Assembly (NCBI GenBank): GCA_964496425.1 | Contig: CAZBZO010000001.1 | Span: 205,744 to 269,743, forward strand | Direction: 5' to 3' | Length of the DNA: 64,000 nt | Origin: an uncultured Candidatus Saccharibacteria bacterium | Lineage (GTDB): Bacteria; Patescibacteriota; Minisyncoccia; Phycocordibacterales; UBA9973 | Shown here: positions 1 through 64,000 of the stretch, piece after piece | Position numbering within the stretch: the stretch's first letter is position 1 | Layout: each line of letters opens with the position of its first letter | Notes under the pieces: model-generated | Databases searched by the model: none | What the model was told of the DNA's origin: nothing | The model's input: the letters and a program-made list of their open reading frames with translations, nothing else | Made by a program: the position numbers and the translations under genes

Positions 1-356
1 ATAGGGATTGTAGGAAAATCCTCGTACGGCTGGCCCTTTATAGTGAGGTTAATTTTTTTAGTAATAATATTGAGATTAATTTCGCCTTCGAGAAAAACAG
101 TTGGGTCACCGAAAATATTAGAAATTGTATTAAGGAGGACGCTCCCTTCAACTGCAATAACCCCTTCTTTTTCAACCTTGGCAGGTATTTCAATCTCAAT
201 TCCAAGACTTAGGTTTGTGGAACGGAGTTTCAATGACCGACCGCTCGCAATAAGAAGAATAGAGCTCAGAATTGGAAGTGAGAGATTTTTATTTGCAATA
301 TAGTTTGTCTGAGTGATTGCTGTTTTTATTTTATCCAGTGAGCATTCTATTTTCAT
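1..356 (-). CDS. dnaN: DNA polymerase III beta sliding clamp, N-terminal part (runs off the window start)
   Basis: Reverse-strand translation from the ATG at 354-356 gives MKIECSLDKIKTAITQTNYIANKNLSLPILSSILLIASGRSLKLRSTNLSLGIEIEIPAKVEKEGVIAVEGSVLLNTISNI..., which is typical of the DnaN N-terminus. It lies immediately downstream of dnaA on the same strand. It is absent from the ORF track because it is partial. Confidence 0.7.
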   Translation of the reverse strand, partial: MKIECSLDKIKTAITQTNYIANKNLSLPILSSILLIASGRSLKLRSTNLSLGIEIEIPAKVEKEGVIAVEGSVLLNTISNIFGDPTVFLEGEINLNIITKKINLTIKGQPYEDFPTIP

Positions 357-578
357 ATATAAATACTTATTACTATTATTAAGAGTGGGGAAACAGAGGA
401 AAGGGGTTTTTGTGTTGGTGTGTAAGGATTTTTTATAAAGAGAATTTTTTCTGAAATGTTGATAATATGTGAAATAAAAACCTTTTATTTATTTTTATTT
501 TTTTATTCACAAAATTTGCAATTTTAATCTCGGGTAATGCGTGTGTTATCCACGTATCTATACACAGGTTTTCCGGGG
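357..578. promoter_or_regulatory. Putative oriC: AT-rich dnaA-dnaN intergenic region with DnaA boxes
   Basis: TTATTCACA at 503-511 matches TTATNCACA perfectly. TTATCCACG at 546-554 and CTATACACA at 558-566 each have one mismatch. An A/T-only run at 485-508 is a DUE-like stretch. The dnaA-dnaN position is the classic origin site. Confidence 0.5.
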
Positions 579-1931
579 CTATTTAAATAATACTCGCAAC
601 TGATCTATTTCTTGTACAAGGCTCGGATCGCGCTTAAGGTCGTTTTTAATTTTCAAACATGAATGAATAACTGTTGTGTGATCTTTACCGCCTAGTTTTT
701 GTCCAATGAGAGGATATGAAACATTAAAATCTTCTCGAAGAATATACATAACCATCTGACGAGCTTTCACTATCTCCTTCCGACGGGTCTTATCATAGAT
801 AGTGAGCTCTTCGATGTTGTAAAAATCTGCCACTACTTTTACAACATCTTTTACAGAGATATTTTTCTTTGGCTTAATATTGTTTTTGAGAAGTTTTTTC
901 ACCTCAGCAAGGCCTAAATGTTTGTTTTTTAGCTGGGTTTGGCACACTATGGCGTTTAAGCTTCCTTCGAGTTCTCGAATGTTTCCTTGGACAGAAGAGG
1001 CTACATACTCAATGATTTCAAGGGGAATATCAGCGCCGCTGCTTTTCGCTTTTACTTTCAATATAGCGAGCCGAGACTCATAGTCTGGCTCATTAATGTC
1101 GACGATCATACCCTGCGCAAATCGAGATAAGAGTCGTTCTTCGAGGCCAGGAATAAAATTTGGATGCTTATCTGAGGAAAAGATAATTTGATGGTTATTT
1201 TCGTAGAAAGTATTAAAAGTATGGAAGAGCTCTTCTTGAGTTTTTTCCATCTTCCCCACAAATTGGATATCGTCAATAATGAGTACATCGTATTTGCGAT
1301 ATTTTTCTTTAAATGAACTCGCTTTGTTTTGTTGAAGTGAAGACACTAAATCCGAAGCGAATTTTTCAAGTGTCATATAGTGAACTTTTTTCTCTGGGTA
1401 CTGCTTTTTGATAGTATTACCGATTCCTTGAATGAGGTGGGTTTTACCGAGCCCAGTACCACCATGAATGAAAAATGGGTTATATGACGTGCCAGGTTTT
1501 GCAATTATAGCGCCACCGGCTGCGTACGCCAATTCATTGAACGGGCCGACAATAAAGTTGTCGAAGGTGTATCGAGGGTTGAGATTGTCGTCTTTGTTTA
1601 TATAAAGATCTTGCAATGGGAGTTCTTTGTTGACGAGTGGTTTTGTTTCCTCGCTCGTATCAGCATGTTTCTGTTTGGCTTCATTGCGGGCAATAATGTA
1701 TTCCGCATTGCGGATATCTTCGTATGCACCACGCAGCACACGCAAAATAAGCTTATGGTATTTATTAAAAAGCCAATCCTTAACAAATTCATTTGGTACC
1801 CCGATGTACACCGTGCCAGCATCTTCCTTTAAAATAGAAGTATTCTTAAACCATGTACTGAAATTGGGTTTTGAAACTTCCGCTTCAATTTCTACTAGGC
1901 AGCTGTCCCAAATATTTTTTGTATCGATCAT
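579..1931 (-). CDS. dnaA: Chromosomal replication initiator DnaA
   Basis: 450 aa. The AAA+ Walker A motif GGTGLGKTHL, a Walker B-like LIIDDIQF and the conserved C-terminal DNA-binding region ...TLEEIGQKLGGKDHTTVIHS... are present. Confidence 0.95.
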   Translation of the reverse strand: MIDTKNIWDSCLVEIEAEVSKPNFSTWFKNTSILKEDAGTVYIGVPNEFVKDWLFNKYHKLILRVLRGAYEDIRNAEYIIARNEAKQKHADTSEETKPLVNKELPLQDLYINKDDNLNPRYTFDNFIVGPFNELAYAAGGAIIAKPGTSYNPFFIHGGTGLGKTHLIQGIGNTIKKQYPEKKVHYMTLEKFASDLVSSLQQNKASSFKEKYRKYDVLIIDDIQFVGKMEKTQEELFHTFNTFYENNHQIIFSSDKHPNFIPGLEERLLSRFAQGMIVDINEPDYESRLAILKVKAKSSGADIPLEIIEYVASSVQGNIRELEGSLNAIVCQTQLKNKHLGLAEVKKLLKNNIKPKKNISVKDVVKVVADFYNIEELTIYDKTRRKEIVKARQMVMYILREDFNVSYPLIGQKLGGKDHTTVIHSCLKIKNDLKRDPSLVQEIDQLRVLFK

Positions 1932-2229
1932 GGCAGAGTACAGTATAGTATGGAAATCAAAAAGGTAAAGTTTTTTAGATCTTAATTACTCTGTTGGTAA
2001 CCTGGGGATAAAGGTACATTTTATCACCACGAACGAGATTAAGAATTTTCCAACAGAAAGCCTCCTTTATTGTTAGGTTGTTGGTTGGTTGCTGATGATT
2101 CACACCCATAAGCCGTCTTCCATATATGCCACAGATAAGAATGTTGGTCCCTTTCTTTAAAAACTGGTTAATTTCGATTTTTTGATTGAAACACTTGCTC
2201 GTTTCCACTTTTTACCCTATACTGTCCCC

Positions 2230-2364
2230 ATGTCATTTACCTATAAGCCCAAAAAACGAAAGCGCAAAACAACCCACGGGTTTCTTGTTCGTACAAGTAC
2301 TAAAGCTGGGAAAAAAGTTATAACCCGCCGTCGTCAAAAAGGCCGAAAAAAGCTTACAGTATAA
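2230..2364 (+). CDS. rpmH: 50S ribosomal protein L34
   Basis: The internal start gives [44 protein letters not shown] (44 aa), the canonical L34 size and motif. The ORF-track start at 2182 adds a non-conserved extension. Confidence 0.85.
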
Positions 2365-2370
2365 GGAGTT

Positions 2371-2709
2371 TTGGGTATGCTTCCCAAAAAAGAGCGCTTC
2401 ACAAGGAAAAGTTTTAGCGAGCTTGTCTCCCATGCCGCTCGAGCAAGAGCCGAGCATATGAGCGTTACATACCGACAAACCACTGACCCACTGAAGAAGG
2501 TTTCTTTTGTCATTTCTAAAAAAGTTGTCAAAAGTGCAGTTGAGAGAAATACACTCCGACGTCGCGGCTACCATGCAGTTTCGAGTTTCGACCAAAAACT
2601 CCTTCGTGGCCTTAAAATAATTTTCTTTTTTAATAAAGGGGTGGAAACTCTTCCCTACGCTTTACTTAAGAAAGAAATACACACGCTTCTAAGCCAGGTA
2701 AAAAAATGA
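2371..2709 (+). CDS. rnpA: RNase P protein component
   Basis: 112 aa basic protein with an RNTLRRRGYHAV-type motif, placed directly after rpmH in the conserved rpmH-rnpA order. Confidence 0.85.
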   Translation: MGMLPKKERFTRKSFSELVSHAARARAEHMSVTYRQTTDPLKKVSFVISKKVVKSAVERNTLRRRGYHAVSSFDQKLLRGLKIIFFFNKGVETLPYALLKKEIHTLLSQVKK

Positions 2710-2942
2710 AGCACATTCTTATTTTTGCCATAAAACTATACCAAAAGACTCTCTCTCCTGATCATGGGTTTATAAAATTTCTTTTTCCTAACCTAAAGGT
2801 TTGTACCTTTTATCCCACATGTTCTGAGTATGGCATAGGAGCTATCGGCCGCTATGGAGCGAGAAGAGGGTCTTGGTTAACTTTTTTACGTCTCATGCGG
2901 TGCCATCCATGGCAGAATGAACATTTTGATCCTGTTCCATAG
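2706..2942 (+). CDS. yidD: Membrane protein insertion efficiency factor YidD
   Basis: 78 aa with CTFYPTCSEYGIGAI...RLMRCHPW...DPVP, the YidD signature. It overlaps the rnpA stop. Confidence 0.8.
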   Translation: MKHILIFAIKLYQKTLSPDHGFIKFLFPNLKVCTFYPTCSEYGIGAIGRYGARRGSWLTFLRLMRCHPWQNEHFDPVP

Positions 2943-3005
2943 TTTAGTCTCTACGATAAGAGCATTTTAGCTTGTTTTTAGGCCATTTTACGCTATACTC
3001 TAGCA

Positions 3006-3770
3006 ATGATTCATCTTCTTGTGTCTGCTTGGACCCTTGTTTTTTACCAGCCACTCTATAATGGGCTTATTTTTCTAGTTTCTGAAGTCCCCTTCCATGA
3101 CGTAGGCGTTGCGATCATTATCCTTACTATTATCGTTAAAATTATTCTGTTTCCAGTCACTCGGAAGTCTATTGTGGGCCAAATAAAGCTCAAAGGCCTA
3201 GAGGGAGAAATATCAAAAATCAAAGCAAGTGGCGCTTCAAAAGAAGAACAAGCTAAACAAACATTTGCGCTCTATAAAATCAATAAGGTTAATCCGTTTT
3301 CAAGTTGCCTCCTCATTCTCATCCAGCTTCCTATTTTGATTGCACTCTATTTAGTATTTTTCCATGGTTTTGCCAGTACTGAAGTGGCACTGTATTCATT
3401 CGTGCAGTATCCAGAAGTTATTCACTATAAATTCTTAGGTCTCTTTGATCTTGAAGCTAAAAATATTATTTTGGCGCTCTTGGCAGGTATTACTCAGTTT
3501 TTGCAAGTTCATTTCTCGCCAGTTATTCCTAAGAGTTCAGCTAAAAGCGAAGAAGGTGGGTTTAAGGCTGATATGGCACGGACAATGCAACTTCAAATGA
3601 AGTATCTTTTGCCACTTTTTATCATCTTTGCCTCGTATCGCCTCTCTGCCGCAGTGGCGCTCTATTGGACAGTCAATAATATCACTACAATCATCCAGGA
3701 GCTCCTTATCCGCCGCAGGATTGAACGAATGACAAAAGATGTTATAGTAGCTACTCCTACCTCAAAATAA
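3006..3770 (+). CDS. yidC: Membrane protein insertase YidC/Oxa1 (short form)
   Basis: 254 aa with multiple TM helices and the conserved NPFSSCLLILIQLPILIALY region. Synteny with rnpA and yidD supports the call. Confidence 0.85.
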   Translation: MIHLLVSAWTLVFYQPLYNGLIFLVSEVPFHDVGVAIIILTIIVKIILFPVTRKSIVGQIKLKGLEGEISKIKASGASKEEQAKQTFALYKINKVNPFSSCLLILIQLPILIALYLVFFHGFASTEVALYSFVQYPEVIHYKFLGLFDLEAKNIILALLAGITQFLQVHFSPVIPKSSAKSEEGGFKADMARTMQLQMKYLLPLFIIFASYRLSAAVALYWTVNNITTIIQELLIRRRIERMTKDVIVATPTSK

Positions 3771-3800
3771 CGGGGTTTAGAGAAAGAAGCTTACACCACA

Positions 3801-4274
3801 ATGGATACCAACCGCATTCAAAAAAATATAGAAGAATTTCTTACTCTGGCGACATTCCCTCCAAAGGAAATAAGCCTCGAAGAGCATACGGAGACTAAAG
3901 ATCTCTGGGTCTCTACCATGATTGATAATGCAGGCCTTTTAGTCGGTCCTGGGAGTGAAGGATTTCTTGCCATCAATCACCTTATTAATAAAATGATTGA
4001 AAAAGAGACTGGCGAAGGCGAACTCGTCCGTGTAACGATTGATATCAACGGCTACCAGAAAAAGCGAGTAGAAAATATAAAAACCATCGCGCATATGATG
4101 GCTGAGCGTGCGCGATTTTTCAAATCAAGCGTCGAGCTTGATCCAATGAGTGCGTATGAACGCCGTATTGTGCATGAATTTCTTGCGAATACGAAAGATG
4201 TGCTGACTGAATCGACAGGCGAAGGACGTGATCGAAGAGTCGTCATACGGTTTGCCGAACAAACGAGTATATAA
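3801..4274 (+). CDS. jag: Jag/R3H-domain RNA-binding protein
   Basis: 157 aa. The C-terminal R3H-like ...ERRIVHEFLANTKDVLTESTGEGRDRRVVI is present and the gene follows yidC as in many bacteria. Confidence 0.6.
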   Translation: MDTNRIQKNIEEFLTLATFPPKEISLEEHTETKDLWVSTMIDNAGLLVGPGSEGFLAINHLINKMIEKETGEGELVRVTIDINGYQKKRVENIKTIAHMMAERARFFKSSVELDPMSAYERRIVHEFLANTKDVLTESTGEGRDRRVVIRFAEQTSI

Positions 4275-4297
4275 CACTCCAATTTTCTGCGCGTACT

Positions 4298-5650
4298 CTA
4301 TAATCCGAGATCGTATCTCCACAGTGTGGAGTCTTTTTTATTTGTGAAGATAAGGTAGCGTCCTGTGGTGTCTATGAAAGGATCGACGACGTCAAGATCG
4401 TGTCCAAGGGCTGCGAGAGGATTGATTAAGATGTTACTGGCACGTGAAGCGATATCGATTTTCCAAATCGAATCAGTGAAACTTACGACACCTTTGTACC
4501 AAATGTCGGGGTAGAGTCCAGCGGGGGTATTTTCTGGTACTCCGCAATACACAACTGTCCCCGTAGTGTTCCAGGTACATTTTTCAGGCAACGTACTGAG
4601 TCCGAGGGTCGTCGAAGATTGATTTTTTACATCGTAGAGAGCCAATTGGTTGCTCGTTTGTTTACTCACGCCATAGAGGAAGAGAGAGCCTCCTGGATTG
4701 AAATTGGTAGTAAGCCCGGAAATTGGTCCGATGATTTTTGTGAAAAGGCCACTTAGGGGATCTACAGAATACGTATACCCTGATGCCAGGCCGGAAGCTT
4801 TTGTTGTGGCTGAAAGTATGTTTTGCGCAGGCCATGACATCAGCCATTCTGAAAATGGAGACATGAAAACTTGTTTTTTGCCACTACCGTCGACGTTGGC
4901 CATAGTACCGACAACACCTCCTTCAGTTTTTAAATTGTAAAAGATTTTTGTGCCGTCTGGAGATACGACAAGGTCTAAAATGTTTTGCGGCAGAAACGTG
5001 CCCGTGAGCTCTTTTAAGGTACTGACACCACTACTATCCGCGCTCGTAATCGCTCCCGAGAGCACGCCAGCATAGGTTTCAATTGTCTGATTGTCTTCTT
5101 TAGCGTAGCGCAAAATCACGCTGTTGCCACCTGCGCCAAAGAAAGCTTCTTCAATGCGAGGAATAGTTGTATTTGAAACACGTGATTCAACTGCTGTGTC
5201 GAGGAAGCTTTCGTAAATATGGCCTGTCCCCCGCTCCACAAAGCGCGCCGAGGCGACCTCTTCTGTTCCAGTTGATACTGGCATTGTGGGCGTTTCTTCT
5301 GTGGTAAAAGTTTCAAGTTCGCTATCAAATACCGGCAACATGATATTTCTGGTTGCAAGCAATGATGTTGCTCCGGCAATTGAACGAGCTGTTATCTGTA
5401 AAAGCCGTGGGCGAAGTTGGGTGTCGGGATCTTGCAATATGGTATCATCCGGCGGAGGTGTAGTGCCGTCAGGGGTCGTGCCACTTGGGAAAGTGTTAGA
5501 ACCTAAGAATGGGAAAAATTCAGCGAGTGTTGGAGCTGGCCGACCTTCAAGGGCGGCTTTTTTTTTGGCGGCGTAGAACAAATATCCCACTGCTCCCACA
5601 ATGAGGAGAATGACGAGGACGATAATAATGATGTAGGAGCGGCGTGACAT
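4298..5650 (-). CDS. Membrane-anchored hypothetical protein; last gene of the T4SS-like cluster
   Basis: 450 aa. An N-terminal TM helix (IIIIVLVILLIVGAVGYLFYAA) is followed by a Pro/Thr-rich linker and a repetitive beta-rich region. Confidence 0.55.
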   Translation of the reverse strand: MSRRSYIIIIVLVILLIVGAVGYLFYAAKKKAALEGRPAPTLAEFFPFLGSNTFPSGTTPDGTTPPPDDTILQDPDTQLRPRLLQITARSIAGATSLLATRNIMLPVFDSELETFTTEETPTMPVSTGTEEVASARFVERGTGHIYESFLDTAVESRVSNTTIPRIEEAFFGAGGNSVILRYAKEDNQTIETYAGVLSGAITSADSSGVSTLKELTGTFLPQNILDLVVSPDGTKIFYNLKTEGGVVGTMANVDGSGKKQVFMSPFSEWLMSWPAQNILSATTKASGLASGYTYSVDPLSGLFTKIIGPISGLTTNFNPGGSLFLYGVSKQTSNQLALYDVKNQSSTTLGLSTLPEKCTWNTTGTVVYCGVPENTPAGLYPDIWYKGVVSFTDSIWKIDIASRASNILINPLAALGHDLDVVDPFIDTTGRYLIFTNKKDSTLWRYDLGL

Positions 5651-5652
5651 AT

Positions 5653-7845
5653 TTATGGGGTAGTAAACGATGGCCAGGTGCCGTTTATAAAGTCTCCATC
5701 ATGTTTTATTTTTACTGTGTATTTTGTTTTTGATTTCAGCCCGGTAAAGATAGTATTAATATTGCCACTTGCATCAAGAAAGAGATTTGCTGCTTTCGCT
5801 AATTGCTCGCCTTCATATACTCCTGTGTAAAGGTGATCGCTTTTATAAAGGGTGCTGGAAACTGTAATTTTTACTGCAGAGGTTGTGATGTCAGACAGGG
5901 TAACAGTAATACCCTCGGATGTTCCAGATAATGAAGTTGAACTTCCTGATGATGAAGAACTTGGAACTGTGAATGATTTGGTTCCTAAAATTTGTTCTTG
6001 ACTCGAAGTTGAGGCTTTATAAACAATTTCGACTTTATATGTTCCCGCAGTTAGTGGTGTGAGGGGAACGGAATATACACCTAAAGTATTCGGTGTTAAT
6101 GGCGATATGATTCCGGTGGCCAGTGGAGGGATTGGTAATTTTTGTAATTTATATCCTACTCCCACACCATTTTCATATGTTCCAGTTAATGTGCCGCTTA
6201 AGGTAGCTGAAGTGGTGGTGATATTGGTAATATTTGGGGTCATAGAAGAAGTTCCACTTCCTCCACTGAGAATATTATTTGTCGAGTACGGGTTAGTAGA
6301 AGTTGTGGGATTACACCCCCAATTATTTGCAGTAAGTTTTTGTTGGTTGGTTTGTACTTTTGTCACATAATTCCTTGTCTCCGCATAGCCCTTATTAAGA
6401 GTGCATTGCCAGTATGTTTGTCCAGGGCAACTTGTACTTACTTTATTTGCTCCCGGTCCGCCATTATATGCAGCAATACGATATATAACGTTTGAAGTGG
6501 TGCATACTGTATTTGAACTTTTTCCACCACACGCAGTCGACACCAATTGCTTCATGTACTTTACGCCCGCATCAATATTGGTTGCTGGGTCTTTGATTTT
6601 AGATACGTCATACCCAAGACTCTTGAATGTTGGTTCAGTAAGCTGCATTAGTCCGTATGCATGCCCCGTTGTTTGTGAGCCGTCTTTATTTTTGATTACG
6701 AAATTACTTTGTGCATTTGGGTCACCAGCGGACTCAGCATACATATGAGCTTTAGCGAGCGTACAATCCACGCCGTATTTACTACATGATGATTTTAATA
6801 ATGCATCATACGTATCGATATTTGTGTTTACGTTTGCAGCTGCTGTCCCACCAGTAAATGTTCCTCCACCCGAAGTAAATTCGGTAGGATCTTCAATCGT
6901 TATTACTTGTTCTGCAATAGTTGTATCGAAATTCACCAACTGCGGGTTGATTGTGTTTAATATAATATAAGCACCAAGGGCGATGATGAGGCCGAAGATG
7001 GAGTGCGAGATTTTTTCTTTCGCACCTTCTTTGCCGGAGACCGCATCGGTCGACATGTACTGGATACCAGCAACGACGATCATAAAGACTGCCAGCACTC
7101 CACAAAGCGCGATGATGAAGCGAATAATGCCAAGCAAATAGCTTCCAATCCCACTTGTTATATCTACACGACCATTTCCGTCGCCAATGCCAGGGAGTGG
7201 AGCTAAAAGGCAGTATCCTCCCTCGCCTTCTTCACAAGCAGATTCGCTAGGGTCAGACGGGCTTTCACAGTTGGGATCACCAGACCCATCTTCTTTAAAG
7301 TCCACCTTTGTATCACTATCATTGTCTATATCGTCATCACAAGCAAAAATATTACTAAAATCATTTGCTGAAAGCGTATAATCCGCATTATCTTCCCCAG
7401 GTGTTATTAATGGTGGTATTATATGTGTCAGACCATCACCTACGCCGTATTTACTGCCATCACTACGCAAAAACTCAATGTCGAATTTCATTCCTGGTTG
7501 AAGATCTTCAAATGTTACACTAAATTTACTGCTTGGTTTTGATGTAGTTGTGGCGGGTACGGGATTTGGGGAACCTTTCGCTTGGCAGCATATTTTTTGG
7601 TTTGTTGTGCCACTTGATTGTATTTCTTGGGTAAGAAGATCGGCATTTATTGTTGTATTTGTTTTGAGATCGTATGCATTGAAGTACAGTGTGATTGCAT
7701 AAGTGTCCCCGGTTTGTGCGAATTCCCCACGAGGAGTAATCTCTTCAATATCAATTGCAAATGCTTGACTTGGGGTGGCAATAAAAATTCCACCACCGAT
7801 CAATACAGCAAGAAAAAAGAGCATTGTTTTTATAGTAATTCTCAT
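5653..7845 (-). CDS. SLT-domain lytic transglycosylase (VirB1-like) with an internal hydrophobic pilin-like segment and C-terminal repeats
   Basis: 730 aa. A signal peptide MRITIKTMLFFLAVLIGGGIFIATPSQAFA is present. The SLT catalytic region AHMYAESAGDPNAQS...GHAYGLMQL...AYNGGPG is present. Two TM helices (LLGIIRFIIALCGVLAVFMIVVAG / IFGLIIALGAYIIL) and Thr/Ser-rich Ig-like repeats at the C-terminus are also present. Confidence 0.8.
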   Translation of the reverse strand: MRITIKTMLFFLAVLIGGGIFIATPSQAFAIDIEEITPRGEFAQTGDTYAITLYFNAYDLKTNTTINADLLTQEIQSSGTTNQKICCQAKGSPNPVPATTTSKPSSKFSVTFEDLQPGMKFDIEFLRSDGSKYGVGDGLTHIIPPLITPGEDNADYTLSANDFSNIFACDDDIDNDSDTKVDFKEDGSGDPNCESPSDPSESACEEGEGGYCLLAPLPGIGDGNGRVDITSGIGSYLLGIIRFIIALCGVLAVFMIVVAGIQYMSTDAVSGKEGAKEKISHSIFGLIIALGAYIILNTINPQLVNFDTTIAEQVITIEDPTEFTSGGGTFTGGTAAANVNTNIDTYDALLKSSCSKYGVDCTLAKAHMYAESAGDPNAQSNFVIKNKDGSQTTGHAYGLMQLTEPTFKSLGYDVSKIKDPATNIDAGVKYMKQLVSTACGGKSSNTVCTTSNVIYRIAAYNGGPGANKVSTSCPGQTYWQCTLNKGYAETRNYVTKVQTNQQKLTANNWGCNPTTSTNPYSTNNILSGGSGTSSMTPNITNITTTSATLSGTLTGTYENGVGVGYKLQKLPIPPLATGIISPLTPNTLGVYSVPLTPLTAGTYKVEIVYKASTSSQEQILGTKSFTVPSSSSSGSSTSLSGTSEGITVTLSDITTSAVKITVSSTLYKSDHLYTGVYEGEQLAKAANLFLDASGNINTIFTGLKSKTKYTVKIKHDGDFINGTWPSFTTP

Positions 7846-8828
7846 TATTTTGCGAGAGTTATCGTTATATTTACCCCGGCTTCTTGGAAAAGCTTTATGA
7901 CATTTTCAACACCGACTGATATTTTTGCCAGACCCTCATCTTCGGGCTTTTTGCGAAGTACGAGGAGGTTTTTTGTAGCCGGCGTCTCTATCTTTTGATC
8001 ATTGAGTACCCATGAGTATTTCAGCTGAGTATTGGTGGGATTTTTAGGAGAGAAGAAATACGGTGCGACCAGAACTCCTACTTCAGAACCGGAAAAAATG
8101 AAACCATTTCCTAGCGCACGATTATAGAGTGTACCTTCAGCGAGATTGTTTTGGTAGAGCACTATTTCAGGATTGGTCGGGACGATGGTTATTTGTCCTT
8201 CAGATGCAGATCCACCTGAGAGACTAGAAACTCCGGCACTGACTGTTTCCACTTGATGCAAATAGCTTGATCGAAAGGTGTAAGATTGTTTGCCGTAGCC
8301 TGACTCTTCTTGGGCCGGATCGTAATTGTTTTCCCAGGTGTATACCAAATCTTCTGGCCGAGCTGTCGCGCCATTTATTCTCATATTTGGCATGGCAGTT
8401 ACTTTAATACTTGCTTCTTTAGCGGGAAGAGCTTTCCCGCGATAAAACGGTGGCACATATGAGTCCGGAGCTTCATAGAGTATATCTACTTCAGATGGCG
8501 CAAGCACAATCCGCTTTTCGATCACAGTCCCATCACGAAGATCAATGGTCGCTGATACTACGGTAGTAGTGCCGACTCCACCTGAAGTTACGCTAAACTC
8601 CGTCTTTCCAGTGCCAGAGAGCTTTACCGCCTCGTCGACGTACCAGGTAATCGTCGCCCGATTAAGATCAGTAGAAAATGAAGAGAGAGTAATTCGGACG
8701 TTTTCAAGCGGTCCAGGAATAGCCGGAGATGTCGCGACTGAAATGTCACTTCCGACGATTTGCGCATGCGCGCTTGTCGCAAAGCTTAATAGACAAGCTA
8801 CTATAAATAACAATACAAACTTCTTCAT
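7845..8828 (-). CDS. Secreted hypothetical protein in the T4SS-like cluster
   Basis: 327 aa with a signal peptide MKKFVLLFIVACLLSFATSAHAQ. No recognisable catalytic motifs. Confidence 0.55.
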   Translation of the reverse strand: MKKFVLLFIVACLLSFATSAHAQIVGSDISVATSPAIPGPLENVRITLSSFSTDLNRATITWYVDEAVKLSGTGKTEFSVTSGGVGTTTVVSATIDLRDGTVIEKRIVLAPSEVDILYEAPDSYVPPFYRGKALPAKEASIKVTAMPNMRINGATARPEDLVYTWENNYDPAQEESGYGKQSYTFRSSYLHQVETVSAGVSSLSGGSASEGQITIVPTNPEIVLYQNNLAEGTLYNRALGNGFIFSGSEVGVLVAPYFFSPKNPTNTQLKYSWVLNDQKIETPATKNLLVLRKKPEDEGLAKISVGVENVIKLFQEAGVNITITLAK

Positions 8829-8881
8829 GTGCTTATATTATATGCCATTCAAGAAGAATTAAGAAGTGAGAATTTTGCTTT

Positions 8882-10735
8882 CTAATTTTGTGAATTTGAT
8901 CTCTGCCCCGCTTCCGCATTGATCAGGTCTGCTTTGGCTTTCTTGATAGCCAAAACCTGTGAAGGATCAGAGGTGATGATCTGGTCTTCTGTATATGAGG
9001 CGATTGTTTTAATTGCTACGTGCTTAAGTCCGGCGAAGAATATGCCCTCCCCTACAGCCGACTCCAAAAGAAGATACTTTTCTTCGTCAGTGAGGTTGAA
9101 TGTTTTCTGGAGGATGTCTATTGTCGAAGGAGATTGTTTCAATAGTATTTGAATTGAGGAGTTGGTGACGATCGGGATACCGTAGGGGCTTTTCATAAAG
9201 TCTCCGACGTCTTGGGTGATGGTGGCAAGTCCAAGATAATATTTACGGCCGCGTTTGGCGATCGAGTAGAGAAAGCTTGCAGTATCTTCGGACTTCATCA
9301 TCCACCAGGCTTCATCCACGACCAGCAGACGCTTTTTCAAAACTTTACGAACTGAGTTCCAGATAAAATGAGTGACGATGTACATAGCGACTGGTTTGAG
9401 TTCGTCTTCCATGTCGCGCACGGAAAAGACCACAAACTTTCTATTGATATCGACATTGCTCGGACGATTGATAAATCCACTCCATGAACCATGGGTGTAT
9501 TTAGAAAGCCGAGATAAGATAGATTCAGTACCTTCCATACCAGAGAGCACGAGTTCAAAATCTGAAAGTAGCGGCGGTTCGATGTTAGAAAAATCAGATG
9601 TAGCAGTAATATCCTTGATCGCATAGGTTTCTGTAATAGCACGATCAACCAGTGCATCTTCTTCGGGTGTGAGACCTCCCAACATGATGCGGAAAAGGCC
9701 GACTAAATTGATGGTATTGGAGCGGAGCACGTCAGCTGCAGTTTCGTCTTCGCGCGGAATCGCGAGATCAAATGGATTGATATGGTTTTCGGAAGAGAGA
9801 GAAATATTAAAATAACGTCCGCCGATAGCTTCAGCTAAATATTCATATTCTCGCTCCGGATCTATCACGATCACTTCAGTATCAAACATAAGTGTGCGAA
9901 TGATTTCAAGCTTAGTAGCGTATGACTTACCGGAACCGGACTTGGCAAAGGTGATGGAGTTGTAGTTCTCAAGCGAGAAGCGATCGAAAATCACTAAGCT
10001 TGAATTGTGTCGGTTGACGCCATAGAGGATACCTTTGTCGGAGGTAAGGTCGAATGATACAAAGGGAAAAAGTGAAGAAAGGGGTTCAGAGTTGAGCTTT
10101 TGGTGCACTCCGAGAAGGTCGGTGCCGACTGGGATTACACTTTTAAAACCTTCTTCTTGCTGGAAAAGTGCTGGTTTGAGATATACGAGCTTGGCTTCGA
10201 GGATGGATTTGATTTCGTTTTCGATTTTAAAGAGCTCATTTTCATTGTCGGCGTAAATCGTAATATAGAGTCCAACATCAAACATTTTTTCTTGGGCTTG
10301 TTGGAGCGAATCGCGGAGCCCTTCAAGATCGCGGTACGCAGTATCGAGCATCGGATCGCGCACAAGCCCTTTTGCTTCACGAGCATTGATTTGGCTCTGG
10401 ACTTCGGCAACTTTTTTCTGAAATTGTCGCAGAAGCTTGGCCGTCTCGATCGGATGAATGAAAATCGATACATCAAAAATCTTATCGAGGTTGATGATAG
10501 GAGAAAACCAGTTGTCGGTGAGAAAACGCGGATACGAAATCACAAAAAAAGTCCGCGCGATTTTGTCGCCCAAGTTGAGCGCTTTTGGCTCAACTTTAAG
10601 CGCTGACGGCGCGATGATGTCTTGCATCTCAAGTGTCGCCGCTTCATAGATCTCAGCCGGTAACACCGGCAAGACTTGAGCGCTTGAACCATCTTTCCGT
10701 TTATCTTTTGTTTTGATTAAGCCGAATAATGCCAT
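8882..10735 (-). CDS. virB4: Type IV secretion ATPase VirB4/TrbE/TraC family
   Basis: 617 aa. Walker A is AKSGSGKSYATK and Walker B is LLVVDEAWWMM. The ...LGLATITQDVGDF... region is typical of VirB4/CagE ATPases. Confidence 0.9.
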   Translation of the reverse strand: MALFGLIKTKDKRKDGSSAQVLPVLPAEIYEAATLEMQDIIAPSALKVEPKALNLGDKIARTFFVISYPRFLTDNWFSPIINLDKIFDVSIFIHPIETAKLLRQFQKKVAEVQSQINAREAKGLVRDPMLDTAYRDLEGLRDSLQQAQEKMFDVGLYITIYADNENELFKIENEIKSILEAKLVYLKPALFQQEEGFKSVIPVGTDLLGVHQKLNSEPLSSLFPFVSFDLTSDKGILYGVNRHNSSLVIFDRFSLENYNSITFAKSGSGKSYATKLEIIRTLMFDTEVIVIDPEREYEYLAEAIGGRYFNISLSSENHINPFDLAIPREDETAADVLRSNTINLVGLFRIMLGGLTPEEDALVDRAITETYAIKDITATSDFSNIEPPLLSDFELVLSGMEGTESILSRLSKYTHGSWSGFINRPSNVDINRKFVVFSVRDMEDELKPVAMYIVTHFIWNSVRKVLKKRLLVVDEAWWMMKSEDTASFLYSIAKRGRKYYLGLATITQDVGDFMKSPYGIPIVTNSSIQILLKQSPSTIDILQKTFNLTDEEKYLLLESAVGEGIFFAGLKHVAIKTIASYTEDQIITSDPSQVLAIKKAKADLINAEAGQRSNSQN

Positions 10736-10746
10736 AGAATTTAAAA

Positions 10747-11409
10747 TTATTTGTCTTCAAGCTTAATCGCTTGCTGAATGTCACCCGGATTGAATGTTTT
10801 ATAAAAAAGCTCGATGATTTCTTCGGTGCCAAGGAGCACGGTTCGGACGCCCAAACGAGAAAGTCCTTGCTCTACGACACCAGTGCGCTGTTCGAGCTGG
10901 GAACGTTTTTCTTCAAAGTCAGCGAGCTTCTGATCTTTGCCGGCAGTACTTTTTTTTGTATCAGCGCCACCCGGCAGAAAGCGACGGAGTGAACTGCTTT
11001 CATCCCCGAGCTGGGAAGCAGAATACGGTACGACTAAATAAAAATTCTTGGTCATAATATTGACCTGTTCGGTAAATGTCCGAATAAATTCCATGTATTC
11101 ACGAGTCTGGATCTTAAGAAGTGGCTCAAGTTGTTCTTTCATGCGATTTTCAAGCAACAAAAGGTACGGCTTGATATCGAGACGGCGTGACTGGACGACG
11201 ATTTGGCAAGAAAAATCGAGCGAATTGAGAAAATTTTGAAACTGCATAATGATCGCCCGCTGTTCGTCGGCTGATTTCAAGGAAAGATTGACTGATGAGG
11301 CGGCCAAGACAGCTCGCAAGCCGCCGTCTTTAAGGACGATGACCCCGTCGCGTACTTCTTTGATTGGTACGAATGATTGCGTTGCTTTTGCGTCCAAAGC
11401 CATATACAA
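10747..11409 (-). CDS. VirB4 N-terminal-domain-like protein (possible split virB4)
   Basis: 220 aa immediately upstream of virB4. The N-terminal FVPIKEVRDGVIVLKDGGLRAVLAASSVNLSLKSADEQRAIIMQFQNFLNSLDFSCQIVV resembles the N-domain of VirB4/TraC, which in full-length proteins precedes the ATPase domain. Confidence 0.45.
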   Translation of the reverse strand: MYMALDAKATQSFVPIKEVRDGVIVLKDGGLRAVLAASSVNLSLKSADEQRAIIMQFQNFLNSLDFSCQIVVQSRRLDIKPYLLLLENRMKEQLEPLLKIQTREYMEFIRTFTEQVNIMTKNFYLVVPYSASQLGDESSSLRRFLPGGADTKKSTAGKDQKLADFEEKRSQLEQRTGVVEQGLSRLGVRTVLLGTEEIIELFYKTFNPGDIQQAIKLEDK

Positions 11410-11487
11410 CAGTATAGCATTAATGTCAGGCCTCGATTAAATTTTTACTATCGAATATCTCGAGCGAGACTCTACGATTGGGAAATA

Positions 11488-11898
11488 CTATTTCTTATTT
11501 ACGTCGAGCACATCCAGACTCCAAGAAATATCTTTAAGTTTGCTATCAGAGAGCCGCGGTAAGTAGGCAGGCAGATCCGGCAGAGCTTCTACAGCTTTCT
11601 TTTCTGTTTTCTTGTGTTTGGGATCTTTTTTCCAGATGTAGAGCTTGCTGCCGAAGGAATATCGGAAATAAGCCTCGACGATATTGAGGAAAGGCTTGTT
11701 GTTGACCTTGTAAAATGCCAGCGCTGCTGCGAATATGCCAATCGGAGCGATAAGGATGACCGCGACAAAGTGCGGCAAGAGACGCCAGAGTACAAATGCC
11801 AAGCCGGCACCGCCCACGATATAAACGAATTGCTTAAAAGTAAATGGGCCGAAGATCTTGTCTTCAACATCAATAAATTGTGGAACCTGGAAGCGCAT
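11488..11898 (-). CDS. PrgI/VirB3-like small membrane protein
   Basis: 136 aa with two TM helices (FVYIVGGAGLAFVLWRLL / VAVILIAPIGIFAAALAFY) and the N-terminal FQVPQFIDVEDKIFGPFTFKQF. It sits where VirB3/PrgI sits relative to VirB4. Confidence 0.5.
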   Translation of the reverse strand: MRFQVPQFIDVEDKIFGPFTFKQFVYIVGGAGLAFVLWRLLPHFVAVILIAPIGIFAAALAFYKVNNKPFLNIVEAYFRYSFGSKLYIWKKDPKHKKTEKKAVEALPDLPAYLPRLSDSKLKDISWSLDVLDVNKK

Positions 11899-11903
11899 AT
11901 TTT

Positions 11904-12806
11904 TTATTGAGGGATTTCTCGATATGGATCAACGCGCGGTGGAGTGGTGGATGGAGCAGGTGTAGCTGGCTTGATAGAATAGTCTGTCTCATGCTTGGGC
12001 ATATTCATTGGCGCCACGAATTTCTGTTCGGATACGGATACAGGTGCGACTGGCACAGTATTAGGAGTGTTGGTGATTGGTGATTTGATATTTGGGTCTT
12101 GTGGAGCAGCGGGTGGTGGCACGATTTTTTGGATTGTCGGAATAGAAGATGGGAATTTGGAACTCGTACCTGCTGGTGGATTTTCAATACTTTTCAAAAG
12201 ATCGTCGCGGTTCATACTACTGGTACCTGCAAGATTGATGGTTGGGGCAGGTTGTGAAATAGTAGGTGCGGTCGGTGCCTTAAATGGAGGATTTACTGTG
12301 TCGTTTACGATTTCTACTCCAGCGTTTTTGAGAGTGTCAGACGTTGATTGAGCGATAGGAGGAGCGATTGGAGCATCTTCAGGCAAGGAACGATTCTCGA
12401 AGTTGTCTTTTGCTGTATAAACTTTCTGTATTGATTCGCGGATCGGTAAAAAGATTTGATCGCCCAAATCTTTCACAATACCATCGATCATTTCATCGGA
12501 GAGTTTGAGTTGAAGCATCAGTTCATCACGAAATTCGTCAGGCTTGGTCATACCAAGGAGCATCATCGATGTTTCGATTTCAAGACTTCCGAGTTGTTCA
12601 TAGGTAAGCTTGCGAGCTTTGGCGATTTCAAAGAGCTTAGTTGAATAATTATCTGAAATAATTACCTCTTGTATATCTGCAGGTAGAAGTTGAAAGCGGC
12701 TTCTCATCTGCCTCTCTACTTCCGTGAAATTTTCTTCGTTTGTTGTGTCTGTAGAGGAAACTTTCAGAAGAGTACTTCCTATTTTTTGTGCATCGTTTGG
12801 GTTCAT
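11904..12806 (-). CDS. Hypothetical protein with a Pro-rich C-terminus (cluster member)
   Basis: 300 aa. It is acidic and helical at the N-terminus and PxP-rich at the C-terminus. Confidence 0.5.
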   Translation of the reverse strand: MNPNDAQKIGSTLLKVSSTDTTNEENFTEVERQMRSRFQLLPADIQEVIISDNYSTKLFEIAKARKLTYEQLGSLEIETSMMLLGMTKPDEFRDELMLQLKLSDEMIDGIVKDLGDQIFLPIRESIQKVYTAKDNFENRSLPEDAPIAPPIAQSTSDTLKNAGVEIVNDTVNPPFKAPTAPTISQPAPTINLAGTSSMNRDDLLKSIENPPAGTSSKFPSSIPTIQKIVPPPAAPQDPNIKSPITNTPNTVPVAPVSVSEQKFVAPMNMPKHETDYSIKPATPAPSTTPPRVDPYREIPQ

Positions 12807-12833
12807 ATGCTTTGTATATTATACCTTATATTA

Positions 12834-15800
12834 TTAATGATGAGCAGCGGCAGGACTATCCTTGCCACTTTTTTTAGATGAACTTGGGGCAATGTTAAAT
12901 ATACCTTTGAAGATATTAACCGCTGGTCCGCTATATTTGTCTTTATGTTTTGATTCATGCCCATGTGTCCCTTTTCCACCTTTTTCTTCAGTGTGTTGTA
13001 ATTCATGTTCTGCGTCTTCAGCTCGATTATAATAATCAGCAAAATACTTATTTAGACCAATTGCAGTGGTTTTGTTTATTGATTCAATCATACCGCCGAC
13101 AACTGCGCCCGGGATTGTACCTACTCCGGGTAGTACACTTCCAACAACGAGACCTTTGGCTGCACCTTTTGCAAAGCTTTTCGCAAATTCTCTTACGAAA
13201 CGTTTGCCGAGTTCATCAGATCCAACTTTCGTGCTAGTGTCAAAATGCCCAAACTCTTTAATGTTTCCAAAAGCATCTCGCTCTTCATTTTTATGTAGTT
13301 CGTATGGTGAATTCTTCTTCATTCTTTCCCATACGTATTCTTTCACAATAGCTTTTTCATTATTTTTTAGAGCCTTATCAAGTTTTTCAATATCAAGTTT
13401 CTTATTTTCGATAGTTCTTCCGTCATCTTTTACAATATCTTCATGATCATCTTTGACTTTTTTAACTTCATTTTCTGCAAGTGTTCGTCTATCCAATAGA
13501 GGTTGGGGAACTTTTGCATCTTTTCCATTTTGATCTTTATGATCTCGTATTGCATTATTTGCCAACTCAAGTTCTCTGTTTGGTGCTTTCAATTCGTCCT
13601 CCATCTGCTCTTTATGTTGTTTTTGATTTACTTGTGCTGTTTCAAGCGCTGCTTTGGCTGTTTTTGTCTTTGCCTCAATATCTTTTTTCTTCGTCATATT
13701 TATTCCCAGCCTTTCACCTTCCGCAATCATCTTTTTTGTTCCACGTTCTTGCGCTCCAGTAAATCCGCCAGCTGAACCCGCAGTACTTAGATTTTTTAGT
13801 CCTGGGACATTGCCTAGTTGGTTAAGATTTACTCCCACTGCTGTTGAAAGCTTGCTTGCAACTACATTTTGACGGGCATCAAAGCTTGAGGTTTTTAAGC
13901 CCTCAATGGTTTTGAGTTTTTGTCGAGCAATCATTGCGCTTGTTCCAGTACCTGTCGCTTCTTGCCTCCATTTATCTAATTTTTCTTGATTTACGGCTGA
14001 GGCTGCGCGTCCTATAATGTTTCTCCCTGCAAATGCAGTTGCTCCTGCTCCTAACCCAATTGCAGCCCCGCTAACAAATTGAGCTGCACCTGTTGCGCCC
14101 TTAATTACCATCGCACCAATTTCTCCAGAAGCCTTAACTGCATATTCCGTTGCCTTCAAAAGAAGCAGCATGATAATCAGCATCGGAATAATGATCAACA
14201 GGAGTGTCTCTACTAAGCCACCTGTTGTTTGAAGATCAGGGTTAAATGTATTGAGTATCACGGAACTTTTTGCTAAAAGAGATATGAGATATATAAAAAA
14301 CATAAAAATAGGTGCCATAAAGGCAAGTTCAATCGTTTTTTTCCACCACCCCGTCCAGCCTATACCCTCAATATGCTGCATTGAAGGAATGATGTATGTA
14401 ATGAAGGCAAAAGGTGCAAAAATAATCTGTATCCATAGACCAATAATTCTTCCAACAAACGCAAGGCTGGATTTTACAAATGCAAATGTTGCGAATAAAA
14501 AAATGAGTCCAGAAGTGACGATTAACGATATTGTTACTGAAACAGGGAGATTAACTGTCGCATATACCCCTGTACCGTAAGGAGTGGTCAGAGCGCCTTG
14601 AGCCAGATGGTATGCTCCTGTAAAGATGCCCACACCAACTGAGGAGTTGAAACTGTTGTACGCATCTTCATAATAACTACCCACCTGTGCTTCTTTAAAT
14701 TTATTGTAGAAATCTGGATTTGTAAGTATTTGAGGACGAAATGCGCTAACGATGATTCCAGACAATCCTTTTTCGTCAACATCTGTGTGTACCTTACTAA
14801 TTATTGGAGCATAGACAGCTATGTTTCCAGAAGTGTCCTTCGCTGTGACAGTTATTTGATTGTAAAAAAGCCGTGCAAGAATATTTGAAGAGTCAATAAT
14901 GATCTTTGTAAAAAACATACTGAAGTTCAGTAGTATGGCAATAATAACCACTGATATCAGCATTTTTTTTGGATTTGCATGTCCAATTTCCAATCCCAGA
15001 ATAAGAGATATAGCGATAAAGAGTAAAATAAATATAAAAAAGATATTTGAAAGATCGCGGACAATTCCCCATGCATATCCGATGAAGCTCGAACCAGTAT
15101 AGAGTTTTGTACTTAATGTTAATCCTGCCAGTGCATCAAATAAGCTACCCGATAGCGTGAGTAGCCATGCTGGGATGCTGTACATGAAGAAATATAGAAC
15201 TTGTTGAAGACAAGCAGTAATGCTTGAATTACCGATCTCGGTACAGCCGATCTGTTCTTGCAGATTGGTAGTTGTTTTTTGTACTTGGTCATTTAAATCA
15301 TTTACATAACTTCCAGTACCTGTATTTGTTCCTGAGCTACCTCCTCCGATTGTAAGTGGTGGGTTCGGGAAAGTATACGTATCTATTAAGTACGGTGTGT
15401 TAGTGGGACCGGACCCTATAATTCTTAGTGTTATTCCACCATATTTTCCTGCCGCAATATTTGAAATTGTTATTTCAAAATTTTTACTTACACCAGGACT
15501 TACGCCGTCATAGATCGTAACAGCGGTATCCTCAAGATTAGAAATATTACCTTCATTATTAAGTACTACTTGTACTTTTCCAGATGGAATTGATGGGCCA
15601 TAGTTATAACTTCCCTTGACTACTATTGATGTCCCATTTACTTCTGCGGAAGTGATTTCTCCGGTCTGTCCTTCAGCAAAGGTCTTACGTACTTGAAGTG
15701 TCGCAGAAAACGGTGCGAAGGTGCCGGCGAGGATAGTGAATATAAGAAAAAGAGGGAGTATAGTGCGAAGAGTATTCCGGCGTCGACGTGTGGCCGACGC

Positions 15801-15860
15801 AAGATGAGCATGTGTTCCAAGGTGTAAAAATCCAAAAAATTTCTTCATGTAAATAGGCAC
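12834..15860 (-). CDS. Large polytopic membrane protein, VirB6/TrbL-like, with a C-terminal charged coiled-coil tail
   Basis: 1008 aa. It has an N-terminal signal/TM segment and a secreted beta-rich domain. There are at least six central TM helices in a Gly/Ala/Ile/Phe-rich core. The long Lys/Glu-rich C-terminus is predicted cytoplasmic. Confidence 0.55.
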   Translation of the reverse strand: MPIYMKKFFGFLHLGTHAHLASATRRRRNTLRTILPLFLIFTILAGTFAPFSATLQVRKTFAEGQTGEITSAEVNGTSIVVKGSYNYGPSIPSGKVQVVLNNEGNISNLEDTAVTIYDGVSPGVSKNFEITISNIAAGKYGGITLRIIGSGPTNTPYLIDTYTFPNPPLTIGGGSSGTNTGTGSYVNDLNDQVQKTTTNLQEQIGCTEIGNSSITACLQQVLYFFMYSIPAWLLTLSGSLFDALAGLTLSTKLYTGSSFIGYAWGIVRDLSNIFFIFILLFIAISLILGLEIGHANPKKMLISVVIIAILLNFSMFFTKIIIDSSNILARLFYNQITVTAKDTSGNIAVYAPIISKVHTDVDEKGLSGIIVSAFRPQILTNPDFYNKFKEAQVGSYYEDAYNSFNSSVGVGIFTGAYHLAQGALTTPYGTGVYATVNLPVSVTISLIVTSGLIFLFATFAFVKSSLAFVGRIIGLWIQIIFAPFAFITYIIPSMQHIEGIGWTGWWKKTIELAFMAPIFMFFIYLISLLAKSSVILNTFNPDLQTTGGLVETLLLIIIPMLIIMLLLLKATEYAVKASGEIGAMVIKGATGAAQFVSGAAIGLGAGATAFAGRNIIGRAASAVNQEKLDKWRQEATGTGTSAMIARQKLKTIEGLKTSSFDARQNVVASKLSTAVGVNLNQLGNVPGLKNLSTAGSAGGFTGAQERGTKKMIAEGERLGINMTKKKDIEAKTKTAKAALETAQVNQKQHKEQMEDELKAPNRELELANNAIRDHKDQNGKDAKVPQPLLDRRTLAENEVKKVKDDHEDIVKDDGRTIENKKLDIEKLDKALKNNEKAIVKEYVWERMKKNSPYELHKNEERDAFGNIKEFGHFDTSTKVGSDELGKRFVREFAKSFAKGAAKGLVVGSVLPGVGTIPGAVVGGMIESINKTTAIGLNKYFADYYNRAEDAEHELQHTEEKGGKGTHGHESKHKDKYSGPAVNIFKGIFNIAPSSSKKSGKDSPAAAHH

Positions 15861-16027
15861 TGTAATTTTAGCATAGTATTGCTATGTTCGCGCCGATTTG
15901 TTCCATCGAGTACAGACTTTTCATGAGGTGTTAGCGCATCAAGTACAGATATTTACAGTATAACGTAAAAACAAAGGCCATACTACGGTTTTGTGGTACA
16001 AAATGTGATGATACAACGGTACTGGTA

Positions 16028-18805
16028 TTAGTAAATCTCGAAGCGCTCCTCGAAGTCAGCGAACCATTTATTGAGATTGTATGTTTCTTCTTTGATTGGG
16101 TCGTTTTTTGCAATCATAAACTTATTCCACCATCCTCCGCCATCGGCTGCTGGATCTCCATAGGCATATGTTTGTGGAACGAAAGTAAATCCGCAATAGA
16201 CATTATTAGGGATTCCGAGAACGTCCTCATCGAGGTCTCCAAAGAGAGGACATTTTGCTCGAGCATCATTGCCCACTGCTTCAGATGGTGTCGGGAAAAT
16301 ACTTGCCACTTTCATTTGTGGGTACGGCAAAGTAATCCCGGGATATGGATTAGGGGTGGCAATAAGCCAACTATTTGGGTCAGTTGGTGGGCCAGATGGT
16401 TTTGTTGGGTCTTGTCTTCCGCCTGTAATTTTGAGATTGTATTCAAATATCCCTGGATACGGCATCCAGCTGTAGCCATTTAATCGGTAAAATTCCTGGA
16501 CTTCCGGCAGATTTATCTCTTCTGAGCACTGTTCAAGTAGGAATACGTCGTATTCGTCCCCGGTTTGATAGGTGATCATGTCACCCTCAAGCTTTTGTAT
16601 AGCTGCTTCGTCAACGAGGGCAGCCACGGTTGTTTCGAATATTTTTAACTCTTTTCCCATCAAGTCAGCCTGTTCTTCGGATGTAAGATTTGGATCATTT
16701 AAAATACTTTCTACATCCTGGCGAATTTTATCAAGTTTTCGTACTGCGATCCGTAAGCCTTCAGCCCTTGTTTTGTGTTCTGCTAAAGTAGTTTCATAAC
16801 CTGCCAATTTGTAGTATTCACTATATGAGTCCGGAGTGATGGTCGGCATATTTTCGAGGAGATATCCTCCGGTATCAAATTTAACTGGTGAATTTCCAAG
16901 TCCCACTGCTTCATTTTCGTATGGTATCCCAGTGATGTGTGCGGTGTATTCATCAAGTGCTTGATTGAGTGTGGCTTCAGCTTTAGAAAGTGGAAGATGA
17001 GCAATACCATTGATGATTGCCGAACCAATACCTAAGGTTAGTGCGCCGGTGATCTGAGTGACAATACTATCATTAGTATCTTGTTGTTTAATACGAAGCT
17101 CACCAAAGAGATTATCCATTTTTGCTCGGGTATCGTCATACCATGTCGGACGTGGGCCCGGGATACAGTAGTCAAGTAATTGGATATCGTAAATTGTTTT
17201 GGCAAGAGCTGCATCAGTTTCAGGTACTCCGCCAAATCCTGGGGCAGGATCAACATTTGGAAATCCAGTCATAGGATTAATGCCTTTCGGTGGTCCATTT
17301 GGTGCGCCAGACACGAAACTACCAGAGCGTCCTACTTCTGGAACATATGTTTGACCGAGCCATTTTTCTTGAAGGTAAATAATATATGGAAGCTGTGTTG
17401 TTAGATCAACATTTTGGAAAGCATTATAAATACTCTGATATGAACCGTCAGTGTAGAGGCCGCTACTGTTATCACCAAAACCAAAACCACTATTGGCAAG
17501 ATCTTCTTGACTCGTACTACCTTCAGTAAAATTAGTAAGCGAGTTTACGCCTTTATTCACGAGCTGAGCCATGAGCGCATCGAATACGGCGCCCAATGAA
17601 TTGTTGATATCGTCGGAACTAATGAGAGAATCTTTTTTAATATTGAGTGCACCAGTGAGCTGGCTTGAGATAGCAATACCAGGAGTTTGGACTTCAGTTT
17701 TGCGGCAGGTGTTTTCAGCAATTATTTTTTGAAGTTCTAAAATTTCAGCATTTGTTTGGTTGCTTACATTGTTGAGCGCAGGATTATTCTGCAGTGTGTT
17801 ATTTACCCATGCAGAATTGCCGCTACTGTCAGTGGATGTATATCCTGTGCCAATTCCGCCTGTTTGAGTTTTTGGAGGAGGTAAAGTCCAATTCGTATTA
17901 ACTCCACCAGAAGTTGTAACACCTTGCATTGCATACAAAAGATTAAGTTTATCCTGCGCCGCTCTGGCTTCATCTGCATCTGTTTGTGTCAACGGCCCTG
18001 GATCGACACAGGCTTCAAAGTTGAGAAAGCCGCCGCTTTGTGCCAGTCCGGCTCTGACCTCTTCAGCTTTCGTTTGAAATGTGCCTTCGAGCCGCATATC
18101 CCATTCGTCGGCTGCCATCATGGCAAAGCCAACCGGGTTGTTTTGTTGAAATTGAGTCGCAGCTTGGAATGCTCCCCAACCGCCGACGTTGAAGTCGTTA
18201 TAAAAGTCGATATGTGTTGCGCTCGGTGTCCCGGCTTGGATGACTTTGTCGAGTGAAAACTGCGCATTGGCATTGAAGCCAGCTTGGTATTGAGCAAGGA
18301 GCGCCGTCAAAGTATCCTTGCCGAATGGAAAATTGGCAGAATCAAATGCGATTTCGTTGGTGAAAGCCACGATTTCTTCTTCGGCAATGCTTTTAAAAAA
18401 CGATCCGGGATCACGCACATAAAATGGTGCGCCTTTAAAACCGTTGTTGATCCAGTTGACAGTATCAGACGAGAGCTTGGCTAAAAGTCTTTTAGAAATA
18501 TACTGAGCAATAGCTTTATCACAACCTTCGCGCTTATTTGCAGCGACATCGTTAGTAGCGACAGTAGTGTCGAGTGCGCCGAATACACTTCCTAAGGCAT
18601 CACCGATCTTGCTGCCAAGTCCGCTACATTTCAGTGCGACGCCGCCGATACCACCAATTGTGGCTTGCAAGCCGAATGAATCACTTACTTGTGCGTAGGT
18701 TTTTTCTGGTACAAATAAAAATCCTGCTGGTGCGAGTAGAGACGCAATCAAAAAACCACTTGCAATTTTTGTTTTCAAATCTCTGACGCGTAACTCGTAA
18801 CTCAT
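16028..18805 (-). CDS. Large secreted/surface hypothetical protein (cluster member)
   Basis: 925 aa with an N-terminal signal/TM segment (IASGFLIASLLAPAGFLFVPEKTYAQ). Composition is Gly/Asn/Thr-rich. Confidence 0.55.
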   Translation of the reverse strand: MSYELRVRDLKTKIASGFLIASLLAPAGFLFVPEKTYAQVSDSFGLQATIGGIGGVALKCSGLGSKIGDALGSVFGALDTTVATNDVAANKREGCDKAIAQYISKRLLAKLSSDTVNWINNGFKGAPFYVRDPGSFFKSIAEEEIVAFTNEIAFDSANFPFGKDTLTALLAQYQAGFNANAQFSLDKVIQAGTPSATHIDFYNDFNVGGWGAFQAATQFQQNNPVGFAMMAADEWDMRLEGTFQTKAEEVRAGLAQSGGFLNFEACVDPGPLTQTDADEARAAQDKLNLLYAMQGVTTSGGVNTNWTLPPPKTQTGGIGTGYTSTDSSGNSAWVNNTLQNNPALNNVSNQTNAEILELQKIIAENTCRKTEVQTPGIAISSQLTGALNIKKDSLISSDDINNSLGAVFDALMAQLVNKGVNSLTNFTEGSTSQEDLANSGFGFGDNSSGLYTDGSYQSIYNAFQNVDLTTQLPYIIYLQEKWLGQTYVPEVGRSGSFVSGAPNGPPKGINPMTGFPNVDPAPGFGGVPETDAALAKTIYDIQLLDYCIPGPRPTWYDDTRAKMDNLFGELRIKQQDTNDSIVTQITGALTLGIGSAIINGIAHLPLSKAEATLNQALDEYTAHITGIPYENEAVGLGNSPVKFDTGGYLLENMPTITPDSYSEYYKLAGYETTLAEHKTRAEGLRIAVRKLDKIRQDVESILNDPNLTSEEQADLMGKELKIFETTVAALVDEAAIQKLEGDMITYQTGDEYDVFLLEQCSEEINLPEVQEFYRLNGYSWMPYPGIFEYNLKITGGRQDPTKPSGPPTDPNSWLIATPNPYPGITLPYPQMKVASIFPTPSEAVGNDARAKCPLFGDLDEDVLGIPNNVYCGFTFVPQTYAYGDPAADGGGWWNKFMIAKNDPIKEETYNLNKWFADFEERFEIY

Positions 18806-18812
18806 AATTAGT

Positions 18813-19712
18813 TTAAATTATACCATGGCTACTAAAGTATTCCCCGAGAATTTTGATTGCAGCCACGGCGTCATTTTCTGCATCATTGTATTGAGAGATC
18901 CCTACAAGACCTAAGAGTGGATTGTCTAAAAGCGTACTTGCATTCTTAAGGGCTGCTCCTGTTTTAGCGTAGCTGTTTATAAGGACGATGTGGTTGTTTA
19001 GAGTGTCTATGGGTACGATGAGCGCTTTTAATTCCTTGGCCATATCTTCGTATGCTTGTCCGATCTTGGCGACGTCTGTCATTGTGTCAGCATCCTCGGT
19101 GTCTATTCCTTCGGCAAGCACAGCGTACTCGTGTCCAGTTGAATTTTTATACGCTACCTGTACAGCTTGAAAAGCATCGTAGTATTCTTGAATTACAGGC
19201 GTTGTTACTTGAGTAGTGGTAATATCGGAAGAATTGTATACATCAGGCAATACTTGAAATTCATTTAGATTTTTGCCGAAGCCAAGCGCAAGATTGGTGA
19301 TGGAGTTTTGGTTGAGGTCACCAGAAGCTTTGAGGGATGAAACTGTAGAGAAGAATTCTCGAGCAAAACGTTCAGTTTCATTTATTTTTCCATCAGGATT
19401 ACCATCACCGCTATCAGTATTGAGAGCATCACGGCGGGCGTTGATTTCTACTTCGTCCGACATTCCATCTCCATCACTATCCTTTTTATTTGGATCAGTC
19501 CCCCAGAGCTCTTCTTCCCAGTCAGGAATCGTGTCGAGATCGGTATCACGGTTGATCACATCCTGCACAAGCATCCCTTCCCGAGAATCCTCTTTTGTAA
19601 AAATAGTTTTTCCACCAGATAAATATGCATACACTCCCCAGGTGATGAGAAGAAAAACAAAGAGTGAGCCGGTGATACGTACAAATTTTTTACTCGGAAG
19701 ATAGGTAGTCAT
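18813..19712 (-). CDS. Membrane-anchored protein with Asp-rich Ca-binding-like repeats
   Basis: 299 aa with an N-terminal TM helix. DxDxDG-type repeats are present (DTDLDTIPDWEE, DPNKKDSDGDGMSDE, DSGDGNPDGKINE). Confidence 0.5.
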   Translation of the reverse strand: MTTYLPSKKFVRITGSLFVFLLITWGVYAYLSGGKTIFTKEDSREGMLVQDVINRDTDLDTIPDWEEELWGTDPNKKDSDGDGMSDEVEINARRDALNTDSGDGNPDGKINETERFAREFFSTVSSLKASGDLNQNSITNLALGFGKNLNEFQVLPDVYNSSDITTTQVTTPVIQEYYDAFQAVQVAYKNSTGHEYAVLAEGIDTEDADTMTDVAKIGQAYEDMAKELKALIVPIDTLNNHIVLINSYAKTGAALKNASTLLDNPLLGLVGISQYNDAENDAVAAIKILGEYFSSHGII

Positions 19713-19739
19713 AGAAAAAGTAAAACAGTGTATAGCGAA

Positions 19740-20279
19740 TTAAAATGAAGGTGTTTTAGAGATATTGTAAAGTCCAGGCGGCGGTATGCCTACTTCAAGT
19801 ACAGGGAATGGTATGTTTCCAGATGGAGTTGGAATCCAGCAATCGCTAAAATTAGGGATCCGAGTGCTTTTGCCTAAAATCCAGGTTCCCGGTACTGGGG
19901 TGGGCTTCTGTGGATTGAGTTGTGAAAACACAGCGTATGGTACTAAACTATAGACTGTAGAAATTGCTCCTGCCGTAATAAGCGCTGCTTTGCCGCCTTT
20001 TGAAATTGTGGAACCGTCCGTGTTTTTACCTGTGTGAGTAGGGAGTGAAGCAACATACCCTGTTCCCGCTGCTGAAGCTATAGCACCACCGATGTTACTT
20101 TTGAGGACAACTGGCCCCGTAATCGTTGGTATGCACATAACCCCAGGGATTGTTGGTGTTAAAATTTTCCCGCCAAAGCTTTTAGAGTCAAAACTACCAA
20201 ATGCACCAAAAACGATTGTTGGTAGAAGAGTCCCAGCAATAGCAAGCAGTATGAGTGTTCCTAGCGTGTGTTTACACAT
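19740..20279 (-). CDS. Small secreted Gly/Thr-rich hypothetical protein
   Basis: 179 aa with a signal peptide MCKHTLGTLILLAIAGTLLPTIVFGA. It is the first gene of the minus-strand cluster. Confidence 0.45.
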   Translation of the reverse strand: MCKHTLGTLILLAIAGTLLPTIVFGAFGSFDSKSFGGKILTPTIPGVMCIPTITGPVVLKSNIGGAIASAAGTGYVASLPTHTGKNTDGSTISKGGKAALITAGAISTVYSLVPYAVFSQLNPQKPTPVPGTWILGKSTRIPNFSDCWIPTPSGNIPFPVLEVGIPPPGLYNISKTPSF

Positions 20280-20350
20280 GTTTCTTAGTATACACTACAG
20301 AGCAAGGTGATGCATGAATTTTTTACAATACACTGCATATTCACAGCTTT

Positions 20351-21193
20351 TTATAGGAGTTTTGTGAGCGCGAGCCAGATTTGAAGTGTCAGATTTTCTG
20401 CACGGGATCTATGAGGAATGCTGAGGGAATCGAATGTTGCCCCTAGATTGACCCCGGACTCCGTAGTAAGATCTTTTAAGTTGCTCTGCAAAACTTTACG
20501 TTTGTGGGCAAATCCAGCATGCAAAATATCAAAAAACCGCTCCTCATCTATCGACTCGAAATTTTTCCGGGAAATATTCTCGATTGCCACAATTGCCGAG
20601 TCTACCCGCGGGGCGGGACTGAAATATCGCCGTCCTACTTTGGCGACATAGCGTGGAGTGCCATACGCTTTGACTGACAGAGAGAGTAAGCTCTCTTTTT
20701 TGTCGCGAGTGACGATACGTTCGGCGACTTCTTTCTGCACCAGGAGGACCATAGTTGTTGGCTGTTGTGGAGAAGTTAAAAATTTCCTGATGATGGCGCC
20801 AGTGATGTAGTAGGGAATGTTGGCAACAAGTGCGTAACGCGTAACATGTAATGTGGAACGTAAGGTACTTAGATCAAATTCTAAAATGTCGGCTTCAAGT
20901 AAAATAAGTTTTTTGTTTTTTATTTCGATTTTGAATTTATCTTCTAAATATTTCACAAGCTCTCGATCTTTTTCAATAGCAATGACCTGCCCGGCCGCCT
21001 CTAAGAGTTTTTCAGTAAGTGCCCCCTTTCCCGGGCCGATTTCAAGGACGGTGTCTTTCGACGTGAGCTTTGCGGCTCCCACGATTTGAGAGAGCGCGAG
21101 TGCTGATTTTAAGAAATTTTGCCCGAGTGATTTTTTGGCGTGCATATTAGTCAAAATAAATAATACGGTTTGGCGTATCGCTGCTCCCACCAT
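20351..21193 (-). CDS. rsmA: 16S rRNA (adenine1518/1519-N6)-dimethyltransferase RsmA/KsgA
   Basis: The KSLGQNFL and VLEIGPGKGALT SAM motifs are present. The true start is probably the internal Met at 21145 (MHAKKSLGQNFL), which abuts the pcrA stop. Confidence 0.85.
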   Translation of the reverse strand: MVGAAIRQTVLFILTNMHAKKSLGQNFLKSALALSQIVGAAKLTSKDTVLEIGPGKGALTEKLLEAAGQVIAIEKDRELVKYLEDKFKIEIKNKKLILLEADILEFDLSTLRSTLHVTRYALVANIPYYITGAIIRKFLTSPQQPTTMVLLVQKEVAERIVTRDKKESLLSLSVKAYGTPRYVAKVGRRYFSPAPRVDSAIVAIENISRKNFESIDEERFFDILHAGFAHKRKVLQSNLKDLTTESGVNLGATFDSLSIPHRSRAENLTLQIWLALTKLL

Positions 21194-23081
21194 CGTTCAT
21201 GGATTCTTGTTCGACGAGGGCTTCTGGAATATCGAATAAAAATTCGCTTGGCATATTGACCTGCTTTGATCCGTAAATTGTCCGCGTCATGGCATGCGAA
21301 AGGAAAAGTTTTTCTTTGGCGCGAGTGAGCGCGACATAAAAAAGTCGCCGTTCTTCTTCGGAGTCTTCGCCGCTTGCTCCGTCGCGCTTTTGATGTGGAA
21401 AAAGATCTTGTTCAAGTCCGACGACAAATACATGTGAGAATTCAAGTCCTTTTGAAGCGTGGACTGTCATGAGCTTGATACCGTGTGTGTCTTTTCGAAG
21501 TGAATCCTGATCGCTTGCCAGGGCGGCGTCTTCGAGAAGTTTCTCGATACCTTCTGGTATTGGCATGAAGTCATATTTTTGAGCGAGTGTCACCATCTCT
21601 TTAATATTTTCAAGACGTTCAAGATCCTGTTCGGTGCCGTCTTTGAGCATCGCCTCAATACCGGAGTGGTTCATAACATATTTTACTATTTCGCTTGGCA
21701 CTAATCGATCGATCTCGACTCGAATACTATTAAGCAGTGTATAGAAGTCAGTGATTTTTTTCTGCATGGGAGCGGGCAGTTTATCTTTGTGGCCGCTAAA
21801 GAGTTTTACGAGCGTGACCTTGCCGATGCCGCGGGCAGGAATGTTGATGATGCGTTTGATGTCAGCCAGATTGTCAGGATTGAGAGCGGCGCGGATATAA
21901 GCCAAGACGTCCTTCACTTCCTTTCGTTCATAAAACTTTGTACCGAGGACTTGATATGGAATGCCAGCCAAGAGCAGTCCTTCTTCGAGTACTCTGGACT
22001 GGAAGTTGGCGCGATACAAGACCGCAATATCTTCTTCCTTCACTCCCCGTTCAAGCATGGCACTTGCACGTGCAGCTACAAAGCCGGCCTCAGCGGCTTC
22101 GTCGTAGGATTCGTAGATACCGATTTTTTCACCCCCATCTTTTTGTGTGAAAAGTTTTTTATCAATCCGGAAATTATTTTTCTTGATGATTTCGTTGGCT
22201 GCTTCAAGAATGATTTTTGTTGAGCGGTAGTTTTCTTCGAGTAACACGATCTTGGCGCGCGGATAATCTTTTTCAAAATGAAGAATATTTCTGATGTTGG
22301 CGCCTCGCCAGCTGTAAATATTCTGATCAGTGTCACCGACGACGCAAATATTTTCTGCTGGTCCGACCAAAAGCTTGCCGAGCTCATATTGGACCACATT
22401 GGTGTCTTGATATTCGTCTATATGAACATACCGGAAGCGGTCTTGATAATACTTTCGTACACTCTCGTTGTTTTTGAGTAAGAGCACGCTTTCAAGCAGA
22501 AGATCATCGAAGTCAAATGCGCCGGCTGCTTTGAGCTTACTCTGGTATTTATCCCAGACTTCAGCCACTAGCTCTGAAAGATAGCCGTCAGCTCGCGCGC
22601 GGTATTCGGCCGCAGTGACAAAGTTTCCTTTTTCGCGAGAAATGATTCCCTTAAATCGTCGTGGCTCGTATTGTTTGGGATCAAGATTGCTCTCCACGAT
22701 GGCTTCTTTGACGAGGGCCACTGCGTCGCCTTCGTCGAGGATTGTGAAGTAGCGCGTGCGGCCGATCAGCCTGGCATTTTCTTTTAGGATGTGTACGCCA
22801 AGAGCGTGAAACGTGGAAATGAACGGTACACCTTCGATGCGTTCTTTGGCGAGCATGGCGAGGGTGCGTTCGCGCATTTCACTGGCTGCTTTGTTGGTAA
22901 AGGTAATTGCCAAAATATGCTCTGGCGCTATGCCTTGATGAATCAAATGAACGATGCGATGAGTGAGAGTTTTTGTCTTCCCTGCTCCCGCTCCTGCCAC
23001 GATCAAAAGCGGTCCATCGATCGTGAGAACGGCTTCTTTTTGCGGGGCGTTGAGATCTGTGAGGTAAGATGGTAGAGACAT
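21147..23081 (-). CDS. pcrA: UvrD/PcrA/Rep-family ATP-dependent DNA helicase
   Basis: 644 aa. Walker A is AGAGAGKTKTLTHR, a DEYQDTN motif is present, and the helicase motifs run through to the C-terminus. Confidence 0.9.
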   Translation of the reverse strand: MSLPSYLTDLNAPQKEAVLTIDGPLLIVAGAGAGKTKTLTHRIVHLIHQGIAPEHILAITFTNKAASEMRERTLAMLAKERIEGVPFISTFHALGVHILKENARLIGRTRYFTILDEGDAVALVKEAIVESNLDPKQYEPRRFKGIISREKGNFVTAAEYRARADGYLSELVAEVWDKYQSKLKAAGAFDFDDLLLESVLLLKNNESVRKYYQDRFRYVHIDEYQDTNVVQYELGKLLVGPAENICVVGDTDQNIYSWRGANIRNILHFEKDYPRAKIVLLEENYRSTKIILEAANEIIKKNNFRIDKKLFTQKDGGEKIGIYESYDEAAEAGFVAARASAMLERGVKEEDIAVLYRANFQSRVLEEGLLLAGIPYQVLGTKFYERKEVKDVLAYIRAALNPDNLADIKRIINIPARGIGKVTLVKLFSGHKDKLPAPMQKKITDFYTLLNSIRVEIDRLVPSEIVKYVMNHSGIEAMLKDGTEQDLERLENIKEMVTLAQKYDFMPIPEGIEKLLEDAALASDQDSLRKDTHGIKLMTVHASKGLEFSHVFVVGLEQDLFPHQKRDGASGEDSEEERRLFYVALTRAKEKLFLSHAMTRTIYGSKQVNMPSEFLFDIPEALVEQESMNDGGSSDTPNRIIYFD

Positions 23082-23240
23082 AGAGATAGTAAATAGTTAA
23101 TAGGTAGTAGTAAATAGTAGGTAGAATAATATAATAAATTTTTATTAAAAAATTTAGATCATGCAGATTTGTACTTGAAGACTATAACATAAAATCCGCT
23201 CATGGCGGATTTTATGTTTCTTTTCAGTATGTAGATTTAT

Positions 23241-23540
23241 TTATTTGCCCATCACTTTGAGTGTTTCATCACGGAAGCGGCTGGCTTCTTCGGTTACGAT
23301 AGCATCGAATGTCGAGACATGACTGCGAATATAACCGAAAACGTCTTCAAAACTGGCATTGTCGTCAAATAATTTCTCAAGTTCACCTTTTTCTGTATCA
23401 GAAAGTACGTCGAATACTCGCGCCATGACTTCTTGGAAAATAATACTTCCGACCCGCATCAGTACTTCTTCGCGCTTTTCTTCTGGAAGTGCGCTGATAC
23501 CGAGTGCGTCAATGATTTGTTTTTGTAGTTGTGGGTCCAT
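23241..23540 (-). CDS. Small acidic hypothetical protein
   Basis: 99 aa ORF with a terminator hairpin downstream. No motifs. Confidence 0.4.
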   Translation of the reverse strand: MDPQLQKQIIDALGISALPEEKREEVLMRVGSIIFQEVMARVFDVLSDTEKGELEKLFDDNASFEDVFGYIRSHVSTFDAIVTEEASRFRDETLKVMGK

Positions 23541-23578
23541 ATATATATTATTCTACTACGTTATATTTTTTTACCAAA

Positions 23579-26500
23579 TTATTGTCGGACACTCTTCGGC
23601 AAAGTTACTCGTTCCATAATTTTCTTCAATGCATCCCACATGGAATCATTCGGAGCGTTTGACGCAAATGTTTCAAGAGTTTTTGTTCCTACCACTTTTT
23701 CTATATGAGCAGCAGCTGCCGAACTACTATCGGCCGCTTCATGATTTTTTACATAATCACTTGCCGTAAGTTTTTTTAAATCCTTTTCCCATCCTTCTAC
23801 TTGTTTTTCAGGGAAGCTTTCATTCTCGGCTGCAGCAAAAGAAATCAAATCTCGGTGAGCGGCAATTTCTTTGAGTTCGTTGAGTCTATCAGTATCCAGA
23901 TCCTCAAGTGGGGGTAATTGTTTGTTTTCAATAAGACTCCACAGTTCATCATCCGTAAAATATTTGTCAGCATTTATCAGCATAGCGATCGATCCTGATG
24001 TGAGACGATCAGGAGACTCGAGTTTCCCTTCCCCGATCAAAGCATCCACTTGGCTCTTAGTCATCCCTTCGAGATTTTGTAGCCGAGTGTCGACTTTTGC
24101 AGCACTAGTTTCTGATGTTTGTGTGCCGTCTGTTTTCTGTGCACCTTTTTCAATCGGCTCATCAAAAGCTTTTTCAGGATCTTTTTGCGGTGTTCCTTTT
24201 GACGAGACTTTTGGTTTGCTTTGCTCGGTATTGATTTCGTCTGCTGGTGCTTTTTCGGGTACCGTTTTCGCATCTTCGCGCATCTCATGGATCTCTTCCG
24301 CGGTCACATCTGGATGACCCTCTATGCCAGTTTCTACCGTGTTGCCATCTGCATCAACGACTTCGTGCATACCATCAGCGTGTACTATTTTGAGTATTGT
24401 TTCTTCGCTTTGAAGCTGTGAAAATTTTTCTACCTCCTTAAGATCAATCGCTCCGGCATGTTTAATAAGCTCACTGCGAAGCTCATTGAACTCCTCGGGC
24501 TTCAGTATGTCGATCTGTCCTGTTTTCCAGTCTACCTTGAATACATCTTTATAATCAGCTGCCTTAAATCCAGCTACATCACGACCTTGCCCAAGCTCTG
24601 CCATATTGTCCGCAATATTTATACTTTCGTCTATGTCGGCAGGTTCTGGACCGCTATCAGGAAGTGCCATGCCGTCGAGGGCAAGCGCTTGGAGGGCATG
24701 CTGTCCGTATTGTGAGACGCCGTTTTCTCCAAGCACCAAATGCATTTGTACTTTTATTTCATGTCCCGAAAGTCCTTCTTTAGCAAGCTCTGCGAGTCGC
24801 TCTGCTTCTTGAACGGCAGCAGCAGCTTTTTCTGCGGCCTCTGTGGTTTCTGTTTTTGTCTCGCCAACCACTTCTTTTGTTTCACCTTTTTCTGCTTGAT
24901 TTCCAGAAGGATTATCTGTTTTCTCGCCTTCTGTATGTATCGGATCAACTGCGCCCTGTTCTGTGGTTTCATGACTATCTGATACGTCTTTATCACCATC
25001 CCCAAAAAACTTTTCAACCCACGAAGTGGGTACTCGAATTCCTGTTCCGGGAATTTGAACTTTTCCTTCTATTGGTGCACCTGACCCTCCTCGAATCATT
25101 TGGCTTTGGTGCCAGCCAAATTGATCTCTGATTTTATCGAATCGCCTATCAATTAAATTATCATCCGTGTTTGTATTTTCTGGAATAATTTCCGTTTGGG
25201 TAACGGCTTGGCCACCTTTAAGATCGGTGTGGTGTGTCTCTGGAGTAGGTACAGTTGTGTATTCTGTCTGAGGTGTATATCCCGGCTGGATATAACCTGC
25301 AGGTTCCGTAATCGGAGCTCCTGACCCTCCTCTAATCATTTGGCTTTGTTCCCTATCAAATGGATTTATTTTTTGTACAAGTCTACCCAACCAATTTGAT
25401 CTTTGAATAATATTTTTATCTGGTTCTGCGATGTCATTTCTCCCTATACCTCGATCTCCTGTTTGTTCACGATAGTCTCCTGGATAATCATCGCTTAATT
25501 TTCCTTCTATCGTACGTGCAACCTCTGCCGTCGGTAGTCCGTGTTCACGATTCCATAGTTGAGCCTTTTCGATTTCTTGTTCTGTTCCAATGCCAAATGC
25601 TTTGAGTTCGGTCTGGGCAACATAGGAAACGCCAAATGCGGCAGCGCCCATAAGGCCGCCCTTGACGATGTTTTTTGCCCACCGTGCGTTTCGTTTTATC
25701 TTAGAAGCTTTCTCAAAATTTGTTTGAATGGTACCTAGCTTGTCATATACTAATCCTTCGGTAAATTTCGCTCGCGCTTTCTCATCTTCATTATATTTAT
25801 TAAGAATTGCGTCGAGCCCTTGGTTGAGTTTGCGCAGTACTGGTTTTGTAAATGCGGTGAGTCCAAAGGATGTGGCCGCCGAGCGGGTCAAACGCCAGCC
25901 CCAAACACCTACCCCGCCGACTCCTGCTCCTATACCAACTGAGCCTGCGGCAAAGAGTACTACAGTAGAGACTCCAAACGTCACCCCGAGTTTGGCAAGC
26001 TTCTTTCCAGTCCAGGCAAGTGCATTTTTCTTTCCAAGCTCTTTGTCGTCCGATGTATACCAGCCCATAAAAGCCTTGTAGCCTTTTTTGAATGCCCCAT
26101 CCTCACTGTGTTTAGCCTGAGTTAAGAGATTATTTTCCATGTCAGCACGGTCGTAGATTTCCGTGGACATAAAGGTAGTGAATTCCGCAGTCTTTTCTAT
26201 CAGTGGGCCGGTTTCAGTCAGCTCTTCACGTTTTTGAGCAATCAATTTTTCTAAATATGCCTCACGAGCAGCTTCATATGCTTTTTTGTTTTCAATAACC
26301 TCATCCTCTTTTTTGAAATATTCATCGTTAAGCGGGCTTTTTCTACCAAAATCCGCCGCCGCTTTTTTAGCTGCTTGGGCAGCTTTAATACTTGTTGCAT
26401 ACTTTCCACGAAGTTCTGCAAGCTCGCGGTCGAGCTCTTCCTTTAATTCTTGATTTCGTTTCTGTTGTGCAAGGGTATTCTCTTCTTGTATTCTTTTTAT

Positions 26501-26788
26501 TTCTAATGCTTCGGCGGTACTTTTCGCCTTTTTTTCTTCTTTACTCTCTTTTTTCTTTCCAGTTGGAGCAGTGGGAGTGATAGGAGGAGTGGGAGGTGTA
26601 CCAGAACCAGCTCCTATTCTTTCAAAAATAGCTTCAAGAACATGGTCCTCCACTCCAAAACCCTTGAGTCTATTCTTGATTGTTTCAGGACTGTCACCCG
26701 CGTCTTTAGCAATAGTAATATCTCCCATCAAGTCATTGATGAGCTCTTCTTCCTGTGGAGTTAGTATTTTGGGTTTTGGTTCTGGCAT
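23579..26788 (-). CDS. Large orphan protein with coiled-coil regions, two TM helices and an internal duplicated QSQMIRGGSGAPI module
   Basis: 1069 aa. TM helices lie at about residues 270-300 (GVSTVVLFAAGSVGIGAGVGGVGVWGW) and about 370-390. The duplicated peptide matches a DNA repeat near 25080 and 25320 (gctcctgaccctcctc(g/t)aatcatttggctttg). Confidence 0.55.
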   Translation of the reverse strand: MPEPKPKILTPQEEELINDLMGDITIAKDAGDSPETIKNRLKGFGVEDHVLEAIFERIGAGSGTPPTPPITPTAPTGKKKESKEEKKAKSTAEALEIKRIQEENTLAQQKRNQELKEELDRELAELRGKYATSIKAAQAAKKAAADFGRKSPLNDEYFKKEDEVIENKKAYEAAREAYLEKLIAQKREELTETGPLIEKTAEFTTFMSTEIYDRADMENNLLTQAKHSEDGAFKKGYKAFMGWYTSDDKELGKKNALAWTGKKLAKLGVTFGVSTVVLFAAGSVGIGAGVGGVGVWGWRLTRSAATSFGLTAFTKPVLRKLNQGLDAILNKYNEDEKARAKFTEGLVYDKLGTIQTNFEKASKIKRNARWAKNIVKGGLMGAAAFGVSYVAQTELKAFGIGTEQEIEKAQLWNREHGLPTAEVARTIEGKLSDDYPGDYREQTGDRGIGRNDIAEPDKNIIQRSNWLGRLVQKINPFDREQSQMIRGGSGAPITEPAGYIQPGYTPQTEYTTVPTPETHHTDLKGGQAVTQTEIIPENTNTDDNLIDRRFDKIRDQFGWHQSQMIRGGSGAPIEGKVQIPGTGIRVPTSWVEKFFGDGDKDVSDSHETTEQGAVDPIHTEGEKTDNPSGNQAEKGETKEVVGETKTETTEAAEKAAAAVQEAERLAELAKEGLSGHEIKVQMHLVLGENGVSQYGQHALQALALDGMALPDSGPEPADIDESINIADNMAELGQGRDVAGFKAADYKDVFKVDWKTGQIDILKPEEFNELRSELIKHAGAIDLKEVEKFSQLQSEETILKIVHADGMHEVVDADGNTVETGIEGHPDVTAEEIHEMREDAKTVPEKAPADEINTEQSKPKVSSKGTPQKDPEKAFDEPIEKGAQKTDGTQTSETSAAKVDTRLQNLEGMTKSQVDALIGEGKLESPDRLTSGSIAMLINADKYFTDDELWSLIENKQLPPLEDLDTDRLNELKEIAAHRDLISFAAAENESFPEKQVEGWEKDLKKLTASDYVKNHEAADSSSAAAAHIEKVVGTKTLETFASNAPNDSMWDALKKIMERVTLPKSVRQ

Positions 26789-26816
26789 AGTCTCCGTTTG
26801 TATTTCTTATAGTAAT

Positions 26817-28613
26817 CTAAAAAAGCTTTTTGATAAACTTCCAAGCTTTTCCAGCTATACTTTCCTCTTTTCCGTTATGCGTATCTTCATCATCATACCC
26901 TTCCTCGGTGGTCATGTCTTCTTCTGGTATTCTACCGAATTCGTTAAGTGCTTCGTGATACTCTTTTTCTACTTCAAGAATTTTGGATTCCAGCTCTTCT
27001 ATTTTTTCATTTGGTATTTTTCCCTGACTCTCCAATTGCTTATACTCCTCATATATATTTTTTTGCAATTCTTTGGCCTTTTCGAGTGTCATTGTTTGAG
27101 CACTTCGAAGATCTAAATTATTTTCGATTATTTGGTTATCTGGTCCCACTAGACGAAATCGAGCTTTCGGGTCATCTATTATAATTACTCTTTCTTTATT
27201 TCGTATCTCATCTACATTCTCTACTTGTATTAGGAACCCGTTTAAAGTTAACTCATATGTACTATTTTTCCCTAACATCTTATAGTAACCCCATAAAGTA
27301 ATATCTTCATACTGTTGGTCTGTTTTGTTTTCATCGGCTAGACCGATTATTGATTGGACAACAGGATCAACCTTGTCCGCCGTAAACCACTTTAATGGAT
27401 TTGCTTTCCTGTCTTTAAGTTCGGTGATCGGATCTTCCAGTGTAGAAATTAACGGATTGAGAGTACGGCGAAACATTCTCAGCCACTCTTCATTTTGTGG
27501 ATCAGTCCCACTCGCTTCTTCAATTGCTATATCAATATTTTCTTTTTCTTTGAGGAGATTATTGTAAAATTGAATCTTATCTTGGGCCTCTGCGAATTCC
27601 AATTCAGGAATAGTATGGGTAGTATTTTGGTCCTCCATTGTTGGCTCTTGAGAAGGTATGGCAGTATTGCCTGGCGCCTGATTTTGCTGAAACGCGGCTA
27701 CTCTTTTTTTCATTGACTCATACGCTTCTATTTTTTTCTGTATATTTTCATATGCAAGTCTGCGCTTCTCTTCAGGATTTTCAGATACATCATTTTTATT
27801 TTGTTCAAAGTATTTAGTGATGTCGTTTAAAATATGATTACTCCGTGCAATCCAAGGATACAAAGCTTGCTTAGTAGCCTCATCACTATTCTCGATTTCA
27901 ACAATGCTATTTTTTATTTCATTCCCAATCTCCTTTAACGTTGCACTATCTTTGGAAACTATTGATCTGCTCACAATGCGATCAAAACGCTCAATGCGAT
28001 TTTGAATTTCATTTGCAGTATCTTTTGCTGCTTCTTTTTTGTTTTCCTTTCCTTCCCATGTATCAGCTCCTGTAAGCCCTGGCTCGACAGTCACTTCTGG
28101 CTTGGTGAGGTGGTTAATATTTTTTGTGTCGTTGAAATCTCTCGACAAATGTACATTGAGTGAGAGTAGGTCTTCAATGGGAATCAAATCTGACTTTTCA
28201 TGTTCTTCATCATTTCCATCTGCGTCCTTCTCTATAACTTTTTTGATTACTCGTACCAGTCCCCGATCTTTGTCAGCCTTGTCTTGCACTGTGTCCAATT
28301 CCCATTCTGTAGTGAGCTTTCTTTTTTCAATACTGTAGACTTTTCTGCCTGTCAGTAGGGGTAACTGTTTAACATTCTTTTGGAATTTTTTTAAATCTTT
28401 TTCTTTTTGAGCTTTTAATTTTTCTAGCGCCGCCTCTGCCTTCTCAAGCTCATTTTCGAGCGTAGCCAAAGTCGTGAGTTGTTCTGCGGTTAAGACACCT
28501 TCACTTCTAAACTTTTGAAGACTTGCGAGCTCTGTGACTGGATCAGGCGAAGAAACTCCAGTGCTGAGTTTATCAAAGAGTACTAGTGCGTTATCAGGAG
28601 TTTTTCCAGTCAT
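26817..28613 (-). CDS. Acidic coiled-coil orphan protein
   Basis: 598 aa, Glu/Lys-rich with heptad-like repeats. No catalytic motifs. Confidence 0.5.
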   Translation of the reverse strand: MTGKTPDNALVLFDKLSTGVSSPDPVTELASLQKFRSEGVLTAEQLTTLATLENELEKAEAALEKLKAQKEKDLKKFQKNVKQLPLLTGRKVYSIEKRKLTTEWELDTVQDKADKDRGLVRVIKKVIEKDADGNDEEHEKSDLIPIEDLLSLNVHLSRDFNDTKNINHLTKPEVTVEPGLTGADTWEGKENKKEAAKDTANEIQNRIERFDRIVSRSIVSKDSATLKEIGNEIKNSIVEIENSDEATKQALYPWIARSNHILNDITKYFEQNKNDVSENPEEKRRLAYENIQKKIEAYESMKKRVAAFQQNQAPGNTAIPSQEPTMEDQNTTHTIPELEFAEAQDKIQFYNNLLKEKENIDIAIEEASGTDPQNEEWLRMFRRTLNPLISTLEDPITELKDRKANPLKWFTADKVDPVVQSIIGLADENKTDQQYEDITLWGYYKMLGKNSTYELTLNGFLIQVENVDEIRNKERVIIIDDPKARFRLVGPDNQIIENNLDLRSAQTMTLEKAKELQKNIYEEYKQLESQGKIPNEKIEELESKILEVEKEYHEALNEFGRIPEEDMTTEEGYDDEDTHNGKEESIAGKAWKFIKKLF

Positions 28614-28723
28614 ATATTATGTTTATTATACTACAAAAAAACTAGTCAGTCAAATACCCCATAGATTACTTCTCTATTTTAAAACAATTCGGTTTAAATA
28701 CCTACTAAAACAAGAAATTTCTC

Positions 28724-30985
28724 CTACTTTTTGCTAGGGTTATTTTTTTCTAGTTTCTCTTTAAATACTTTGATAAGTTCTCGCTTGATTTCTTCTGTTG
28801 TTTTGAGCTTAAAATAGAGATCCTGTTTGGTAGTATCTCCGACGAGGTCGTATTGGTGGTCCAAATCTGCTTGCGTAAAAAAATCTTTATCTTCAAGTGC
28901 CTTTTCGTAATCAGTGACATTTCCAATCTTTTTCTCTGGAATGTTCGTTTTTACTTCTGCTGATAATGCTGTGATCTTACCCCGTATATTTTTTAGGTTA
29001 CCTTCTGCTTTTCGGATTGCATCTGGATTTTTTAATTTAAGGAATCCCTCGGCGATCCGAGCTTTGAACTCCTCAAACTCATTTTGTTTATATTCTGCAA
29101 ACTTTTGTTCATCCACTGGTATTCCCATGGCGGTGAGTGTCCCTACTACGTCTACATCGTGTCCATTATTCTTTTCGTAGTCAGTTGCGATCATGTTGGA
29201 TCGAATAAGTTTGCTTGGTAGGACTTTGGAAAGTTCTTTTTCAACCTCTGCCAAATCCTTTTTTGATGAAGTGAATACGTTTTTCTGTCTAATGGCTATA
29301 TAAGTGTCATATCCTTTTGCATACGCTGCCGTCGCGCCAAGGGGGATCGTGTTGTTATTGTATTCAATAAAATTTATTAGAACTTTCCCTAATACCGGAT
29401 GGTCAAAAGTAATATCAAGCGCTTCCATTTTCTTTTCCGCTTTGGTAATACCTCTTCCTGAGTTGAACACCTTTTTTTGTTGATCGTTGCAGATTTCTCG
29501 AAGTGGCATCCCGCCCGTACGCTCGCGCGTAACAGGATCTTCTATGGTGTTTACAACAATAGCCAACTCATTTGAGGTGAAGGGTTTTCCAAAATCAATC
29601 TTGTCTTTCATAATGGTAAACCTGTTTGCGACTAAGCCCAGCATATCTTTAGCGGAAATACTTTTAGACACCCCATACGGGGTATGGGACCATTTTTTAT
29701 CAAAATTTTTTCGAATTTCTGAATCAAGATAGGATAAATTATCAATTCTATTGACGAGTGTAATATATTGCTCGAGGCCGTTTACAGGTAAGAGCTTTTC
29801 TCGATATTGCGGCATCTTCATGAGCATTCGATACATACCTTCTGTGGCTGAAGTGAAGCGGTCCTTGCGCTTTGGATCGTGGTGGTCGAAAGTCACGGTA
29901 CCATCAGGCTCAATAGTAGCCCCATCTTTCCCCGAAGTATCGAAGTTGACAACTCCGGCCGGTGGGTTGGTGTCATTTTCTTTCTGTGTTCTTTCGAGTT
30001 GCTCGGTACGGGTAAGCCTATCGCCTTTAGAGACAACCGTCAGACGATTGAGTTTTATGCCAGCTAGCTCACACAAAAGTTCAAGACCTTGTGCGTCAAG
30101 ATCTGGTCTTCCCCAGCCATCGCTTCCCACGAGCTCGCCATTTTCATCGAATACGTCATTTCCATGGATAACCCCTTCTATCCCACGTGGATCGCTGAAC
30201 AATTTTTCGAGTTCAGCAAGTTCTTTTTTTTCTGCGATAGTATTTTGATGATATTCAAACCGTCCTTCTTTTTCTGAAAATTTTTCCTGCAGCCTCTTTA
30301 TATCTTCCTCGTATCGAACTGCGAATGTTTTTTTGTAATAATCTAGGTTTTTTAATTTAGTATCGAGTAGGGCTATTTCAGTTTCATTTTTTTGTTTGGT
30401 AGCTGCATTGGATTCAGTTTCATTTTTCTTTACATAAAAGTCTCGAGCTGTTCGGTATTCGTGTCCCAAGTAGGCTATGGGGTCTGAAAAAAAATTTTGC
30501 ATAGCTTCCAAATCCTCAGACTCCAGTGGTACTGGCTTCCCTAGAGCAGTAAGAAATTTTTTCTCCATACCCTCGATACTTTTTTGTATTTCAAGTTGTA
30601 CTAAATTTTCTTCAAGCCCGGATAGGCGAGACCCAAGTATCTTTTTGGCAGGTGTTTTTTCAGACTTTAAATCTTTTTTCTTAGTATCATCATTCGGCGC
30701 TTTTCTCTCTCTCAGTTTAGTGATTGCTGCTGCACAGTCCCGTATGACTTTATTCATTGTGTCCTTTTCACTACCCGTAGCTGTCTTTCGACTTAGCTTA
30801 TTGTCGGCGATGATACTTTCAAGTTCTTGTATGGCTTGATCTCTGAGCGCCTCTACATCACCAGACTGTGGATCGATACTTAGAAAAAATTCATTGGCAA
30901 TTTCGGTCAGCGTTGCGCGAAGTACTGTCTCTTGTTCTTGAACAGAATTTAATAGTACGCCGGGATTTCTTGGTCCATTATTCAT
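28724..30985 (-). CDS. Orphan protein with a possible DHH-like motif
   Basis: 753 aa. It contains ...TVTFDHHDPKRKDR..., which is reminiscent of DHH phosphoesterase motif III. The assignment is weak. Confidence 0.45.
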   Translation of the reverse strand: MNNGPRNPGVLLNSVQEQETVLRATLTEIANEFFLSIDPQSGDVEALRDQAIQELESIIADNKLSRKTATGSEKDTMNKVIRDCAAAITKLRERKAPNDDTKKKDLKSEKTPAKKILGSRLSGLEENLVQLEIQKSIEGMEKKFLTALGKPVPLESEDLEAMQNFFSDPIAYLGHEYRTARDFYVKKNETESNAATKQKNETEIALLDTKLKNLDYYKKTFAVRYEEDIKRLQEKFSEKEGRFEYHQNTIAEKKELAELEKLFSDPRGIEGVIHGNDVFDENGELVGSDGWGRPDLDAQGLELLCELAGIKLNRLTVVSKGDRLTRTEQLERTQKENDTNPPAGVVNFDTSGKDGATIEPDGTVTFDHHDPKRKDRFTSATEGMYRMLMKMPQYREKLLPVNGLEQYITLVNRIDNLSYLDSEIRKNFDKKWSHTPYGVSKSISAKDMLGLVANRFTIMKDKIDFGKPFTSNELAIVVNTIEDPVTRERTGGMPLREICNDQQKKVFNSGRGITKAEKKMEALDITFDHPVLGKVLINFIEYNNNTIPLGATAAYAKGYDTYIAIRQKNVFTSSKKDLAEVEKELSKVLPSKLIRSNMIATDYEKNNGHDVDVVGTLTAMGIPVDEQKFAEYKQNEFEEFKARIAEGFLKLKNPDAIRKAEGNLKNIRGKITALSAEVKTNIPEKKIGNVTDYEKALEDKDFFTQADLDHQYDLVGDTTKQDLYFKLKTTEEIKRELIKVFKEKLEKNNPSKK

Positions 30986-31009
30986 AAAGTATATTGTAGC
31001 AATAATATT

Positions 31010-32518
31010 TTATTTTCCTCTCATTCCAAGAAGCAAGGCCTGCACTTTTTTAAATTCAGGTAGTGCGTTTGTTTTTATATCTTCATTTATGGAGTTAACT
31101 GCAGTTTTCAACTGCGCAAACTCTTTTAAGAGCTCTTCTTTATTCATTAATTCATACCCTTTAAATTTGTCTTTTTCTTTCGGCTCCTGTGCGCGGAGTT
31201 TTTCAAGCTTTCGTTCTATAAAAGCGATAAACTTCTGGTCAGGAATGCCTTCCCCTTTGGGATCATTCTGTGGGTCTTGTGCCCGTTTGAGTTCTTCCTC
31301 CCAATACGATATTCCTTTTTCGACAGGGACAGGAGTGTGTTCGACATGGTGGGCTTTTCTCTTATGCGTCTCTCTAGCCTCGAGTTCTTTAGCTATTTCC
31401 TCATACGGTAAATACTGAGTTTTGGGTGACTTGATCCCTTCTATATCAATTATTTTTCTTTCAATAATTATCTGGCCCCCCTTGATCAATACTGTTTCAT
31501 TTTCGTTGAGCTTCGGTAATATACTTCTTAAAGCAGCATCGATATATCTTTCATCTTTAAATTTCTGCTCTCTGGCATCCTCCTCACGAAAGCGCGGCGA
31601 AATTGACGCTGCTTCTTTCGGTACCTCGTAACGGCTGATTCTTGGCTGGGTGTCTTCTTGATTTTCCCACCACAGCCGTCCATTTTTTGAGGCGCTTCTT
31701 TCCTTCGGTGTGTTATCAGACAACATAAGCTCATTTTCTTTGATCCACGCTTCGGCTCGGTGGGTATCCATGATTGAGATTGAACTATCTGGATTTTTAA
31801 TATGGAAATAATTCTTTTCTTCTTGCCTCGGATCTCTTGGAAAAGCAACATAGTCAGGTATTTCTTGTACCTGATATCTTTCATTCGTTTTGGGATGGAT
31901 AAGTGTATCCCCAGGAGCTAGCTCAAAAACAAGTTCATTTTGAGCTTCTTCCTCTGGCTTTCTAAAGTTTCCTTCCGGAAGCCAATTTTTTGAAATCTTT
32001 TTTATTTGTGAGGCGTGGAGATTTCGTTCCGTTTTAATTTTATTGTATGCCGCTTTTGCTACGGCACCGGGCAACCAGGCTCCTATTTTTTTTATAATAT
32101 CCGCATGTTCTGTAATAGGTTCTGGTGGGGCTACTTTTTCAATGTGCGGGCGAGCCGTTATTGGGATTTTTGGGTTGGAGTATGGTAAATTATTTGAGAC
32201 TATTTTTTCTGCAGCTGATATGTCATTCATAAGCCGCGTTACTTCTTTGTTGGGGTACCCCAATTGCGCCAAAGTTGCTCGCATCTCCATTTCAGGATCG
32301 TTTTCAGTGTGATCTCCCTCGAGCTTTCTCTTAGTCTTTACAAGTATTTTCTTGTTTTTTCGATGGAGCTTTACTTCCCGACTCCCGTCGTCTTTGACAT
32401 CGATGCCAAGCGTATATTTCTCTTCCTGGTATGCTCGTTGTAGTTTGGCAACCGCTTCTTCTTGCGAGTGCGTTGGCGGCACATATTCATTTGCTCGAGC
32501 ACCTCCTTCTCTACGCAT
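31010..32518 (-). CDS. Charged orphan protein
   Basis: 502 aa, Lys/Glu-rich, with no motifs. Confidence 0.5.
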   Translation of the reverse strand: MRREGGARANEYVPPTHSQEEAVAKLQRAYQEEKYTLGIDVKDDGSREVKLHRKNKKILVKTKRKLEGDHTENDPEMEMRATLAQLGYPNKEVTRLMNDISAAEKIVSNNLPYSNPKIPITARPHIEKVAPPEPITEHADIIKKIGAWLPGAVAKAAYNKIKTERNLHASQIKKISKNWLPEGNFRKPEEEAQNELVFELAPGDTLIHPKTNERYQVQEIPDYVAFPRDPRQEEKNYFHIKNPDSSISIMDTHRAEAWIKENELMLSDNTPKERSASKNGRLWWENQEDTQPRISRYEVPKEAASISPRFREEDAREQKFKDERYIDAALRSILPKLNENETVLIKGGQIIIERKIIDIEGIKSPKTQYLPYEEIAKELEARETHKRKAHHVEHTPVPVEKGISYWEEELKRAQDPQNDPKGEGIPDQKFIAFIERKLEKLRAQEPKEKDKFKGYELMNKEELLKEFAQLKTAVNSINEDIKTNALPEFKKVQALLLGMRGK

Positions 32519-32901
32519 TGTATTTTATGTATTTCACTATTTTATAACTATTTGTCAATATTTTTGACATATATTTCATATGTTGCCGAAAATAATTGTG
32601 GGGTTGACTCTCCCCCTCCATGCGCTACCATTATGAATTGAGAGTATATACAGTATATACCTTCACTACCGAAAGACGATATTTAGATTTAGGCCTTGAT
32701 TTATAAGGCTCAAATCTAAATCACCTGCCCGATTGTAAAAACTACCTCGATTTTATAGATATACCAGAGCCTGAAAAGGTCGGATCTGGTCCCGGGATGC
32801 CGGGCGAAAATCAAGGTTGTATCAATAGACTTTATTCAACTTTTCATAACAAACGCTCAGGGCCCAAAGAGGATAGTGGGGCACAAGGAGCTGAAATAAC
32901 T

Positions 32902-33978
32902 ATGTATACCAAGCTTTTTCGAAAAAAGCCTCTTTTCCTTGCAGCCCTTACGCTTTTCGTTGGTTTCCCTTTTGCGGTACAAGCGAGTATCTTGGGCTCT
33001 CTTTTAGGCGCTTCTGCTTCGGCTGCCAATTCTCAACCGAACAAAATCCCGCTCCTTGAAGCACATCTTGGACTCGATCCTGCCTATTCTCTAGAAGACA
33101 ATCAATTGCTGAGCGTTGAAGAAGATGCATTAATGCCAAAACTCGGACCGCTCGGTACTGAGGCCGAAGTGGCCGAACTACCAGATGCGACGTTCATGTC
33201 GACTCATGTCGTTCGTCCGGGTGATACTATCTCTACTGTTGCTGAGCTCTATGATGTGACGTCCGGTACTATCCTCATCGCCAATAATCTTTCTAAGGGC
33301 GACAAACTTCAGATCGGAGAAAAGCTTGTTATTTTACCTTTCTCGGGGGTACAACATACTGCCAAAAAAGGTGATACCATCGCCAAGATTGCTAAGACAT
33401 ATGGTACGGACGAAGACGAAATCATAAAGTTCAATAATATTAGCGAAGGCACCGTGCTTGCTGTTGGAGATACTATTTTGATTCCTGACGTAGAAAATGA
33501 AGTCTTGGCCCAAGTAACGGAAGCAAAAAATGCTAAAAGCACGACGAAAAGCACAGTTTCTTCAGGAAAAAGTAAAAACACTGCTTCTCTTCCCGGCTAT
33601 TATCTCTGGCCGATTGAAGGTGGACGAGGACGCACCAACCAAGGTGCGCATGGATACAGAAGCAATTCGGTTGACTTAGGCGGCGTACCAGCTGGTACCA
33701 ACCTTGTTGCGGCAGCCGACGGTGTCGTAATCACGAGCAAAAACAGCGGCTGGAATGGTGGGTACGGCAACTACATGATCATTCAGCATGAGAACAACAC
33801 AACAACAATTTATGGCCATATGCAACACGCAGGATTGCCAGTCGGCACTCGTGTCGCTCAAGGTCAAGTCATCGGTCAGATCGGAAGAAGCGGTAATGCG
33901 ACTGGTGTACATGTCCACTTCGAAGTAAGAGGAAACGGTAACATTATCAATCCTGGTATCAACAAAACCTGGAAGTAG
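32902..33978 (+). CDS. Secreted LysM-domain M23 family metallopeptidase
   Basis: The start at 32902 is preceded by AAGGAG at 32885-32890. The signal peptide is MYTKLFRKKPLFLAALTLFVGFPFAVQAS. Two LysM repeats are present (HVVRPGDTISTVAELY... and HTAKKGDTIAKIAKTY...). The M23 motifs HGYRSNSVDLGG...GGYGNYMIIQHE...GVHVHFEV are present. Confidence 0.85.
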   Translation: MYTKLFRKKPLFLAALTLFVGFPFAVQASILGSLLGASASAANSQPNKIPLLEAHLGLDPAYSLEDNQLLSVEEDALMPKLGPLGTEAEVAELPDATFMSTHVVRPGDTISTVAELYDVTSGTILIANNLSKGDKLQIGEKLVILPFSGVQHTAKKGDTIAKIAKTYGTDEDEIIKFNNISEGTVLAVGDTILIPDVENEVLAQVTEAKNAKSTTKSTVSSGKSKNTASLPGYYLWPIEGGRGRTNQGAHGYRSNSVDLGGVPAGTNLVAAADGVVITSKNSGWNGGYGNYMIIQHENNTTTIYGHMQHAGLPVGTRVAQGQVIGQIGRSGNATGVHVHFEVRGNGNIINPGINKTWK

Positions 33979-34028
33979 AAATTAAAATAAATAAAAATAC
34001 CGCGACAATCGCGGTATTTTTATTTATT

Positions 34029-35567
34029 TTAATTTCTTGGCCGATACTGGAGTGCTTCTAGTATCTGCGGCACTCCCACTTCTTCGCTTCCCTCAAGATC
34101 GGCTATCGTGCGGGCAAGTTTGAGTATTCGATGATATGCGCGGGCAGAGAGTTTTAGTTTCTCCGCGCTTTCATTTAAAATTTTCTTTGTTTCTTCATCG
34201 ATCGGAACAAATTTTCCTAGGTCTTTGACGTTCATATCGCTGTTGACGGTGATTCCTCGATCATGCCCGGCAAAACGCTTGGCTTGAATGGTACGTGCAC
34301 GAGCAACTCTCGATTTGATGGTCTCTGTTTTTTCACCTGTGCCTGTTTCGTCACCCAACTTTGCATACTCAACAGCTCCGACTGTGGTCCACAGATCAAT
34401 ACGATCCATGATTGGTCCTGAGAGGCGACGACGATAGCGAGCGAGGTCGACTGGTGTGCAGATACATTCTTTTTGCTTGCTGCCTGCATTGCCGCAGGGA
34501 CATGGGTTCATCGCGGCAACCAAAATAAAATTGGAAGGAAATACTGCAGTGCCTTTGGCGCGAGAGATCGAAACAATATTATCTTCCAAGGGTTGACGCA
34601 AAGATTCTATGACGCGTTTTTCAAATTCTGGAAATTCGTCGAGAAAAAGTACGCCGCGATGGGCCAGAGTGACTTCACCAGGCTTTGGTATGGTGCCGCC
34701 GCCGATGATCGAGACATAGGATGCAGTGTGGTGAGGTGAGCGAAATGGCGCTTTTGTCACCAGTCCACTACGAAGCGTGCCTCCGACTGAATGAATGCTG
34801 GTGATTTCTAAAATCTCAGGCAATGAAAGGTCAGGCAAGAGAGATGAAAAAGCTCGTGCGAGCATGGTCTTACCGGTGCCTGGTGGGCCGCTCATCGCAA
34901 TATTGTGTCCGCCTGCAGCGGCGATCTCGAGACCTCGTTTGGCGCTCTCTTGCCCTCGGATATCTTGGAAATCAATGCTTGCAAGGATGTCTTCGTATAC
35001 AATTTCTGTTTTCGGTATTTTATCGAGCTCTACTTTTTTGCTTTTAGGAGTCGTGTCGAGGTGTTCAATAATCTCATTTAAATTTTGTATGCCATAGACA
35101 TCAATGCCATCTACAAGTGCTGCTTCGCTGGTGTTTTCTCTCGGCACATATATCTCTTCGAATCCTAAGCGTTTGGCTTCTTGTGTGAGTGGTAGCGCAC
35201 CACGAATCGGACGAAGATCTCCGTTTAAAGAAAGTTCACCGAGAAATATTTTTTTCTCCGGATCAAAAACAATCTCTTCACTTGCTAAGAGGTACGAGAG
35301 TGCAATAGCGAGATCAAAATATGGCCCTTCCTTTTTTACATCAGCCGGCGAGAGGGATACGACAGTTTTTTGATTTTTGGACTTTGGTGATTCGTGGCCG
35401 GAGTTTTTTAAAGCAGAACCGACGCGATCGCGTGATTCATCCACCGCTTTATCAGCCAGGCCGACGATTGAGAAGGCATTCAATCCCCTTGAGATATCCA
35501 CTTCTACGGTGATGATTTGTCCCGACAGAAGGTTGGTTTGTGCAGAATACACACGAGCGAAGGACAT
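34029..35567 (-). CDS. comM: YifB/ComM-family Mg-chelatase-like AAA+ ATPase
   Basis: 512 aa with an N-terminal Lon-like domain. Walker A is MSGPPGTGKTMLA and Walker B is VLFLDEFPEF. A C-terminal Mg-chelatase-like region is present. Confidence 0.9.
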   Translation of the reverse strand: MSFARVYSAQTNLLSGQIITVEVDISRGLNAFSIVGLADKAVDESRDRVGSALKNSGHESPKSKNQKTVVSLSPADVKKEGPYFDLAIALSYLLASEEIVFDPEKKIFLGELSLNGDLRPIRGALPLTQEAKRLGFEEIYVPRENTSEAALVDGIDVYGIQNLNEIIEHLDTTPKSKKVELDKIPKTEIVYEDILASIDFQDIRGQESAKRGLEIAAAGGHNIAMSGPPGTGKTMLARAFSSLLPDLSLPEILEITSIHSVGGTLRSGLVTKAPFRSPHHTASYVSIIGGGTIPKPGEVTLAHRGVLFLDEFPEFEKRVIESLRQPLEDNIVSISRAKGTAVFPSNFILVAAMNPCPCGNAGSKQKECICTPVDLARYRRRLSGPIMDRIDLWTTVGAVEYAKLGDETGTGEKTETIKSRVARARTIQAKRFAGHDRGITVNSDMNVKDLGKFVPIDEETKKILNESAEKLKLSARAYHRILKLARTIADLEGSEEVGVPQILEALQYRPRN

Positions 35568-35647
35568 AAATGTAATTACTAATTAAGAATTACTAATGTG
35601 GTCCAGAATGCAATTGGTTTTAATTAGTAATTATTCATTAGTAATTT

Positions 35648-36016
35648 TTAATTATTCATATGCGCAATGCAGGTGCGTGCGGCGGGATTGGCTTCCAGGC
35701 GCTTGGTCTCGATGGGTCCGTTTGATACTTCACAAATCCCATACTTATTTTTTTCTATTTTGAGGAGAGCATCGTTGATGTCTTTGAAACGTTCCTCGAG
35801 TATCTTGACCATTGCTGTACGCTCTTCAAAGTCCTCAAATCGATCCGCGGCAGAGTTTTCATCGGCTTCGCCGAGATCGTCTTGGTTGGGGACCGCTACC
35901 CACATTTGGGTGACGGGATCAAAAGTCCCAAAACGTTCGAGTTCTGTAGAGAGTACTTGTTTTTCAGCGTCGAGCTTCTTTTTAAAATATGAGATGTTTA
36001 TTTTTGGTTCTGACAT
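35648..36016 (-). CDS. DksA/TraR-like coiled-coil protein with a degenerate zinc finger
   Basis: 122 aa. An N-terminal coiled coil is followed by C-terminal ...YGICEVSNGPIETKRLEANPAARTCIAH, which is only partly Cys-containing. Confidence 0.35.
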   Translation of the reverse strand: MSEPKINISYFKKKLDAEKQVLSTELERFGTFDPVTQMWVAVPNQDDLGEADENSAADRFEDFEERTAMVKILEERFKDINDALLKIEKNKYGICEVSNGPIETKRLEANPAARTCIAHMNN

Positions 36017-36067
36017 AGGAATATATTACTTTATAAAGTGTAGCACAGCAAGAAAAATGTCAAACAC

Positions 36068-37057
36068 TTAGCGTTTGATCGTGCTGCGGGTCAATCGATC
36101 AATCACTTCGCTAAATGTTACGGCATCTTCAGCGATGATGATGGTGCTCTCGTCGAGGAAAGAGTAAAAAAGAACAATTTTCCCAGTCGAGTCTTTCAAA
36201 GCACGTGTATCGCGATTCTTTATTATGGCATCTTCGAAGGTACTCTGAAAGAGCACTTGATTATCACCACTAATATCAATACCAAAGAGTCCGTACCAGT
36301 CATCAAACAGATTGGTTTCCCAGGTAAGTAGCGCCGGAAGCGCTGTTTCATAGGTGTTGGTTGAAAGAAGAACAAAAGTTTTTGTTCCATCATAGGTGAA
36401 GGCGCCGACCATGAATTCAGGCTCCAGGGTCCGTAAAAGTTCGGCTGGAGCGTGTGATTCAAGTAACGTCAGAAATCGGGTACTACTGACACGAGTCGTT
36501 TGCTCGCCGGTAACTTCAGTGAAGTAGATGTTGCGGATGTTGTTGATCGCAGGAGGAGTCCCTTCTATTTCTGTGCGGATGCGCTCAGCAATGACAAGAG
36601 GTGTAACGCCGGTCACATCAATCGCAGTCGCTTCGTTGGCGTAAACAATAGAAGAAGGAGTGTTGTCTTCGATTGCCGGCACTGTAGGCGGTTTTTTAAG
36701 ATAAAAAATATAGTAAGCGATTGCAAGTGCCAAAAGAATAAAAATGAATCCGCTCACGCTATACATGATATTTTTACCAGCGACCGGTGAAGCATTCTTG
36801 CGAATAGCTTCTCGTTTTTTTTCTTCAGCCAGTGCGATTTTCACTACCGTTGCCTGTCCTGTCTTGATAGCATCGGCCATATCACTCTGATAGGTGCGGA
36901 GCGAATGAGGATCTTCAAGTACCCGCTCGGGTACTTTGTCAGGCACATGGAGCCGTTCCCCGGTATCCGGCGTAGGATTTTTTTGAGGTTCTTTTCCTGT
37001 GGGTTCCATAGTATCCATCATACGATACTTCAGCGTTTTCTTGAAGTATAAATACAA
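36068..37057 (-). CDS. Single-pass membrane hypothetical protein
   Basis: 329 aa with a TM helix IMYSVSGFIFILLALAIAYYIFYL after a charged N-terminus. Confidence 0.5.
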   Translation of the reverse strand: MYLYFKKTLKYRMMDTMEPTGKEPQKNPTPDTGERLHVPDKVPERVLEDPHSLRTYQSDMADAIKTGQATVVKIALAEEKKREAIRKNASPVAGKNIMYSVSGFIFILLALAIAYYIFYLKKPPTVPAIEDNTPSSIVYANEATAIDVTGVTPLVIAERIRTEIEGTPPAINNIRNIYFTEVTGEQTTRVSSTRFLTLLESHAPAELLRTLEPEFMVGAFTYDGTKTFVLLSTNTYETALPALLTWETNLFDDWYGLFGIDISGDNQVLFQSTFEDAIIKNRDTRALKDSTGKIVLFYSFLDESTIIIAEDAVTFSEVIDRLTRSTIKR

Positions 37058-37136
37058 TAAAATCTTTTGTTTACAAGAATAAATTAGAAAAGTCGGACAG
37101 GTGTCCGACTTTTCCTTAGGATGCTTTTTCTCTATA

Positions 37137-39299
37137 TTACGCTTTTGGAGGCTGCGGCATCTTGATAAAGTTTGGGTCGGCAGCTTTGATAGAGAGCGAA
37201 ATACGATCGCGTTCGGTGTCCACCGCGGTGATGACGACTGGCACTTTCATGCCTTCAGAGAGGACGTCAGTGACTTTGTTGACTCGGAAGTTGGCGATTT
37301 CAGAAATATGCACGAGGCCGTCTTTGCCGGCAGCGATTTTCACGATTGCGCCGACTTCAATAATTTTCACGACCTCACCCTCTACTTTCTCTCCGACTTT
37401 CCATTCGCGAGTCATGTCAGCGATCATCTGGTAAGCTTTTTCAGCTGCGCCATTTTTACCAGTCACGTAGACAGTACCATCGTCTTCGATTGAGATTTCC
37501 GCACCCGTATCATCAGTGATCTTGTGAATATTTTTTCCGCCAGGACCGATGACCATACCGATTTGTGTCGGCAAGATTTTCAGCGTCATTATTTTCGGTG
37601 CATGCGGAGCGATATTTGCTCGTGGAGTAGCGATTTCTTTTTGTATTGTTTCCAAAATATGGAGACGAGCTTTCTTCGCATCAGCAAGTGCTTCTACCAG
37701 GATCGGCACTGGTACGCCGTCAACTTTGATATCGAGCTGGATAGCGGTCACACCATTTGTTGTACCGGCGATTTTGAAATCCATATCACCATAGTGATCT
37801 TCTGGTCCCTGGATGTCGGTGAGTATTTTGTAGGCACCGTTCCCAAGAATAAGTCCCATAGCAATTCCCGCGACTGGCGCTTTGATCGGCACGCCGCCGT
37901 CCATGAGTGCGAGCGAGGATGCGCAGATGGAAGCTTGTGATGTCGAGCCATTGGATGCAAGTGATTCTGAAACCACGCGGATAGTATATGGGAATTGTTC
38001 CTTTGATGGGATCACAGCTGAAAGCGCTTTTTCAGCGAGCATGCCATGCCCCATTTCACGACGGTTGGTGCCCGTCATGCGGCCTGTTTCACCAGCTGAG
38101 TACGGAGGAAAATTGTAGTGATGCATGAAACGCTTTTTGCCACGGATCTCCATGCCGTCCAAGGCGTGCTGAGCTTCTGGTCCAGCAAGTGTGAGCGTCG
38201 AGAGCACATGTGTTTCACCGCGGTAAAAAATACCCGAGCCATGAAGCACGTCAGAAAATCCGCCAGCTTTAGCGTAGAGTGCGCGGACTTGGTCGAATGC
38301 TCGGCCGTCAACACGTTTGTTTTCGAGGAGGGCGAGCTCATGCACTAAACGATCAAGAGCTGTGTCAAAATATTCATGGGCGAGATCGCGGGCGGTTTGA
38401 TTGGCTTTGTTGGTCGTATAGTCGGTAATCGGCGGATAGGCTTCCTCAATCATTTTTGTCCACATATCTTGTGATTCGCCGATAACTTTTTTGGTGTCGC
38501 CGGAAGAAAGTGCAGCTTTGAGGGCTGGCTCGATGTTTGTAGTAAAGAGAGCAGGTATTTCAGCGGGCAATACTGGCATATCGATCGTGAGTTTTACTTT
38601 GCCTATCTCGCTTACGATTTTTTTCTGCCATTCTTCAAGTTTGGTGATTTCTTCACTTGCAAGTGCTAATGCTTTAGAAAGTGTATCTTCACCATACTCA
38701 AATGTCATGGCCTCGATCATGACGAGATTCTTTTCTTTGCCACAGACGGTAAGATCAAGATCGTAGGCTGGTTCACCAATCGATGGTGTGTAACTGTTTA
38801 CCAAAAGCGCACCAGCGCGATCCCCACCTTTGGGCATGGAGATATGGACGGCGCCCACAGGACCGCGCCATGGGATATCAGAGGTTGCTATTGCAAGCGA
38901 TGCCGCATTAACTGCAAGGATTCCTGGATCCATATCACCAAGTGAAAGCACGGTGGTAATGACTTGGACAGCGTTTTTCATCCGTTGATCAAAAAGCGGT
39001 CGCAAGGTGCGGTCAATGACGCGAGAGTTGAGTATTGCCTTGTCTGACGGTCGGCCTTCACGCTTATTGAACTGTCCGCCCAAAATCACTCCGGCGGCAT
39101 AATATTTTTCCAGGTATTCAACAGTGAGGTTGAAGTATCCCATGTTGCCACGGCCGTCTTTTGAGATGACAGCGGTGGCGAGTACCATGGTGCCAGCGCA
39201 TTTTAATATGACTGAGCCATTGGCTTGGTCTGCGAGATTGCTAAAAACTGCTGTCACGGTTTTTCCACCGACTTCGATCGAATATTCTTTTGTCTCCAT
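37137..39299 (-). CDS. pnp: Polynucleotide phosphorylase
   Basis: 720 aa with two RNase PH-like domains and C-terminal KH and S1 domains (...EVGAIVKIAAGKDGLVHISEIA...). Confidence 0.95.
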   Translation of the reverse strand: METKEYSIEVGGKTVTAVFSNLADQANGSVILKCAGTMVLATAVISKDGRGNMGYFNLTVEYLEKYYAAGVILGGQFNKREGRPSDKAILNSRVIDRTLRPLFDQRMKNAVQVITTVLSLGDMDPGILAVNAASLAIATSDIPWRGPVGAVHISMPKGGDRAGALLVNSYTPSIGEPAYDLDLTVCGKEKNLVMIEAMTFEYGEDTLSKALALASEEITKLEEWQKKIVSEIGKVKLTIDMPVLPAEIPALFTTNIEPALKAALSSGDTKKVIGESQDMWTKMIEEAYPPITDYTTNKANQTARDLAHEYFDTALDRLVHELALLENKRVDGRAFDQVRALYAKAGGFSDVLHGSGIFYRGETHVLSTLTLAGPEAQHALDGMEIRGKKRFMHHYNFPPYSAGETGRMTGTNRREMGHGMLAEKALSAVIPSKEQFPYTIRVVSESLASNGSTSQASICASSLALMDGGVPIKAPVAGIAMGLILGNGAYKILTDIQGPEDHYGDMDFKIAGTTNGVTAIQLDIKVDGVPVPILVEALADAKKARLHILETIQKEIATPRANIAPHAPKIMTLKILPTQIGMVIGPGGKNIHKITDDTGAEISIEDDGTVYVTGKNGAAEKAYQMIADMTREWKVGEKVEGEVVKIIEVGAIVKIAAGKDGLVHISEIANFRVNKVTDVLSEGMKVPVVITAVDTERDRISLSIKAADPNFIKMPQPPKA

Positions 39300-39503
39300 A
39301 TTTTATTGATAGCGAAGAATTCTAATTTTTAGAATCCAACACTAAAGTAGTCTTCAGGCGATAGAACTGTACTCAAAAGTACAATACTAGGTGCCTGGAG
39401 GCTACGGTTATTTAATAAACGAACGTTGAAGTTATAGCACAGAAATATTCCTTTTACCAGTCAAATTATAAAAGTGTATTTGTAAAGTTTCCATGATATA
39501 GTC

Positions 39504-40130
39504 ATGGCCATGGCTACGATTATTTTTGATCTTGATGATACGCTACTCAATACCGCGCGCTTAAAAAAAGATTTTTTCAATATGCTTCAGCGTGAAACAA
39601 ATCTTTCTCATGAGGAACTAAGAAGTTGTTACAAAAAGTTTTCTCGCCAAGAAACCACCTTTGGTCCTGTCGCGTTTCTAAAATATCTTTCAATACAACA
39701 CCCGATCGCGCCGTCGATCAATAGCGAGAATTTTTTCTCCAGTCTCGATTGGTCACACTATATTGATCGTGATTTGTTTCATGCACTCGAGATCCTTAAA
39801 AATGACCATGAGCTTTGGATACTGACAAAAGGCGAGTCTTCGTTTCAGCAACTCAAAATCCAAAAAACTGGCCTTAATCATTTTTTCTCCCCTGATCGGG
39901 TCATTGTTTGTGAAAATTCAAAATGTGAAGCATTAGTGCCTCATAATTTCTCCGGAGACATTATTTTTGTTAATGATAAATATCACGAAACAAGAGAAGT
40001 GATTTCACGATATAAAAATTTCCTCCCCATTATTTTTAGCGGTTTTTCGAAGCTAACACCCGCCAAAAGAGATGATAACTATCAATTTGTGCATTCTTTT
40101 GAAAAGCTATTTGAGGTATTAAAAAAATAA
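39504..40130 (+). CDS. HAD-superfamily hydrolase
   Basis: 208 aa beginning ...IIFDLDDTLLNT, which is the DxDxT motif I. Confidence 0.7.
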   Translation: MAMATIIFDLDDTLLNTARLKKDFFNMLQRETNLSHEELRSCYKKFSRQETTFGPVAFLKYLSIQHPIAPSINSENFFSSLDWSHYIDRDLFHALEILKNDHELWILTKGESSFQQLKIQKTGLNHFFSPDRVIVCENSKCEALVPHNFSGDIIFVNDKYHETREVISRYKNFLPIIFSGFSKLTPAKRDDNYQFVHSFEKLFEVLKK

Positions 40131-40144
40131 TAGGGTATGCATAA

Positions 40145-41116
40145 TTAGCATACCCTATGTCCGTTCATGTATTGTTTCAACTCTTTCTTGCCTGGTCCGT
40201 TGGTCGCTCCTCTCATTGTTACTTTTATGCCAGCAACAATAGCGGCCCAATGTACGCATTCCTGTACGCCGGAAAATGTGATGGATCCAATGTTTTCTTT
40301 TATCTCGAAAGCTTTAGAAAGAAATCCTCCATTGAACCAATCTCCTGTTCCGACAGAATAGGTCGGCAGATTTAAACGTAAGGGCTGGAAGTTTCCTACT
40401 TTGCCTTCCAGAGAAAAATATCCCCCATGTTTGTCTTCGGTAATGATGATTAATCGTACACCTAAACTGTGGATCTGTTTGAGACTCAAACGTGCCATTT
40501 GCAACTCTTTTTTGTTTACCAAAAGCATATCGGTGCAACCAAGAATAGTTTTTAATACTGCATGTTTTTTTAAAAGCATCGGCTTGGGGTTGAGTACGCG
40601 ATATCCATGTGATCCATTGAATAATGCAAGCAGAAGCTTTGTGTGTGCAGGTATTATTCCGGTTGCAATGCGCCAATCGCCTTTAAGTGTCTCTACTTCT
40701 CGGGCGGCTTTGTCGAGTATTTCACGAGAAATAATTGTAGAAGTACTACCAATTACGCGATTATTTTCACTCGTTTTATCAATCGGATATACAGCTACGT
40801 TGGCTTTCTTTAATATAGACAGCCGTTTAAAAGATAGAGAAAGTTTGCTCATTGCATGGTTAAGTAATATGTCATAATCACTTTGGGTATTTTTACCCGT
40901 AAGTCCAACAACAAGAGATGAATAACCACATTTTGCTAGTGCAGTTGCAACATTTACAGAAGAACCAGCGGGGAAAATCTCAAAATTTTTTAAAAGTAAT
41001 TTTTCACTTGGATCCGAACTGTCGAATCCAAATGTTATTTCAGCATTTGCTGAAAAACCTATAATTGGACTTGGCATAAGAGTCGATTTTAGAAGTGAAT
41101 TTTCCCCATCATACAC
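40145..41116 (-). CDS. PfkB-family carbohydrate kinase
   Basis: 323 aa with an N-terminal GG-type substrate motif region. The C-terminal ...YSVGTGDWFNGGF... is the PfkB signature 2. Confidence 0.75.
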   Translation of the reverse strand: MYDGENSLLKSTLMPSPIIGFSANAEITFGFDSSDPSEKLLLKNFEIFPAGSSVNVATALAKCGYSSLVVGLTGKNTQSDYDILLNHAMSKLSLSFKRLSILKKANVAVYPIDKTSENNRVIGSTSTIISREILDKAAREVETLKGDWRIATGIIPAHTKLLLALFNGSHGYRVLNPKPMLLKKHAVLKTILGCTDMLLVNKKELQMARLSLKQIHSLGVRLIIITEDKHGGYFSLEGKVGNFQPLRLNLPTYSVGTGDWFNGGFLSKAFEIKENIGSITFSGVQECVHWAAIVAGIKVTMRGATNGPGKKELKQYMNGHRVC

Positions 41117-41146
41117 GTTTTGTATTTAAATTCCAGTAGCTACAAA

Positions 41147-41172
41147 AAAACCGCCTCGAGGCGGTTTTTTCT
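41147..41172. terminator. Bidirectional rho-independent terminator
   Basis: AAAAAAACCGCCTCGAGGCGGTTTTTTCTTGG forms a GC stem flanked by an A-run and a T-run. It lies downstream of the NYN gene on the minus strand. Confidence 0.7.
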
Positions 41173-41195
41173 TGGAATTTATTTTTTATTTTAAT

Positions 41196-41714
41196 TTATC
41201 GTCCAAAGCTTCCCATCAAATATTTTTTTGGATTGTCGGAGAGGTCGAGGAAGTCGTCGACGGTCTCTTTGAGTTTCATTGAGGCGGATTTGCCGAAGGT
41301 GGCGGCTTCCACTTGGATACCGGAATGGATCTGGAGGTATTCGACAAGCGGTATGAAGTCCCCGTCACCGGAGAGTATCACCACTGCATCGAGCTTCGGT
41401 GCCATGGTGATCGCATCGATTGCGAGCCCGACATCCCAGTCAGCTTTTTTGGCGCCGCCAGCGAAAACTTGGAGGTCTTTGGTTTTGGTTTCAATACCCA
41501 TTTTAGTCAAGGCTTCGAAAAATGTTTTCTCATCCCCTGCTTCCGAAGTAATGACATATGCAATCGCACGGATAAGTTTGCGTCCCGCGACAGCGTCTTT
41601 CAAGATCGCGGCGAAGTTCACACGAGCTTTGTAAAGATTGCGTGCGCTATGGTAGAGATTTTGCGTGTCGATAAATACGGCAACGCGCTGTTCTTTGTGT
41701 TTAATTACACTCAT
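41196..41714 (-). CDS. NYN-domain (LabA-like) protein
   Basis: 172 aa with VAVFIDTQNLYHSA...DVGLAIDAI...VVILSGDGDFIPL, the NYN/LabA acidic motifs. Confidence 0.8.
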   Translation of the reverse strand: MSVIKHKEQRVAVFIDTQNLYHSARNLYKARVNFAAILKDAVAGRKLIRAIAYVITSEAGDEKTFFEALTKMGIETKTKDLQVFAGGAKKADWDVGLAIDAITMAPKLDAVVILSGDGDFIPLVEYLQIHSGIQVEAATFGKSASMKLKETVDDFLDLSDNPKKYLMGSFGR

Positions 41715-41834
41715 AAGTTAGTTAGTGGTTAGTAGTAAATAGTAAGTAGAAATACAAATATAGTCTAACATAAAATCCGCCCATCAAGACGATTGGCGGA
41801 TTTTATGTTTTTGATCTATTTCCGTGGTCTGTGA

Positions 41835-42098
41835 TTAGTCGAGCTTGAGTTTCTTGAGAAGCGCAGCGTGCTTAGTCTTGTCTTTGCGCTCGAGATACTT
41901 CAGATGGCTGCGACGGTCGGCTACCATTTTGAGTAGTCCGCGGCGAGAGTGGTTGTCTTTCTTGTGTTTCTTCAAGTGAGTCGCCAATTCGTCGATTTGT
42001 GCTGAAAGCATCGCTACTTGGACATCTGAAGAGCCTGTATCTTTCTCGTGAAGGCCATGTTTCTTAATAACGCTCTGTTTTTTTGTTTTCTTAAGCAT
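41835..42098 (-). CDS. rpsO: 30S ribosomal protein S15
   Basis: The internal start at 42098 gives an 88-aa protein MLKKTKKQSVIKKHGLHEKDTGSSDVQVAMLSAQIDELATHLKKHKKDNHSRRGLLKMVADRRSHLKYLERKD.... The ORF-track start at 42299 adds a 67-aa non-homologous extension. Confidence 0.85.
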   Translation of the reverse strand: MLKKTKKQSVIKKHGLHEKDTGSSDVQVAMLSAQIDELATHLKKHKKDNHSRRGLLKMVADRRSHLKYLERKDKTKHAALLKKLKLD

Positions 42099-42538
42099 AA
42101 TTTCTGATATAAAAACTCGCATTTCGGCGAGTGCTGTAATGGGGCTATCATACCATAGATAAAAAAATAAAGCAACCCGTTTACCAGGTTGCTGTAATTC
42201 CGATGTGACTGCTCTTAAATGTGATTTCGTCTCTCCTTCCGTATGTATGAAACTGAATGAATGGCTGGAAATGCCATCATTATCCCAAAATACCAACAAG
42301 TCGGTACCCAGGGAATATCAGTTAATATAGAAAGTATAAAATAGCTTCCACACGAAAATAAACCAATGAGCATCCACAAGTAATTCTCCCACAAGAGCTC
42401 GGCTCCCGGGAAAGAAAACAGTTTGTGTTCCATAGAGTGATTTTTGAACAGTAAACTCCTTTCTGCCCTCTTTGTCAAAGAAAAGATTTAAACGCCATAG
42501 TAATTATTTTCCGACATTGGGAGTATAATCATACTTGT

Positions 42539-43453
42539 ATGGCAAGCGAAATAGAAAAATATATCCGCGAATTTCTCGAATATATGGAGATCGAGCGCGG
42601 GGCGAGCCTGAAAACCGTGGCCAACTACGAGCGCTACCTGGCTCGCTTCTTTGCATTTACCAAAATCACTACACCAAAAAATATTACTGAAGATGCTGTG
42701 CGCGAATTTCGTCTTCATCTCAATCGCGCCCCTGGCGTGAAAGTCAAAGGTCAAAGCCAAGCGACGCTTAAAAAAAATACGCAAAATTATTATTTGATCG
42801 CGCTTCGGCGATATCTCAAGTACCTTATGAAGCGTGGGATTACATCGCTTCCACCCGACCGAATAGAACTTGCCAAAGTGGGCGCTCGGCATCTCGATCT
42901 TATGTCAGCAGTAGAGCTCACTCGCCTTCTCGACGCTGCGAAAGGTGATGAGCTTCGTTCTCTTCGTGACCGAGCGATTCTCGAACTTTTTTTCTCAACA
43001 GGCCTCCGTCTTTCAGAGCTCTGCTCGCTCAACCGTGATCTCGATACTAGCAAAGATGAATTCTCTATTCGTGGCAAAGGCGAAAAAGTTCGTGTCGTGT
43101 TTCTCTCCGACTCGGCTCGCGCCGCCATTAAAAAATATCTTGCTAAGCGCGCTGACGTAGAAGAGCCGCTTTTTATCCAAGGATCTAATAATAAGACTGA
43201 AGGCAGCCGCCTCACTCCCCGCTCGATCGAGCGGATCGTCAAACACTATGCCATCGTGGCCGGTATTTCCCGCAAAGTCACGCCGCATATCCTGCGTCAC
43301 TCGTTTGCTACTGATTTACTTTCTAACGGCGCTGACATTCGCTCGGTGCAAATGATGCTTGGCCATGCCAATATTGCTACTACTCAGGTATATACGCATG
43401 TCACCGACAAACAACTTCGCGAAGTGCACAAAAAATTCCACTCAAGTAAATAA
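42539..43453 (+). CDS. xerC: Tyrosine recombinase XerC/XerD
   Basis: 304 aa with an N-terminal SAM-like core-binding domain. The catalytic ...HILRHSFATDLLSNGADIRSVQMMLGHANIATTQVYTHV is present. Confidence 0.9.
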   Translation: MASEIEKYIREFLEYMEIERGASLKTVANYERYLARFFAFTKITTPKNITEDAVREFRLHLNRAPGVKVKGQSQATLKKNTQNYYLIALRRYLKYLMKRGITSLPPDRIELAKVGARHLDLMSAVELTRLLDAAKGDELRSLRDRAILELFFSTGLRLSELCSLNRDLDTSKDEFSIRGKGEKVRVVFLSDSARAAIKKYLAKRADVEEPLFIQGSNNKTEGSRLTPRSIERIVKHYAIVAGISRKVTPHILRHSFATDLLSNGADIRSVQMMLGHANIATTQVYTHVTDKQLREVHKKFHSSK

Positions 43454-43514
43454 AATTTTTGGTCTCTTAATAATCCATATGTTTTTTACTCATAATGTTT
43501 TATGATGAGCATGT

Positions 43515-44165
43515 ATGCCCAACTACGACGAACAAAAAAAATATTTCGAGAGAGCGTATGCGACAGGTACTGATATATGGACACATACTCCTTTTACTTT
43601 GAAAGGTAAAGAATTCGTGGAGCGTCTCTCCCCTAGCGCCATCATTCTCGACCTCGGTAGCGGTCGCGGGCGATTTCCGTTTGATCTCGGTAAGCTCGGA
43701 TTTAGAGTGATCGGGCTCGACTATATAAAAAGCATTGTTGAGAAAAACAATCAAGAAGTAAAAATGCTTGGTGTGGAGAAGACTGTCCGTTTTGTGGAAG
43801 GCGACGTGTTTGATATTCCTTTTTCAGACGACGGCTTTGATGCAGTGGCGGATGTGGGACTTTTGCAGCATATACAGGAGAGTGACTGGTCTCTCTATGC
43901 GAGCGAGGTGGCGCGAGTCACCAAACCGGGCGGATATTTTTTGCTCGTCGCTCTGTCTAAAGAAACAACACAATTTTTAAACTGGTCACCGAAGAAACAT
44001 GAGGAAAGTGACTTTGTACGCGATGACGTGTTTTATCATTTTTTCACTCAAGCAGAAATCAAAACTATTTTCAGTGAAAATTTTGAAATTATTTCCGAGC
44101 GGATCGACTATCTCGACTCCGGTGGTGAAGTGGCGTATGCGGTGAATGTATTAAAGAGGAAATAG
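43515..44165 (+). CDS. Class I SAM-dependent methyltransferase
   Basis: 216 aa with the motif I sequence ILDLGSGRGRFPFDL. Confidence 0.75.
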   Translation: MPNYDEQKKYFERAYATGTDIWTHTPFTLKGKEFVERLSPSAIILDLGSGRGRFPFDLGKLGFRVIGLDYIKSIVEKNNQEVKMLGVEKTVRFVEGDVFDIPFSDDGFDAVADVGLLQHIQESDWSLYASEVARVTKPGGYFLLVALSKETTQFLNWSPKKHEESDFVRDDVFYHFFTQAEIKTIFSENFEIISERIDYLDSGGEVAYAVNVLKRK

Positions 44166-44721
44166 ATTCAAGATTAAAGATGTAAGAAAAAAGCACGGTC
44201 TATAAGTTGAAATGAAAGTCTCTGATGTAAGTATAAGTGTTTTATTTTAGTATGAAAAAGTTACTATAAAAAAGAGCCCCCTGATACAAAAAGTTGTATG
44301 AGGGGTACTCCGTTGTTTGTTGCTGATATCATGATCGCTCCTTGTTGTAGTTAACTGCGTTTCGTGTCTGGGCAGTCTAGTTCGGAGTTAGATTGACTAT
44401 CAGTCTACCACTTGCGGTGGTATTTAGCTGATTTTTTAAACCAGCTTTAATTAATGCAATCCCGCAAAATTGATTCAAACCCGCCTATTGTTTTTAGCGG
44501 ATTTGCATGCTGCGTCTGTGTCAGGATGTTGAACCCTGGTGACCGGTGCCGGTTGCTTTCATTTCCTGCTTTAAAAAAGTAAAAATAACAAAAAATCTTT
44601 GCCGTGTGGCGTGGCCCGGAGGCGATTTCATCTGTTTCATAGTTAAATTTTTTCATATCATACACTTATATGTTTTTTTGTCAAGTCTGTGTACTAACTT
44701 TTCAACTGCTATACTTTCTCT

Positions 44722-45492
44722 ATGAAAATTATTAGCTGGAACGTAAACGGTATTCGCGCAGTGGAGCGCAAAGGTAGCTGGCAGACTTTTATGAAAGGTA
44801 CCAAGCCTGATATTGTGTGCTTGCAAGAAACAAAAGCTGAAGTCGGGCAGCTCTCAAAAGAGCTTGTGGAAATACCGGGCTACTATGCGTACTTTTCTTC
44901 AAGCAAAGGCCGCAAAGGCTACAGCGGCGTGGGGCTCTATACAAAAATAAAACCTGAAAAAGTCACTTTTGGTATTGATGAGCCGGGAGTCGATGATGAA
45001 GGCCGAGTGATCGTCGCGCATTACAAAGACTTCGTACTTTTGAATATCTATTTCCCAAACGGCGGCGGCGGACCAGTACGGCTCGCCTACAAGCTCAAAT
45101 TCTACGATGATTTTTTGATATATATCGACAAACTTCGCAAAAAAGGCAAGCGCGTAGTTTTTTGCGGTGACGTGAACACTGCTCATGAAACTATCGATTT
45201 GGCTCGGCCAAAAGAAAATGAAAAAAATACCGGATTTTTACCGGAAGAACGTGCCTGGCTCGACGAAGTAGTAGCGCATGGGTATGTCGATGTTTTTCGC
45301 CATTTCTACCCTACTACCACGGGAGCATATACGTACTGGGATCAGAAGAGCGCCGCTCGCGATCGCAACGTCGGCTGGCGGATAGATTACTTTTTCGTCT
45401 CGTCAGATTTTCTGCCAGAGGTAAAAAATATCAAAATCCTCACTGACTATTTTGGCAGTGACCACTGTCCCCTTTTACTTACGACAAAATAA
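44722..45492 (+). CDS. xth: Exodeoxyribonuclease III (AP endonuclease)
   Basis: 256 aa beginning MKIISWNVNGIRAV...LQETK, with SDHCP near the C-terminus. Confidence 0.9.
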   Translation: MKIISWNVNGIRAVERKGSWQTFMKGTKPDIVCLQETKAEVGQLSKELVEIPGYYAYFSSSKGRKGYSGVGLYTKIKPEKVTFGIDEPGVDDEGRVIVAHYKDFVLLNIYFPNGGGGPVRLAYKLKFYDDFLIYIDKLRKKGKRVVFCGDVNTAHETIDLARPKENEKNTGFLPEERAWLDEVVAHGYVDVFRHFYPTTTGAYTYWDQKSAARDRNVGWRIDYFFVSSDFLPEVKNIKILTDYFGSDHCPLLLTTK

Positions 45493-45542
45493 CAAAGCCG
45501 AGCCGTGAAAACACGCGGTGGATTTCTCTATAGAAATCTAGA

Positions 45543-45842
45543 TTAAAAATTTGTGTCGATACTCTCGGCATCGGTGCTATCGAGGTCCGCTCCGATAGAA
45601 TCAAGTTCGGCGTCGATGTCTGCATTCGAAGAGCTTCCCGAAGTATCACTTCCTGTACTAGAACTCATATCTTCATCAAAATCGGTGTTGATCCCATCCA
45701 CATTTACTGCATTGAGATCAGATCCTGTGCGATCGAGACTGGTGCCTATTTCTTCTGTGCCGCCAGCAAGAAGTGCAATGACGACAACAAGTACAATTAC
45801 AACGACAAATATCCAAATGAGGCCTTTTTTTTGCATATACAT
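45543..45842 (-). CDS. Small membrane-anchored acidic Ser/Asp-rich protein
   Basis: 99 aa with an N-terminal TM helix and an acidic tail. It is a paralog of the ORF at 45976-46191. Confidence 0.5.
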   Translation of the reverse strand: MYMQKKGLIWIFVVVIVLVVVIALLAGGTEEIGTSLDRTGSDLNAVNVDGINTDFDEDMSSSTGSDTSGSSSNADIDAELDSIGADLDSTDAESIDTNF

Positions 45843-45975
45843 GTATGAGACTGACCATCGGCCGGTCTCGAAGTTAATTTGCTAATCCATACCTGCTCGT
45901 ATTCTCAGTAGTTATTCTGATTCAAAATACGAGTCCAAGTCTCCTTCAGTATACACTCTCAATGGTCAATGCGAA

Positions 45976-46191
45976 TTACAAATCGGTATTGATACTTTCA
46001 ACATCCACTGACTCTAAATCTTTACCCGTCGCATCGAGCTCGGTACCGATTGCTTGAGCTGAAATACCGTTTGGATCTCCACCACCCCTATTTTCGGGAG
46101 CAATATTTTTCCCAAAAAGAAGTAGAGCTCCAATAACCATAGCTCCGATGACTATGATCCAAAAGACCCAGCTATTTGACCGTGTGTGCAT
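45976..46191 (-). CDS. Small membrane-anchored acidic protein (paralog of 45543-45842)
   Basis: 71 aa with an N-terminal TM helix. Its tail GTELDATGKDLESVDVESINTDL parallels IGTSLDRTGSDLNAVNVDGINTDF of the neighbour. Confidence 0.45.
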   Translation of the reverse strand: MHTRSNSWVFWIIVIGAMVIGALLLFGKNIAPENRGGGDPNGISAQAIGTELDATGKDLESVDVESINTDL

Positions 46192-46296
46192 ACATATAAA
46201 GACGTTTAGAATAAAAGAGTGTGATACGGGTGAGCCAAAATTCCCTTGACAAACAATGTTTTTTTGAGTATGGTTTGAATAAATAGAGTTGAGTAA

Positions 46297-46788
46297 TTGA
46301 TTAATTTTTTTTCACCCAAAAAAATCATCATGAAAAACTTTTTACCTTTCATTCTAATTTACTCAAACAACAGGCTCCTTATGAATCCTGATTCAGTGTT
46401 TGAAAAAATCCAAGTCGCATTTAATCGACTCGGCCAGATTTGGGATAATGCTCTCGCTTCATCACAAACAATCCCTCATGCGATCTGCGAAGTTCATCTT
46501 TATATGCAACAGTTTGTTGCACTAACCAGCACTGAGTATAGCAACCATGATTCGTTAACCCGAAGTCAGGTTGAAGAATTCATTCAAGCATGTGAAATAT
46601 ATGACCAGAAACTATTTTTATTGCAAATGTGGTTTCGGCAGATTGATCTACTTACTCTCTCTGAATGTATTGAATTTTATACCTTTATTCAAAGCACTAA
46701 AGAGATTGATCTTTGTCTGAAAAAGCATGTCGCAGTGCTACTCTGGTCCAAATTACGTGACCAAACACAGTATGCACTTGCAGCGTAA
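46297..46788 (+). CDS. Hypothetical protein
   Basis: 163 aa ORF. The alternative start MKNFLPF at 46330 is more likely. No motifs. Confidence 0.4.
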   Translation: MINFFSPKKIIMKNFLPFILIYSNNRLLMNPDSVFEKIQVAFNRLGQIWDNALASSQTIPHAICEVHLYMQQFVALTSTEYSNHDSLTRSQVEEFIQACEIYDQKLFLLQMWFRQIDLLTLSECIEFYTFIQSTKEIDLCLKKHVAVLLWSKLRDQTQYALAA

Positions 46789-46847
46789 TTTAAATATTTT
46801 TATATAGCCATATCTCACGCTCGGATCAAAATATTTGATCCGGCGTT

Positions 46848-48407
46848 TTATTTTACCCCATGTTTTTTATGAATCTCTTCCAGTTCAGCATTTTCTTTTT
46901 CAGCTTGGGCGCGCTTACCAGCTTGGGCAAGTAGTTTCAATGCATCAAATGGCATTTCTCCAAGCTCGAGTACTCGTTTTTCAAGATGTTGTTCATTGTT
47001 GAGATCGGGATTTTCAAGCGCCTCTTCTAAAAGTGCATTGAGTATCATACCGACGCGTGGTCCAGGTTTTTCATCCAGTATTTCCATTACTCGAGAGCCA
47101 TCTATTTTCAGCATGCCGACGGATGTTGGCGCTCGCAACGCTTCTTCAATCATTGCGTGATACTTGCGTAAGCGATATGGTGCTTCTTTTTTCTTCATGC
47201 CAGCGCGATCACATTCTCTGACTTGCATGAGCTCCCAAATGTGTTCCCTTCCAATATTTACTATTGTTCGCCGTACTGCGGAGAGCGTAATAGTTTCAGT
47301 GTCCGAGAAAAACATATGGTAACGGACAAGTTTTGTTACAAGCTCTGATATGTCCTTTGGAAACTTTAGACGTTCCATTATTTTTACTACCATACGAGCG
47401 CCGATAACTTCATGTCCGTAAAAGGTGTACTTTCCTTTGCCACCAGCTTTAGTCCCATCCCAGCGACGGGTGCGAGGTTTCCCTATGTCATGAAACAAGG
47501 CGGTAAGTTTCACATGAAACGGAAAACTCTTCTCGCTCGCATGGCCAAGGGCATGTAAGCAGTGTTCATAGACATCGTAAATATGCTCGCCTTTTTGATC
47601 GCAGCCAATACCTTCTTCCAGTTCCGGGACAATGTATTTAAGAAGTCCAAGTTTCTGCAGCATACCGATCCCAATCATAGGGTTTGGAGAATCCACAATT
47701 TTTATAAATTCATCTCGAATTCGCTCAGAAGATATATTTTTAAGCAAATGCGCATATTGTAAAATAGCCTCCATCGTTTCATGTGAAACGGTAAAATTGA
47801 GCTGACACGCAAATCTTATTGCCCGCATGAGCCGAAGAGCATCTTCTTGAAAACGTTCATCTGGGAGGCCTACTGTGCGAATAATCCCCTTTTCTAAGTC
47901 TTCTTGTCCTTTATACAGGTCAAGTAGCTGTCCTTTAGAAGGACGATAGGCGATAGCGTTTATGGTAAAGTCACGGCGCTTCAAATCGTCTTCAATTTTA
48001 GTGCTAAATGTAACTTTATCCGGATGCCGGCTGTCTGAATAGGTCCCTTCGAGACGATATGGGGTTACTTCAACTATTTGCTTTTGAGAAATATTCGATT
48101 TTAAGGATTCTGTTACATGTGAAACATCATCGGTAATAGTTACACGTGAAACAGTATCATTGGTTTCTTGCACTACAATTACTGTTCCAAACTCATTTTC
48201 ATAGACGGTTTTTTCGAATAAGGCTTGTATTTGTTCTGGGTTGGCGTTTGTTGTGACATCCCAATCTTTCGGTATTTTGCCTAAAATCATATCTCGGACG
48301 CAGCCACCTACAAGAAAAGCCTCAAAACCAGCAGTTTCGAGCGTAGATGTTACACGTGTAACAAAGTCTGGTATGAGGTTATGAGCGATAGGTTGGGTTT
48401 GTTTCAT
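46848..48407 (-). CDS. cca: CCA-adding tRNA nucleotidyltransferase with HD domain
   Basis: 519 aa. The N-terminal pol-beta NTase region FEAFLVGGCVRDMILGKIPKDWDVTT is present. An HD domain (HDIGK) is in the C-terminal half. Confidence 0.9.
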   Translation of the reverse strand: MKQTQPIAHNLIPDFVTRVTSTLETAGFEAFLVGGCVRDMILGKIPKDWDVTTNANPEQIQALFEKTVYENEFGTVIVVQETNDTVSRVTITDDVSHVTESLKSNISQKQIVEVTPYRLEGTYSDSRHPDKVTFSTKIEDDLKRRDFTINAIAYRPSKGQLLDLYKGQEDLEKGIIRTVGLPDERFQEDALRLMRAIRFACQLNFTVSHETMEAILQYAHLLKNISSERIRDEFIKIVDSPNPMIGIGMLQKLGLLKYIVPELEEGIGCDQKGEHIYDVYEHCLHALGHASEKSFPFHVKLTALFHDIGKPRTRRWDGTKAGGKGKYTFYGHEVIGARMVVKIMERLKFPKDISELVTKLVRYHMFFSDTETITLSAVRRTIVNIGREHIWELMQVRECDRAGMKKKEAPYRLRKYHAMIEEALRAPTSVGMLKIDGSRVMEILDEKPGPRVGMILNALLEEALENPDLNNEQHLEKRVLELGEMPFDALKLLAQAGKRAQAEKENAELEEIHKKHGVK

Positions 48408-48419
48408 GTTTAATCTGGG

Positions 48420-48575
48420 AGATCGCCCGCGACTCGAAGTTCGTCGTCACTCACTTTGGTCTGGGCACCGCCTCGTAATCAGATCTGCTGATCTGATATT
48501 ATTCCGGCGTTCGATTCTCCACATCAGCCGATCAGTCGGCTGATTCTACCCGCGCTGCGTTCGCTTTGCGAACTT
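48420..48575 (+). ncRNA. Unclassified structured-RNA-like element, copy A (homolog of 48898-49040)
   Basis: About 70-75% identity to copy B when read in the same sense. Two hairpins are preserved by compensatory changes (48478-48485/48490-48497 and 48523-48531/48536-48544). A conserved GGGCACCGCCTC and a CG-TTCGATTC motif are shared. The 3' tail CTACCCGC can pair with the antisense 3' end of tRNA-Gly. Confidence 0.35.
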
Positions 48576-48579
48576 GTTG

Positions 48580-48650
48580 TGCGGGTAGGGAGAATCGAAC
48601 TCCCGTCTCATCCTTGGCAAGGACGTGTTCTACCACTAAACCATACCCGC
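48580..48650 (-). tRNA. tRNA-Gly (anticodon GCC)
   Basis: The minus-strand sequence GCGGGTATGGTTTAGTGGTAGAACACGTCCTTGCCAAGGATGAGACGGGAGTTCGATTCTCCCTACCCGCA has a perfect 7-bp acceptor stem. The anticodon loop is TTGCCAA and the T-arm is GGGAG-TTCGATT-CTCCC. Confidence 0.9.
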
Positions 48651-48790
48651 AACATTATTTTTTAATATTAAAACGTGCTTATTATATTATTTCTAAGGCC
48701 AAATAGCAATTTCCAAACGAGTCTTATCCTACAAGGATATTATATGATTTTCAAATTTTAGTGTATAATTTTAAACGTTTTATAAAGTTT

Positions 48791-48862
48791 GCGCCCGTAG
48801 TTCAACGGATAGAACACTAGTCTTCGGAACTAGTGATGTGGGTTCGATTCCTGCCGGGCGCA
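48791..48862 (+). tRNA. tRNA-Arg (anticodon TCG)
   Basis: The sequence GCGCCCGTAGTTCAACGGATAGAACACTAGTCTTCGGAACTAGTGATGTGGGTTCGATTCCTGCCGGGCGCA has the acceptor GCGCCCG/CGGGCGC. The anticodon stem-loop is CTAGT-CTTCGGA-ACTAG. An extended -10 TGTATAAT lies about 25 nt upstream. Confidence 0.9.
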
Positions 48863-48897
48863 CAAACAAAAAAAGACCTGCAAGGGTTTTTTTTGTT

Positions 48898-49040
48898 AGT
48901 GCGCCTCGAGTACGACGACTGCTCGTCGTACGGGCAGGAATCGAACGTCGGAACGATGTCATATCAGCAGACATGACCGTGAGGCGGTGCCCAAGCCGAA
49001 CTGAGCGACGGCGAAGTGAGAGCTGCGGGAGATTTCTGTA
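48898..49040 (-). ncRNA. Unclassified structured-RNA-like element, copy B (inverted homolog of 48420-48575)
   Basis: It has the same architecture as copy A. The hairpins in plus coordinates are 48910-48918/48923-48931 and 48958-48965/48970-48977, with fully different but complementary stem sequences. The 3' tail GGCGCAC can pair with the antisense 3' end of tRNA-Arg. An A8/T7-flanked small hairpin lies at 48866-48893. Confidence 0.35.
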
Positions 49041-49342
49041 TGTTCCTGTGATTGAGTACAATCACCTACTGGGTAAGGAAAGATATCCTGCGCAGGTAGA
49101 AATCTAAAAGTACCAACGACGATAGCTCGAGATATTATGCCGGGCATCTCAATTCATTTGTCCTTTATTATTCAAAAAGGCCCTTATTTATCAACAATTT
49201 GGGGATAACTATGTGTACTATGTGCATAAAGGACATATCTTATTTTGTCGGTTTACAAAGCCATATTTGTATAATGTCCTTAATTAACAAGCTTAAATCT
49301 GAAAGACAACCTTTAAAAACGCTTTTTATGTCTTATAAAGTC

Positions 49343-49366
49343 AAAGTGTTTCACGTGAAACACTTT
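49343..49366. promoter_or_regulatory. 24-bp perfect palindrome, candidate operator
   Basis: The sequence is AAAGTGTTTCACGTGAAACACTTT. A second related inverted repeat AGTTTCacaaGAAACT lies at 49372-49387. Both are about 40-80 bp upstream of the yraN-like gene. Confidence 0.5.
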
Positions 49367-49422
49367 ATATAAGTTTCACAAGAAACTATTCATTTTTTGC
49401 TTGCAGATGGTACTATTTTATT

Positions 49423-49854
49423 ATGCCAAAGGTGTTTACATCAGCATCTCAAAAAACGGGGGAGATCGGAGAGGGTGTGGCTGCCCGATATTTTGAAAAG
49501 CAAGGCTACCGGATCCTTGAACGTAATTTTACTCGGAAATGGGGAGAGATAGATATTGTGGCGGAAAAGGGGATAGGTCAGGGAAGTGAGCTCCATTTTA
49601 TCGAAGTGAAGTCAGTCAGTAGGGATTTGAGTGGGGGAGTTGACGGGGTAGATGAGATCTCTGTCGATCAGTATAAACCGGAAGACAATATGCATCCGTG
49701 GAAGCTTCAGCGTCTGTCGCGCACCATCATGACGTATCTTTTAGAAAAAAATATTCCGGACGAAAAAATCTGGCAGTTTGATCTAGCTTGTGTCTATCTT
49801 GACCTTGTGCACAAAAAAGCCAAGGTGGTAGTGGAAGAAAATATTATTTTGTAG
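49423..49854 (+). CDS. yraN: YraN/UPF0102-family endonuclease-like protein
   Basis: 143 aa with GEGVAARYFEKQGYRILERNFTRKWGEIDIVAEKG...HFIEVKSVSRD, the YraN pattern. Confidence 0.65.
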   Translation: MPKVFTSASQKTGEIGEGVAARYFEKQGYRILERNFTRKWGEIDIVAEKGIGQGSELHFIEVKSVSRDLSGGVDGVDEISVDQYKPEDNMHPWKLQRLSRTIMTYLLEKNIPDEKIWQFDLACVYLDLVHKKAKVVVEENIIL

Positions 49855-50092
49855 TCCTTTTTATCCTCGAGGAAGATCGGGAGATCTGTCGGCAAGGGTG
49901 TCAGTGTTTCCGAGTACCCCGTCCCGCTTTCGCGGGGCGAAGCGAGGAGAGAGATTTTTGAAAACACTAGTGACACGCGTACCGGCAGGTCTCCTGACCC
50001 CAAAGGCAAGGCCTCTGGGTAATTCCTATCAAACCACAACAATCTGTTGCGATCTGAATAAGAAGCCAAAGTCTTACGGGACTTTGGCACGC

Positions 50093-50440
50093 TTAATTTT
50101 CTGGCAGTTCCAGCCAATCGCTTGGTGAAACATCGAGCGTTATTTCGCTCTGGTTAGGCAGTGTGACAAAAATTTGTCCACTACCATCAGAAAACACACG
50201 AAACTGCTCATCGGGAATCTCTTTAACATTTGAGATCCTGCCCTTAAGTCGTTCCGCTTCATTTTTTGCGAGCTTAAGCCAGGCATAAAAAATTTTCATG
50301 CTTAGTCTCACATGTTCGAGTTGTAAAACTTTTACAATTTGCTTTTCCACTGTATATGGCCCTCCGCGGCCGTTTTTAAATGAACAAATTTGAACTCTCT
50401 TGAATCCGCCACAATGTGATGAACTCAACAGAGCTGGCAA
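50093..50440 (-). CDS. Hypothetical protein downstream of the Ubl-conjugation operon
   Basis: 115 aa ORF with no motifs. Confidence 0.35.
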   Translation of the reverse strand: MPALLSSSHCGGFKRVQICSFKNGRGGPYTVEKQIVKVLQLEHVRLSMKIFYAWLKLAKNEAERLKGRISNVKEIPDEQFRVFSDGSGQIFVTLPNQSEITLDVSPSDWLELPEN

Positions 50441-50778
50441 GTAAGATACTTACCAAGTCTGCCTCTCCTCTTATTTTATAAAAAGGAATAATCCCTATCA
50501 GTCCACCAATCATTGATGAACTGAACAAGGATCCTCAATAAATTGAGGATTTCGTTGTATAACCCAACCCCTTGTGACCTTTACATCGTCCAGATGGTAT
50601 ACACTTCCTGCATACTCGAGCACCATTATCAGTAACTTGAAACCCCCGTTTCAACCGACGTATGGTGTCCAACTCGCTTGCTTTTTGTAGCATGCATCCG
50701 AAGATGCAGAGTGACGAAAAACAAGAAACATCTGAAAACTAACTATATGCTAGTCTTTTTAAAACCGGCTAAAACGAT

Positions 50779-51438
50779 TTATTTAAAAATAAAGAGCAAG
50801 CGCTTTTTATCACGCGATACTCCAATTTTTATTACATCATTCTCGAGCACCTTTAGGTACCCGCCCTGCCCGTTATCTTCGGTTTCAGTTCCAGGCTTAG
50901 GTTCCGGTATTGGTGCAGGTGCCGGTGGTTCCGGTTTCCTGTTGATGAGAATTTCATCCCCGTTTTCAAGAACGGTGTTGAGATTTCCCTCTTTACCATC
51001 TACAGTGATGATTTCCTTTTCGGCATCAAATCGGATGCCAGCGATCTGCAAAGCATTGGCTACTGTTCCGTCGCCGGGTTGGGCTTCAGGTTCAGAAGCA
51101 TGCAACAATGCCACAGTGTGGCGTTCACCAGGCACGTGGGCGATGGTCACCAAAAATTGGTTGCCCTTAATCTTGGGTACCAACAAAATAATGTCGCCGT
51201 CGGATACAGGTGTGTCCCAGAGCACCAATGTGATTTTCTCCCCTTCCCGGACCGCGAGTTCGCGGCCGTTCAAAAAAGGAACATCAATCATTTCCTTTCC
51301 ATTAGACCCGTATGGGTCTTTTGAGAAAGTGAAATTGCAAACACTGGCAGCAGTTTGCATCGCTGTTAACACCGTTGCAGGTGTATTAATAACAATTTGT
51401 TTTACGGTGCCAGGCACCTTACCACAAGTTAAATTCAT
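50779..51438 (-). CDS. Tandem beta-grasp (ubiquitin-like) protein with an internal Gly-Gly followed by a C-terminal extension
   Basis: 219 aa. There are two ThiS/MoaD-like repeats that end ...VSDGDIILLVPKIKG and ...LENGDEILINRKPE. A Pro/Ala linker is followed by ...TEDNGQGG at residues 193-196, then a 23-aa tail. It is the last gene of the E2-JAB-E1 operon. Confidence 0.5.
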   Translation of the reverse strand: MNLTCGKVPGTVKQIVINTPATVLTAMQTAASVCNFTFSKDPYGSNGKEMIDVPFLNGRELAVREGEKITLVLWDTPVSDGDIILLVPKIKGNQFLVTIAHVPGERHTVALLHASEPEAQPGDGTVANALQIAGIRFDAEKEIITVDGKEGNLNTVLENGDEILINRKPEPPAPAPIPEPKPGTETEDNGQGGYLKVLENDVIKIGVSRDKKRLLFIFK

Positions 51439-51486
51439 TTTTGACAGTTTTGATTGTGAAAAAAAATTGTGAAAAAATTATTTTGC

Positions 51487-52209
51487 TTATTTCCACCCAT
51501 GAGCCGTAGCCACAATGGGTCTGATGCAGAGCATTTCGCTGCTCGCGTGCTGATCACGTTCCTGTAGTTTTACAACAGGTTTGAAATCAACATTGGAAGC
51601 GAACTTCACCAGTTTGTGACTGGCAAGTCCTGCGATCGTGCTCACTACCGTACTTATGGCACGATAGGTGCAGGGAGACTCTTCAGCCTCACTGTCACCA
51701 TAGAGCGTGCCTTCGTATTCACGGACATCGGTCGGGTCGAGCGGCCGCACTGTGTAAATCGTGCCGAGCTCTGCCCCAAGGCGGGTCTCTACAACCAGAC
51801 TGACATCAAGTTGGTATTTAAGGCTGTTAAGCCAAATCTTCTTTCTTGATGACATGGTATCAGTACAAATGTACACGATACCTTCTAGCTTTTGTGATCC
51901 GTCTACCTTTTCGTTGCGAGCGACAACTTCGACGCCGCAATCACGAGAAAGGATTTTTTTGAGAGCTTCGACTTTGGAAAGCCCCACTTCCTCCAAACCG
52001 TAAATCTGGTTTGGAAGGTTGTGAATTTCCACACTGTCGAAGTCCCATGCGGTGATGTTGCTAACCCCCATCTTCGCTAAGATGAAGGCGATCCAGCTTC
52101 CCGTCGCACCGACGCCGATGATGTGCACCGGCGTGGTGAACTGGGCTGGATCAAACATGTCGAGCTGGCGCCAATAATCCGGCGTCAGTAATCCAGATGC
52201 TGGTCCCAT
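51487..52209 (-). CDS. E1-like ThiF/MoeB-family adenylyltransferase
   Basis: 240 aa with the Rossmann motif VHIIGVGATGSWIAFILAKMGVSNITAWDFDSVEIHNLPNQ and IVYICTDTMSSRKKIW. These match MoeB VLIVGLGGLG...LDFDVV..SNLQRQ and the CTDN region. Confidence 0.8.
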   Translation of the reverse strand: MGPASGLLTPDYWRQLDMFDPAQFTTPVHIIGVGATGSWIAFILAKMGVSNITAWDFDSVEIHNLPNQIYGLEEVGLSKVEALKKILSRDCGVEVVARNEKVDGSQKLEGIVYICTDTMSSRKKIWLNSLKYQLDVSLVVETRLGAELGTIYTVRPLDPTDVREYEGTLYGDSEAEESPCTYRAISTVVSTIAGLASHKLVKFASNVDFKPVVKLQERDQHASSEMLCIRPIVATAHGWK

Positions 52210-52871
52210 GTTTTTTGGTTTTTGGGCCAGTTTTTTTCATGGCCGAAGCCGTGAAGTTGAACTGGCTGGTGAACAATTTTTTTGACTTTCTGCTTGACTT
52301 GGTCGCGGATATCCGCTTCCCGAGTATCGTCATGGGGAAGAATTATTTCCCACGAGACGTCGTTGAAACGTAATCCACGTGCAAAGTCATAAAAAGTAAA
52401 CTCTGCCCTGCCGTGGCGGCCGAAAATCCCGCGGATGAACCAGTCGTTACCGTTGGACAATACGTCCATCTGGATTTCGTCCTGACCCGACGGGGATGTG
52501 CTGTTGCTCGGGTGCACGTGGCCCCAAAACTTCAGCGCGTTTACCTTTTCAATTGCTCCGTTCACCAGGAGCTCGGTTGCCACCTTAGCAATATCCGCAG
52601 GTGACATTGCGGTTTCGGCCACTTCCACTTCCTGCTCGAAGAGCATTACTTCTTCGATGGTGTAGACAGAGCTTATTTTTGAAACAGTTCCCAGCCAGGA
52701 GATTTCCTCCCGACCAGAAGCAGCGGCGATGTAGTACATATCCAGGTACGCCGCCAGGCTGACCTTGATATGGGGTACTGCATAATTGAGCAGTACCGTT
52801 TGGGTTTGAAAGTTATGCGGTCGGAACTTGTCCGCCGCATTTACTTTCGTGAAATTATTGAGATATTCCAC
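52185..52871 (-). CDS. JAB/MPN+ (JAMM) metallopeptidase
   Basis: 228 aa. The JAMM motif is exact: E in GREEISWLG, then FWGHVHPSNSTSPSGQD, which fits H-x-H-x7-S-x2-D. Confidence 0.8.
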   Translation of the reverse strand: MEYLNNFTKVNAADKFRPHNFQTQTVLLNYAVPHIKVSLAAYLDMYYIAAASGREEISWLGTVSKISSVYTIEEVMLFEQEVEVAETAMSPADIAKVATELLVNGAIEKVNALKFWGHVHPSNSTSPSGQDEIQMDVLSNGNDWFIRGIFGRHGRAEFTFYDFARGLRFNDVSWEIILPHDDTREADIRDQVKQKVKKIVHQPVQLHGFGHEKNWPKNQKTWDQHLDY

Positions 52872-52918
52872 TGTGTCCGCCCTCCCAGGCAGTTTTTGAT
52901 TTTTGAACTATTTATTTT

Positions 52919-54100
52919 TTACCACTTCAAGTCGTCTTGCGACGGACCTTCTGTAGTTTGAGTTTGTAGTAACTCATCCGCCTTCGGCCACCAGTAAATT
53001 CCCTTACCAGCACTGTCGTCGACATTCACGCTTTTTAGGAACTGAATGGCCAAAATGGCTACTACCGAGTATTGGTACTCTGCGATCAGCTGTGGTAGAG
53101 CCGTCGAGATGTTGCCGAGACAAGCGTCGCCACTTGCCTGTACGTGTGGGTGATGATGGTTGTAGGAGGTGTTACCCTCGAAACCACTTGGTCGGGTGTG
53201 GCCAGGACCTTTACCTTGGTTGGTCAAGTTAAAAAACTTGATACCACCGTTGATAAAAATCTCGATCCGAAATTCACCAATCATATATTTCACCTTGTCA
53301 TGAGTGATATATATCATATCGGTGAAAACTTTAATCACTCCATCCCCAGCCTCGATTTTTTTCACATCCTGTATCGTCAGGAATTTTTCAAATTCCTTTC
53401 TGTAGCCTTCTTCCGCATCGGGCCGCGCTTTTTCAAGCTGCACGAGCTTTTGCTCAGCACCTTTAGTCTCGCGTACCTTGGTCACCAACTCGTCCTGCAA
53501 TTTTTTTATGGCTGTAAAACCCTCATCAATTGCTTTTTTTGTACCTGCCAGCATCTTGTCAAAGCGCTGTGAACAGGCTTTGACGAATGCCTCGCGGCTT
53601 CGGTTCCTCACTTCTTCAGCGCGCTTTTGTTCACGCGCTAATTTTTCTGCAGGGTCTTTTATTTCTATTTCTTTTACCACCTCCTGCAATAGATGGCGAA
53701 AAATTTTGTCGTCTGTATCCTTTCCATGGTGGTATACATCATGGTGAATATATAAGACACTCTCGCCGATAAGCTCGGCAACTGAATATTCTCCGTCGTA
53801 AAAGCTTTTTCCTTCCCCGGAGGGAGAAAAAGCTTCGTCACGGCAATTGACATCGTACCCCCAAATTTTTTGAGGGGGATTGATGTTTTTCCCCCCCCGT
53901 GGCGAACTCCAGATAAAAATCTGGAAATTCATTGTTTCTTTTTTTGATGCCGCACTACCATGTGGCATGGAAACTTCTAACCCTTTTCCATTTAGAGTTA
54001 GAGTGGGGAGGAGAATCTCCTCTACTGCTTTTTGGGCAAGGAGAAGTCCAGCGTCTTGCCATGAAAGGAATTTCACCTCTCCAATGTTTGCGTTGCTCAT
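52919..54100 (-). CDS. Protein with a coiled-coil N-terminal half and a C-terminal E2 (UBC-fold)-like domain
   Basis: 393 aa. The C-terminal ...SYNHHHPHVQASGDACLGNISTALPQ aligns with the UBC active site HPNV-x-x-x-G-x-ICLDIL, placing the catalytic Cys in GDACLGN. Confidence 0.55.
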   Translation of the reverse strand: MSNANIGEVKFLSWQDAGLLLAQKAVEEILLPTLTLNGKGLEVSMPHGSAASKKETMNFQIFIWSSPRGGKNINPPQKIWGYDVNCRDEAFSPSGEGKSFYDGEYSVAELIGESVLYIHHDVYHHGKDTDDKIFRHLLQEVVKEIEIKDPAEKLAREQKRAEEVRNRSREAFVKACSQRFDKMLAGTKKAIDEGFTAIKKLQDELVTKVRETKGAEQKLVQLEKARPDAEEGYRKEFEKFLTIQDVKKIEAGDGVIKVFTDMIYITHDKVKYMIGEFRIEIFINGGIKFFNLTNQGKGPGHTRPSGFEGNTSYNHHHPHVQASGDACLGNISTALPQLIAEYQYSVVAILAIQFLKSVNVDDSAGKGIYWWPKADELLQTQTTEGPSQDDLKW

Positions 54101-55132
54101 TTTACAAAAGTTTTATACCCCTGCAGCATCAATCGGCCTTGGGGCGGTGAAAAAATTTGTTTTTGCTCAGCGTCTGATTGACGTAGACATTTTCTGTGAC
54201 CGACGGGCCACAGATCAATCTGAGCTTCGTCGGTCCGCACATGTCGGATGTCAATCTTGCACCGTTAGCACACGGTACAACATGTCTAAGTTTGTAACCC
54301 GGCTCCCCGCTCTGAAGATCAATCGCCCCAGTCGGACCAGGTTACTCCCTTCCATACAACAGTTTGTAAGTCTCTCTATGCACTGTCTGGTACGCGTAGA
54401 GATTACTTGTCGACTTCTCTTTTAACGTCGGCCGACAGACGACGTTACGTGCCTGGTGGAATACCACCTAAGCCTGATTTGTTTTTCATGGTGTCCTCTT
54501 TTTTGGTGAAAGCGAATGCCGATCATTCAGCATCCAGTTTCACCAAAAGAGACTAGCCACGTGCTCAAGCCACCCAATATCTGTTTCGCACATTTTGTGC
54601 AACAATATTTGTGTTAAGCTATTTAATTTTTTACCCCAATCGATCCATGAAACTATTTCGTGAACCGAAGAAGGGTGACAACATTTCGTTGTCACATGAT
54701 TAACCCGATTAACCATTGACCCCTTTGTAGCTGTTCTGCCGTATTTCAGACGAGGTTGCTGTCCTCTGTCGTTGTGGTGGCTATTGTGTATCCGTACACA
54801 AACTTCACCTTTTATCCTCACGCAACGTCGTGAGCTTTTTGCGAAAGATCAGAAGCGAGTTCTGATCAAGACAAAACCGCTTTTCAGCGCTTTTGTATGA
54901 CCAGATCTCTTCTTTCCCTGCTCCTTTTTTACAGGAGCAATTTTCTCCACCACCTGACGTGGCTTCGAAAATTGGGAAAGATCGATCTTTCCAAGGACTG
55001 TCACGCCCGGAAGCGTGGCAGTCCTGTGACTCATCATTTCCATATTTTTTGGAAATTTAAAGTCAAAACTATTCCCCGCTTCTCGCACGGTGGATATCAC
55101 GCCAAGTTTGTGTCATTGGGGACAGGGGAATT

Positions 55133-55558
55133 TCACATAAGAAATTTTTTCCCAGCAAACCGCAGATATTCTGCGAATGTTTTGGGATGAATTTTTTTAA
55201 GATCCCTCAACGGGATCTGCCAAAGTAAATCTTCCACATGGGGGCTATTTTCCCCATATGGCCTGACAAGGGTTTCCCACTTTGCCCCCGGATATCGGGA
55301 TAATAAGTATCCCGATTTCATAGAGCGCCCGAGGTATATTTGAAAAAATATCCCCCCTCCCGTATTAAAGTGGAGGGTAAGGGTAACTTGTGAGATTTTA
55401 CTTCCCACAACGGTAATCCCGTTGTGGATTTTTTGTTTTTCCTGCAGAAGGAGGATCTCCTCCTCTGCTGAGAGTGCGGGGACAATGTCCTCGCACTCTT
55501 GCTTGATCCGTTCAATTTCATTTTGAAATTGAAGGAAAATAAATTTCGCTGTTCTCAT
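55133..55558 (-). CDS. Hypothetical small protein (doubtful)
   Basis: 141 aa ORF in an otherwise gene-poor, compositionally atypical stretch. No motifs. Confidence 0.25.
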   Translation of the reverse strand: MRTAKFIFLQFQNEIERIKQECEDIVPALSAEEEILLLQEKQKIHNGITVVGSKISQVTLTLHFNTGGGIFFQIYLGRSMKSGYLLSRYPGAKWETLVRPYGENSPHVEDLLWQIPLRDLKKIHPKTFAEYLRFAGKKFLM

Positions 55559-56627
55559 TTTTTTTGATTTTAGGTTAAGAAATACTCGAATACCGAATAC
55601 CGAATCACTTCAGTCGCCGAGTATTTCTTAACCGAGTGGAAAATGAAATCCTTCAATAATATTCAGGATAAAAAACCACTCTATTCACCTCACCAATTGC
55701 CTGATGGGGCTTATGTGGGGAGCATACAACTGGCCCGAGGCAAAACCTCGAGAGTACCCGAGGAATTGCCTCGAGATGCCCCGCACAATATTTTATTTTC
55801 AACGATCACCATCTTGCCCGATCCCGATCTCCCGATCTAGATCAGCTCTCAGTATTTATATCCGCAAATTTTCATTTATAGATATCTCTACTGAATTCCT
55901 TCGCAAGAAGGAGTACGGAGGTAAAGTAATGCCTAACTCTCTCCTCCATACTTCTTGTTACGAATCTCTCCCTTGCCTCGCCGTAGCTTGTTTAGATATT
56001 TGTGGGCTCGCCTCGCCATAGCTTTAGCGAAGGCGGGTCACGCTCCTTATAACGAAATACGGTAGCGTAGTCTTTTTCAACTCTCCCCTCAGAGAATTTC
56101 ACAAAGACATTTCTGGAAACGAAAGTGGGTTAATCTTTCGCATCCAGTCGATCTCTTTGCGAGCCCCTCACTAAATTTTAAAATTTAGTGAGGGGCGAGA
56201 ACGGTGTGCACGTGATCTGTAGTGAGACTCGGGTTTGCGGCCTATGCCTTACTACAACGTGCGGTGCAAACGGAAGCAGGGAAGACTGTTTTTGTGGATA
56301 TACGCTCTTTGCAAACGGCGATTTTTGGCTCCCCTGACCATTCACGTATATCGCAATCTTCCTACTATCCCCTCAAAGAACTCTCTCCGTCTTTGGCCTT
56401 GCGACCTCTTTGACTTTCTTGCTAATAGTATAGCATCTTTAAACTGTTTTGTCAACAATACAGATCAATTATATTTAAAATTGTTATTTTTCTCAATAAA
56501 ATAAGGCTAGAATAGTTATGCACATTGTCATATTTGCGTGACAAAACACAATAATGTAGAATTCTAGGGTGAATCAGTTGCTGTATTAAAAATCTAAAAT
56601 CCCTGCCTGCGCAGGCAGATAGAATCT

Positions 56628-57380
56628 ATGCAAAGTGAAAACATCCTAATCCAAGCCGGACTCTCAGAAGAACAAGCCCTCGTTTACGAGGCTTTGCTTG
56701 AAAAGGGTCCGCAAAAAGCCTCGCCGCTATCGAGCTGGACGGGGATAAAGCGCTCTTTGATCTATAAGATTTTGGAACAGCTGGAAACTATGGGGCTGGT
56801 GGAGAAAAAAGGGGGACCGGGGACAGTGGCAGTATTTTCGCCACTTCATCCTTCACTTCTCATGCACGACCTGGAGCGCAAAGAAAAGGAGCTGGCGCTC
56901 GCAAAAGATATGCTCACGCACTCCTTGGGCACGCTTTCATCGAAATACAATCTGATTGCCGGAAAACCCAATGTGCAGTTTTATGAGGGGAAGGAAGCGA
57001 TCGCACAAGTGACCAATGAATTTCCAAAAAATGAAAAAGAAATTCGCCAGTTTATAAATATCGGACGAGCTATGGAACAATTTCCAGATGAAACTGTTGG
57101 CCATCTCCATCAGCGTATAAAGGCCGGTATCTCTAAAAGAATGATCGTGCCGGATACTGAGCCTAATCGTGCATATGTGAAAAAGGGAAGTGAGCTCACT
57201 GAATTTAGATTTATTAAAAATGTGCTTCCGACCGCTGTCCAAATATATGATGATAAAGTGAGTATGCTGACCCTTACTCCTGAAAAAGTAGTCGGGCTGG
57301 TGATCGAGGACAGTGCTATTTCAGAAACGTTTAAAATGCTCTTCGACGAGTATTGGGAGCGTGTAGCAAAACCGCTGTAA
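56628..57380 (+). CDS. TrmB-family transcriptional regulator
   Basis: 250 aa with an N-terminal winged HTH MQSENILIQAGLSEEQALVYEALLEKGPQKASPLSSWTGIKRSLIYKILEQLETMGLVEKK. A 16-bp perfect palindrome CTGCCTGCGCAGGCAG lies at 56603-56618, just upstream. Confidence 0.75.
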   Translation: MQSENILIQAGLSEEQALVYEALLEKGPQKASPLSSWTGIKRSLIYKILEQLETMGLVEKKGGPGTVAVFSPLHPSLLMHDLERKEKELALAKDMLTHSLGTLSSKYNLIAGKPNVQFYEGKEAIAQVTNEFPKNEKEIRQFINIGRAMEQFPDETVGHLHQRIKAGISKRMIVPDTEPNRAYVKKGSELTEFRFIKNVLPTAVQIYDDKVSMLTLTPEKVVGLVIEDSAISETFKMLFDEYWERVAKPL

Positions 57381-57382
57381 AA

Positions 57383-59575
57383 TTAGGCTGCTTGTTGCAG
57401 TCGATCTTTTTGCCATTTAGTGATTTTAATAACTTCTACACCAAGTGGAGTATAGTCAGAATTTGTTCCAATCTCCTCAAACCCGAATGATTCTCTGTAT
57501 GTGTCGCGCATCGGGTTTTGGGCGTATACGTCGGCTTCGAAGTCACCTTCGCTTGTATATTCTTCGATTACTTTGCGTAAAAGTTCGGTGCCGACACGCG
57601 AACCTTTGATGAGTGGATTTACGTTGAACGATGCTCCGTAAAAGGATCCGTCCGCGCGGCGCAGAACGCGCATAGATGCAATAACTTCGCCTTTGAGCTT
57701 GACGGTATCGATGACTTCATTTTCCTTTGGATTTTCGAGCGCGTCTTTTTGAGTACCAAGCCACTTTTCTCGGAGAGCTTCGGGGTATTGTTTTGTATTT
57801 TCTATCGCCATAGCAATGATCTCATTTTTATTCTGCTCTGACATCAGGGAAGCATTTTCGTGAGAAAGCTCGATATCCTTAAAATCTTCGAACGAGAATG
57901 TCTTTTGTTCTACAAGTGATTTACAAGCAGCCGCGAAGACAATAGTGGAAGTTTTGATGTCAGCCATTTTTTGCTCCAATTCCTTTCCAAGCGCGATACA
58001 ATCTTCTCCGGTGCATTTTTGTGCCGGTGCAGCATATATTTCAAGTAATTTTTTTCCGCGTAGTAGCAGATGCTCTTTTGTTTTATCAATGAGTTCCGGC
58101 GTCATTTTCGCAGACAGATTTTCTTGCATGTATGTTTCGACTGAGCTCACTTCGTCAATAATTTCCCCATACTTTTTAAAAAGTATTTCCGCGGATTCTG
58201 TCGGAAGCTTTTCTCCAAGGGTGAGGATCTTGTCGCCCATTGATTCATCACCGGACATTGAGAGGAATGATTTGAGGTAATTTTGGTTAATCTCCTGTTT
58301 GTTACCCTTAAGCTGACCTTCTAATTTTGTGAATGTCGCTTCATCTGATTCTGACAAAAATCGTAAAAATTGTATCTGCTCACGTAGGTACAAGTCCTCA
58401 AGATGTATACCTAGTCTTTTGTTGACGTAGTCTCTGATTTCTGGACTATGAAGGACTTTTATTAAATGCGAAAAATCTTCTTTTCCTAATGGATTGAAGA
58501 TTTTGTTTTCAGTGAGACCCTCGTAGCTTTGCAACTCGATGCTTCTTTTTGATGTATTTTTTATTTCTGTAGTCTCCACCAGTGCATATGGAGTGTAGGT
58601 TGCTCTCGAAATGATACTTCCATATTCTTTTGAAACTTTGGAATATAAGATGTTTTCCAAATCAGGAACGATTGAATTTGAATTAAAAAATTCCGTGCTC
58701 TCTTTTGTTACCTTTTCTCTAATCATACTGATTTCATTATTAACGGGGTATGGTTTGTCATCATCCTCGGAATCTGGGGTAGAATAGACACCTCCATCAA
58801 ACTCGCTCACAATTCCAGTATTATTCTCTATTTTTTTCAATTCGAAATCTGAAATAAACTTGACGAGTGGACTCTTTTCATTTTTACGAAGTTCTAGTAG
58901 AAGTTTAACAACTGCTTTATATGCTGGTTCTGCCCACTCTCCATTCCCATGTGCCCACAATGCAGTAGTGGAAAGCTGCTTAATTGCGCTAATTTTGCTC
59001 GAACTACTCAGATTTTTTACATTTTCCTTAAATTTTTCTATACGCTCCCCATTTGCCCACGAAAGATCAAGGGTGAGTTCTCCTTGAGTACTGACAATAT
59101 TTCTTAGACCGTACGTTTCATTTATTTTTGAAAATGCAATGAGTTGGTAGATACGGTCAGTTTTTAAATATTCTAGCGCGTCGGGCGAACGACCGAAATA
59201 CAAATTATTAAGGTTTTCGTAAAAACTTTGCGCCTTGTTTTTTTCGTAATCCTTTTTGAAAATGAGCTTATTGCAAAACTCAATGAGTTCGTCAGCGAAG
59301 ATTTTTACCAATCCTGTTTGTTCCTTAGATATATATTGGGTTTCGTTCGGGAATAATTTTTCAACCATTTCATGCATCGGGTCATTGAAAAAGCCTCTGG
59401 ATGTATCGGAATTATTACTCCATAGTTCCTGTATGTGCGTTTTAACCCACGCACTAAAAAATTTCTTCTTTTCTTGAGGTGTCATTTCTAGATTTTCAGA
59501 TGGTTTTGAAATACTAGGTTCACCGACAGGAGATGGCTGATCTGCAAATTTCATACCTCGATTGTACACCCCCAC
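57383..59575 (-). CDS. Large hypothetical protein with a C-terminal GNAT acetyltransferase domain
   Basis: 730 aa. The C-terminus has ...FNVNPLIKGSRVGTELLRKVIEEY...YAQNPMRDTYRESFGFEEIG, matching the GNAT motif A and beta-strand pattern. It is convergent with the TrmB gene, with only 2 bp of spacing. Confidence 0.55.
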   Translation of the reverse strand: MGVYNRGMKFADQPSPVGEPSISKPSENLEMTPQEKKKFFSAWVKTHIQELWSNNSDTSRGFFNDPMHEMVEKLFPNETQYISKEQTGLVKIFADELIEFCNKLIFKKDYEKNKAQSFYENLNNLYFGRSPDALEYLKTDRIYQLIAFSKINETYGLRNIVSTQGELTLDLSWANGERIEKFKENVKNLSSSSKISAIKQLSTTALWAHGNGEWAEPAYKAVVKLLLELRKNEKSPLVKFISDFELKKIENNTGIVSEFDGGVYSTPDSEDDDKPYPVNNEISMIREKVTKESTEFFNSNSIVPDLENILYSKVSKEYGSIISRATYTPYALVETTEIKNTSKRSIELQSYEGLTENKIFNPLGKEDFSHLIKVLHSPEIRDYVNKRLGIHLEDLYLREQIQFLRFLSESDEATFTKLEGQLKGNKQEINQNYLKSFLSMSGDESMGDKILTLGEKLPTESAEILFKKYGEIIDEVSSVETYMQENLSAKMTPELIDKTKEHLLLRGKKLLEIYAAPAQKCTGEDCIALGKELEQKMADIKTSTIVFAAACKSLVEQKTFSFEDFKDIELSHENASLMSEQNKNEIIAMAIENTKQYPEALREKWLGTQKDALENPKENEVIDTVKLKGEVIASMRVLRRADGSFYGASFNVNPLIKGSRVGTELLRKVIEEYTSEGDFEADVYAQNPMRDTYRESFGFEEIGTNSDYTPLGVEVIKITKWQKDRLQQAA

Positions 59576-59675
59576 TCCTCAAATGCCCATAGGTTTTCAT
59601 ATTTTGTGTGACAAAAGGGGACAGGAAGTACCACATGAAAGTCTTTGCGTTCGGGCTAGTGGTTATTGCTAAAGA

Positions 59676-60119
59676 TTGGGAAAGCCTATAGAATGCGGGC
59701 GAACTCAAATCTACCGAACTATGCAGAAAAATGTAACAGTACTTTTCGTAGGCTACAAAGGCTACGAGCCAAATTGGGGAGTATTTGCCCAAGCCCTACT
59801 TCGGAAAACTTCCTTGGTAAAAATTGAGGCAGTAATTTTTGATCCAACGATAGGATATTTAGTTTCGATGATTGATCGAAATCCTGCTGTTGGGGTGATT
59901 TTTGACCCTGAGATTCCGGTTGATATTCTCGAAGAGTATCTTCGGAACAGATATACAGAGAAAAAAATTACATTGACGTATGGCCGGCCCAGCGTAATGA
60001 ACGGGAAAAGGCAGAAGTTGCAGGATCTGGGTAGGGATACTTTTGAAATGTATGCCACTGATAGTGAGGTAGTACTTCGTCTCACCAGTAACGAACTCAT
60101 TGATGCTTTGACGCACTGA
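59676..60119 (+). CDS. Hypothetical protein
   Basis: 147 aa ORF. The terminator hairpin AAGGCGGGAAATA...TATTTCCCGCCTT plus a T-run lies at about 60126-60165. Confidence 0.4.
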   Translation: MGKPIECGRTQIYRTMQKNVTVLFVGYKGYEPNWGVFAQALLRKTSLVKIEAVIFDPTIGYLVSMIDRNPAVGVIFDPEIPVDILEEYLRNRYTEKKITLTYGRPSVMNGKRQKLQDLGRDTFEMYATDSEVVLRLTSNELIDALTH

Positions 60120-60199
60120 ATATTAAAGGCGGGAAATAGAAATATTTCCCGCCTTGCTTTTTTATACTGGCTTGCGATCATAGAGAAAACACTTCTTTT

Positions 60200-60649
60200 A
60201 TGAAAGCAATAACAATTACAGGCACTGATCACGGACCTTCTTCGACTGAAGGTATTGTGATCGTTAAAAATGAGTTTGATACATATTGTTTCCGAGTTGG
60301 GGATGAGAAAACATATGAACAGGTGAATTTTAATAAGATGTGCCCTCCTGAAATTGAATTACGAGATGATCTTAAAATAATCACAAGCATTCAATTTGTT
60401 CGAAGGGATAATCCCACAACTGGAAAATATTTTTTCCTGGTTGTAGAGCCAAAAAATCCAAACGAAGAAGGAATGGTCGTTCTCCTCAACAATGCACATA
60501 TCCTTAAAGGAATAAGCTCTAACTACAAAATTCTCATAGAAATTAACACGTCGTACCTTATCTTACTCCTTAGAAAACATAGAGTGCGATTCAAGATTGG
60601 GGAAGAGGTATGGATTATCCGTAATTCTCTCGTCTCGAGAGAATCCTGA
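60200..60649 (+). CDS. Hypothetical protein
   Basis: 149 aa ORF followed by a strong 13-bp-stem terminator at 60671-60699. Confidence 0.45.
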   Translation: MKAITITGTDHGPSSTEGIVIVKNEFDTYCFRVGDEKTYEQVNFNKMCPPEIELRDDLKIITSIQFVRRDNPTTGKYFFLVVEPKNPNEEGMVVLLNNAHILKGISSNYKILIEINTSYLILLLRKHRVRFKIGEEVWIIRNSLVSRES

Positions 60650-60670
60650 CCCAAGCGTAATCTCGTATCT

Positions 60671-60699
60671 CCGTAGTTTTATAAACTACGGAGATTGTT
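60671..60699 (+). terminator. Rho-independent terminator
   Basis: ATCTCCGTAGTTT-TAT-AAACTACGGAGAT is a 13-bp perfect stem. It is followed by TTGTTTTAT. Confidence 0.7.
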
Positions 60700-60753
60700 T
60701 TATATACGAAGTATGTTAGTATAGAAGGGTTTTTAAGGCGCAACGGGTTAATT

Positions 60754-60958
60754 TCGGTAGCCCTAAAGGATTGCGATTTTAACAATCCAAGTACGGATTA
60801 AAAAATCGGTAGCCCTAAAGGATTGCGATTTCTACAGTTTCTTTTGAAACTAAGAAATCGGGAATATCTCGGTAGTATGCATGTTTTGGGGATATTTTTC
60901 ATTGTTAATTTAACATCTAGGTCGGGGCGTAGTATATCGGTAGTATGCATGTTTTGGG
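60754..60958. repeat. Two pairs of direct repeats sharing a TCGGTAG core (tRNA-fragment-like)
   Basis: TCGGTAGCCCTAAAGGATTGCGATTT occurs at 60754-60779 and 60806-60831. TCGGTAGTATGCATGTTTTGGG occurs at 60869-60890 and 60937-60958. The second copy lies inside the tRNA-Pro-like element. Confidence 0.6.
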
Positions 60959-60993
60959 AACATGAGGGCCGAGTTCGATTCTCGGCGCCCCGA
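60923..60993 (+). pseudogene. tRNA-like element with a Pro (TGG) anticodon arm and no regular D-stem (probable tRNA pseudogene or remnant)
   Basis: The acceptor is CGGGGCG/CGCCCCG, extendable to a 13-bp pairing CTAGGTCGGGGCG/CGCCCCGACCTAG. The anticodon arm is CATGT-TTTGGGA-ACATG. The T-arm is CCGAG-TTCGATT-CTCGG. The D-arm region AGTATATCGGTAGTAT is a direct repeat rather than a helix. Confidence 0.4.
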
Positions 60994-61089
60994 CCTAGGT
61001 GTGAAAAGAAAAATATCCGGATGTTTGGGGGAACATCCGCGGAAATTTCGAGAAGAAATTTATGAGGGCCGAGTTTGCCCCTACTCCTT

Positions 61090-61160
61090 GCGGGATTAGT
61101 TAAATGGTATAACTCTAGTTTTCCAAACTAGTGTCGGGGGTTCGATTCCCCCATCCCGCA
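61090..61160 (+). tRNA. tRNA-Gly (anticodon TCC)
   Basis: The sequence GCGGGATTAGTTAAATGGTATAACTCTAGTTTTCCAAACTAGTGTCGGGGGTTCGATTCCCCCATCCCGCA has the acceptor GCGGGAT/ATCCCGC. The anticodon arm is CTAGT-TTTCCAA-ACTAG. The T-arm is GGGGG-TTCGATT-CCCCC. Confidence 0.9.
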
Positions 61161-61310
61161 CATAAAACACTTAGCCCGGATGCATAGCATTCGGGTTTTA
61201 GTGTTTTACTGCGGTATGGGAATCGAAAGACGGAGGCCGCGAAGCCGTCCGAAGGACGTGGTCGAGTCGGGGTCGAGAAATTTTTATGAAATAAAAAATA
61301 TTCGTAACCT

Positions 61311-61326
61311 ATTCCCCCATCCCGCA
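61311..61326 (+). repeat. 16-nt direct repeat of the tRNA-Gly(TCC) 3' end (att-like)
   Basis: ATTCCCCCATCCCGCA at 61311-61326 duplicates 61145-61160. The about 150-bp segment between the copies is GC-rich and hairpin-rich (for example AAACACTtagCCCGGATGCataGCATTCGGGttttAGTGTTT). Confidence 0.55.
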
Positions 61327-61349
61327 ATTTCCCAAGCAAAAAGCCGCCG

Positions 61350-61380
61350 GATAGGTTGCGGCGACTTTTTGACTCTCGAG
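61350..61380. terminator. Bidirectional terminator downstream of hup
   Basis: AAAAAGCCGCCggataggttGCGGCGACTTTTTG has a stem flanked by A5 and T5. Confidence 0.55.
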
Positions 61381-61447
61381 AAAATTCTTTGAGCTATTTT
61401 GCTTCTCGCTTTGCTCGAAGTAAATAATCCTATTTTCTCTAACGGAA

Positions 61448-61720
61448 TTATTTAACAGCGTCTTTGAGTGCTTTTGCTGCGCGAAACTTCGGTACGCGTG
61501 TTGCTGCGACCTTGACCGCTTCACCAGTTTTTGGATTGCGAGCCATGCGAGCAGCGCGGTTCTTCACTGAGAAGATACCCAAGCCTGCGATTGAAACTTC
61601 ACCACCTTTCTTCAAAGTGCCGATAATAGCTTCGATCAAACCGTCCACAACCTCTTCAGCGCCTACTTTGGTACCTCCGATTTTGCCATGGACCCATTCT
61701 ACCAATGCTTGTTTGTTCAT
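61448..61720 (-). CDS. hup: HU/IHF-family DNA-binding protein
   Basis: 90 aa with the HU signature ...GEVSIAGLGIFSVKNRAARMARNPKTGEAVKVAATRVPKFRAAKALKDAV. Confidence 0.9.
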   Translation of the reverse strand: MNKQALVEWVHGKIGGTKVGAEEVVDGLIEAIIGTLKKGGEVSIAGLGIFSVKNRAARMARNPKTGEAVKVAATRVPKFRAAKALKDAVK

Positions 61721-61945
61721 AAGAAAGCGTTTTGCTTTATTTTACTAATGAGCTCGACCGCTTTTGCTAGCTTTTAGGCGAAAGGCGTAAAAGCTTAGAA
61801 ACTATAGATAGTATAGCGCTCAGGCTTTTTTTGGCAAGGTTTTACAGGGTTTCTCAAGATTTGACCAAAAGCTCCAAAAATGGTAGAGTTTTGACAAATT
61901 TCAGACAAATTTCATCTTTTTCACGCATCCAACCCCCTCTTTCAC

Positions 61946-62461
61946 ATGAAAAACTTGCTTATAGTACTCACCTTTTTATTTTTTTCGATCACTGCTCATG
62001 CACAGCAAACAGAGATCATAAAAAAAGCTTCATTTTTTTATGATAACGATACTATGATCATAGAGCACTCCGAGGAATTGATTTCTGGAGAGAATAGACA
62101 ACTTTCTCTTATGATATTTGTATATATAGGATATGTTGACCAATATCAAGATTTAGAGAAGGAAATTAAAGAAATTAAAAATTCTTCCGACAAAGATGCA
62201 TCTCCTCCATCCAAAACCCTTATTCGATTGAGCGAGGAGATAAGCCATGTTGTAGATGGCATGGAAGGAACAATTCAAACTATGGCAAAATCAGTAGATC
62301 CTAATGCTCAATCGGTATACTGTATTAAATTTACTTCAGAGATTGACCCTTCTTTTACTATCGAATCCGTTTCTTATAGAAACAGAATGGAAGAGATGAT
62401 AGAAGGTATTGTCGACCTTCTGAAAAAGAAACAACAGGTTCTACCGGTTGTGAAGTCATGA
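61946..62461 (+). CDS. Secreted hypothetical protein
   Basis: 171 aa with a signal peptide MKNLLIVLTFLFFSITAHAQQ. A terminator hairpin AACCCAGCTTT...AAAGCTGGGTT plus a T-run lies at 62479-62519. Confidence 0.5.
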   Translation: MKNLLIVLTFLFFSITAHAQQTEIIKKASFFYDNDTMIIEHSEELISGENRQLSLMIFVYIGYVDQYQDLEKEIKEIKNSSDKDASPPSKTLIRLSEEISHVVDGMEGTIQTMAKSVDPNAQSVYCIKFTSEIDPSFTIESVSYRNRMEEMIEGIVDLLKKKQQVLPVVKS

Positions 62462-62525
62462 AATGCCTTTTAATCCTTAAACCCAGCTTTTGTCTAAAAC
62501 GACTAAAGCTGGGTTTTTTATTTGT

Positions 62526-63269
62526 CTATTTTGTCTCCCACAAGAGGAGAAACATACTCTTTTGCATTTCGATAATACTTTTATTTTCTATGACAATTGT
62601 CACGAGGGGCTCGCGGAGCTGAAACATTACCAGTTTATATGGCGTGACGACCAGATCGACATGGATGTCGGCTTCGGCGGGCAATATTTTTACACTTTCG
62701 TTAAAGTTTCTCTCTGTAGTTTTCCTTTTTTGTGCAGCCGGACTATCAGTAAAGAGAAGTTTGGTCTCGACGCGCATACTAGCGCGGCGTTCGACGTGGT
62801 TTTTTATAAAAAAGTCTTCATCGAGATGCTGCCACTCGGCAATATTTGAAATAGCATAATAAAAATCATGCGGGCGGAAATCTTTTAATAAATCATCATA
62901 AATATTTTTGATCGCCGGCAAGCCCTCATAATATTTGATGGTGCTTTCTGTGCCTTTTAGATGAAATAAGCCTTCAAGTTCAGGAATCATGCGTGACAAG
63001 AGCGCACGCTTGTTCTCTAGTGCATTCTCAAGTCGCTCGGGATGCTCTGGTGCATATAAGGTTTTGAGGCCATGTACTTCTTTTTTCATCAAACCTTTAC
63101 GCTCAAGTGCCGTGATAATCTCATATACCGTGGTGCGCTTGATTTCTGAGTGCTTAGATAGCTTGAGCACGGTGGTAGGACCCAAAGAAAGGGAAGCTAA
63201 ATAGACTTTTGCTTCGGCTTCTTCGAGTCCAAATTCCTCCAAAGTGCTAAGTAATTTGTCGTTTTTCAT
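62526..63269 (-). CDS. TrmB-family transcriptional regulator (second copy)
   Basis: 247 aa with an N-terminal HTH MKNDKLLSTLEEFGLEEAEAKVYLASLSLGPTTVLKLSKHSEIKRTTVYEIITALERKGLMKK. A palindrome TTGTCGAAATATTCGACAA lies at 63274-63292, immediately upstream. Confidence 0.75.
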   Translation of the reverse strand: MKNDKLLSTLEEFGLEEAEAKVYLASLSLGPTTVLKLSKHSEIKRTTVYEIITALERKGLMKKEVHGLKTLYAPEHPERLENALENKRALLSRMIPELEGLFHLKGTESTIKYYEGLPAIKNIYDDLLKDFRPHDFYYAISNIAEWQHLDEDFFIKNHVERRASMRVETKLLFTDSPAAQKRKTTERNFNESVKILPAEADIHVDLVVTPYKLVMFQLREPLVTIVIENKSIIEMQKSMFLLLWETK

Positions 63270-63402
63270 AATTTTGTCGAAATATTCGACAACAATATTT
63301 TACTATATCTAAAACATAAAACCTACTTTTTCGAACTTTTGTCGACGTTTGTGACAGAAACATAAATTCGTGGCATAATTTTCTGGAACAAAATTTAAAA
63401 AC

Positions 63403-64000
63403 ATGAAAAAGATTTCTTTTCGTTCACCGGAACTAACCCCGGAATATTTTAGTACGCTCGGTGTCATTCATGATCACTTCGATGGCACAGGAGACCCTGA
63501 TCGTATTAGTACAGCATTGCTCCAGCCACTTTCAAAAAAAGGCAATTGGAGCAAAATTAATTACGTTGAAGAATTTATCGCAGGTCCGGAGCGTGCGCTT
63601 TTACCTCTGGTGTACCAATCGCATACGCCTAAGATTGCTGGAGAAGAAACAATTGATTTCTTTACAACCACTTCCCATAACGATCGTGCTGATGTGGTGA
63701 ATTTTTTAAATAGTTTGCTCTTTGCAAACTTCACTCGCCATGCAGTCGGCATGATTGAATGTGAACAGGTGATTGGAGTATTAAAACATGGACAAGAGGA
63801 ATGGCTTCCGAATAAAAAACGAATTGCAATTATTCGGCCCGAAGAAGTTAATCTCATTCCAAGTCGAACCTTATCAAATGAGATCCATTGGGGATTTAAC
63901 ATTTCTAAGAACATGTTTCGGTTGTCACTCAATCACTTAGGTGAATACCTGACCATGCACAAAGTAATGTTCGGTGGTCTGTTCTTATTTGACCGCGGAG
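63403..64000 (+). CDS. Hypothetical protein, partial (open to the window end)
   Basis: The ATG at 63403 opens a frame with no stop through 64000, at least 199 codons: MKKISFRSPELTPEYFSTLGVIHDHFDGTGDPDRI.... It is missing from the ORF track because it is truncated. It is divergent from the second TrmB gene. Confidence 0.5.
   Translation, partial: MKKISFRSPELTPEYFSTLGVIHDHFDGTGDPDRISTALLQPLSKKGNWSKINYVEEFIAGPERALLPLVYQSHTPKIAGEETIDFFTTTSHNDRADVVNFLNSLLFANFTRHAVGMIECEQVIGVLKHGQEEWLPNKKRIAIIRPEEVNLIPSRTLSNEIHWGFNISKNMFRLSLNHLGEYLTMHKVMFGGLFLFDRG

Follow-up and report, generated by a model that had tools for sequence, protein, structure and literature searches.

A probable Patescibacteria-type type IV secretion gene cluster next to the replication origin of a Paceibacteria/Nomurabacteria genome

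Gene content and chromosomal setting

The 64-kb stretch of DNA analysed here (the window) contains eleven co-oriented minus-strand ORFs at positions 4298-20279, as an earlier note on this sequence had stated. From g1 to g11 they encode proteins of 450, 730, 327, 617, 220, 136, 300, 1008, 925, 299 and 179 aa, and the gaps between them range from -1 to 78 bp, with the exception of the 167 bp that separate g9 from g8. The GC content of the cluster is that of its surroundings (0.40-0.45). The same note had placed the cluster against jag/yidC by the origin, and the Pfam assignments of the flanking genes agree: g1 is convergent with jag/R3H (3801-4274, plus strand), beyond which lie yidC (3006-3770, plus), rnpA (2371-2709, plus) and dnaA (579-1931, minus). 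Upstream, the cluster is preceded by the co-oriented housekeeping genes ksgA/rsmA (20351-21193, minus) and uvrD/pcrA (21147-23081, minus; both Pfam), which synteny identifies as its conserved border. The host genome belongs to Paceibacteria/Nomurabacteria (Patescibacteria).

Among the ORFs scanned for domains throughout the window, none showed a VirD4, VirB11 or relaxase match, again as in the note, and no VirB8-like component was identified in the cluster. The lone integrase-family gene of the window is a XerC/D-like recombinase situated 22 kb from the cluster.

The secretion core and a pilin-like protein carrying a wall enzyme

The VirB4-type ATPase is encoded in two pieces. The larger, g4 (8882..10735), scores 372.5 bits against NCBIfam conju_CD1110 (cut-off 325) over profile positions 183-734 of 752, so that about 180 positions at the start of a complete VirB4 are missing. 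It also matches Pfam P-loop_TraG (2.9e-25), the VirB4 structure PDB 4AG5 (6e-39) and TrwK (2e-5), and carries the Walker A (AKSGSGKS) and Walker B (LLVVDE) motifs; its nearest families are the conjugative CD1110-type and the mycoplasma ICE VirB4 proteins. The smaller, g5 (10747..11409), aligns to the CD1110 profile at positions 2-135 (1.8e-6), and further matches VirB4_plasma at positions 102-233 (4.4e-11), TrsD/TraD NF041427 (2.2e-6) and, in precomputed annotation, the TraC-like PF26593. It was found in 79 of 80 related loci with a median identity of 63%, and these profile matches identify it as a TrsD-like protein, the detached N-terminal piece of VirB4 that g4 lacks. High identity to Paceibacteria VirB4s, together with the genomic context, places g4 in the Patescibacteria VirB4 clade, as judged from sequence; published work puts this clade inside the monoderm class MPF-FATA (Wang et al. 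2023 Cell, PMC10633639; Quinonero-Coronel et al. 2025 Microb Genom, PMC12102498).

Two further core components accompany the ATPase. The small membrane protein g6 (11488..11898) is VirB3/PrgI-like, matching Pfam PrgI at 5.2e-12 (46.6 bits, gathering threshold 27); a hydropathy scan places its hydrophobic hairpin at aa 24-66, and it occurs in 75 of the 80 loci. The polytopic g8 (12834..15860) gave no direct Pfam or NCBIfam match in profile searches. Its homologues P0100, P0104, P0111 and P0114, however, exceed the PF04610 TrbL/VirB6 threshold, with TrbL domains that map to g8 aa 264-600, and through this transitive homology g8 is assigned, as a predicted extended member, to the VirB6/TrbL family. 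Its N-terminal anchor is accompanied by an ectodomain that is modelled poorly; a TrbL-like membrane core follows at about aa 210-600, and the C-terminal region is long and charged. The hydropathy scan indicates six or more membrane segments besides a signal/anchor segment, and the membrane core of the AF2 model has a pLDDT above 90. The best two Foldseek matches in PDB are TrwI/VirB6 of R388, at a non-significant E of 0.18-0.27. The VirB4 ATPase, the separate VirB4 N-domain ORF, the PrgI/VirB3-like protein and the 1008-aa VirB6-like protein proposed in the earlier note are thus all recovered.

From N to C terminus, g2 (5653..7845) consists of a signal peptide, a variable ectodomain with an acidic stretch, a two-helix pilin hairpin (about aa 229-304), an SLT lytic transglycosylase domain (aa 355-468) and a Ser/Thr-rich C-terminal region that may include FN3-like modules. 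The SLT domain (Pfam, 1.5e-18) has intact AES, GLMQ and AYNGG motifs. The hairpin, the sole one of pilin type within the window, matches T4SS_pilin (PF18895) at 4e-4 and 20.8 bits, under the threshold of 26.6, and the Mbov_0395 pilin-like protein at 0.003 (NCBIfam). Among 45 positional orthologues of g2, PF18895 is matched at E <= 0.001 by 38 and TrbC/VirB2 by three, and some lie above the Pfam pilin threshold. The hairpin is the only part common to these orthologues: their C-terminal wall enzymes vary between SLT, VanY, YkuD, NlpC/P60 and M15, and differ in type even where VirB4 identity is 85-90%. The protein had first been described as a lytic transglycosylase with an embedded pilin-like hairpin; both parts are confirmed, but the emphasis shifts, and since the hairpin alone is kept among orthologues g2 is better described as a chimeric VirB2-like pilin with SLT cargo. 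Fusions of a pilin with an enzyme are, as far as we found, not mentioned in PMC12102498 or PMC10633639, and a pilin-like protein fused to a wall enzyme that differs in type from one close relative to another is possibly the one new detail of this locus.

In an alternative scenario, g4, g5, g6 and g8 would still form a T4SS core, while g2 would be a membrane-anchored VirB1-type hydrolase for the cell's own wall, its hairpin a mere anchor and no pilus being built. The monoderm T4SS hydrolases PrgK, TraG and TrsG are likewise membrane-anchored and modular (PMC12102498), the hairpin of the window scores under the Pfam threshold, and a C-terminal extension of 430 residues seems hard to pack in a helical pilus. 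Nevertheless, orthologues above threshold show that the hairpin genuinely belongs to the T4SS_pilin/VirB2 family (42,531 representatives); the window holds no other pilin-like gene; and some orthologues carry the non-lytic enzymes YkuD or VanY, or no recognisable enzyme. We regard a hydrolase without a pilus as possible, if on balance doubtful, and retain the description of g2 as a VirB2-like pilin with SLT cargo.

Envelope proteins and conservation of the locus

The remaining genes (g1, g3, g7, g9, g10 and the optional g11) account for five to six envelope proteins that are specific to the lineage. The product of g1 (4298..5650) has a single N-terminal membrane segment in the hydropathy scan, and its ectodomain is a probable TolB/PD40-like beta-propeller, a fold suggested by a weak match to TolB (0.035) and by weak PD40 matches in four of 41 orthologues, three of which 41 match PG_binding_1; the gene is present in 68 of the 80 loci. 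The stop of g3 (7845..8828) overlaps the start of g2 by 1 nt. It encodes a secreted protein of three tandem beta-sandwich (Ig/FN3-like) domains, modelled by AF2 with a mean pLDDT of 93.1, for which the Foldseek matches are arrays of Ig domains of a generic kind, phage Hoc and the SiiE adhesin among them. It has 938 database homologues (none of the 120 listed with a Pfam domain) and was found in 77 of the 80 loci. As a candidate VirB8, g3 was rejected, the AF2 and Foldseek results indicating an Ig-like and not an NTF2-like fold. The g7 protein (11904..12806) combines a conserved N-terminal part with a Pro-rich tail, is without a membrane segment and matches no Pfam or NCBIfam family; matches to it in 42 of the 80 loci cover half of the protein at 28% identity.

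Towards ksgA, g9 (16028..18805) encodes a large secreted or anchored protein with an N-terminal hydrophobic segment (hydropathy scan) and conserved Cys, Trp and Gly positions. It has no Pfam match; adhesin-type domains (F5/8 type C, Big_7) are scattered among its orthologues, and it is found in 36 of the 42 full-length loci. The N-terminally anchored g10 product (18813..19712), present in 30 of these 42, combines a TSP3-type calcium-binding repeat (PF18884 TSP3_bac, 26.6 bits, cut-off 25; DSDGDG motif) with a C-terminal region, in line with the calcium-binding-like Asp repeats noticed earlier; a profile search of g10 against PDB sequences yielded no informative match. The small secreted protein g11 (19740..20279), with a signal-like N-terminus, gave no tblastn match in related loci, and only some loci have, at its position, a small ORF for a secreted protein with the motif 'FGGKI', many having none; g11 evolves fast and is optional to the cluster.

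We found at least 590 relatives of the VirB4 among species genomes. The best 80 show 76-90% VirB4 identity and nearly all bear Patescibacteria labels, mostly Paceibacteria, Nomurabacteria or Parcubacteria. These 80 species-level genomes, 42 of them with full-length loci, formed the synteny sample, and nearly all share the order uvrD-ksgA-g10-g9-g8-g7-g6-g5-g4-g3-g2-g1 / jag-yidC-rnpA / dnaA. The comparative synteny that the earlier note had proposed thus establishes a conserved co-occurrence of the accessory ORFs, and its view of them as orphans does not hold: g1, g3, g8, g9 and g10 each represent a family that keeps its position in dozens of Paceibacteria genomes, and the recurrent order makes the supposed orphans conserved lineage-specific partners. 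The same recurrence argues for vertical inheritance and not for a mobile element. Indeed, the shared order between ksgA and jag, the lack of an adjacent integrase or relaxase and the matching GC content point to an ancient acquisition that is now a core chromosomal locus.

Probable role and comparison with known systems

The cluster very probably encodes a chromosomal, vertically inherited T4SS typical of Patescibacteria, comprising the two-piece VirB4 (g5 and g4), VirB3/PrgI (g6), VirB6/TrbL (g8), the pilin-hairpin-SLT protein (g2) and the envelope proteins. From knowledge of the T4SS family and published work on relatives, we infer that the ATPase, VirB3 and VirB6 would form a membrane translocon, that g2, with its pilin hairpin, and the surface proteins would build, or else decorate, a conduit or contact structure outside the cell, and that the SLT domain would open the peptidoglycan of the cell itself or of its host. 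Such a machine would probably stand at the epibiont-host interface and move proteins or other macromolecules, and not serve conjugation. Of the "reduced or non-conjugative T4SS" of the earlier note, the first term cannot be concluded from the window, since VirB11 is not known to be part of monoderm T4SSs and the VirD4-like proteins of Patescibacteria usually lie far from virB4. The second is probably right and agrees with PMC12102498 and PMC10633639; according to the 2025 survey, VirD4-like coupling proteins exist in most Patescibacteria genomes, usually at a distance from virB4 (PMC12102498). This apparently non-conjugative type of cluster and its setting by the replication origin are already published for ultrasmall Patescibacteria, whose T4SSs have a separate TrsD and VirB2-like pilins, are without a relaxase and lie beside dnaA/rnpA/ksgA (PMC12102498; PMC10633639); the locus is of a known kind. 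In a cultivated relative, tubular structures at the parasite-host interface may be T4SS pili (bioRxiv 10.64898/2026.06.21.733656).

The machine might instead take up DNA in the manner of Helicobacter ComB or archaeal Ced, using host or environmental DNA as a source of nucleotides or in transformation, perhaps with comM (34029-35567). As in ComB, relaxase and coupling protein are absent from the window; T4SS loci of the class ABY1 adjoin comF, recG and radA (PMC12102498); and there are weak partial matches to CedB and CedD. The latter, however, are short P-loop segments far under the cut-off (32.6 versus 700 bits), and comM lies 14 kb off, separated by unrelated genes: ksgA, uvrD, a LysM-M23 peptidase gene and large ORFs without annotation. 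Moreover, in Southlakia epibionticum, the one relative open to genetic manipulation and a member of another class (Saccharimonadia), deletion of comEC abolishes competence and leaves viability unaffected, whereas epibiotic growth requires the T4SS and pilin genes (PMC10633639; PMC12857230). The link to comM and DNA uptake drawn in the earlier note is therefore unsupported, and we consider this function improbable. Least credible, and hardly tenable, is the reading as an ICE remnant, a conjugative element that has decayed or been domesticated and lies near the origin by chance, with its accessory genes as cargo and not parts of one machine: the VirB4 is nearest to conjugative CD1110-type and mycoplasma ICE families, and VirB4-plus-TrsD is the arrangement of the plasmid pGO1 subclass (PMC12102498), but the conserved position and order, VirB4 identity, GC content and lack of an adjacent integrase or relaxase noted above oppose it, and its recent-element version is largely refuted.

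A Patescibacteria-type T4SS at the epibiont-host interface remains our preferred reading, and it can be set against three known groups. With Gram-negative VirB/VirD4 systems and R388 Trw the cluster shares VirB4 (through TrwK), a VirB2-family hairpin, a VirB1-type SLT and a VirB6-like core, for which TrwI is the top, albeit non-significant, structural match; in contrast, the VirB7, VirB9 and VirB10 outer-membrane core as well as VirB5, VirB11 and VirD4 are absent from the window, and the Patescibacteria envelope is described in the literature as monoderm-type. With MPF-FATA systems (pGO1 TrsD/TrsE, pCF10 PrgH/I/J/K, the C. difficile CTn2 CD1110 family, mycoplasma ICE Mbov_0395/0397) it shares CD1110 as best VirB4 family, TrsD-like and PrgI-like proteins, a membrane-anchored hydrolase and a hairpin weakly resembling Mbov_0395; unlike them, the window is without a relaxase, coupling protein, PrgB-type adhesin or recognisable VirB8-like PrgL/PrgD, and the locus has a fixed chromosomal place and is not on a mobile element. 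Compared with Patescibacteria-clade T4SSs (PMC12102498; S. epibionticum SEML1_0006-0019, PMC10633639), the window differs in having a single, SLT-fused pilin-like gene and not an array, and the probable propeller g1, the triple Ig-like g3, g9 and the TSP3 protein g10 are not among the components named in those papers. It resembles them in its VirB4 with a separate TrsD-like N-terminal piece, VirB3/PrgI, VirB6, VirB1-type hydrolase and VirB2-like (PF18895) pilin, in having no relaxase or coupling protein nearby, and in its place beside dnaA, rnpA and ksgA, as reported for Paceibacteria.

A VirB4-based cluster beside dnaA

The cluster consists of eleven co-oriented ORFs on the minus strand (4298-20279), numbered g1 to g11 by position and encoding proteins of 450, 730, 327, 617, 220, 136, 300, 1008, 925, 299 and 179 aa, respectively. 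Intergenic gaps range from -1 to 78 bp, the exception being the 167 bp between g9 and g8, and the GC content (0.40-0.45) is like that of the rest of the window. The upstream neighbours, also on the minus strand, are ksgA/rsmA and uvrD, while downstream come jag, yidC, rnpA and then dnaA, the jag side being convergent with g1; this convergent junction (4274-4298) is kept in related loci. Promoter and terminator scans gave background level only and did not resolve operon boundaries.

The central component is the VirB4-family ATPase encoded by g4 (8882-10735). Its best curated family is the NCBIfam conju_CD1110, an MPF-FATA type, matched with 372.5 bits against a curated cut-off of 325. It also matches Pfam P-loop_TraG (2.9e-25), the C-terminal domain of Thermoanaerobacter VirB4 (PDB 4AG5; 6e-39) and TrwK (2e-5), and the Walker A (AKSGSGKS) and Walker B (LLVVDE) motifs are intact, so that the VirB4 assignment of the earlier note holds. 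On the 752 positions of the CD1110 profile, g4 spans 183-734 and the adjoining g5 (10747-11409) spans 2-135. The latter matches TrsD/TraD NF041427 (2.2e-6) and the N-region of a mycoplasma ICE VirB4 (4.4e-11), and in public gene calls carries a precomputed match to the TraC-like PF26593. Since the two proteins cover complementary parts of a single profile, the split VirB4, with a separate N-domain ORF as first proposed, is real and corresponds to the TrsD/VirB4 arrangement.

Two genes upstream of virB4, g6 (11488-11898) encodes the small PrgI/VirB3-like membrane partner that had been anticipated (Pfam PrgI, 46.6 bits; threshold 27). The case of g8 (12834-15860), previously described as a VirB6-like protein of 1008 aa, is less direct, with no Pfam or NCBIfam family matching it. 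A query with its membrane core retrieved 120 homologues, four of which pass the threshold of Pfam TrbL/VirB6 (PF04610), and the TrbL domains of these four align to g8 residues 264-600, on the membrane core. By this transitive homology we accept g8 as a member of the VirB6/TrbL family. In the AlphaFold model of residues 1-660 the helical core is confident (pLDDT >90), and the best two Foldseek matches in the PDB are TrwI/VirB6 of R388; with E values of 0.18-0.27 these are not significant, and their first rank is thus not counted as independent proof. As single-sequence queries against the PDB, g5 and g8 returned noise only. A VirB8-like bitopic protein of NTF2 fold was not identified with Pfam, NCBIfam, the structure of g3 or the g1 and g10 profiles against PDB sequences, in line with the report that VirB8 is mostly undetectable in Patescibacteria (PMC12102498). 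Together with the VirB1-type enzyme described below, these profile matches confirm that the cluster encodes a VirB4-based type IV secretion system (T4SS).

DnaA-box-like 9-mers number 17 over the whole window against 15.3 expected, which is not above chance, and we therefore do not claim a mapped oriC. Three one-mismatch 9-mers of this type occur at 457-554, just past the 3' end of dnaA, and another three at 49188-49229. The 16-kb cluster and some 12 kb of further upstream minus-strand genes are transcribed toward jag, yidC, rnpA and dnaA. Were the origin located between rnpA and dnaA, cluster transcription would meet the replication fork head-on. The upstream genes on this strand include four large, highly charged ORFs (23579-32518; 1069, 598, 753 and 502 aa), partly coiled-coil in appearance and one with a membrane segment, none of which has a family match.

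A pilin hairpin joined to exchangeable wall enzymes

The 730-aa product of g2 (5653-7845) had been described as an SLT lytic transglycosylase with an embedded pilin-like hairpin, and both parts of this description stand. The SLT domain (1.5e-18) retains its ES, GLMQ and AYNGG motifs, providing the peptidoglycan hydrolase expected of a VirB1-type component. N-terminal of it lies a two-helix hairpin, which scores 20.8 bits with T4SS_pilin PF18895, below the threshold of 26.6, and weakly resembles the Mbov_0395 pilin-like family. Positional orthologues of g2 in related species genomes cover only residues 200-320, that is, the hairpin. The 71 orthologous ORFs, 171 to 774 aa long, have in common a signal peptide, a variable N-terminal ectodomain and a hairpin with the consensus Y.LLAPLP...GGI.YM...LNTINP. 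Among the 45 scanned, 38 match PF18895, several of them above threshold, and three match TrbC/VirB2. Given that g2 belongs to an orthologous family matching PF18895, it qualifies as a VirB2-like pilin although its own score is below threshold. A hairpin profile built from the family alignment, g2 itself included, gave 130 bits for g2 and matched no other protein of the window.

What follows the hairpin differs between species. The C-terminal domain is YkuD in 5/45 orthologues, VanY in 5/45, NlpC/P60 in 3/45, SLT in 2/45 (the window and a related locus, L006), and SLT_2 and Peptidase_M15_4 in one each. Amidase_5 is also found once, as a co-match with NlpC/P60 in locus L027, and adds no further orthologue. 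Domain coordinates place the hairpin first and the enzyme after it; example orthologues are found at L002:12870-14108, L007:12844-14256, L020:12854-13846, L025:12882-13979 and L027:12114-13187. The exchange is seen at close range: at 85-90% VirB4 identity the enzyme is SLT in the window and in L006, VanY in L002 and M15_4 in L007, and the L003 orthologue of this same group has no recognisable C-terminal domain. The hairpin-plus-enzyme architecture and the swapping of the enzyme are thus shown at the level of gene and domain content.

The hairpin itself is widespread. A word-indexed search with it gave 15 matches, and an exhaustive profile search a family of 42,531 representatives. Among long members of this family, PF18895 is matched in 81/93 and a recognisable wall enzyme is present in 14/93. 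Three database proteins, P0268 (1775 aa), P0350 (1147 aa) and P0256 (618 aa), contain 17, 10 and 4 hairpin copies, respectively; such multi-hairpin proteins may represent arrays of fused pilins (polypilins), or else errors of gene calling. Elsewhere in the window, 12.5 kb from the cluster, a plus-strand gene (32797-33978) encodes a LysM and Peptidase_M23 protein. Domains of the LysM/Peptidase_M23 type have been noted in VirB1-like proteins of Patescibacteria (2025 survey, PMC12102498).

By analogy with VirB2 topology, the N- and C-terminal ectodomains of g2 would face outward, and the target of the enzyme could be the wall of its own cell, as for VirB1, or the host's. The single Paceibacteria T4SS pilin may be seen as a modular cargo pilin; in one scenario, which we consider rather unlikely, the T4SS filament or stalk would itself present an enzyme matched to the host wall. 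More speculatively, the enzyme would then breach or remodel the host envelope at contact, and its swapping would track host range. Should the enzyme act on the host wall, it would offer a tangible, testable way to study how these cells reach their hosts. We found no description of a pilin-enzyme fusion in the searchable literature, the coverage of which is incomplete, and the fusion with its exchanged enzymes is possibly the part of this locus that is new.

Conserved envelope proteins and vertical inheritance

A scan with g4 of one genome per GTDB species yielded at least 590 relatives, the best 80 of which are mostly labelled Paceibacteria, Nomurabacteria or Parcubacteria. These best 80 are MAGs and carry, with few exceptions, the label of a Patescibacteria lineage; their VirB4 proteins are 76-90% identical to g4. 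Synteny was examined by tblastn of every window gene against the loci of these 80 relatives, and the order uvrD-ksgA-g10-g9-g8-g7-g6-g5-g4-g3-g2-g1, then jag-yidC-rnpA and dnaA, was recovered in nearly all of them. Median identity of the best tblastn match is 82% for g4, 63% for g5 and 51% for g6, and lower for g1 (35%), g3 (34%), g8 (31%), g9 (29%), g7 (28%) and g10 (27%). The accessory genes, labelled orphans in the earlier note, thus belong with the T4SS core as partners conserved within the lineage and specific to it. Their shared order indicates vertical inheritance of the locus as a whole, as part of the chromosome rather than as a recent mobile element.

When the accessory genes (g1, g3, g7, g9 and g11, as with g8) were scanned directly with Pfam and NCBIfam, nothing was found. 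The product of g1 (4298-5650) has a single N-terminal membrane segment; its family profile gives a weak TolB match among PDB sequences (0.035), and 4/41 orthologues have weak PD40 matches, making a TolB/PD40-type propeller the probable fold of the ectodomain. The PG_binding_1 domain present in 3/41 orthologues and an LPXTG-type match in one suggest that this probable propeller protein is tied to the cell wall. For the g3 product (7845-8828), the high-confidence model (pLDDT 93) consists of a signal peptide and, after it, three beta-sandwich domains. Foldseek matches these to generic Ig/FN3 arrays only (for example the SiiE adhesin and phage Hoc), and the idea of a VirB8- or VirB9-like fold for g3 was given up on account of this generic triple Ig-like array. 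In the databases g3 has 938 homologues; no Pfam domain is present in any of the 120 listed. Adhesin-type modules are scattered among the orthologues of g9 (16028-18805), and g7 (11904-12806) has neither a membrane segment nor a family match. The calcium-binding-like Asp repeats noticed earlier in one of the ORFs correspond in g10 (18813-19712) to a TSP3 calcium-binding repeat (26.6 bits; cut-off 25), and the g10 family profile matches only a biofilm-protein calcium repeat among PDB sequences. Finally, g11 (19740-20279) has no detectable tblastn match in the related loci. A small secreted ORF occupies its position in some loci only, many being without one, and g11 is hence optional. ORFs of the g11 type evolve fast, carry an 'FGGKI' motif after the signal peptide, and lie between ksgA and g10 in loci L003, L012, L016, L059 and L060. 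The conserved set thus comprises ten genes plus one optional gene, a clean Paceibacteria example, and its four or five unnamed envelope proteins are possible candidates for structural or host-contact components.

Function and relation to known systems

The gene set comprises a monoderm-type inner translocon (two-piece VirB4, VirB3 and an extended VirB6), together with a wall-cutting enzyme, a VirB2-family hairpin protein and exported or anchored proteins. We propose that the ATPase, VirB3 and VirB6 would form the membrane channel, that g2, probably with g1, g3, g9 and g10, would form or decorate the extracellular part, and that the system may work at host-cell contact, moving proteins or other macromolecules, and would not be a conjugation apparatus. 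As noticed before, the ORFs scanned across the 64 kb include no MOB-family relaxase, VirD4-type coupling protein or VirB11. The interpretation of the earlier note, a reduced or non-conjugative T4SS, is largely right. "Non-conjugative" stands; "reduced" does not. In Patescibacteria, relaxases are almost always missing and coupling proteins are present but usually distant from virB4 (PMC12102498).

A DNA-uptake machine of the ComB/Ced type, suggested by the presence of comM in the same window, is improbable. The comM gene lies 14 kb from the cluster behind unrelated genes, leaving the proposed link unsupported, and the specific CedA/CedB or ComB component set was not found, with NCBIfam matches far below cut-off (CedB 32.6 bits against 700, CedD 16 against 600) that are P-loop fragments only. 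According to a 2025 review, moreover, loss of comEC ended competence while viability was kept (PMC12857230). An ICE remnant is rejected, since position and gene order are the same in 80 species genomes, unlike a patchy distribution with a variable insertion site, and there is no adjacent integrase or relaxase. The sole recombinase in the window, 22 kb away from the cluster, is XerC/D-like (42539-43453, plus strand; Phage_integrase 1e-42) and probably serves housekeeping dimer resolution rather than acting as an ICE integrase.

In Southlakia epibionticum, Tn-seq showed T4SS and pilin genes to be essential for epibiotic growth, and it was suggested that the system may export proteins, not DNA (Wang et al. 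2023; PMC10633639). In a cultivated relative, according to a 2026 preprint, tubular structures are seen where parasite and host meet, and these are possibly T4SS pili (bioRxiv 10.64898/2026.06.21.733656). Few machines have been shown to be indispensable to the epibiotic life of these ultrasmall bacteria, and the Patescibacteria T4SS is among them. In a survey of 3,035 Patescibacteria genomes, VirB4 was found in 2,417, and most of its sequences fall into a single clade inside MPF-FATA (Quinonero-Coronel et al. 2025; PMC12102498). The commonest accessory component was TrsD, a stand-alone relative of the N-terminus of VirB4 whose gene usually adjoins virB4. VirB3/PrgI, VirB6 and VirB1 were present, as were VirB2-like pilins (PF18895/PF04956), unusual among monoderms. 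In Paceibacteria and Microgenomatia, virB4 lies near dnaA, dnaN, rnpA, ksgA and rpmH, which the authors read as a possible gene-dosage effect (PMC12102498).

Every element of the original finding is already described at phylum and class level: composition, split VirB4, missing relaxase and origin-near position were all published in 2023-2025, and as a sighting the window adds nothing new. Worth following up are the fusion of pilin and enzyme and the set of conserved accessory genes. Like the T4SS of the Patescibacteria clade, the cluster has a separate TrsD-like gene adjoining virB4 and a VirB2-like (PF18895) pilin gene near it; and, as in the Paceibacteria pattern, it is without a nearby relaxase and chromosomal, beside dnaA, rnpA and ksgA.

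Follow-up and report, generated by a model that had tools for sequence, protein, structure and literature searches.

A Patescibacteria-wide, uncatalogued family of folded elements located downstream of tRNA genes

A direct repeat extending from the T loop to the 3′ end of a tRNA gene is the classic footprint of integration at the tRNA T-loop sublocation. Tyrosine-integrase elements using this sublocation target the 3′ part of tRNA or tmRNA genes, leave the tRNA intact, carry a displaced direct copy of the T-loop-to-3′-end segment at their far border (attL/attR), and accrete in tandem. Much of bacterial diversity belongs to the Patescibacteria, whose RNA-processing toolkits are minimal. In a 64,000-nt stretch of DNA from an uncultured Candidatus Saccharibacteria bacterium (the window), an original prediction made from the sequence alone had described two inverted, diverged copies (A and B) of a structured RNA-like element bracketing a tRNA-Gly and a tRNA-Arg gene. 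By following up this prediction, we found that the window has a third, decayed copy and that all three belong to a Patescibacteria-wide, uncatalogued family of folded elements of ~105 nt, for which the name tRNA-trailer element is proposed. All the listed features of the tyrosine-integrase elements are shared by this family.

Copies of the element in the window

MAFFT alignment of positions 48400–48580 (plus strand) with 48890–49070 (minus strand) gave a mean column identity of 78%, and a repeat search of the window recovered inverted 99-nt arms (48419–48517 and 48938–49036) at 76% complementarity. The overall identity of copies A and B is 75–78%, which bears out the description of inverted, diverged copies of ~150 nt with an estimated identity of 70–75%. 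Both predicted hairpins, P3 and P4, were present with stems that differ between the copies yet are fully compensated; the conserved loops were likewise confirmed in both copies, being TGCT in P3 and TCAG (A) or GCAG (B) in P4 when read in the sense of the prediction. The shared block GGGCACCGCCTC has two exact occurrences in the whole 64 kb, one per copy. The T-loop-like block and the tail of each copy match its own tRNA beyond a generic T loop (repeat search: GGCGTTCGATTCTCC / GGAGAATCGAACTCC with tRNA-Gly for copy A, GTTCGATTCCTGCC / GGCAGGAATCGAAC with tRNA-Arg for copy B), and the acceptor 3′ strands of these tRNAs are complementary to CTACCCGC (48546–48553, copy A) and GTGCGCC (48899–48905, copy B), as had been noticed for both genes. 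A covariance model built from homologues (R1) scored copies A and B at 95.6 and 97.8 bits (E ~1e-22), and chance similarity is therefore excluded.

Positions of the copies and of their host tRNA genes are listed in the table. In the MFE fold of copy A, the tRNA-Gly 3′ end is base-paired to the acceptor part of the arm, which P4 separates from the T-stem part. Only GAU-CUCCC of the copy A distal remnant still matches tRNA-Gly positions 57–65, and the cca start codon follows the remnant directly at 48407 (ORF list). In copy B, GGCGCAC (acceptor 3′ strand of tRNA-Arg) and GUGCGCC (acceptor part of the arm) are connected by the 23-bp hairpin, and the distal remnant GAUUUCUG agrees with tRNA-Arg GAUUCCUG at 7 of 8 positions, the remainder being decayed. 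The distal repeats of A and B are thus degenerate, with the acceptor half gone and only the inner 8 bp left, while that of the third copy is an exact duplicate of the tRNA-Gly(UCC) 3′ end. Two ORFs (45 and 93 aa) overlap with the copies.

Table. Features of the three tRNA-trailer elements and their host genes in the window.
Feature	Position	Strand	Basis
tRNA-Gly(GCC), host gene of copy A	48580–48650	−	ARAGORN; Rfam tRNA, 71.1 bits
Copy A inverted arm, acceptor part, GCGGGUAG in tRNA sense	48546–48553	−	exact complement of tRNA-Gly 3′ acceptor strand
Copy A hairpin P4, 9-bp stem, loop CUGA in tRNA sense	48523–48544	−	sequence
Copy A core, all 105 model positions	48419–48523	−	R1, 95.6 bits; consensus structure
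Copy A core: T-stem/T-loop complement GGAGAAUCGAAC	within 48419–48523	−	
Copy A core: helix II (with P3, 48478–48497)	48469–48509	−	
Copy A core: helix III with P2	48426–48465	−	
Copy A distal direct-repeat remnant GAUCUCCCAGAUUAAAC	48408–48424	−	sequence; family direct-repeat pattern
tRNA-Arg(UCG), host gene of copy B	48791–48862	+	ARAGORN; Rfam tRNA, 67.6 bits
A/U-rich 23-bp hairpin	48857–48905	+	87% complementary (repeat search); MFE fold
Copy B hairpin P4, 9-bp stem, loop CUGC	48910–48931	+	sequence
Copy B core	48932–49036	+	R1, 97.8 bits
Copy B core: GCAGGAAUCGAAC, complement of tRNA-Arg T-stem 3′ strand and T loop		+	
Copy B core: helix II (with P3, 48959–48978)	48946–48987	+	
Copy B core: helix III	48990–49029	+	
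Copy B distal direct-repeat remnant	49031–49047	+	sequence
tRNA-Gly(UCC), host gene of third copy	61090–61160	+	ARAGORN; Rfam tRNA
Terminator-like hairpin 5′ of third copy's arm	61163–61208		sequence
Third copy inverted arm UGCGGUAUGGGAAUCGAA	61210–61227	+	sequence; repeat search
Third copy, degenerate core	61214–61315	+	R1, 22.7 bits, E ~9e-4
Third copy distal direct repeat, exact 16 nt, ATTCCCCCATCCCGCA (= 61145–61160)	61311–61326	+	repeat search, 100%
Terminator-like hairpin with T run, after third copy's direct repeat	about 61340–61378		sequence

Extent, architecture and strand of the family

Members of the family were detected in over 100 genomes of Patescibacteria. A pattern scan returned more than 120 loci, about 100 of them real and nearly all labelled Patescibacteria, and in about 85 of 111 pattern hits a tRNA gene lay 30–100 nt away in one fixed orientation. 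With R1, 130 copies were detected in 100 sources, and 96 of them had a tRNA or tmRNA gene on the same strand within 200 nt upstream; a location beside tRNA genes, proposed as a check with the prediction, was found for most matches, though not always. The hosts span at least 18 isoacceptor families plus tmRNA. Counted by genes in the element-bearing loci, 97 of 177 tRNA/tmRNA genes carry an element within 200 nt downstream on the same strand, whereas 80 do not, including all five tRNA-Thr genes (0/5), and the element therefore cannot be a general requirement.

None of the 4227 models of Rfam 15 matched the elements at the gathering threshold, which only tRNAs passed; the set covered the hammerhead, twister, pistol, hatchet, HDV, T-box, tmRNA, and 6S families as well as SRP, RNase P, group I/II intron, and Y RNA. 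Even at E ≤ 10 over 48300–49200, the elements matched no family, and only chance-level matches overlapping the tRNAs appeared. This covariance-model search had been proposed with the prediction, whose failure to find a tRNA cloverleaf or an SRP, tmRNA, 6S, or RNase P RNA agrees with the negative ARAGORN and Rfam results on the elements. Full-text literature searched by topic, taxon, and keyword held no description of the element, and searches by conserved sequence strings led only to unrelated papers; the published group I introns in Patescibacteria tRNA genes are anticodon-loop introns and differ from the element, and a paper on epibionts and phage had no bearing on it. Among viral contigs, a strict 22-base element pattern gave 0 matches, and the 14-base core word GAGGCGGTGCCCAG gave 80 loci with no true copy by the model and two marginal matches of ~25 bits.

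Read on the tRNA strand, the order is tRNA, spacer, an inverted copy of tRNA positions 53–73, the core, a direct copy, and often a terminator. The spacer can be as short as a few nucleotides (3–5 nt in L068 and L077) and as long as about 90 nt, with about 190 nt reached in a few loci, and about one third of spacers hold a terminator-like hairpin between tRNA and element. The inverted arm comprises the acceptor part, the hairpin P4, the T-stem part, and GAWUCGAAC, in this order. P4 is present in 59 of 92 elements, with exactly 9 bp in 45 of those 59 and CUGC as its commonest loop. Arm 1 of the core consists of CGCC/GGCG, a G·A loop, and P3 with loop AGCA; arm 2 consists of CCC/GGG and P2 with loop GACG and tandem G·A pairs. 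The junction sequences hardly vary between Saccharibacteria, Paceibacteria, Microgenomates, and Uhrbacteria. A kissing interaction between the P3 loop (GCAG) and the P4 loop (CUGC) was rejected because the loops fail to covary (L012, L019, L036), and so was a K-turn reading of the GGA/GA internal loop, whose bulge has 1 nt rather than 3 nt.

The distal direct copy corresponds to tRNA positions 57–73, starting at G57 and ending at the tRNA end with CCA included where encoded; terminator-like hairpins stand behind a number of these repeats. With the extra 3′ base of ARAGORN discounted and the G of GAWUC assigned to the T stem, the repeat was perfect at 13/13 positions in 41 of 92 elements and matched at 11 or more positions in 50 of 92. 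Of 22 elements in which it has decayed, 20 retain an inverted arm complementary to the tRNA, and in none does the arm fit the distal copy better; 50% of elements with a decayed repeat have the acceptor part of the arm, compared with 30% when the repeat is intact. When the tRNA was folded together with its trailer, pairing of the arm with the 3′ half of the tRNA was predicted in the MFE structures (z = −7.1 and −5.7). The possibility that the element resolves as a tRNA-derived or attachment-site repeat, which the prediction had itself raised, holds in part, as the arms are tRNA-derived repeats and resemble att sites or target duplications.

Compensatory change, which the prediction had expected in homologues, was general: all 36 model pairs show double changes among 127 distinct homologues, in which paired cells amount to 89%, compared with 64% in shuffles and ≤47% with slid partners. 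Divergent members have CGGC/GCCG in place of CGCC/GGCG and GUC/GAC in place of CCC/GGG. It is hardly credible, then, that the copies are decaying tRNA pseudogene fragments, small ORFs, or chance similarities, a reading to which tRNA fragments existing in this genome (tRNA-Pro pieces) and the two overlapping ORFs would lend some color. Only tRNA positions 53–73 are copied, the core is without tRNA similarity by ARAGORN and Rfam, and neither ARAGORN nor the Rfam tRNA model found a cloverleaf gene in the elements. Spacing between the invariant blocks (46–62 nt) varies by 1–2 nt among homologues, so that any reading frame is broken and coding potential was rejected. Covariation and the R1 scores exclude chance, and these, with the strand bias of the non-Watson-Crick pairs, refute this reading as a whole.

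That strand bias also settles which strand is folded. At paired positions of the family alignment, non-Watson-Crick cells on the tRNA strand comprise 333 G·A/A·G against 11 C·U/U·C, and wobble-type cells comprise 108 G·U against 44 A·C. This indicates that the structured strand is that of the tRNA, opposite to the one read in the prediction, and it follows that the element lies downstream of and co-oriented with its tRNA. The claimed convergence with the tRNA genes was accordingly not borne out, and from the claim of a functional RNA rather than decaying repeats, the conserved structured element with compensatory change stands while its sense does not. The inverted appearance of copies A and B is due solely to the divergent transcription of tRNA-Gly and tRNA-Arg; rather than forming one bracketing unit, each copy belongs to its own tRNA, and the same element occurs behind single tRNAs elsewhere. 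The cca gene, taken to be divergent from copy A, is co-oriented with tRNA-Gly and the element and lies downstream of them, and its link to the element is incidental.

An independent ncRNA of ~150 nt, convergent with each tRNA and transcribed from the strand of the prediction, is in consequence very improbable. The hairpins can fold on both strands, copy A folds in that sense with z = −2.7, and bidirectional-looking terminators in some spacers could end such a transcript. On that strand, however, the 333 G·A cells turn into C·U mismatches, the summed stabilities of P2 (−1323 versus −1647 kcal/mol) and P4 (−1323 versus −1410 kcal/mol) are lower, and the copy A transcript would start inside the cca coding region, where no promoter-like site was found.

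Origin and role of the element

Six relatives with cca 64–70% identical share the arrangement UPF0102 <- tRNA-Gly / tRNA-Arg -> cca, and the element is absent from the orthologous sites in all six (6/6). The tRNA pair of these relatives is inverted relative to the window, where A and B stand at the borders of the inverted segment; inversion by recombination between cores A and B was rejected, since both distal remnants match the present tRNA and not the other one. Loci L098 and L110 contain identical tandem units. At L101, a tRNA-Ser and a tRNA-Arg gene have cores of 98% identity beside them; the 18-nt repeat is particular to each core, and the P4 hairpins are quite different. Copy pairs within a locus are mostly 40–80% identical, many of them 40–60%.

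We consider it somewhat probable that tRNA-trailer elements are small insertion elements residing in the 3′ trailers of tRNAs. The element would have entered tRNA genes as a small non-autonomous insertion, with the distal repeat as its target duplication or attachment scar, and would be transcribed as part of the tRNA precursor. Selection would preserve the fold, either as RNA or as single-stranded DNA of the same strand, and the inverted arm may base-pair with the upstream tRNA in its 3′ half or, alternatively, with the distal repeat, which would close a three-way junction. Tandem identical units and direct repeats of target type look like insertion events, to which the near-identical L101 cores and the absence of the element from the six relatives also point, and co-transcription with tRNA-Gly is favored, since no minus-strand terminator was found between this gene and cca and spacers can be as short as 3–5 nt; terminator-like hairpins in about a third of spacers would limit read-through. 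Against mobility, copies within a genome are usually old and diverged (~75% for A/B), and core-limited gene conversion fits the near-identical L101 cores with different P4 hairpins as well as transposition does. To our knowledge, a 17–20-bp target duplication that differs for each tRNA is the product of no bacterial transposase or single integrase lineage. No transposase, integrase, or reverse transcriptase was found in or beside the 130–200-nt unit, and no reverse transcriptase of retron, DGR, or group II type beside the window copies, whose neighbors are cca, UPF0102, and tRNAs. The orphan loci inspected, which have core and repeat and no nearby tRNA, showed only ordinary genes in their ORF listings and no larger autonomous version. 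One orphan locus, judged by eye, has an intron-split tRNA with a LAGLIDADG-like ORF.

The near-invariant junctions and the retention of the arm while the distal repeat decays fit host function at least as well as selfish spread. That the element is a vertically inherited, often lost RNA module acting in cis within the tRNA precursor for the benefit of the host seems to us rather unlikely. In such a module the inverted arm would clamp the T loop, T stem, and acceptor 3′ strand, with the distal repeat as a competitor for the arm, and 3′ processing by RNase Z, RNase P, or RNase III or CCA addition might be timed or directed; quality control, or a module that is itself a cis-cleaving ribozyme, could be envisaged instead. 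Junction conservation across the four groups, the P4 length fixed at 9 bp, the arm–tRNA complementarity kept in 20/22 elements with a decayed repeat, the more frequent acceptor part in the same elements, the very stable predicted precursor fold, and the homogenized L101 cores between locus-specific flanks all speak for this module. It is opposed by the same tRNAs lacking the element in 6/6 syntenic relatives, by the 80/177 genes (tRNA-Thr 0/5) without one, by the insertion-like tandem units and direct repeats, and by the predicted fold itself, which would unfold the tRNA rather than help it.

Quite improbable is a purely DNA-level element, in which the hairpins and the palindrome of tRNA and inverted arm would be single-stranded DNA or cruciform signals for a trans-acting recombinase, whether a tyrosine integrase that targets the T-loop sublocation or an enzyme of the HUH or Cas1-like kind, and RNA would be irrelevant. 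The T-loop-to-3′-end direct repeats of the family and the third copy, the tandem arrays, and the elements at the borders of the inverted segment agree with this proposal, and tandem G·A pairs are stable in DNA hairpins, too. Yet no recombinase is linked, the XerC/D-like gene at 42539–43453 being 5 kb off and outside the unit; a unit of 130–200 bp is very small for circular excision; one core serving at least 18 different tRNAs is impossible for a single attP; the orientation is never flipped despite inverted att-like copies; and the 2.5 to 1 excess of G·U over A·C fits RNA somewhat better.

Beyond these readings, a new tRNA-directed device is possible, though we hold this only tentatively: either a mobile, T-loop-guided element that copies its target both ways, or a cis-acting trailer ribozyme or clamp. 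In the mobile version, GAWUCGAAC would act as a guide recognizing the universal T loop, and insertion would copy the T-loop-to-3′-end segment in both orientations, which we know of no recombinase class to do. The ribozyme or clamp would capture the 3′ half of its own tRNA and so control maturation in reduced genomes. A three-way junction with conserved junction nucleotides is compatible with a small self-cleaving ribozyme; the elements matched none of the known self-cleaving classes (Rfam, E ≤ 10, 48300–49200).

Comparison with known systems

The family marks a concrete gap, as a conserved, covarying fold present behind about half of the tRNA genes in element-bearing loci (97/177) is in neither Rfam nor the searchable literature. 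If mobile, the element would be very small, would target tRNA 3′ ends exactly and harmlessly, and would copy its target in an unexplained manner; if host-serving, it would point to an unknown tRNA maturation step. The element also creates inverted and tandem repeats at tRNA loci, coinciding with a local inversion in the window, and such repeats can mislead tRNA-fragment annotation and attachment-site prediction.

Compared with tyrosine-integrase elements of the T-loop sublocation, the flanking direct repeat of the tRNA 3′ end is present (perfect in 41/92 elements, and an exact 16 nt in the third copy), whereas neither an integrase in the insert nor one lineage per tRNA was found, orphan loci being judged by ORF listings. 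The insert is only 130–200 nt and non-coding, one core occurs at 18 or more tRNAs, and an extra inverted target copy and a covarying folded interior are added. MITEs, Correia, ERIC, REP/BIME, and Rickettsia palindromic elements are likewise short, non-coding, multi-copy, and foldable, are co-transcribed with neighboring genes (as the trailer element probably is), and thrive in some reduced genomes. They differ in that the arms of the trailer element are copied from the local target, with a 17–20-nt duplication and strict placement at tRNA 3′ ends, and its copies are old and diverged, yet conserved in structure across classes; the conserved terminal inverted repeats and 2–10-bp duplication typical of MITEs were not found in the family, whose arms follow the local tRNA.

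Among RNAs, the guides of group I/II introns (IGS P1/P10, EBS/IBS) resemble the inverted arm as a 5′-side sequence complementary to the RNA just upstream and, equally, to the segment just downstream; unlike these introns, the 105-nt element has no catalytic core or Rfam intron match and leaves the tRNA uninterrupted. Plant mitochondrial t-elements and the MALAT1 mascRNA module are tRNA-like processing signals. Where the distal repeat is intact, the closing helix of the trailer element equals a tRNA acceptor plus T stem and ends with the discriminator (and CCA), so that RNase P, RNase Z, or the CCA-adding enzyme could recognize it. A further 4 bp and a two-armed junction stand in place of the T loop, however, and copies A and B are without the acceptor half of the distal repeat. 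Finally, like tRNA 3′ external transcribed spacers with their own function, such as 3′ETS-leuZ of E. coli, the element is a trailer piece and may be more than a by-product; that spacer is a short, unstructured sRNA sponge from one locus, whereas the trailer fold repeats behind many tRNAs.

A structured family on the tRNA strand

The two GC-rich blocks of the window, copies A and B, which trail tRNA-Gly(GCC) and tRNA-Arg(UCG), were found to have 78% column identity and 99-nt inverted arms with 76% complementarity. As in the original prediction, each holds two hairpins whose stems differ in sequence with pairing kept, the shared block GGGCACCGCCTC, which was found in the window at copies A and B alone, and tRNA-specific sequence (GTTCGATTCTCC and CTACCCGC in the Gly copy, GTTCGATTCCTGCC and GGCGCAC in the Arg copy). 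By scanning one genome per species with the pattern GGGCACCGCCTC-N25-45-GTTCRAWTC, at least 120 matching stretches were obtained. Among the matches listed, about 100 have the whole element, the two conserved blocks are almost always 53–57 nt apart, and the sources are Saccharibacteria, Paceibacterota and Kaiser-, Taylor-, Nomura-, Yanofsky-, Jorgensen-, Uhr- and Woesebacteria; two metagenome-assembled genomes with the element are labelled, as deposited, Bdellovibrionales and Gammaproteobacteria. A dozen pattern matches from other phyla received no model score and were rejected as chance. Searching with R1, a covariance model built from the homologues, yielded 130 copies in 100 sources, and 97 of the 177 tRNA or tmRNA genes in these loci carry a copy, as do three of the four tRNA genes of the window.

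ARAGORN placed a tRNA gene 30–100 nt away in about 85 of the 111 matches listed, with constant relative orientation in the scanned loci. The host tRNAs are those for Ala, Arg, Asp, Cys, Gln, Glu, Gly, His, Ile, Leu, Lys, Met, Phe, Pro, Ser, Trp, Tyr and Val. tmRNA (ssrA) genes also serve as hosts (stretches L078 and L081, right of the element, and L107, 729-827), with a distal repeat that equals the tmRNA 3′ end. Some element-adjoining host tRNAs are missed by ARAGORN (L106, 5330-6001; L042 and L106, right of the element); at least one of them is split by an insert whose ORF has, by eye, the LAGLIDADG-like motif LGFLMADGY, which fits the group I introns reportedly present in Patescibacteria tRNA genes.

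In a first alignment of 69 members in tRNA sense, with the structure taken from the RNAalifold consensus and inspection, 84% of cells were paired, compared with 67% after shuffling and about 40% with partners slid, and double changes numbered 473 versus 146 in shuffles. A larger alignment of R1 copies, fitted to that model, showed changes on both sides at all 36 pairs and 89% of cells paired versus 64% shuffled, which bears out the compensatory stem changes of the original prediction. Even the near-invariant helices covary in members without that scan pattern, from CGCC/GGCG to CGGC/GCCG or CAGC/GCUG and from CCC/GGG to GUC/GAC or GCC/GGC. Coding, pseudogene and chance explanations of the element were excluded by spacing variation, model scores and covariation.

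The folded strand is settled as that of the tRNA, because in tRNA sense the non-Watson-Crick cells of paired columns comprise 333 G·A/A·G versus 11 C·U/U·C and 108 G·U versus 44 A·C. The 333 cells would be pyrimidine mismatches on the strand read in the original prediction; tandem sheared G·A pairs stand in for A-U in hairpin P2 and also occur in the internal loop below P3, and summed folding energies agree with this sense. The element therefore lies downstream of its tRNA on the same strand, and the convergent noncoding RNA proposed originally is excluded.

Arms derived from the host tRNA

Along its own strand, the tRNA is followed by a spacer (mostly 20–90 nt, range 2–193), with a terminator-like hairpin in about one third of cases, and then by an inverted copy of tRNA positions 53–73, consisting of the acceptor part, hairpin P4, the T-stem part and GAWUCGAAC. 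After this inverted arm come helix II (CGCC/GGCG, a GGA/GA loop and P3 with loop AGCA), the junction GUG, helix III (CCC/GGG and P2 with loop GACG), one nucleotide, and the distal repeat, a direct copy of tRNA positions 57–73, plus CCA if gene-encoded. An A-run, hairpin and T-run terminator of typical form follows a number of distal repeats.

Among the 92 elements having a host tRNA, 41 have a distal repeat identical to the tRNA at 13/13 positions, and 50 have one that agrees at 11 or more. For the inverted arm, 71 elements match the tRNA at four or more of five T-stem positions and 36 at six or more of seven acceptor positions, the latter versus a random expectation of about 5%. P4 was found in 59 of the 92, with exactly 9 bp in 45 of these; its commonest loop is CUGC, and it is located 5–6 nt ahead of GAWUC.

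In the 22 elements whose distal repeat diverges from the tRNA, the arm is still the Watson-Crick complement of the T-stem 3′ strand: mean complementarity was 4.1/5 to the tRNA versus 2.2/5 to the distal copy, with the tRNA fitting better in 20 cases and the distal copy in none. The inverted arm truly complements the tRNA 3′ strand and does not reproduce the 5′ strand; the arm of copy B reads GCAGG, and the 5′ strand of its tRNA-Arg GUGGG. In the predicted fold of the whole tRNA plus trailer RNA, the arm pairs with the T loop, the T-stem 3′ strand and the acceptor 3′ strand, and P4 branches off (copy A, −104.6 kcal/mol, z = −7.1; copy B, −114.1 kcal/mol, z = −5.7), a pairing that is a thermodynamic prediction alone. 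tRNAs fold cotranscriptionally, and a nascent tRNA may escape pairing with the arm. A host function, in tRNA-precursor processing, timing or quality control or in self-cleavage, is a serious rival reading of the element, and so is a recombination signal acting as DNA only.

The window loci and their relatives

Features of the window
Feature	Position	Strand	Basis
tRNA-Gly(GCC)	48580-48650	minus	ARAGORN, Rfam
tRNA-Arg(UCG)	48791-48862	plus	ARAGORN, Rfam
Copy A core	48419-48523	minus	R1, 95.6 bits
Copy B core	48932-49036	plus	R1, 97.8 bits
Third copy core, after tRNA-Gly(UCC)	61214-61315	plus	R1, 22.7 bits
Region compared, tRNA pair inverted	48408-49422		six relatives
TTTCACGTGAAA palindrome sites	49349-49360; 48140-48151; 47508-47519; 47777-47788; 61940-61951; 40720-40731		
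ORF run	50779-54100	minus	
ThiF/E1-like gene	51487-52209		
Unannotated 228-aa ORF	52185-52871		
tRNA-Pro(UGG) partial duplicate, D/anticodon region	60865-60895		
tRNA-Pro(UGG) partial duplicate, variable/T-arm region	61062-61075		

The window resembles a Patescibacteria chromosome in its content; its genes include PNPase, a XerC/D-like recombinase, UPF0102 and cca, whose closest homologues among named ones are from Paceibacterota. tRNA-Gly(GCC) and tRNA-Arg(UCG) are transcribed divergently out of an AT-rich intergenic region with promoter-like sites. Copies A and B both retain a full inverted arm (T-stem/T-loop part of 14–15 nt, acceptor part of 7–8 nt, 9-bp P4). Of their distal repeats only the first 8 nt are left, the rest having decayed, and the closing helix, between arm and distal repeat, can still form its inner 8 bp. 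cca was originally described as divergent from copy A; instead, tRNA-Gly, A and cca follow one another on one strand, the cca start codon comes directly after A's 17-nt repeat-equivalent, and no minus-strand terminator was found between tRNA-Gly(GCC) and cca. In the third copy an inverted arm is present, the distal repeat is exact over 16 nt, and there is a terminator-like hairpin.

Six relatives, with cca 64–70% identical to that of the window, have the order UPF0102 <- tRNA-Gly(GCC) / tRNA-Arg(UCG) -> cca, and the element is absent from this orthologous site in all six. Compared with them, the tRNA pair of the window is inverted, tRNA-Gly facing cca and tRNA-Arg facing UPF0102, and the inverted segment has copies A and B exactly at its borders. 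Core-to-core recombination was rejected as the origin of the inversion, because the distal remnants match their own present tRNAs; either the whole tRNA cassette turned, or the elements came after the inversion.

Elsewhere, tandem units are identical in two stretches (L098 and L110), and in L101 the cores next to tRNA-Ser and tRNA-Arg are 98% identical, each with its own perfect 18-nt repeat and with quite different spacers and P4; other same-locus pairs have 40–80% identity. Across genomes, elements at the same isoacceptor are barely more alike than others (median identity 0.667 versus 0.640). The patchy distribution suggests that the element is gained and lost and is not universally required.

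Several further observations were made in the window. The P3 and P4 stems of copy A (48478-48497, 48523-48544) share five end bases, AUCAG...CUGAU in tRNA sense; those of copy B have only GU...AC in common, and the likeness in A may be coincidence. Two independent Logan assemblies with the same exact cca end 227 nt upstream of it, within the tRNA-Gly gene, which suggests that short-read assembly breaks at the repeats of this locus. The palindrome TTTCACGTGAAA and its one-mismatch variants occur six times versus 0.34 expected, with the exact copy upstream of UPF0102; in the relative L245, UPF0102 is preceded by a similar TGTTTCACGTGAAACA. Candidate roles are an operator and a methylation/restriction-type site. 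In the ORF run, the ThiF/E1-like gene overlaps the 228-aa ORF, this pair has unannotated 219-aa and 393-aa ORFs on its flanks, and the run may represent a ubiquitin-like conjugation or defence cassette. The tRNA-Pro/tRNA-Gly(UCC) locus contains scattered tRNA fragments: 31 nt, 90% identical, just upstream of tRNA-Pro(UGG), and an exact 14 nt between the two genes.

Nature of the element and known systems

These data establish that the structured family is new, where and on which strand it lies, that its arms derive from tRNAs, and that it is absent at the orthologous sites of relatives. We infer a small insertion element resident in tRNA trailers, whose distal repeat would be the apparent scar left when it inserted at T-loop position 56/57; the repeat would decay over time, and the inverted arm and fold would stay under selection. 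We know of no enzyme class that yields a tRNA-specific 17–20-bp duplication plus an inverted copy. The covariance-model search of Rfam 15 returned no family matching the elements, consistent with the original prediction, and full-text literature searches found no description of the element by topic and, for its conserved strings, unrelated papers only. The element is filed as a small structured repeat element targeted to tRNA genes, and we consider it rather unlikely to be something categorically new. The nearest known systems each have one feature in common with it and fail to match in others: integrase att scars (in their T-loop sublocation), palindromic repeat elements, tRNA-like processing signals and intron guide pairings.

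What the first reader, a model, noticed from the sequence alone, without database searches (positions are those of the whole stretch)
50779..54100. Complete E2-JAB-E1-Ubl operon: a Bil/Bub-like ubiquitin-like conjugation system
Four co-directional, tightly packed minus-strand genes are present. The E1/JAB pair even overlaps.
- (1) A 393-aa protein whose C-terminus carries HPHVQASGDACLGNI, a close match to the UBC E2 active site HPNV..G.ICLDIL.
- (2) A JAMM/MPN+ peptidase with a textbook E...HxHx7Sx2D motif.
- (3) A ThiF/MoeB E1-like adenylyltransferase with GxGxxG and the CTD(N) motif.
- (4) A tandem beta-grasp protein with an internal ...NGQGG followed by a 23-aa tail. This looks like a pro-Ubl needing JAB processing.
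This gene order matches the bacterial E2/JAB/E1/Ubl operons proposed as ubiquitin-like conjugation systems, some of which were later shown to act in anti-phage defence (Bil/Bub type). The di-Ubl with a long Pro/Ala linker before the GG, and the E2 fused to a long coiled-coil N-terminal half, are unusual. The operon sits in an accessory-looking region next to a gene-poor 2.5-kb stretch.
Basis: partly seen in the sequence, partly recalled or inferred. Interest (0 to 1): 0.85.

Follow-up and report, generated by a model that had tools for sequence, protein, structure and literature searches.

The report
Uncharted bacterial ubiquitin-like tagging operon

Summary
The four minus-strand genes are real and form a conserved module. 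The order E2-like, JAB, E1, Ubl recurs in about 70 loci from metagenomes and MAGs, mostly candidate-phyla-radiation (CPR) bacteria.

- **JAB.** The E…HxHx7Sx2D motif is intact in 48 of 50 relatives.
- **E1.** It is a minimal 240-aa ThiF domain with a loop cysteine present in all relatives checked.
- **Ubl.** It has two beta-grasp domains.
- **Processing site.** The conserved site is …PKIKG92-N93, at the end of the first beta-grasp. Single-domain relatives stop exactly at GN.
- **Classification.** This is not a Bil or Bub member. The E1 architecture, the lack of gene fusions, the absence of DUF6527 and the failure of the HMMs all argue against it. It works like those systems.
- **Family size.** At least 1,373 clusters at 50% identity, none annotated.
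- **Role.** An anti-phage function is untested and the genomic context does not support it.

Verdict: a new variant of a known kind of system.

The parts
52919..54100 (-). E2-like protein, 393 aa. It has an N-terminal alpha/beta domain (residues 1-146; 53663-54100), one long helix that is probably a coiled coil (150-240; 53381-53653), and a C-terminal UBC-fold domain (241-393; 52922-53380).
53108..53152 (-). E2 active-site motif HPHVQASGDACLGNI (residues 317-331), with the putative catalytic Cys327.
   Evidence: P318, H319, G324, C327, L328 and G329 are each conserved in at least 90% of 38 homologues. The motif has the same spacing as the HPNINSNGSICLDIL of UBE2D2 and aligns to it. The UBE2D2 sequence was checked against the PDB.
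52185..52871 (-). JAB/JAMM (MPN+) metallopeptidase, 228 aa. The motif is E56, H118, H120, S128, D131 (52479-52520 and 52689-52709).
   Evidence: These residues are invariant in 16 relatives. The motif is intact in 48 of 50 distinct relatives. The only PDB profile hits are JAMM proteins: an Rpn11-like protein at E 0.016 and BRCC36. PADLOC JAB models score 0.009.
51487..52209 (-). Minimal E1, a 240-aa single ThiF/MoeB adenylation domain. It carries GVGATGS (52096-52116), the Asp/Asn motif (52006-52044), TDTMSSR (51844-51867) and loop Cys180 within EESPCTYR (51661-51684).
   Evidence: Pfam ThiF 2e-20. NCBIfam ThiF models. PDB hits to TcdA, ThiF, UBA5, MoeB and MccB. The loop Cys is invariant in 17 aligned relatives and present in all 42 checked.
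51160..51438 (-). Ubl proper: the first beta-grasp domain (residues 1-93), ending PKIKG92-N93 (51160-51177). This is the conserved processing and activation site.
   Evidence: Profile hits to MoaD (7e-5), SAMP2 and ThiS. G92 is invariant across 16 domains and the G-N pair across nine close homologues. About 38 of 45 distinct Ubls carry the G-N motif, and many stop exactly there.
50782..51159 (-). C-terminal extension of the Ubl gene product. It comprises a second beta-grasp (94-170), a Pro/Ala-rich linker containing the non-conserved NGQGG (171-196), and a conserved beta-strand tail (197-219).
   Evidence: hhalign gives 95.7% probability for domain 2 against the Ubl profile. NGQGG is absent from homologues, whereas the tail 'YFTVFKSGxFKIRVARDxxRILIIL' is conserved among close relatives. 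Other lineages carry quite different extensions of 0-238 aa.
54101..54260 (-). Upstream region of the operon. This is the only part of the 2.5-kb gap that is conserved in related loci, so it is a probable promoter or 5' leader.
   Evidence: blastn gives 73-78% identity over 122-161 nt to L007 and L008, directly upstream of their E2 genes. No consensus promoter was found.
56628..57380 (+). TrmB-family HTH regulator, transcribed divergently from the operon. It is a recurrent neighbour and a possible regulator.
   Evidence: Pfam TrmB 9e-14. Homologues lie next to the operon in 10 loci.

Best explanation
The operon encodes a self-contained ubiquitin-like protein-conjugation cascade. It belongs to a previously unannotated family.

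**Proposed steps**
1. The 219-aa gene product is a precursor. Its first beta-grasp domain (residues 1-93) is the modifier.
2. The JAB metalloprotease frees the modifier from the 126-residue C-terminal extension by cutting at the conserved G92-N93 site. It probably also removes the modifier from its targets.
3. The 240-aa ThiF-type E1, presumably a homodimer like ThiF and MoeB, adenylates the new C-terminus. It probably then holds the modifier as a thioester on loop Cys180.
4. The modifier passes to Cys327 of the UBC-fold domain of the 393-aa protein and from there to a target amine.
5. No E3 is encoded. The E2's own N-terminal domain, held on a long helix that probably dimerises, is the likely target selector. 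It is swapped or multiplied between close relatives.

**Shown here**
- The folds and family assignments of all four proteins.
- Conservation of every catalytic residue.
- The conserved gene order.
- The position of the conserved G-N site.

**Inferred**
- The order of the chemical steps.
- Dimerisation of the E1 and the E2.
- The role of the N-terminal domain.
- The nature of the targets.

**Unresolved**
- Whether the mature modifier ends in Gly92 (with Asn93 trimmed off) or in Asn93.
- The biological role. A conflict or defence role, or a stress-control role, is a guess at roughly one in three.
For: **E2 fold and active site**
- hhalign aligns C327 to Cys85 of UBE2D2.
- The motif is at least 90% conserved in 38 homologues.

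**JAB**
- Motif invariant in 16 relatives and intact in 48 of 50.

**E1**
- Pfam ThiF hit above threshold.
- Invariant loop cysteine.

**Ubl**
- The profile hits MoaD, SAMP2 and ThiS.
- The second domain is also a beta-grasp.

**Gene order**
- Conserved across roughly 70 loci with otherwise unrelated neighbours.

**G-N site**
- Conserved at the domain end in about 38 of 45 Ubls.
- Extensions beyond it range from 0 to 238 aa.

**Precedents**
- In Type II Bil a JAB trims the residues that follow a conserved Gly (PMC10557695).
- In Bub a JAB cuts a Ubl fusion (PMC11601596).

**N-terminal domain as selector**
- It is swapped in P0005, P0006 and P0022.
- It is repeated five times in P0082.
Against: - No biochemical data exist for any member of the family.
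- The catalytic Asn of the canonical HPN motif is replaced by an invariant His.
- The E1 has Asn where ThiF and MoeB have the Arg of NLxRQ.
- A C-terminal Asn is unusual for an E1 substrate.
- The fold of the E2 N-terminal domain is unresolved.
Confidence: 0.75

Rival explanations
1. This is a Bil/Bub-type anti-phage system whose di-Ubl is matured by JAB cleavage after the internal GQGG (residue 193), so that both beta-grasp domains together form the modifier, as in ISG15.
For: GQGG is present at residues 190-193. Type I Bil Ubls do have two beta-grasp domains (PMC11601603). One relative, L001, has two beta-grasp domains with the conserved site at the very end.
Against: GQGG is missing from all eight closest homologues. 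In those homologues and in nine other lineages the conserved G-N lies after the first beta-grasp domain. PADLOC models find nothing for the E2-like or Ubl protein and only marginal JAB hits. The E1 architecture and the lack of fusions differ from Bil and Bub. No defence genes lie nearby.
Confidence: 0.04
2. Asn-dependent chemistry. The mature modifier ends in Asn93. The ThiF-type E1 activates it as MccB activates the C-terminal Asn of the microcin C precursor. This would proceed through an acyl-adenylate that can cyclise to a succinimide. The product or linkage would then differ from a standard Gly-Lys isopeptide.
For: - N93 is almost as conserved as G92, and more than 20 Ubls stop exactly after it.
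- In the profile alignment G92 falls on the penultimate Gly of MoaD and SAMP2, so N93 occupies the position of their last Gly.
- One relative ends GG* in the same register as GN (L042).
- Operons with no JAB, or with an inactive one, have Ubls that end exactly at this position, as GA* (L060 and L020).
- ThiF-type enzymes are known to activate a C-terminal Asn (PMC12250964).
Against: - The last position is not always Asn. It is G, A or Q in five lineages, so Asn side-chain chemistry cannot be essential to the family.
- MccB needs an N-terminal peptide-clamp domain, which this E1 lacks.
- The conserved cysteines in the E1 and the E2 point to a thioester relay.
- JAMM enzymes normally cut after Gly.
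Confidence: 0.12
3. Sulfur-carrier or cofactor pathway. The beta-grasp protein, the ThiF-like E1 and the JAB form a thiocarboxylate sulfur-transfer system like CysO/MoeZ/Mec+ or QbsE/QbsC/QbsD. The 393-aa protein would be an accessory factor rather than a conjugating enzyme.
For: The closest sequence relatives of the Ubl and the E1 are MoaD/ThiS and ThiF/MoeB. JAB-containing sulfur-carrier operons are known (PMC1779556).
Against: - No rhodanese, cysteine synthase, ThiG or MoaE gene lies in or next to any of the loci.
- The Ubl lacks the GG end.
- A UBC-fold protein with a conserved Cys is present in every locus.
- The large, variable C-terminal extensions on the Ubl do not fit a cofactor pathway.
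Confidence: 0.04

Closest known systems
Type II BilABCD (bacterial ISG15-like) operons
   Same: Four separate genes encode a Ubl, an E2, a JAB/JAMM peptidase and an E1. No E3 is encoded. The Ubl carries a conserved Gly followed by extra residues that the JAB removes. The E2 is thought to select its targets itself and to dimerise (PMC10557695).
   Different: [quoted passage not shown] The E1 here is a 240-aa single domain with a loop cysteine.
- PADLOC finds no match for the E2-like or Ubl protein and only marginal JAB matches.
- Here the residue after the Gly (Asn) is itself conserved, and the extension can be a whole extra domain.
- The E2 carries an N-terminal domain and a 90-residue helix.
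- The hosts are mostly CPR bacteria.
Bub (6E/DUF6527) operons
   Same: Both are E1/E2/Ubl conjugation machineries. In both, a JAB releases the Ubl from a C-terminal fusion partner. The Ubls have a variable number of beta-grasp domains (PMC11601596 and PMC11601603).
   Different: - Bub is built from fusions (Ubl-E2 plus JAB-E1, or E2-E1) and always has the DUF6527 serine protease.
- Bub uses Ser and Tyr oxyester intermediates and has no catalytic cysteines.
- Here all four genes are separate, no DUF6527 gene is seen, and the cysteines of both the E1 and the E2 are conserved.
Class 6d operons of Iyer, Burroughs and Aravind 2006 (Ubl + JAB + E1-like + E2-like on mobile elements)
   Same: The same four stand-alone components (PMC1779556).
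   Different: - 6d operons have an extra conserved alpha-helical protein.
- Their E2-like protein lacks the His of the HPN region.
- Their JAB has its own N-terminal domain.
- Here the E2 keeps an HPH motif with eukaryote-like spacing, and none of the Pfam Prok-E2, Prok-JAB or Prok_Ub models match.
Canonical eukaryotic E2 enzymes (UBC family, for example UBE2D2 and UBE2S)
   Same: The UBC fold. The active-site motif has identical spacing: H-P-x-[VI]-x3-G-x2-C-L.
   Different: - Asn of HPN is replaced by an invariant His.
- There are six beta strands rather than four, and a 25-residue insert precedes the motif.
- The protein is not recognised by Pfam UQ_con.
- It is fused to a coiled coil and an N-terminal domain.
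MccB/MccA (microcin C) and other ThiF-like adenylyltransferases
   Same: A ThiF-fold enzyme acts on a substrate whose last residue is a conserved Asn (PMC12250964). MccB is among the PDB hits of the E1.
   Different: The substrate here is a folded 70-93-aa beta-grasp protein, not a short peptide. The E1 has no peptide-clamp domain. There are no exporter or immunity genes. An E2 and a JAB are present.

Membership tests
UBC/E2 superfamily | UBC fold: an alpha1 helix, a beta meander, the active-site loop and C-terminal helices. | tested here: met
UBC/E2 superfamily | A catalytic Cys about 8 residues after an HPN-like motif. | tested here: met
   hhalign aligns HPHVQASGDAC327L to the HPNINSNGSIC85L of UBE2D2 at 84.9% probability. 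The Cys is at least 90% conserved. The Asn of HPN is His here.
UBC/E2 superfamily | Recognition by the curated sequence models (Pfam UQ_con, Prok-E2_A to Prok-E2_E). | tested here: not met
   No Pfam hit at E <= 1. None in 10 further family members. None in NCBIfam or PADLOC.
JAMM/MPN+ (JAB) metallopeptidases | The E ... HxHx7Sx2D metal-binding and catalytic motif. | tested here: met
   E56, H118, H120, S128 and D131 are invariant in 16 relatives. The motif is intact in 48 of 50. Profile hits are weak: Rpn11-like at 0.016 and PADLOC JAB at 0.009. There is no Pfam hit.
ThiF/MoeB/E1 adenylyltransferases | A Rossmann-type adenylation domain with a Gly-rich loop and Asp motifs, scoring above the Pfam threshold. 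| tested here: met
   PF00899 at 73.3 bits against a cut-off of 28.1. The motifs are conserved. The Arg of NLxRQ is Asn here.
Beta-grasp Ubl (ThiS/MoaD/SAMP-like) | A beta-grasp domain related to ThiS/MoaD. | tested here: met
   Family profile against the PDB: MoaD 7e-5, SAMP2 2e-3, ThiS 8e-3. Six of 16 members hit Pfam ThiS weakly. The structural test was weak because the model is poor.
Beta-grasp Ubl (ThiS/MoaD/SAMP-like) | A C-terminal Gly-Gly. | tested here: not met
   The conserved end is Gly-Asn in about 38 of 45 members. GG occurs in only two lineages.
BilABCD (Type I/II) | An operon of separate Ubl, E2, JAB and E1 genes. | tested here: met
BilABCD (Type I/II) | An E1 with IAD-AAD-CYS architecture (PMC10557695, PMC11601596). 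| tested here: not met
   The E1 is 240 aa with a single adenylation domain and no inserted CYS domain.
BilABCD (Type I/II) | Sequence membership: defence-system HMMs, or solved Bil chains. | tested here: not met
   PADLOC gives no hit for the E2-like or Ubl protein, only marginal JAB hits, and for the E1 only the adenylation half of CBASS E1-E2 models. The Bil chains in the PDB are not among the sequence hits of the E1, E2 or Ubl profiles.
BilABCD (Type I/II) | Protection against phage through Ubl conjugation to phage proteins. | not testable with these tools
   No known defence genes lie within about 10 kb.
Bub (6E/DUF6527) | Ubl-E2 and JAB-E1 fusions, or an E2-E1 fusion. | tested here: not met
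   Four separate ORFs here and in the related loci.
Bub (6E/DUF6527) | A DUF6527 (PF20137) serine protease, BubE. | tested here: not met
   No such Pfam hit among the operon genes or the flanking ORFs that were scanned.
Bub (6E/DUF6527) | An E2 and an E1 that lack catalytic Cys (oxyester chemistry). | tested here: not met
   E2 C327 and E1 C180 are conserved.
Microcin C-type (MccA/MccB) | An invariant C-terminal Asn on the substrate, and an MccB with an N-terminal peptide-clamp (RRE) domain. | tested here: not met
   Asn is dominant but not invariant. The E1 has no N-terminal domain of about 90 aa. There are no exporter or immunity genes.

The most novel reading that the evidence does not exclude
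The reactive C-terminal residue of this modifier is asparagine rather than glycine. A minimal ThiF-type E1 would then activate a protein-borne C-terminal Asn. That would link ubiquitin-like conjugation to the Asn-adenylate and succinimide chemistry so far known only from microcin C-type peptide biosynthesis. It would occur in a large family of operons spread through CPR bacteria.
Probability: 0.3. Interest if true: 0.85.

Novelty: new variant of a known kind. Interest (0 to 1): 0.7.

Why it matters
Bacterial ubiquitin-like conjugation is a young field, with Type II CBASS, Bil and Bub all characterised since 2022. Each new family has changed ideas about how ubiquitination chemistry arose.

- **An overlooked family.** This family has at least 1,373 clusters at 50% identity and carries no annotation. 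Pfam, NCBIfam and PADLOC give no match above marginal for its E2, JAB or Ubl. It sits mainly in CPR bacteria, whose biology is poorly known.
- **Evolutionary relevance.** It pairs the simplest possible E1 with an E2 whose active-site motif has the eukaryotic spacing. That bears on how the E1-E2 relay evolved from ThiF/ThiS-type systems.
- **Testable anomalies.** The conserved Gly-Asn end, and the precursors that carry whole extra domains, can both be tested directly.
- **Target selection.** The swappable N-terminal domain on the E2 offers a way to study how targets are chosen without an E3.

Tried and rejected
- **Sequence searches with the 393-aa protein.** HMM scans against Pfam, NCBIfam, PADLOC and PHROGs, and phmmer against the PDB, gave nothing.
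- **Full-length family profile against the PDB.** It returned only coiled-coil noise.
- **Foldseek against the PDB.** Nothing significant.
- **Foldseek against afdb50.** The library was not available.
- **tblastn of the E2 against INPHARED phages.** No match.
- **Phage origin.** IMG/VR holds one distant relative. A phage origin for the window itself was rejected because it carries PNPase, UvrD, the CCA-adding enzyme, tRNAs and type IV secretion genes.
- **Promoter and terminator scan.** Nothing above chance.
- **Rfam scan of the 2.5-kb gap.** Nothing apart from tRNAs elsewhere in the window.
- **Literature searches.** No paper on a CPR, Patescibacteria or Saccharibacteria ubiquitin-like system was found. 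The library does not include most subscription-journal papers.
- **Phage tail-assembly Ubl/JAB reading.** Rejected, because there are no tail genes.


Full report
**1. The observation**

The four minus-strand ORFs exist as described:

| ORF | Coordinates | Length |
|---|---|---|
| E2-like | 52919-54100 | 393 aa |
| JAB | 52185-52871 | 228 aa, GTG start |
| E1 | 51487-52209 | 240 aa |
| Ubl | 50779-51438 | 219 aa |

- JAB and E1 overlap by 25 nt. The other two spacers are 47 and 48 nt.
- No minus-strand terminator-like site lies inside the cluster.
- The quoted motifs are all present.
- One detail is off: NGQGG is at residues 189-193 and is followed by 26 residues, not 23.
- The operon GC content is 47.3%, against 42.5% for the window. 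Upstream lies 2.5 kb without a long ORF.

**2. The E2-like protein**

- It has no hit in Pfam, NCBIfam, PADLOC, PHROGs or PDB sequences.
- It has 72 unannotated homologues in the indexed protein database.
- A profile search of 1.84 billion cluster representatives finds 1,373 at E <= 1e-30 and 3,052 at E <= 1e-10. Ten of these were checked and have no Pfam domain on this region.
- The alignment shows a near-invariant xPH[VI]xxxGxxCLGN block, an invariant Asn291, and a second conserved region in the N-terminal 146 residues.

An AlphaFold model built on this alignment is confident (pLDDT 90.8). It shows three parts:

- an alpha/beta N-terminal domain;
- one helix spanning residues 150-240;
- a C-terminal domain with a beta meander followed by helices.

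**3. JAB and E1**

- *JAB.* In 16 aligned relatives, E56, H118, H120, S128 and D131 are invariant. The motif is intact in 48 of 50 distinct sequences. The family profile hits only JAMM proteins in the PDB, and weakly.
- *JAB start codon.* The conserved N-terminus supports the 228-aa GTG start over the 184-aa call found in public data.
- *E1.* It passes the Pfam ThiF threshold. It is a single adenylation domain.
- *E1 cysteine.* The cysteine in the AExSxC loop (C180 here) is invariant in the 17 aligned relatives and present in all 42 distinct E1s checked. In the alignment it falls on a cysteine of E. coli ThiF.

**4. The Ubl and its processing site**

- The eight closest homologues, 42-64% identical, lack GQGG. 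All of them carry LLVPKI[KR]G-N-QF at the end of the first beta-grasp domain.
- Operons found through the E2 show the same pattern. About 38 of 45 distinct Ubls carry [KR]-[IV]-[KR]-G-N at the domain end.
- More than 20 stop exactly there.
- A few have one or two extra residues.
- The rest continue for 10-238 residues, with a second beta-grasp, coiled coils or other tails.
- The exceptions at the last two positions are GG, GA, GQ and AN.

A profile of this domain hits MoaD (7e-5), SAMP2 and ThiS. Residues 94-170 of the window protein are a second beta-grasp at 95.7% probability. 'Tandem beta-grasp' is therefore correct. The modifier, though, is the first domain. The second domain, the Pro/Ala linker and the tail together form a C-terminal extension.

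**5. Gly92 or Asn93?**

For trimming to Gly92:
- JAMM enzymes cut after Gly.
- In Ensifer aridi, BilC removes the single Ala that follows the conserved Gly of BilA (PMC10557695).

For Asn93 as the true end:
- Asn is nearly as conserved as Gly, and conservation stops right after it.
- G92 aligns with the penultimate Gly of MoaD and SAMP2.
- One relative ends GG in the same register.
- The one lineage without a JAB (L060/61), and the one with a JAB lacking HxH (L020), both have Ubls that end exactly at this position.
- ThiF-type enzymes can activate a C-terminal Asn, as MccB does (PMC12250964).

I cannot decide between these two with the available tools.

**6. Context and distribution**

- The window is a bacterial chromosome, not a phage. 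It carries PNPase, UvrD, the CCA-adding enzyme, a YraN-family protein (UPF0102), four tRNAs, and SLT plus a VirB4/TraG-like ATPase.
- The related MAGs are mostly labelled Saccharibacteria, Moranbacteria, Buchananbacteria or Paceibacterota. A few bins carry other labels, which I did not verify.
- Outside the four genes the neighbourhoods differ. This is typical of a self-contained module.
- One association does recur. A divergently transcribed TrmB-family regulator and a large protein with a C-terminal GNAT domain appear in 10-11 loci. This may reflect shared ancestry of those genomes rather than shared function.
- No PADLOC defence protein lies nearby.

**7. The E2's N-terminal domain**

- In the close relatives P0005 and P0006, and also in P0022, the coiled coil and UBC half are retained while the N-terminal domain is unrelated. 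In P0005 and P0006 that half is 73-75% identical to the window protein.
- P0082 carries five tandem copies of the domain.
- Nine loci have two E2 paralogues side by side.
- No E3 is encoded. This modularity suggests that the N-terminal domain selects the target. That is an inference.

**8. Comparison with known systems**

- The system works like Type II Bil. It has separate Ubl, E2, JAB and E1 genes, no E3, and a JAB that pre-processes the Ubl.
- It fails the defining Bil features of E1 architecture and sequence membership.
- It fails every defining Bub feature.
- It also differs from class 6d of Iyer et al. 2006.
- I found no paper that describes it. The searched library is incomplete, so it may be described in a subscription-journal paper.

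**9. Verdict**

This is a real, complete ubiquitin-like conjugation operon. It is a new variant of a known kind. Three features are unusual: the Gly-Asn end, the precursors that carry extra domains, and the E2 with a swappable N-terminal domain on a long helix. The proposed cleavage site and the Bil/Bub label are not.

Noticed in passing
window 54101-56627: A 2.5-kb stretch with no ORF longer than 141 aa and no Rfam match. Two pieces are conserved in related loci: the last 130-160 nt before the E2 start, and a 35-46-nt piece about 85 nt into the gap from the TrmB gene start. The rest is unique to this genome. Relatives have a 1.2-1.9-kb gap here that holds small variable ORFs.
   Followed up: partly
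window 56628-57380 (+) and 57383-59575 (-): A TrmB-family HTH regulator and a 730-aa protein with a C-terminal GNAT acetyltransferase domain. Homologues of both recur beside the operon in 10-11 related loci. Whether this reflects function or only synteny is unknown.
   Followed up: partly
window 50093-50440 (-): A small ORF just downstream of the Ubl gene. It has homologues next to the operon in L007 and L018, lying upstream of the E2 gene in L018. No family hit.
   Followed up: no
P0005, P0006, P0022, P0082 (homologues of window 52919-54100): The E2's N-terminal domain is replaced by an unrelated domain in close relatives. P0082, a 1,072-aa protein, carries five tandem copies of it. Nine loci have two E2 paralogues in tandem.
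   Followed up: partly
L020 1201-5050 (IMG/VR UViG of 187,794 bp; same contig as L071): A distant version of the operon. Its JAB-position protein has lost the HxH motif. It has a head-to-tail di-Ubl in which each unit ends IKGA, and a second E2 + JAB pair a few kb away. A 366-aa ORF next door looks like a TnpB-type transposase by eye; I did not scan it against any family library. Whether the contig is truly viral was not checked.
   Followed up: partly
L060 / L061 4707-6903: A variant with E2, E1 and Ubl but no JAB within 5 kb. Its Ubl ends ...AVRGA.
   Followed up: yes
window 52185-52871: Public gene calls include a 184-aa version of the JAB. The conserved N-terminal region (KFxPHxF...) supports the 228-aa ORF with the GTG start.
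   Followed up: yes
window 12834-15860, 16028-18805, 23579-26788, 26817-28613, 28724-30985: Five large minus-strand ORFs (598-1,069 aa) with no Pfam domain at E <= 1e-5. They lie downstream of an SLT transglycosylase and a VirB4/TraG-like ATPase (5653-10735), so they may belong to a type IV secretion or surface apparatus.
   Followed up: no
window 48579-48863 and 60923-61161: Two pairs of tRNA genes (Gly-GCC with Arg-TCG, and Pro-TGG with Gly-TCC) flank the region that holds the operon. A tyrosine recombinase lies at 42539-43453. No repeat or integration scar was looked for.
   Followed up: no
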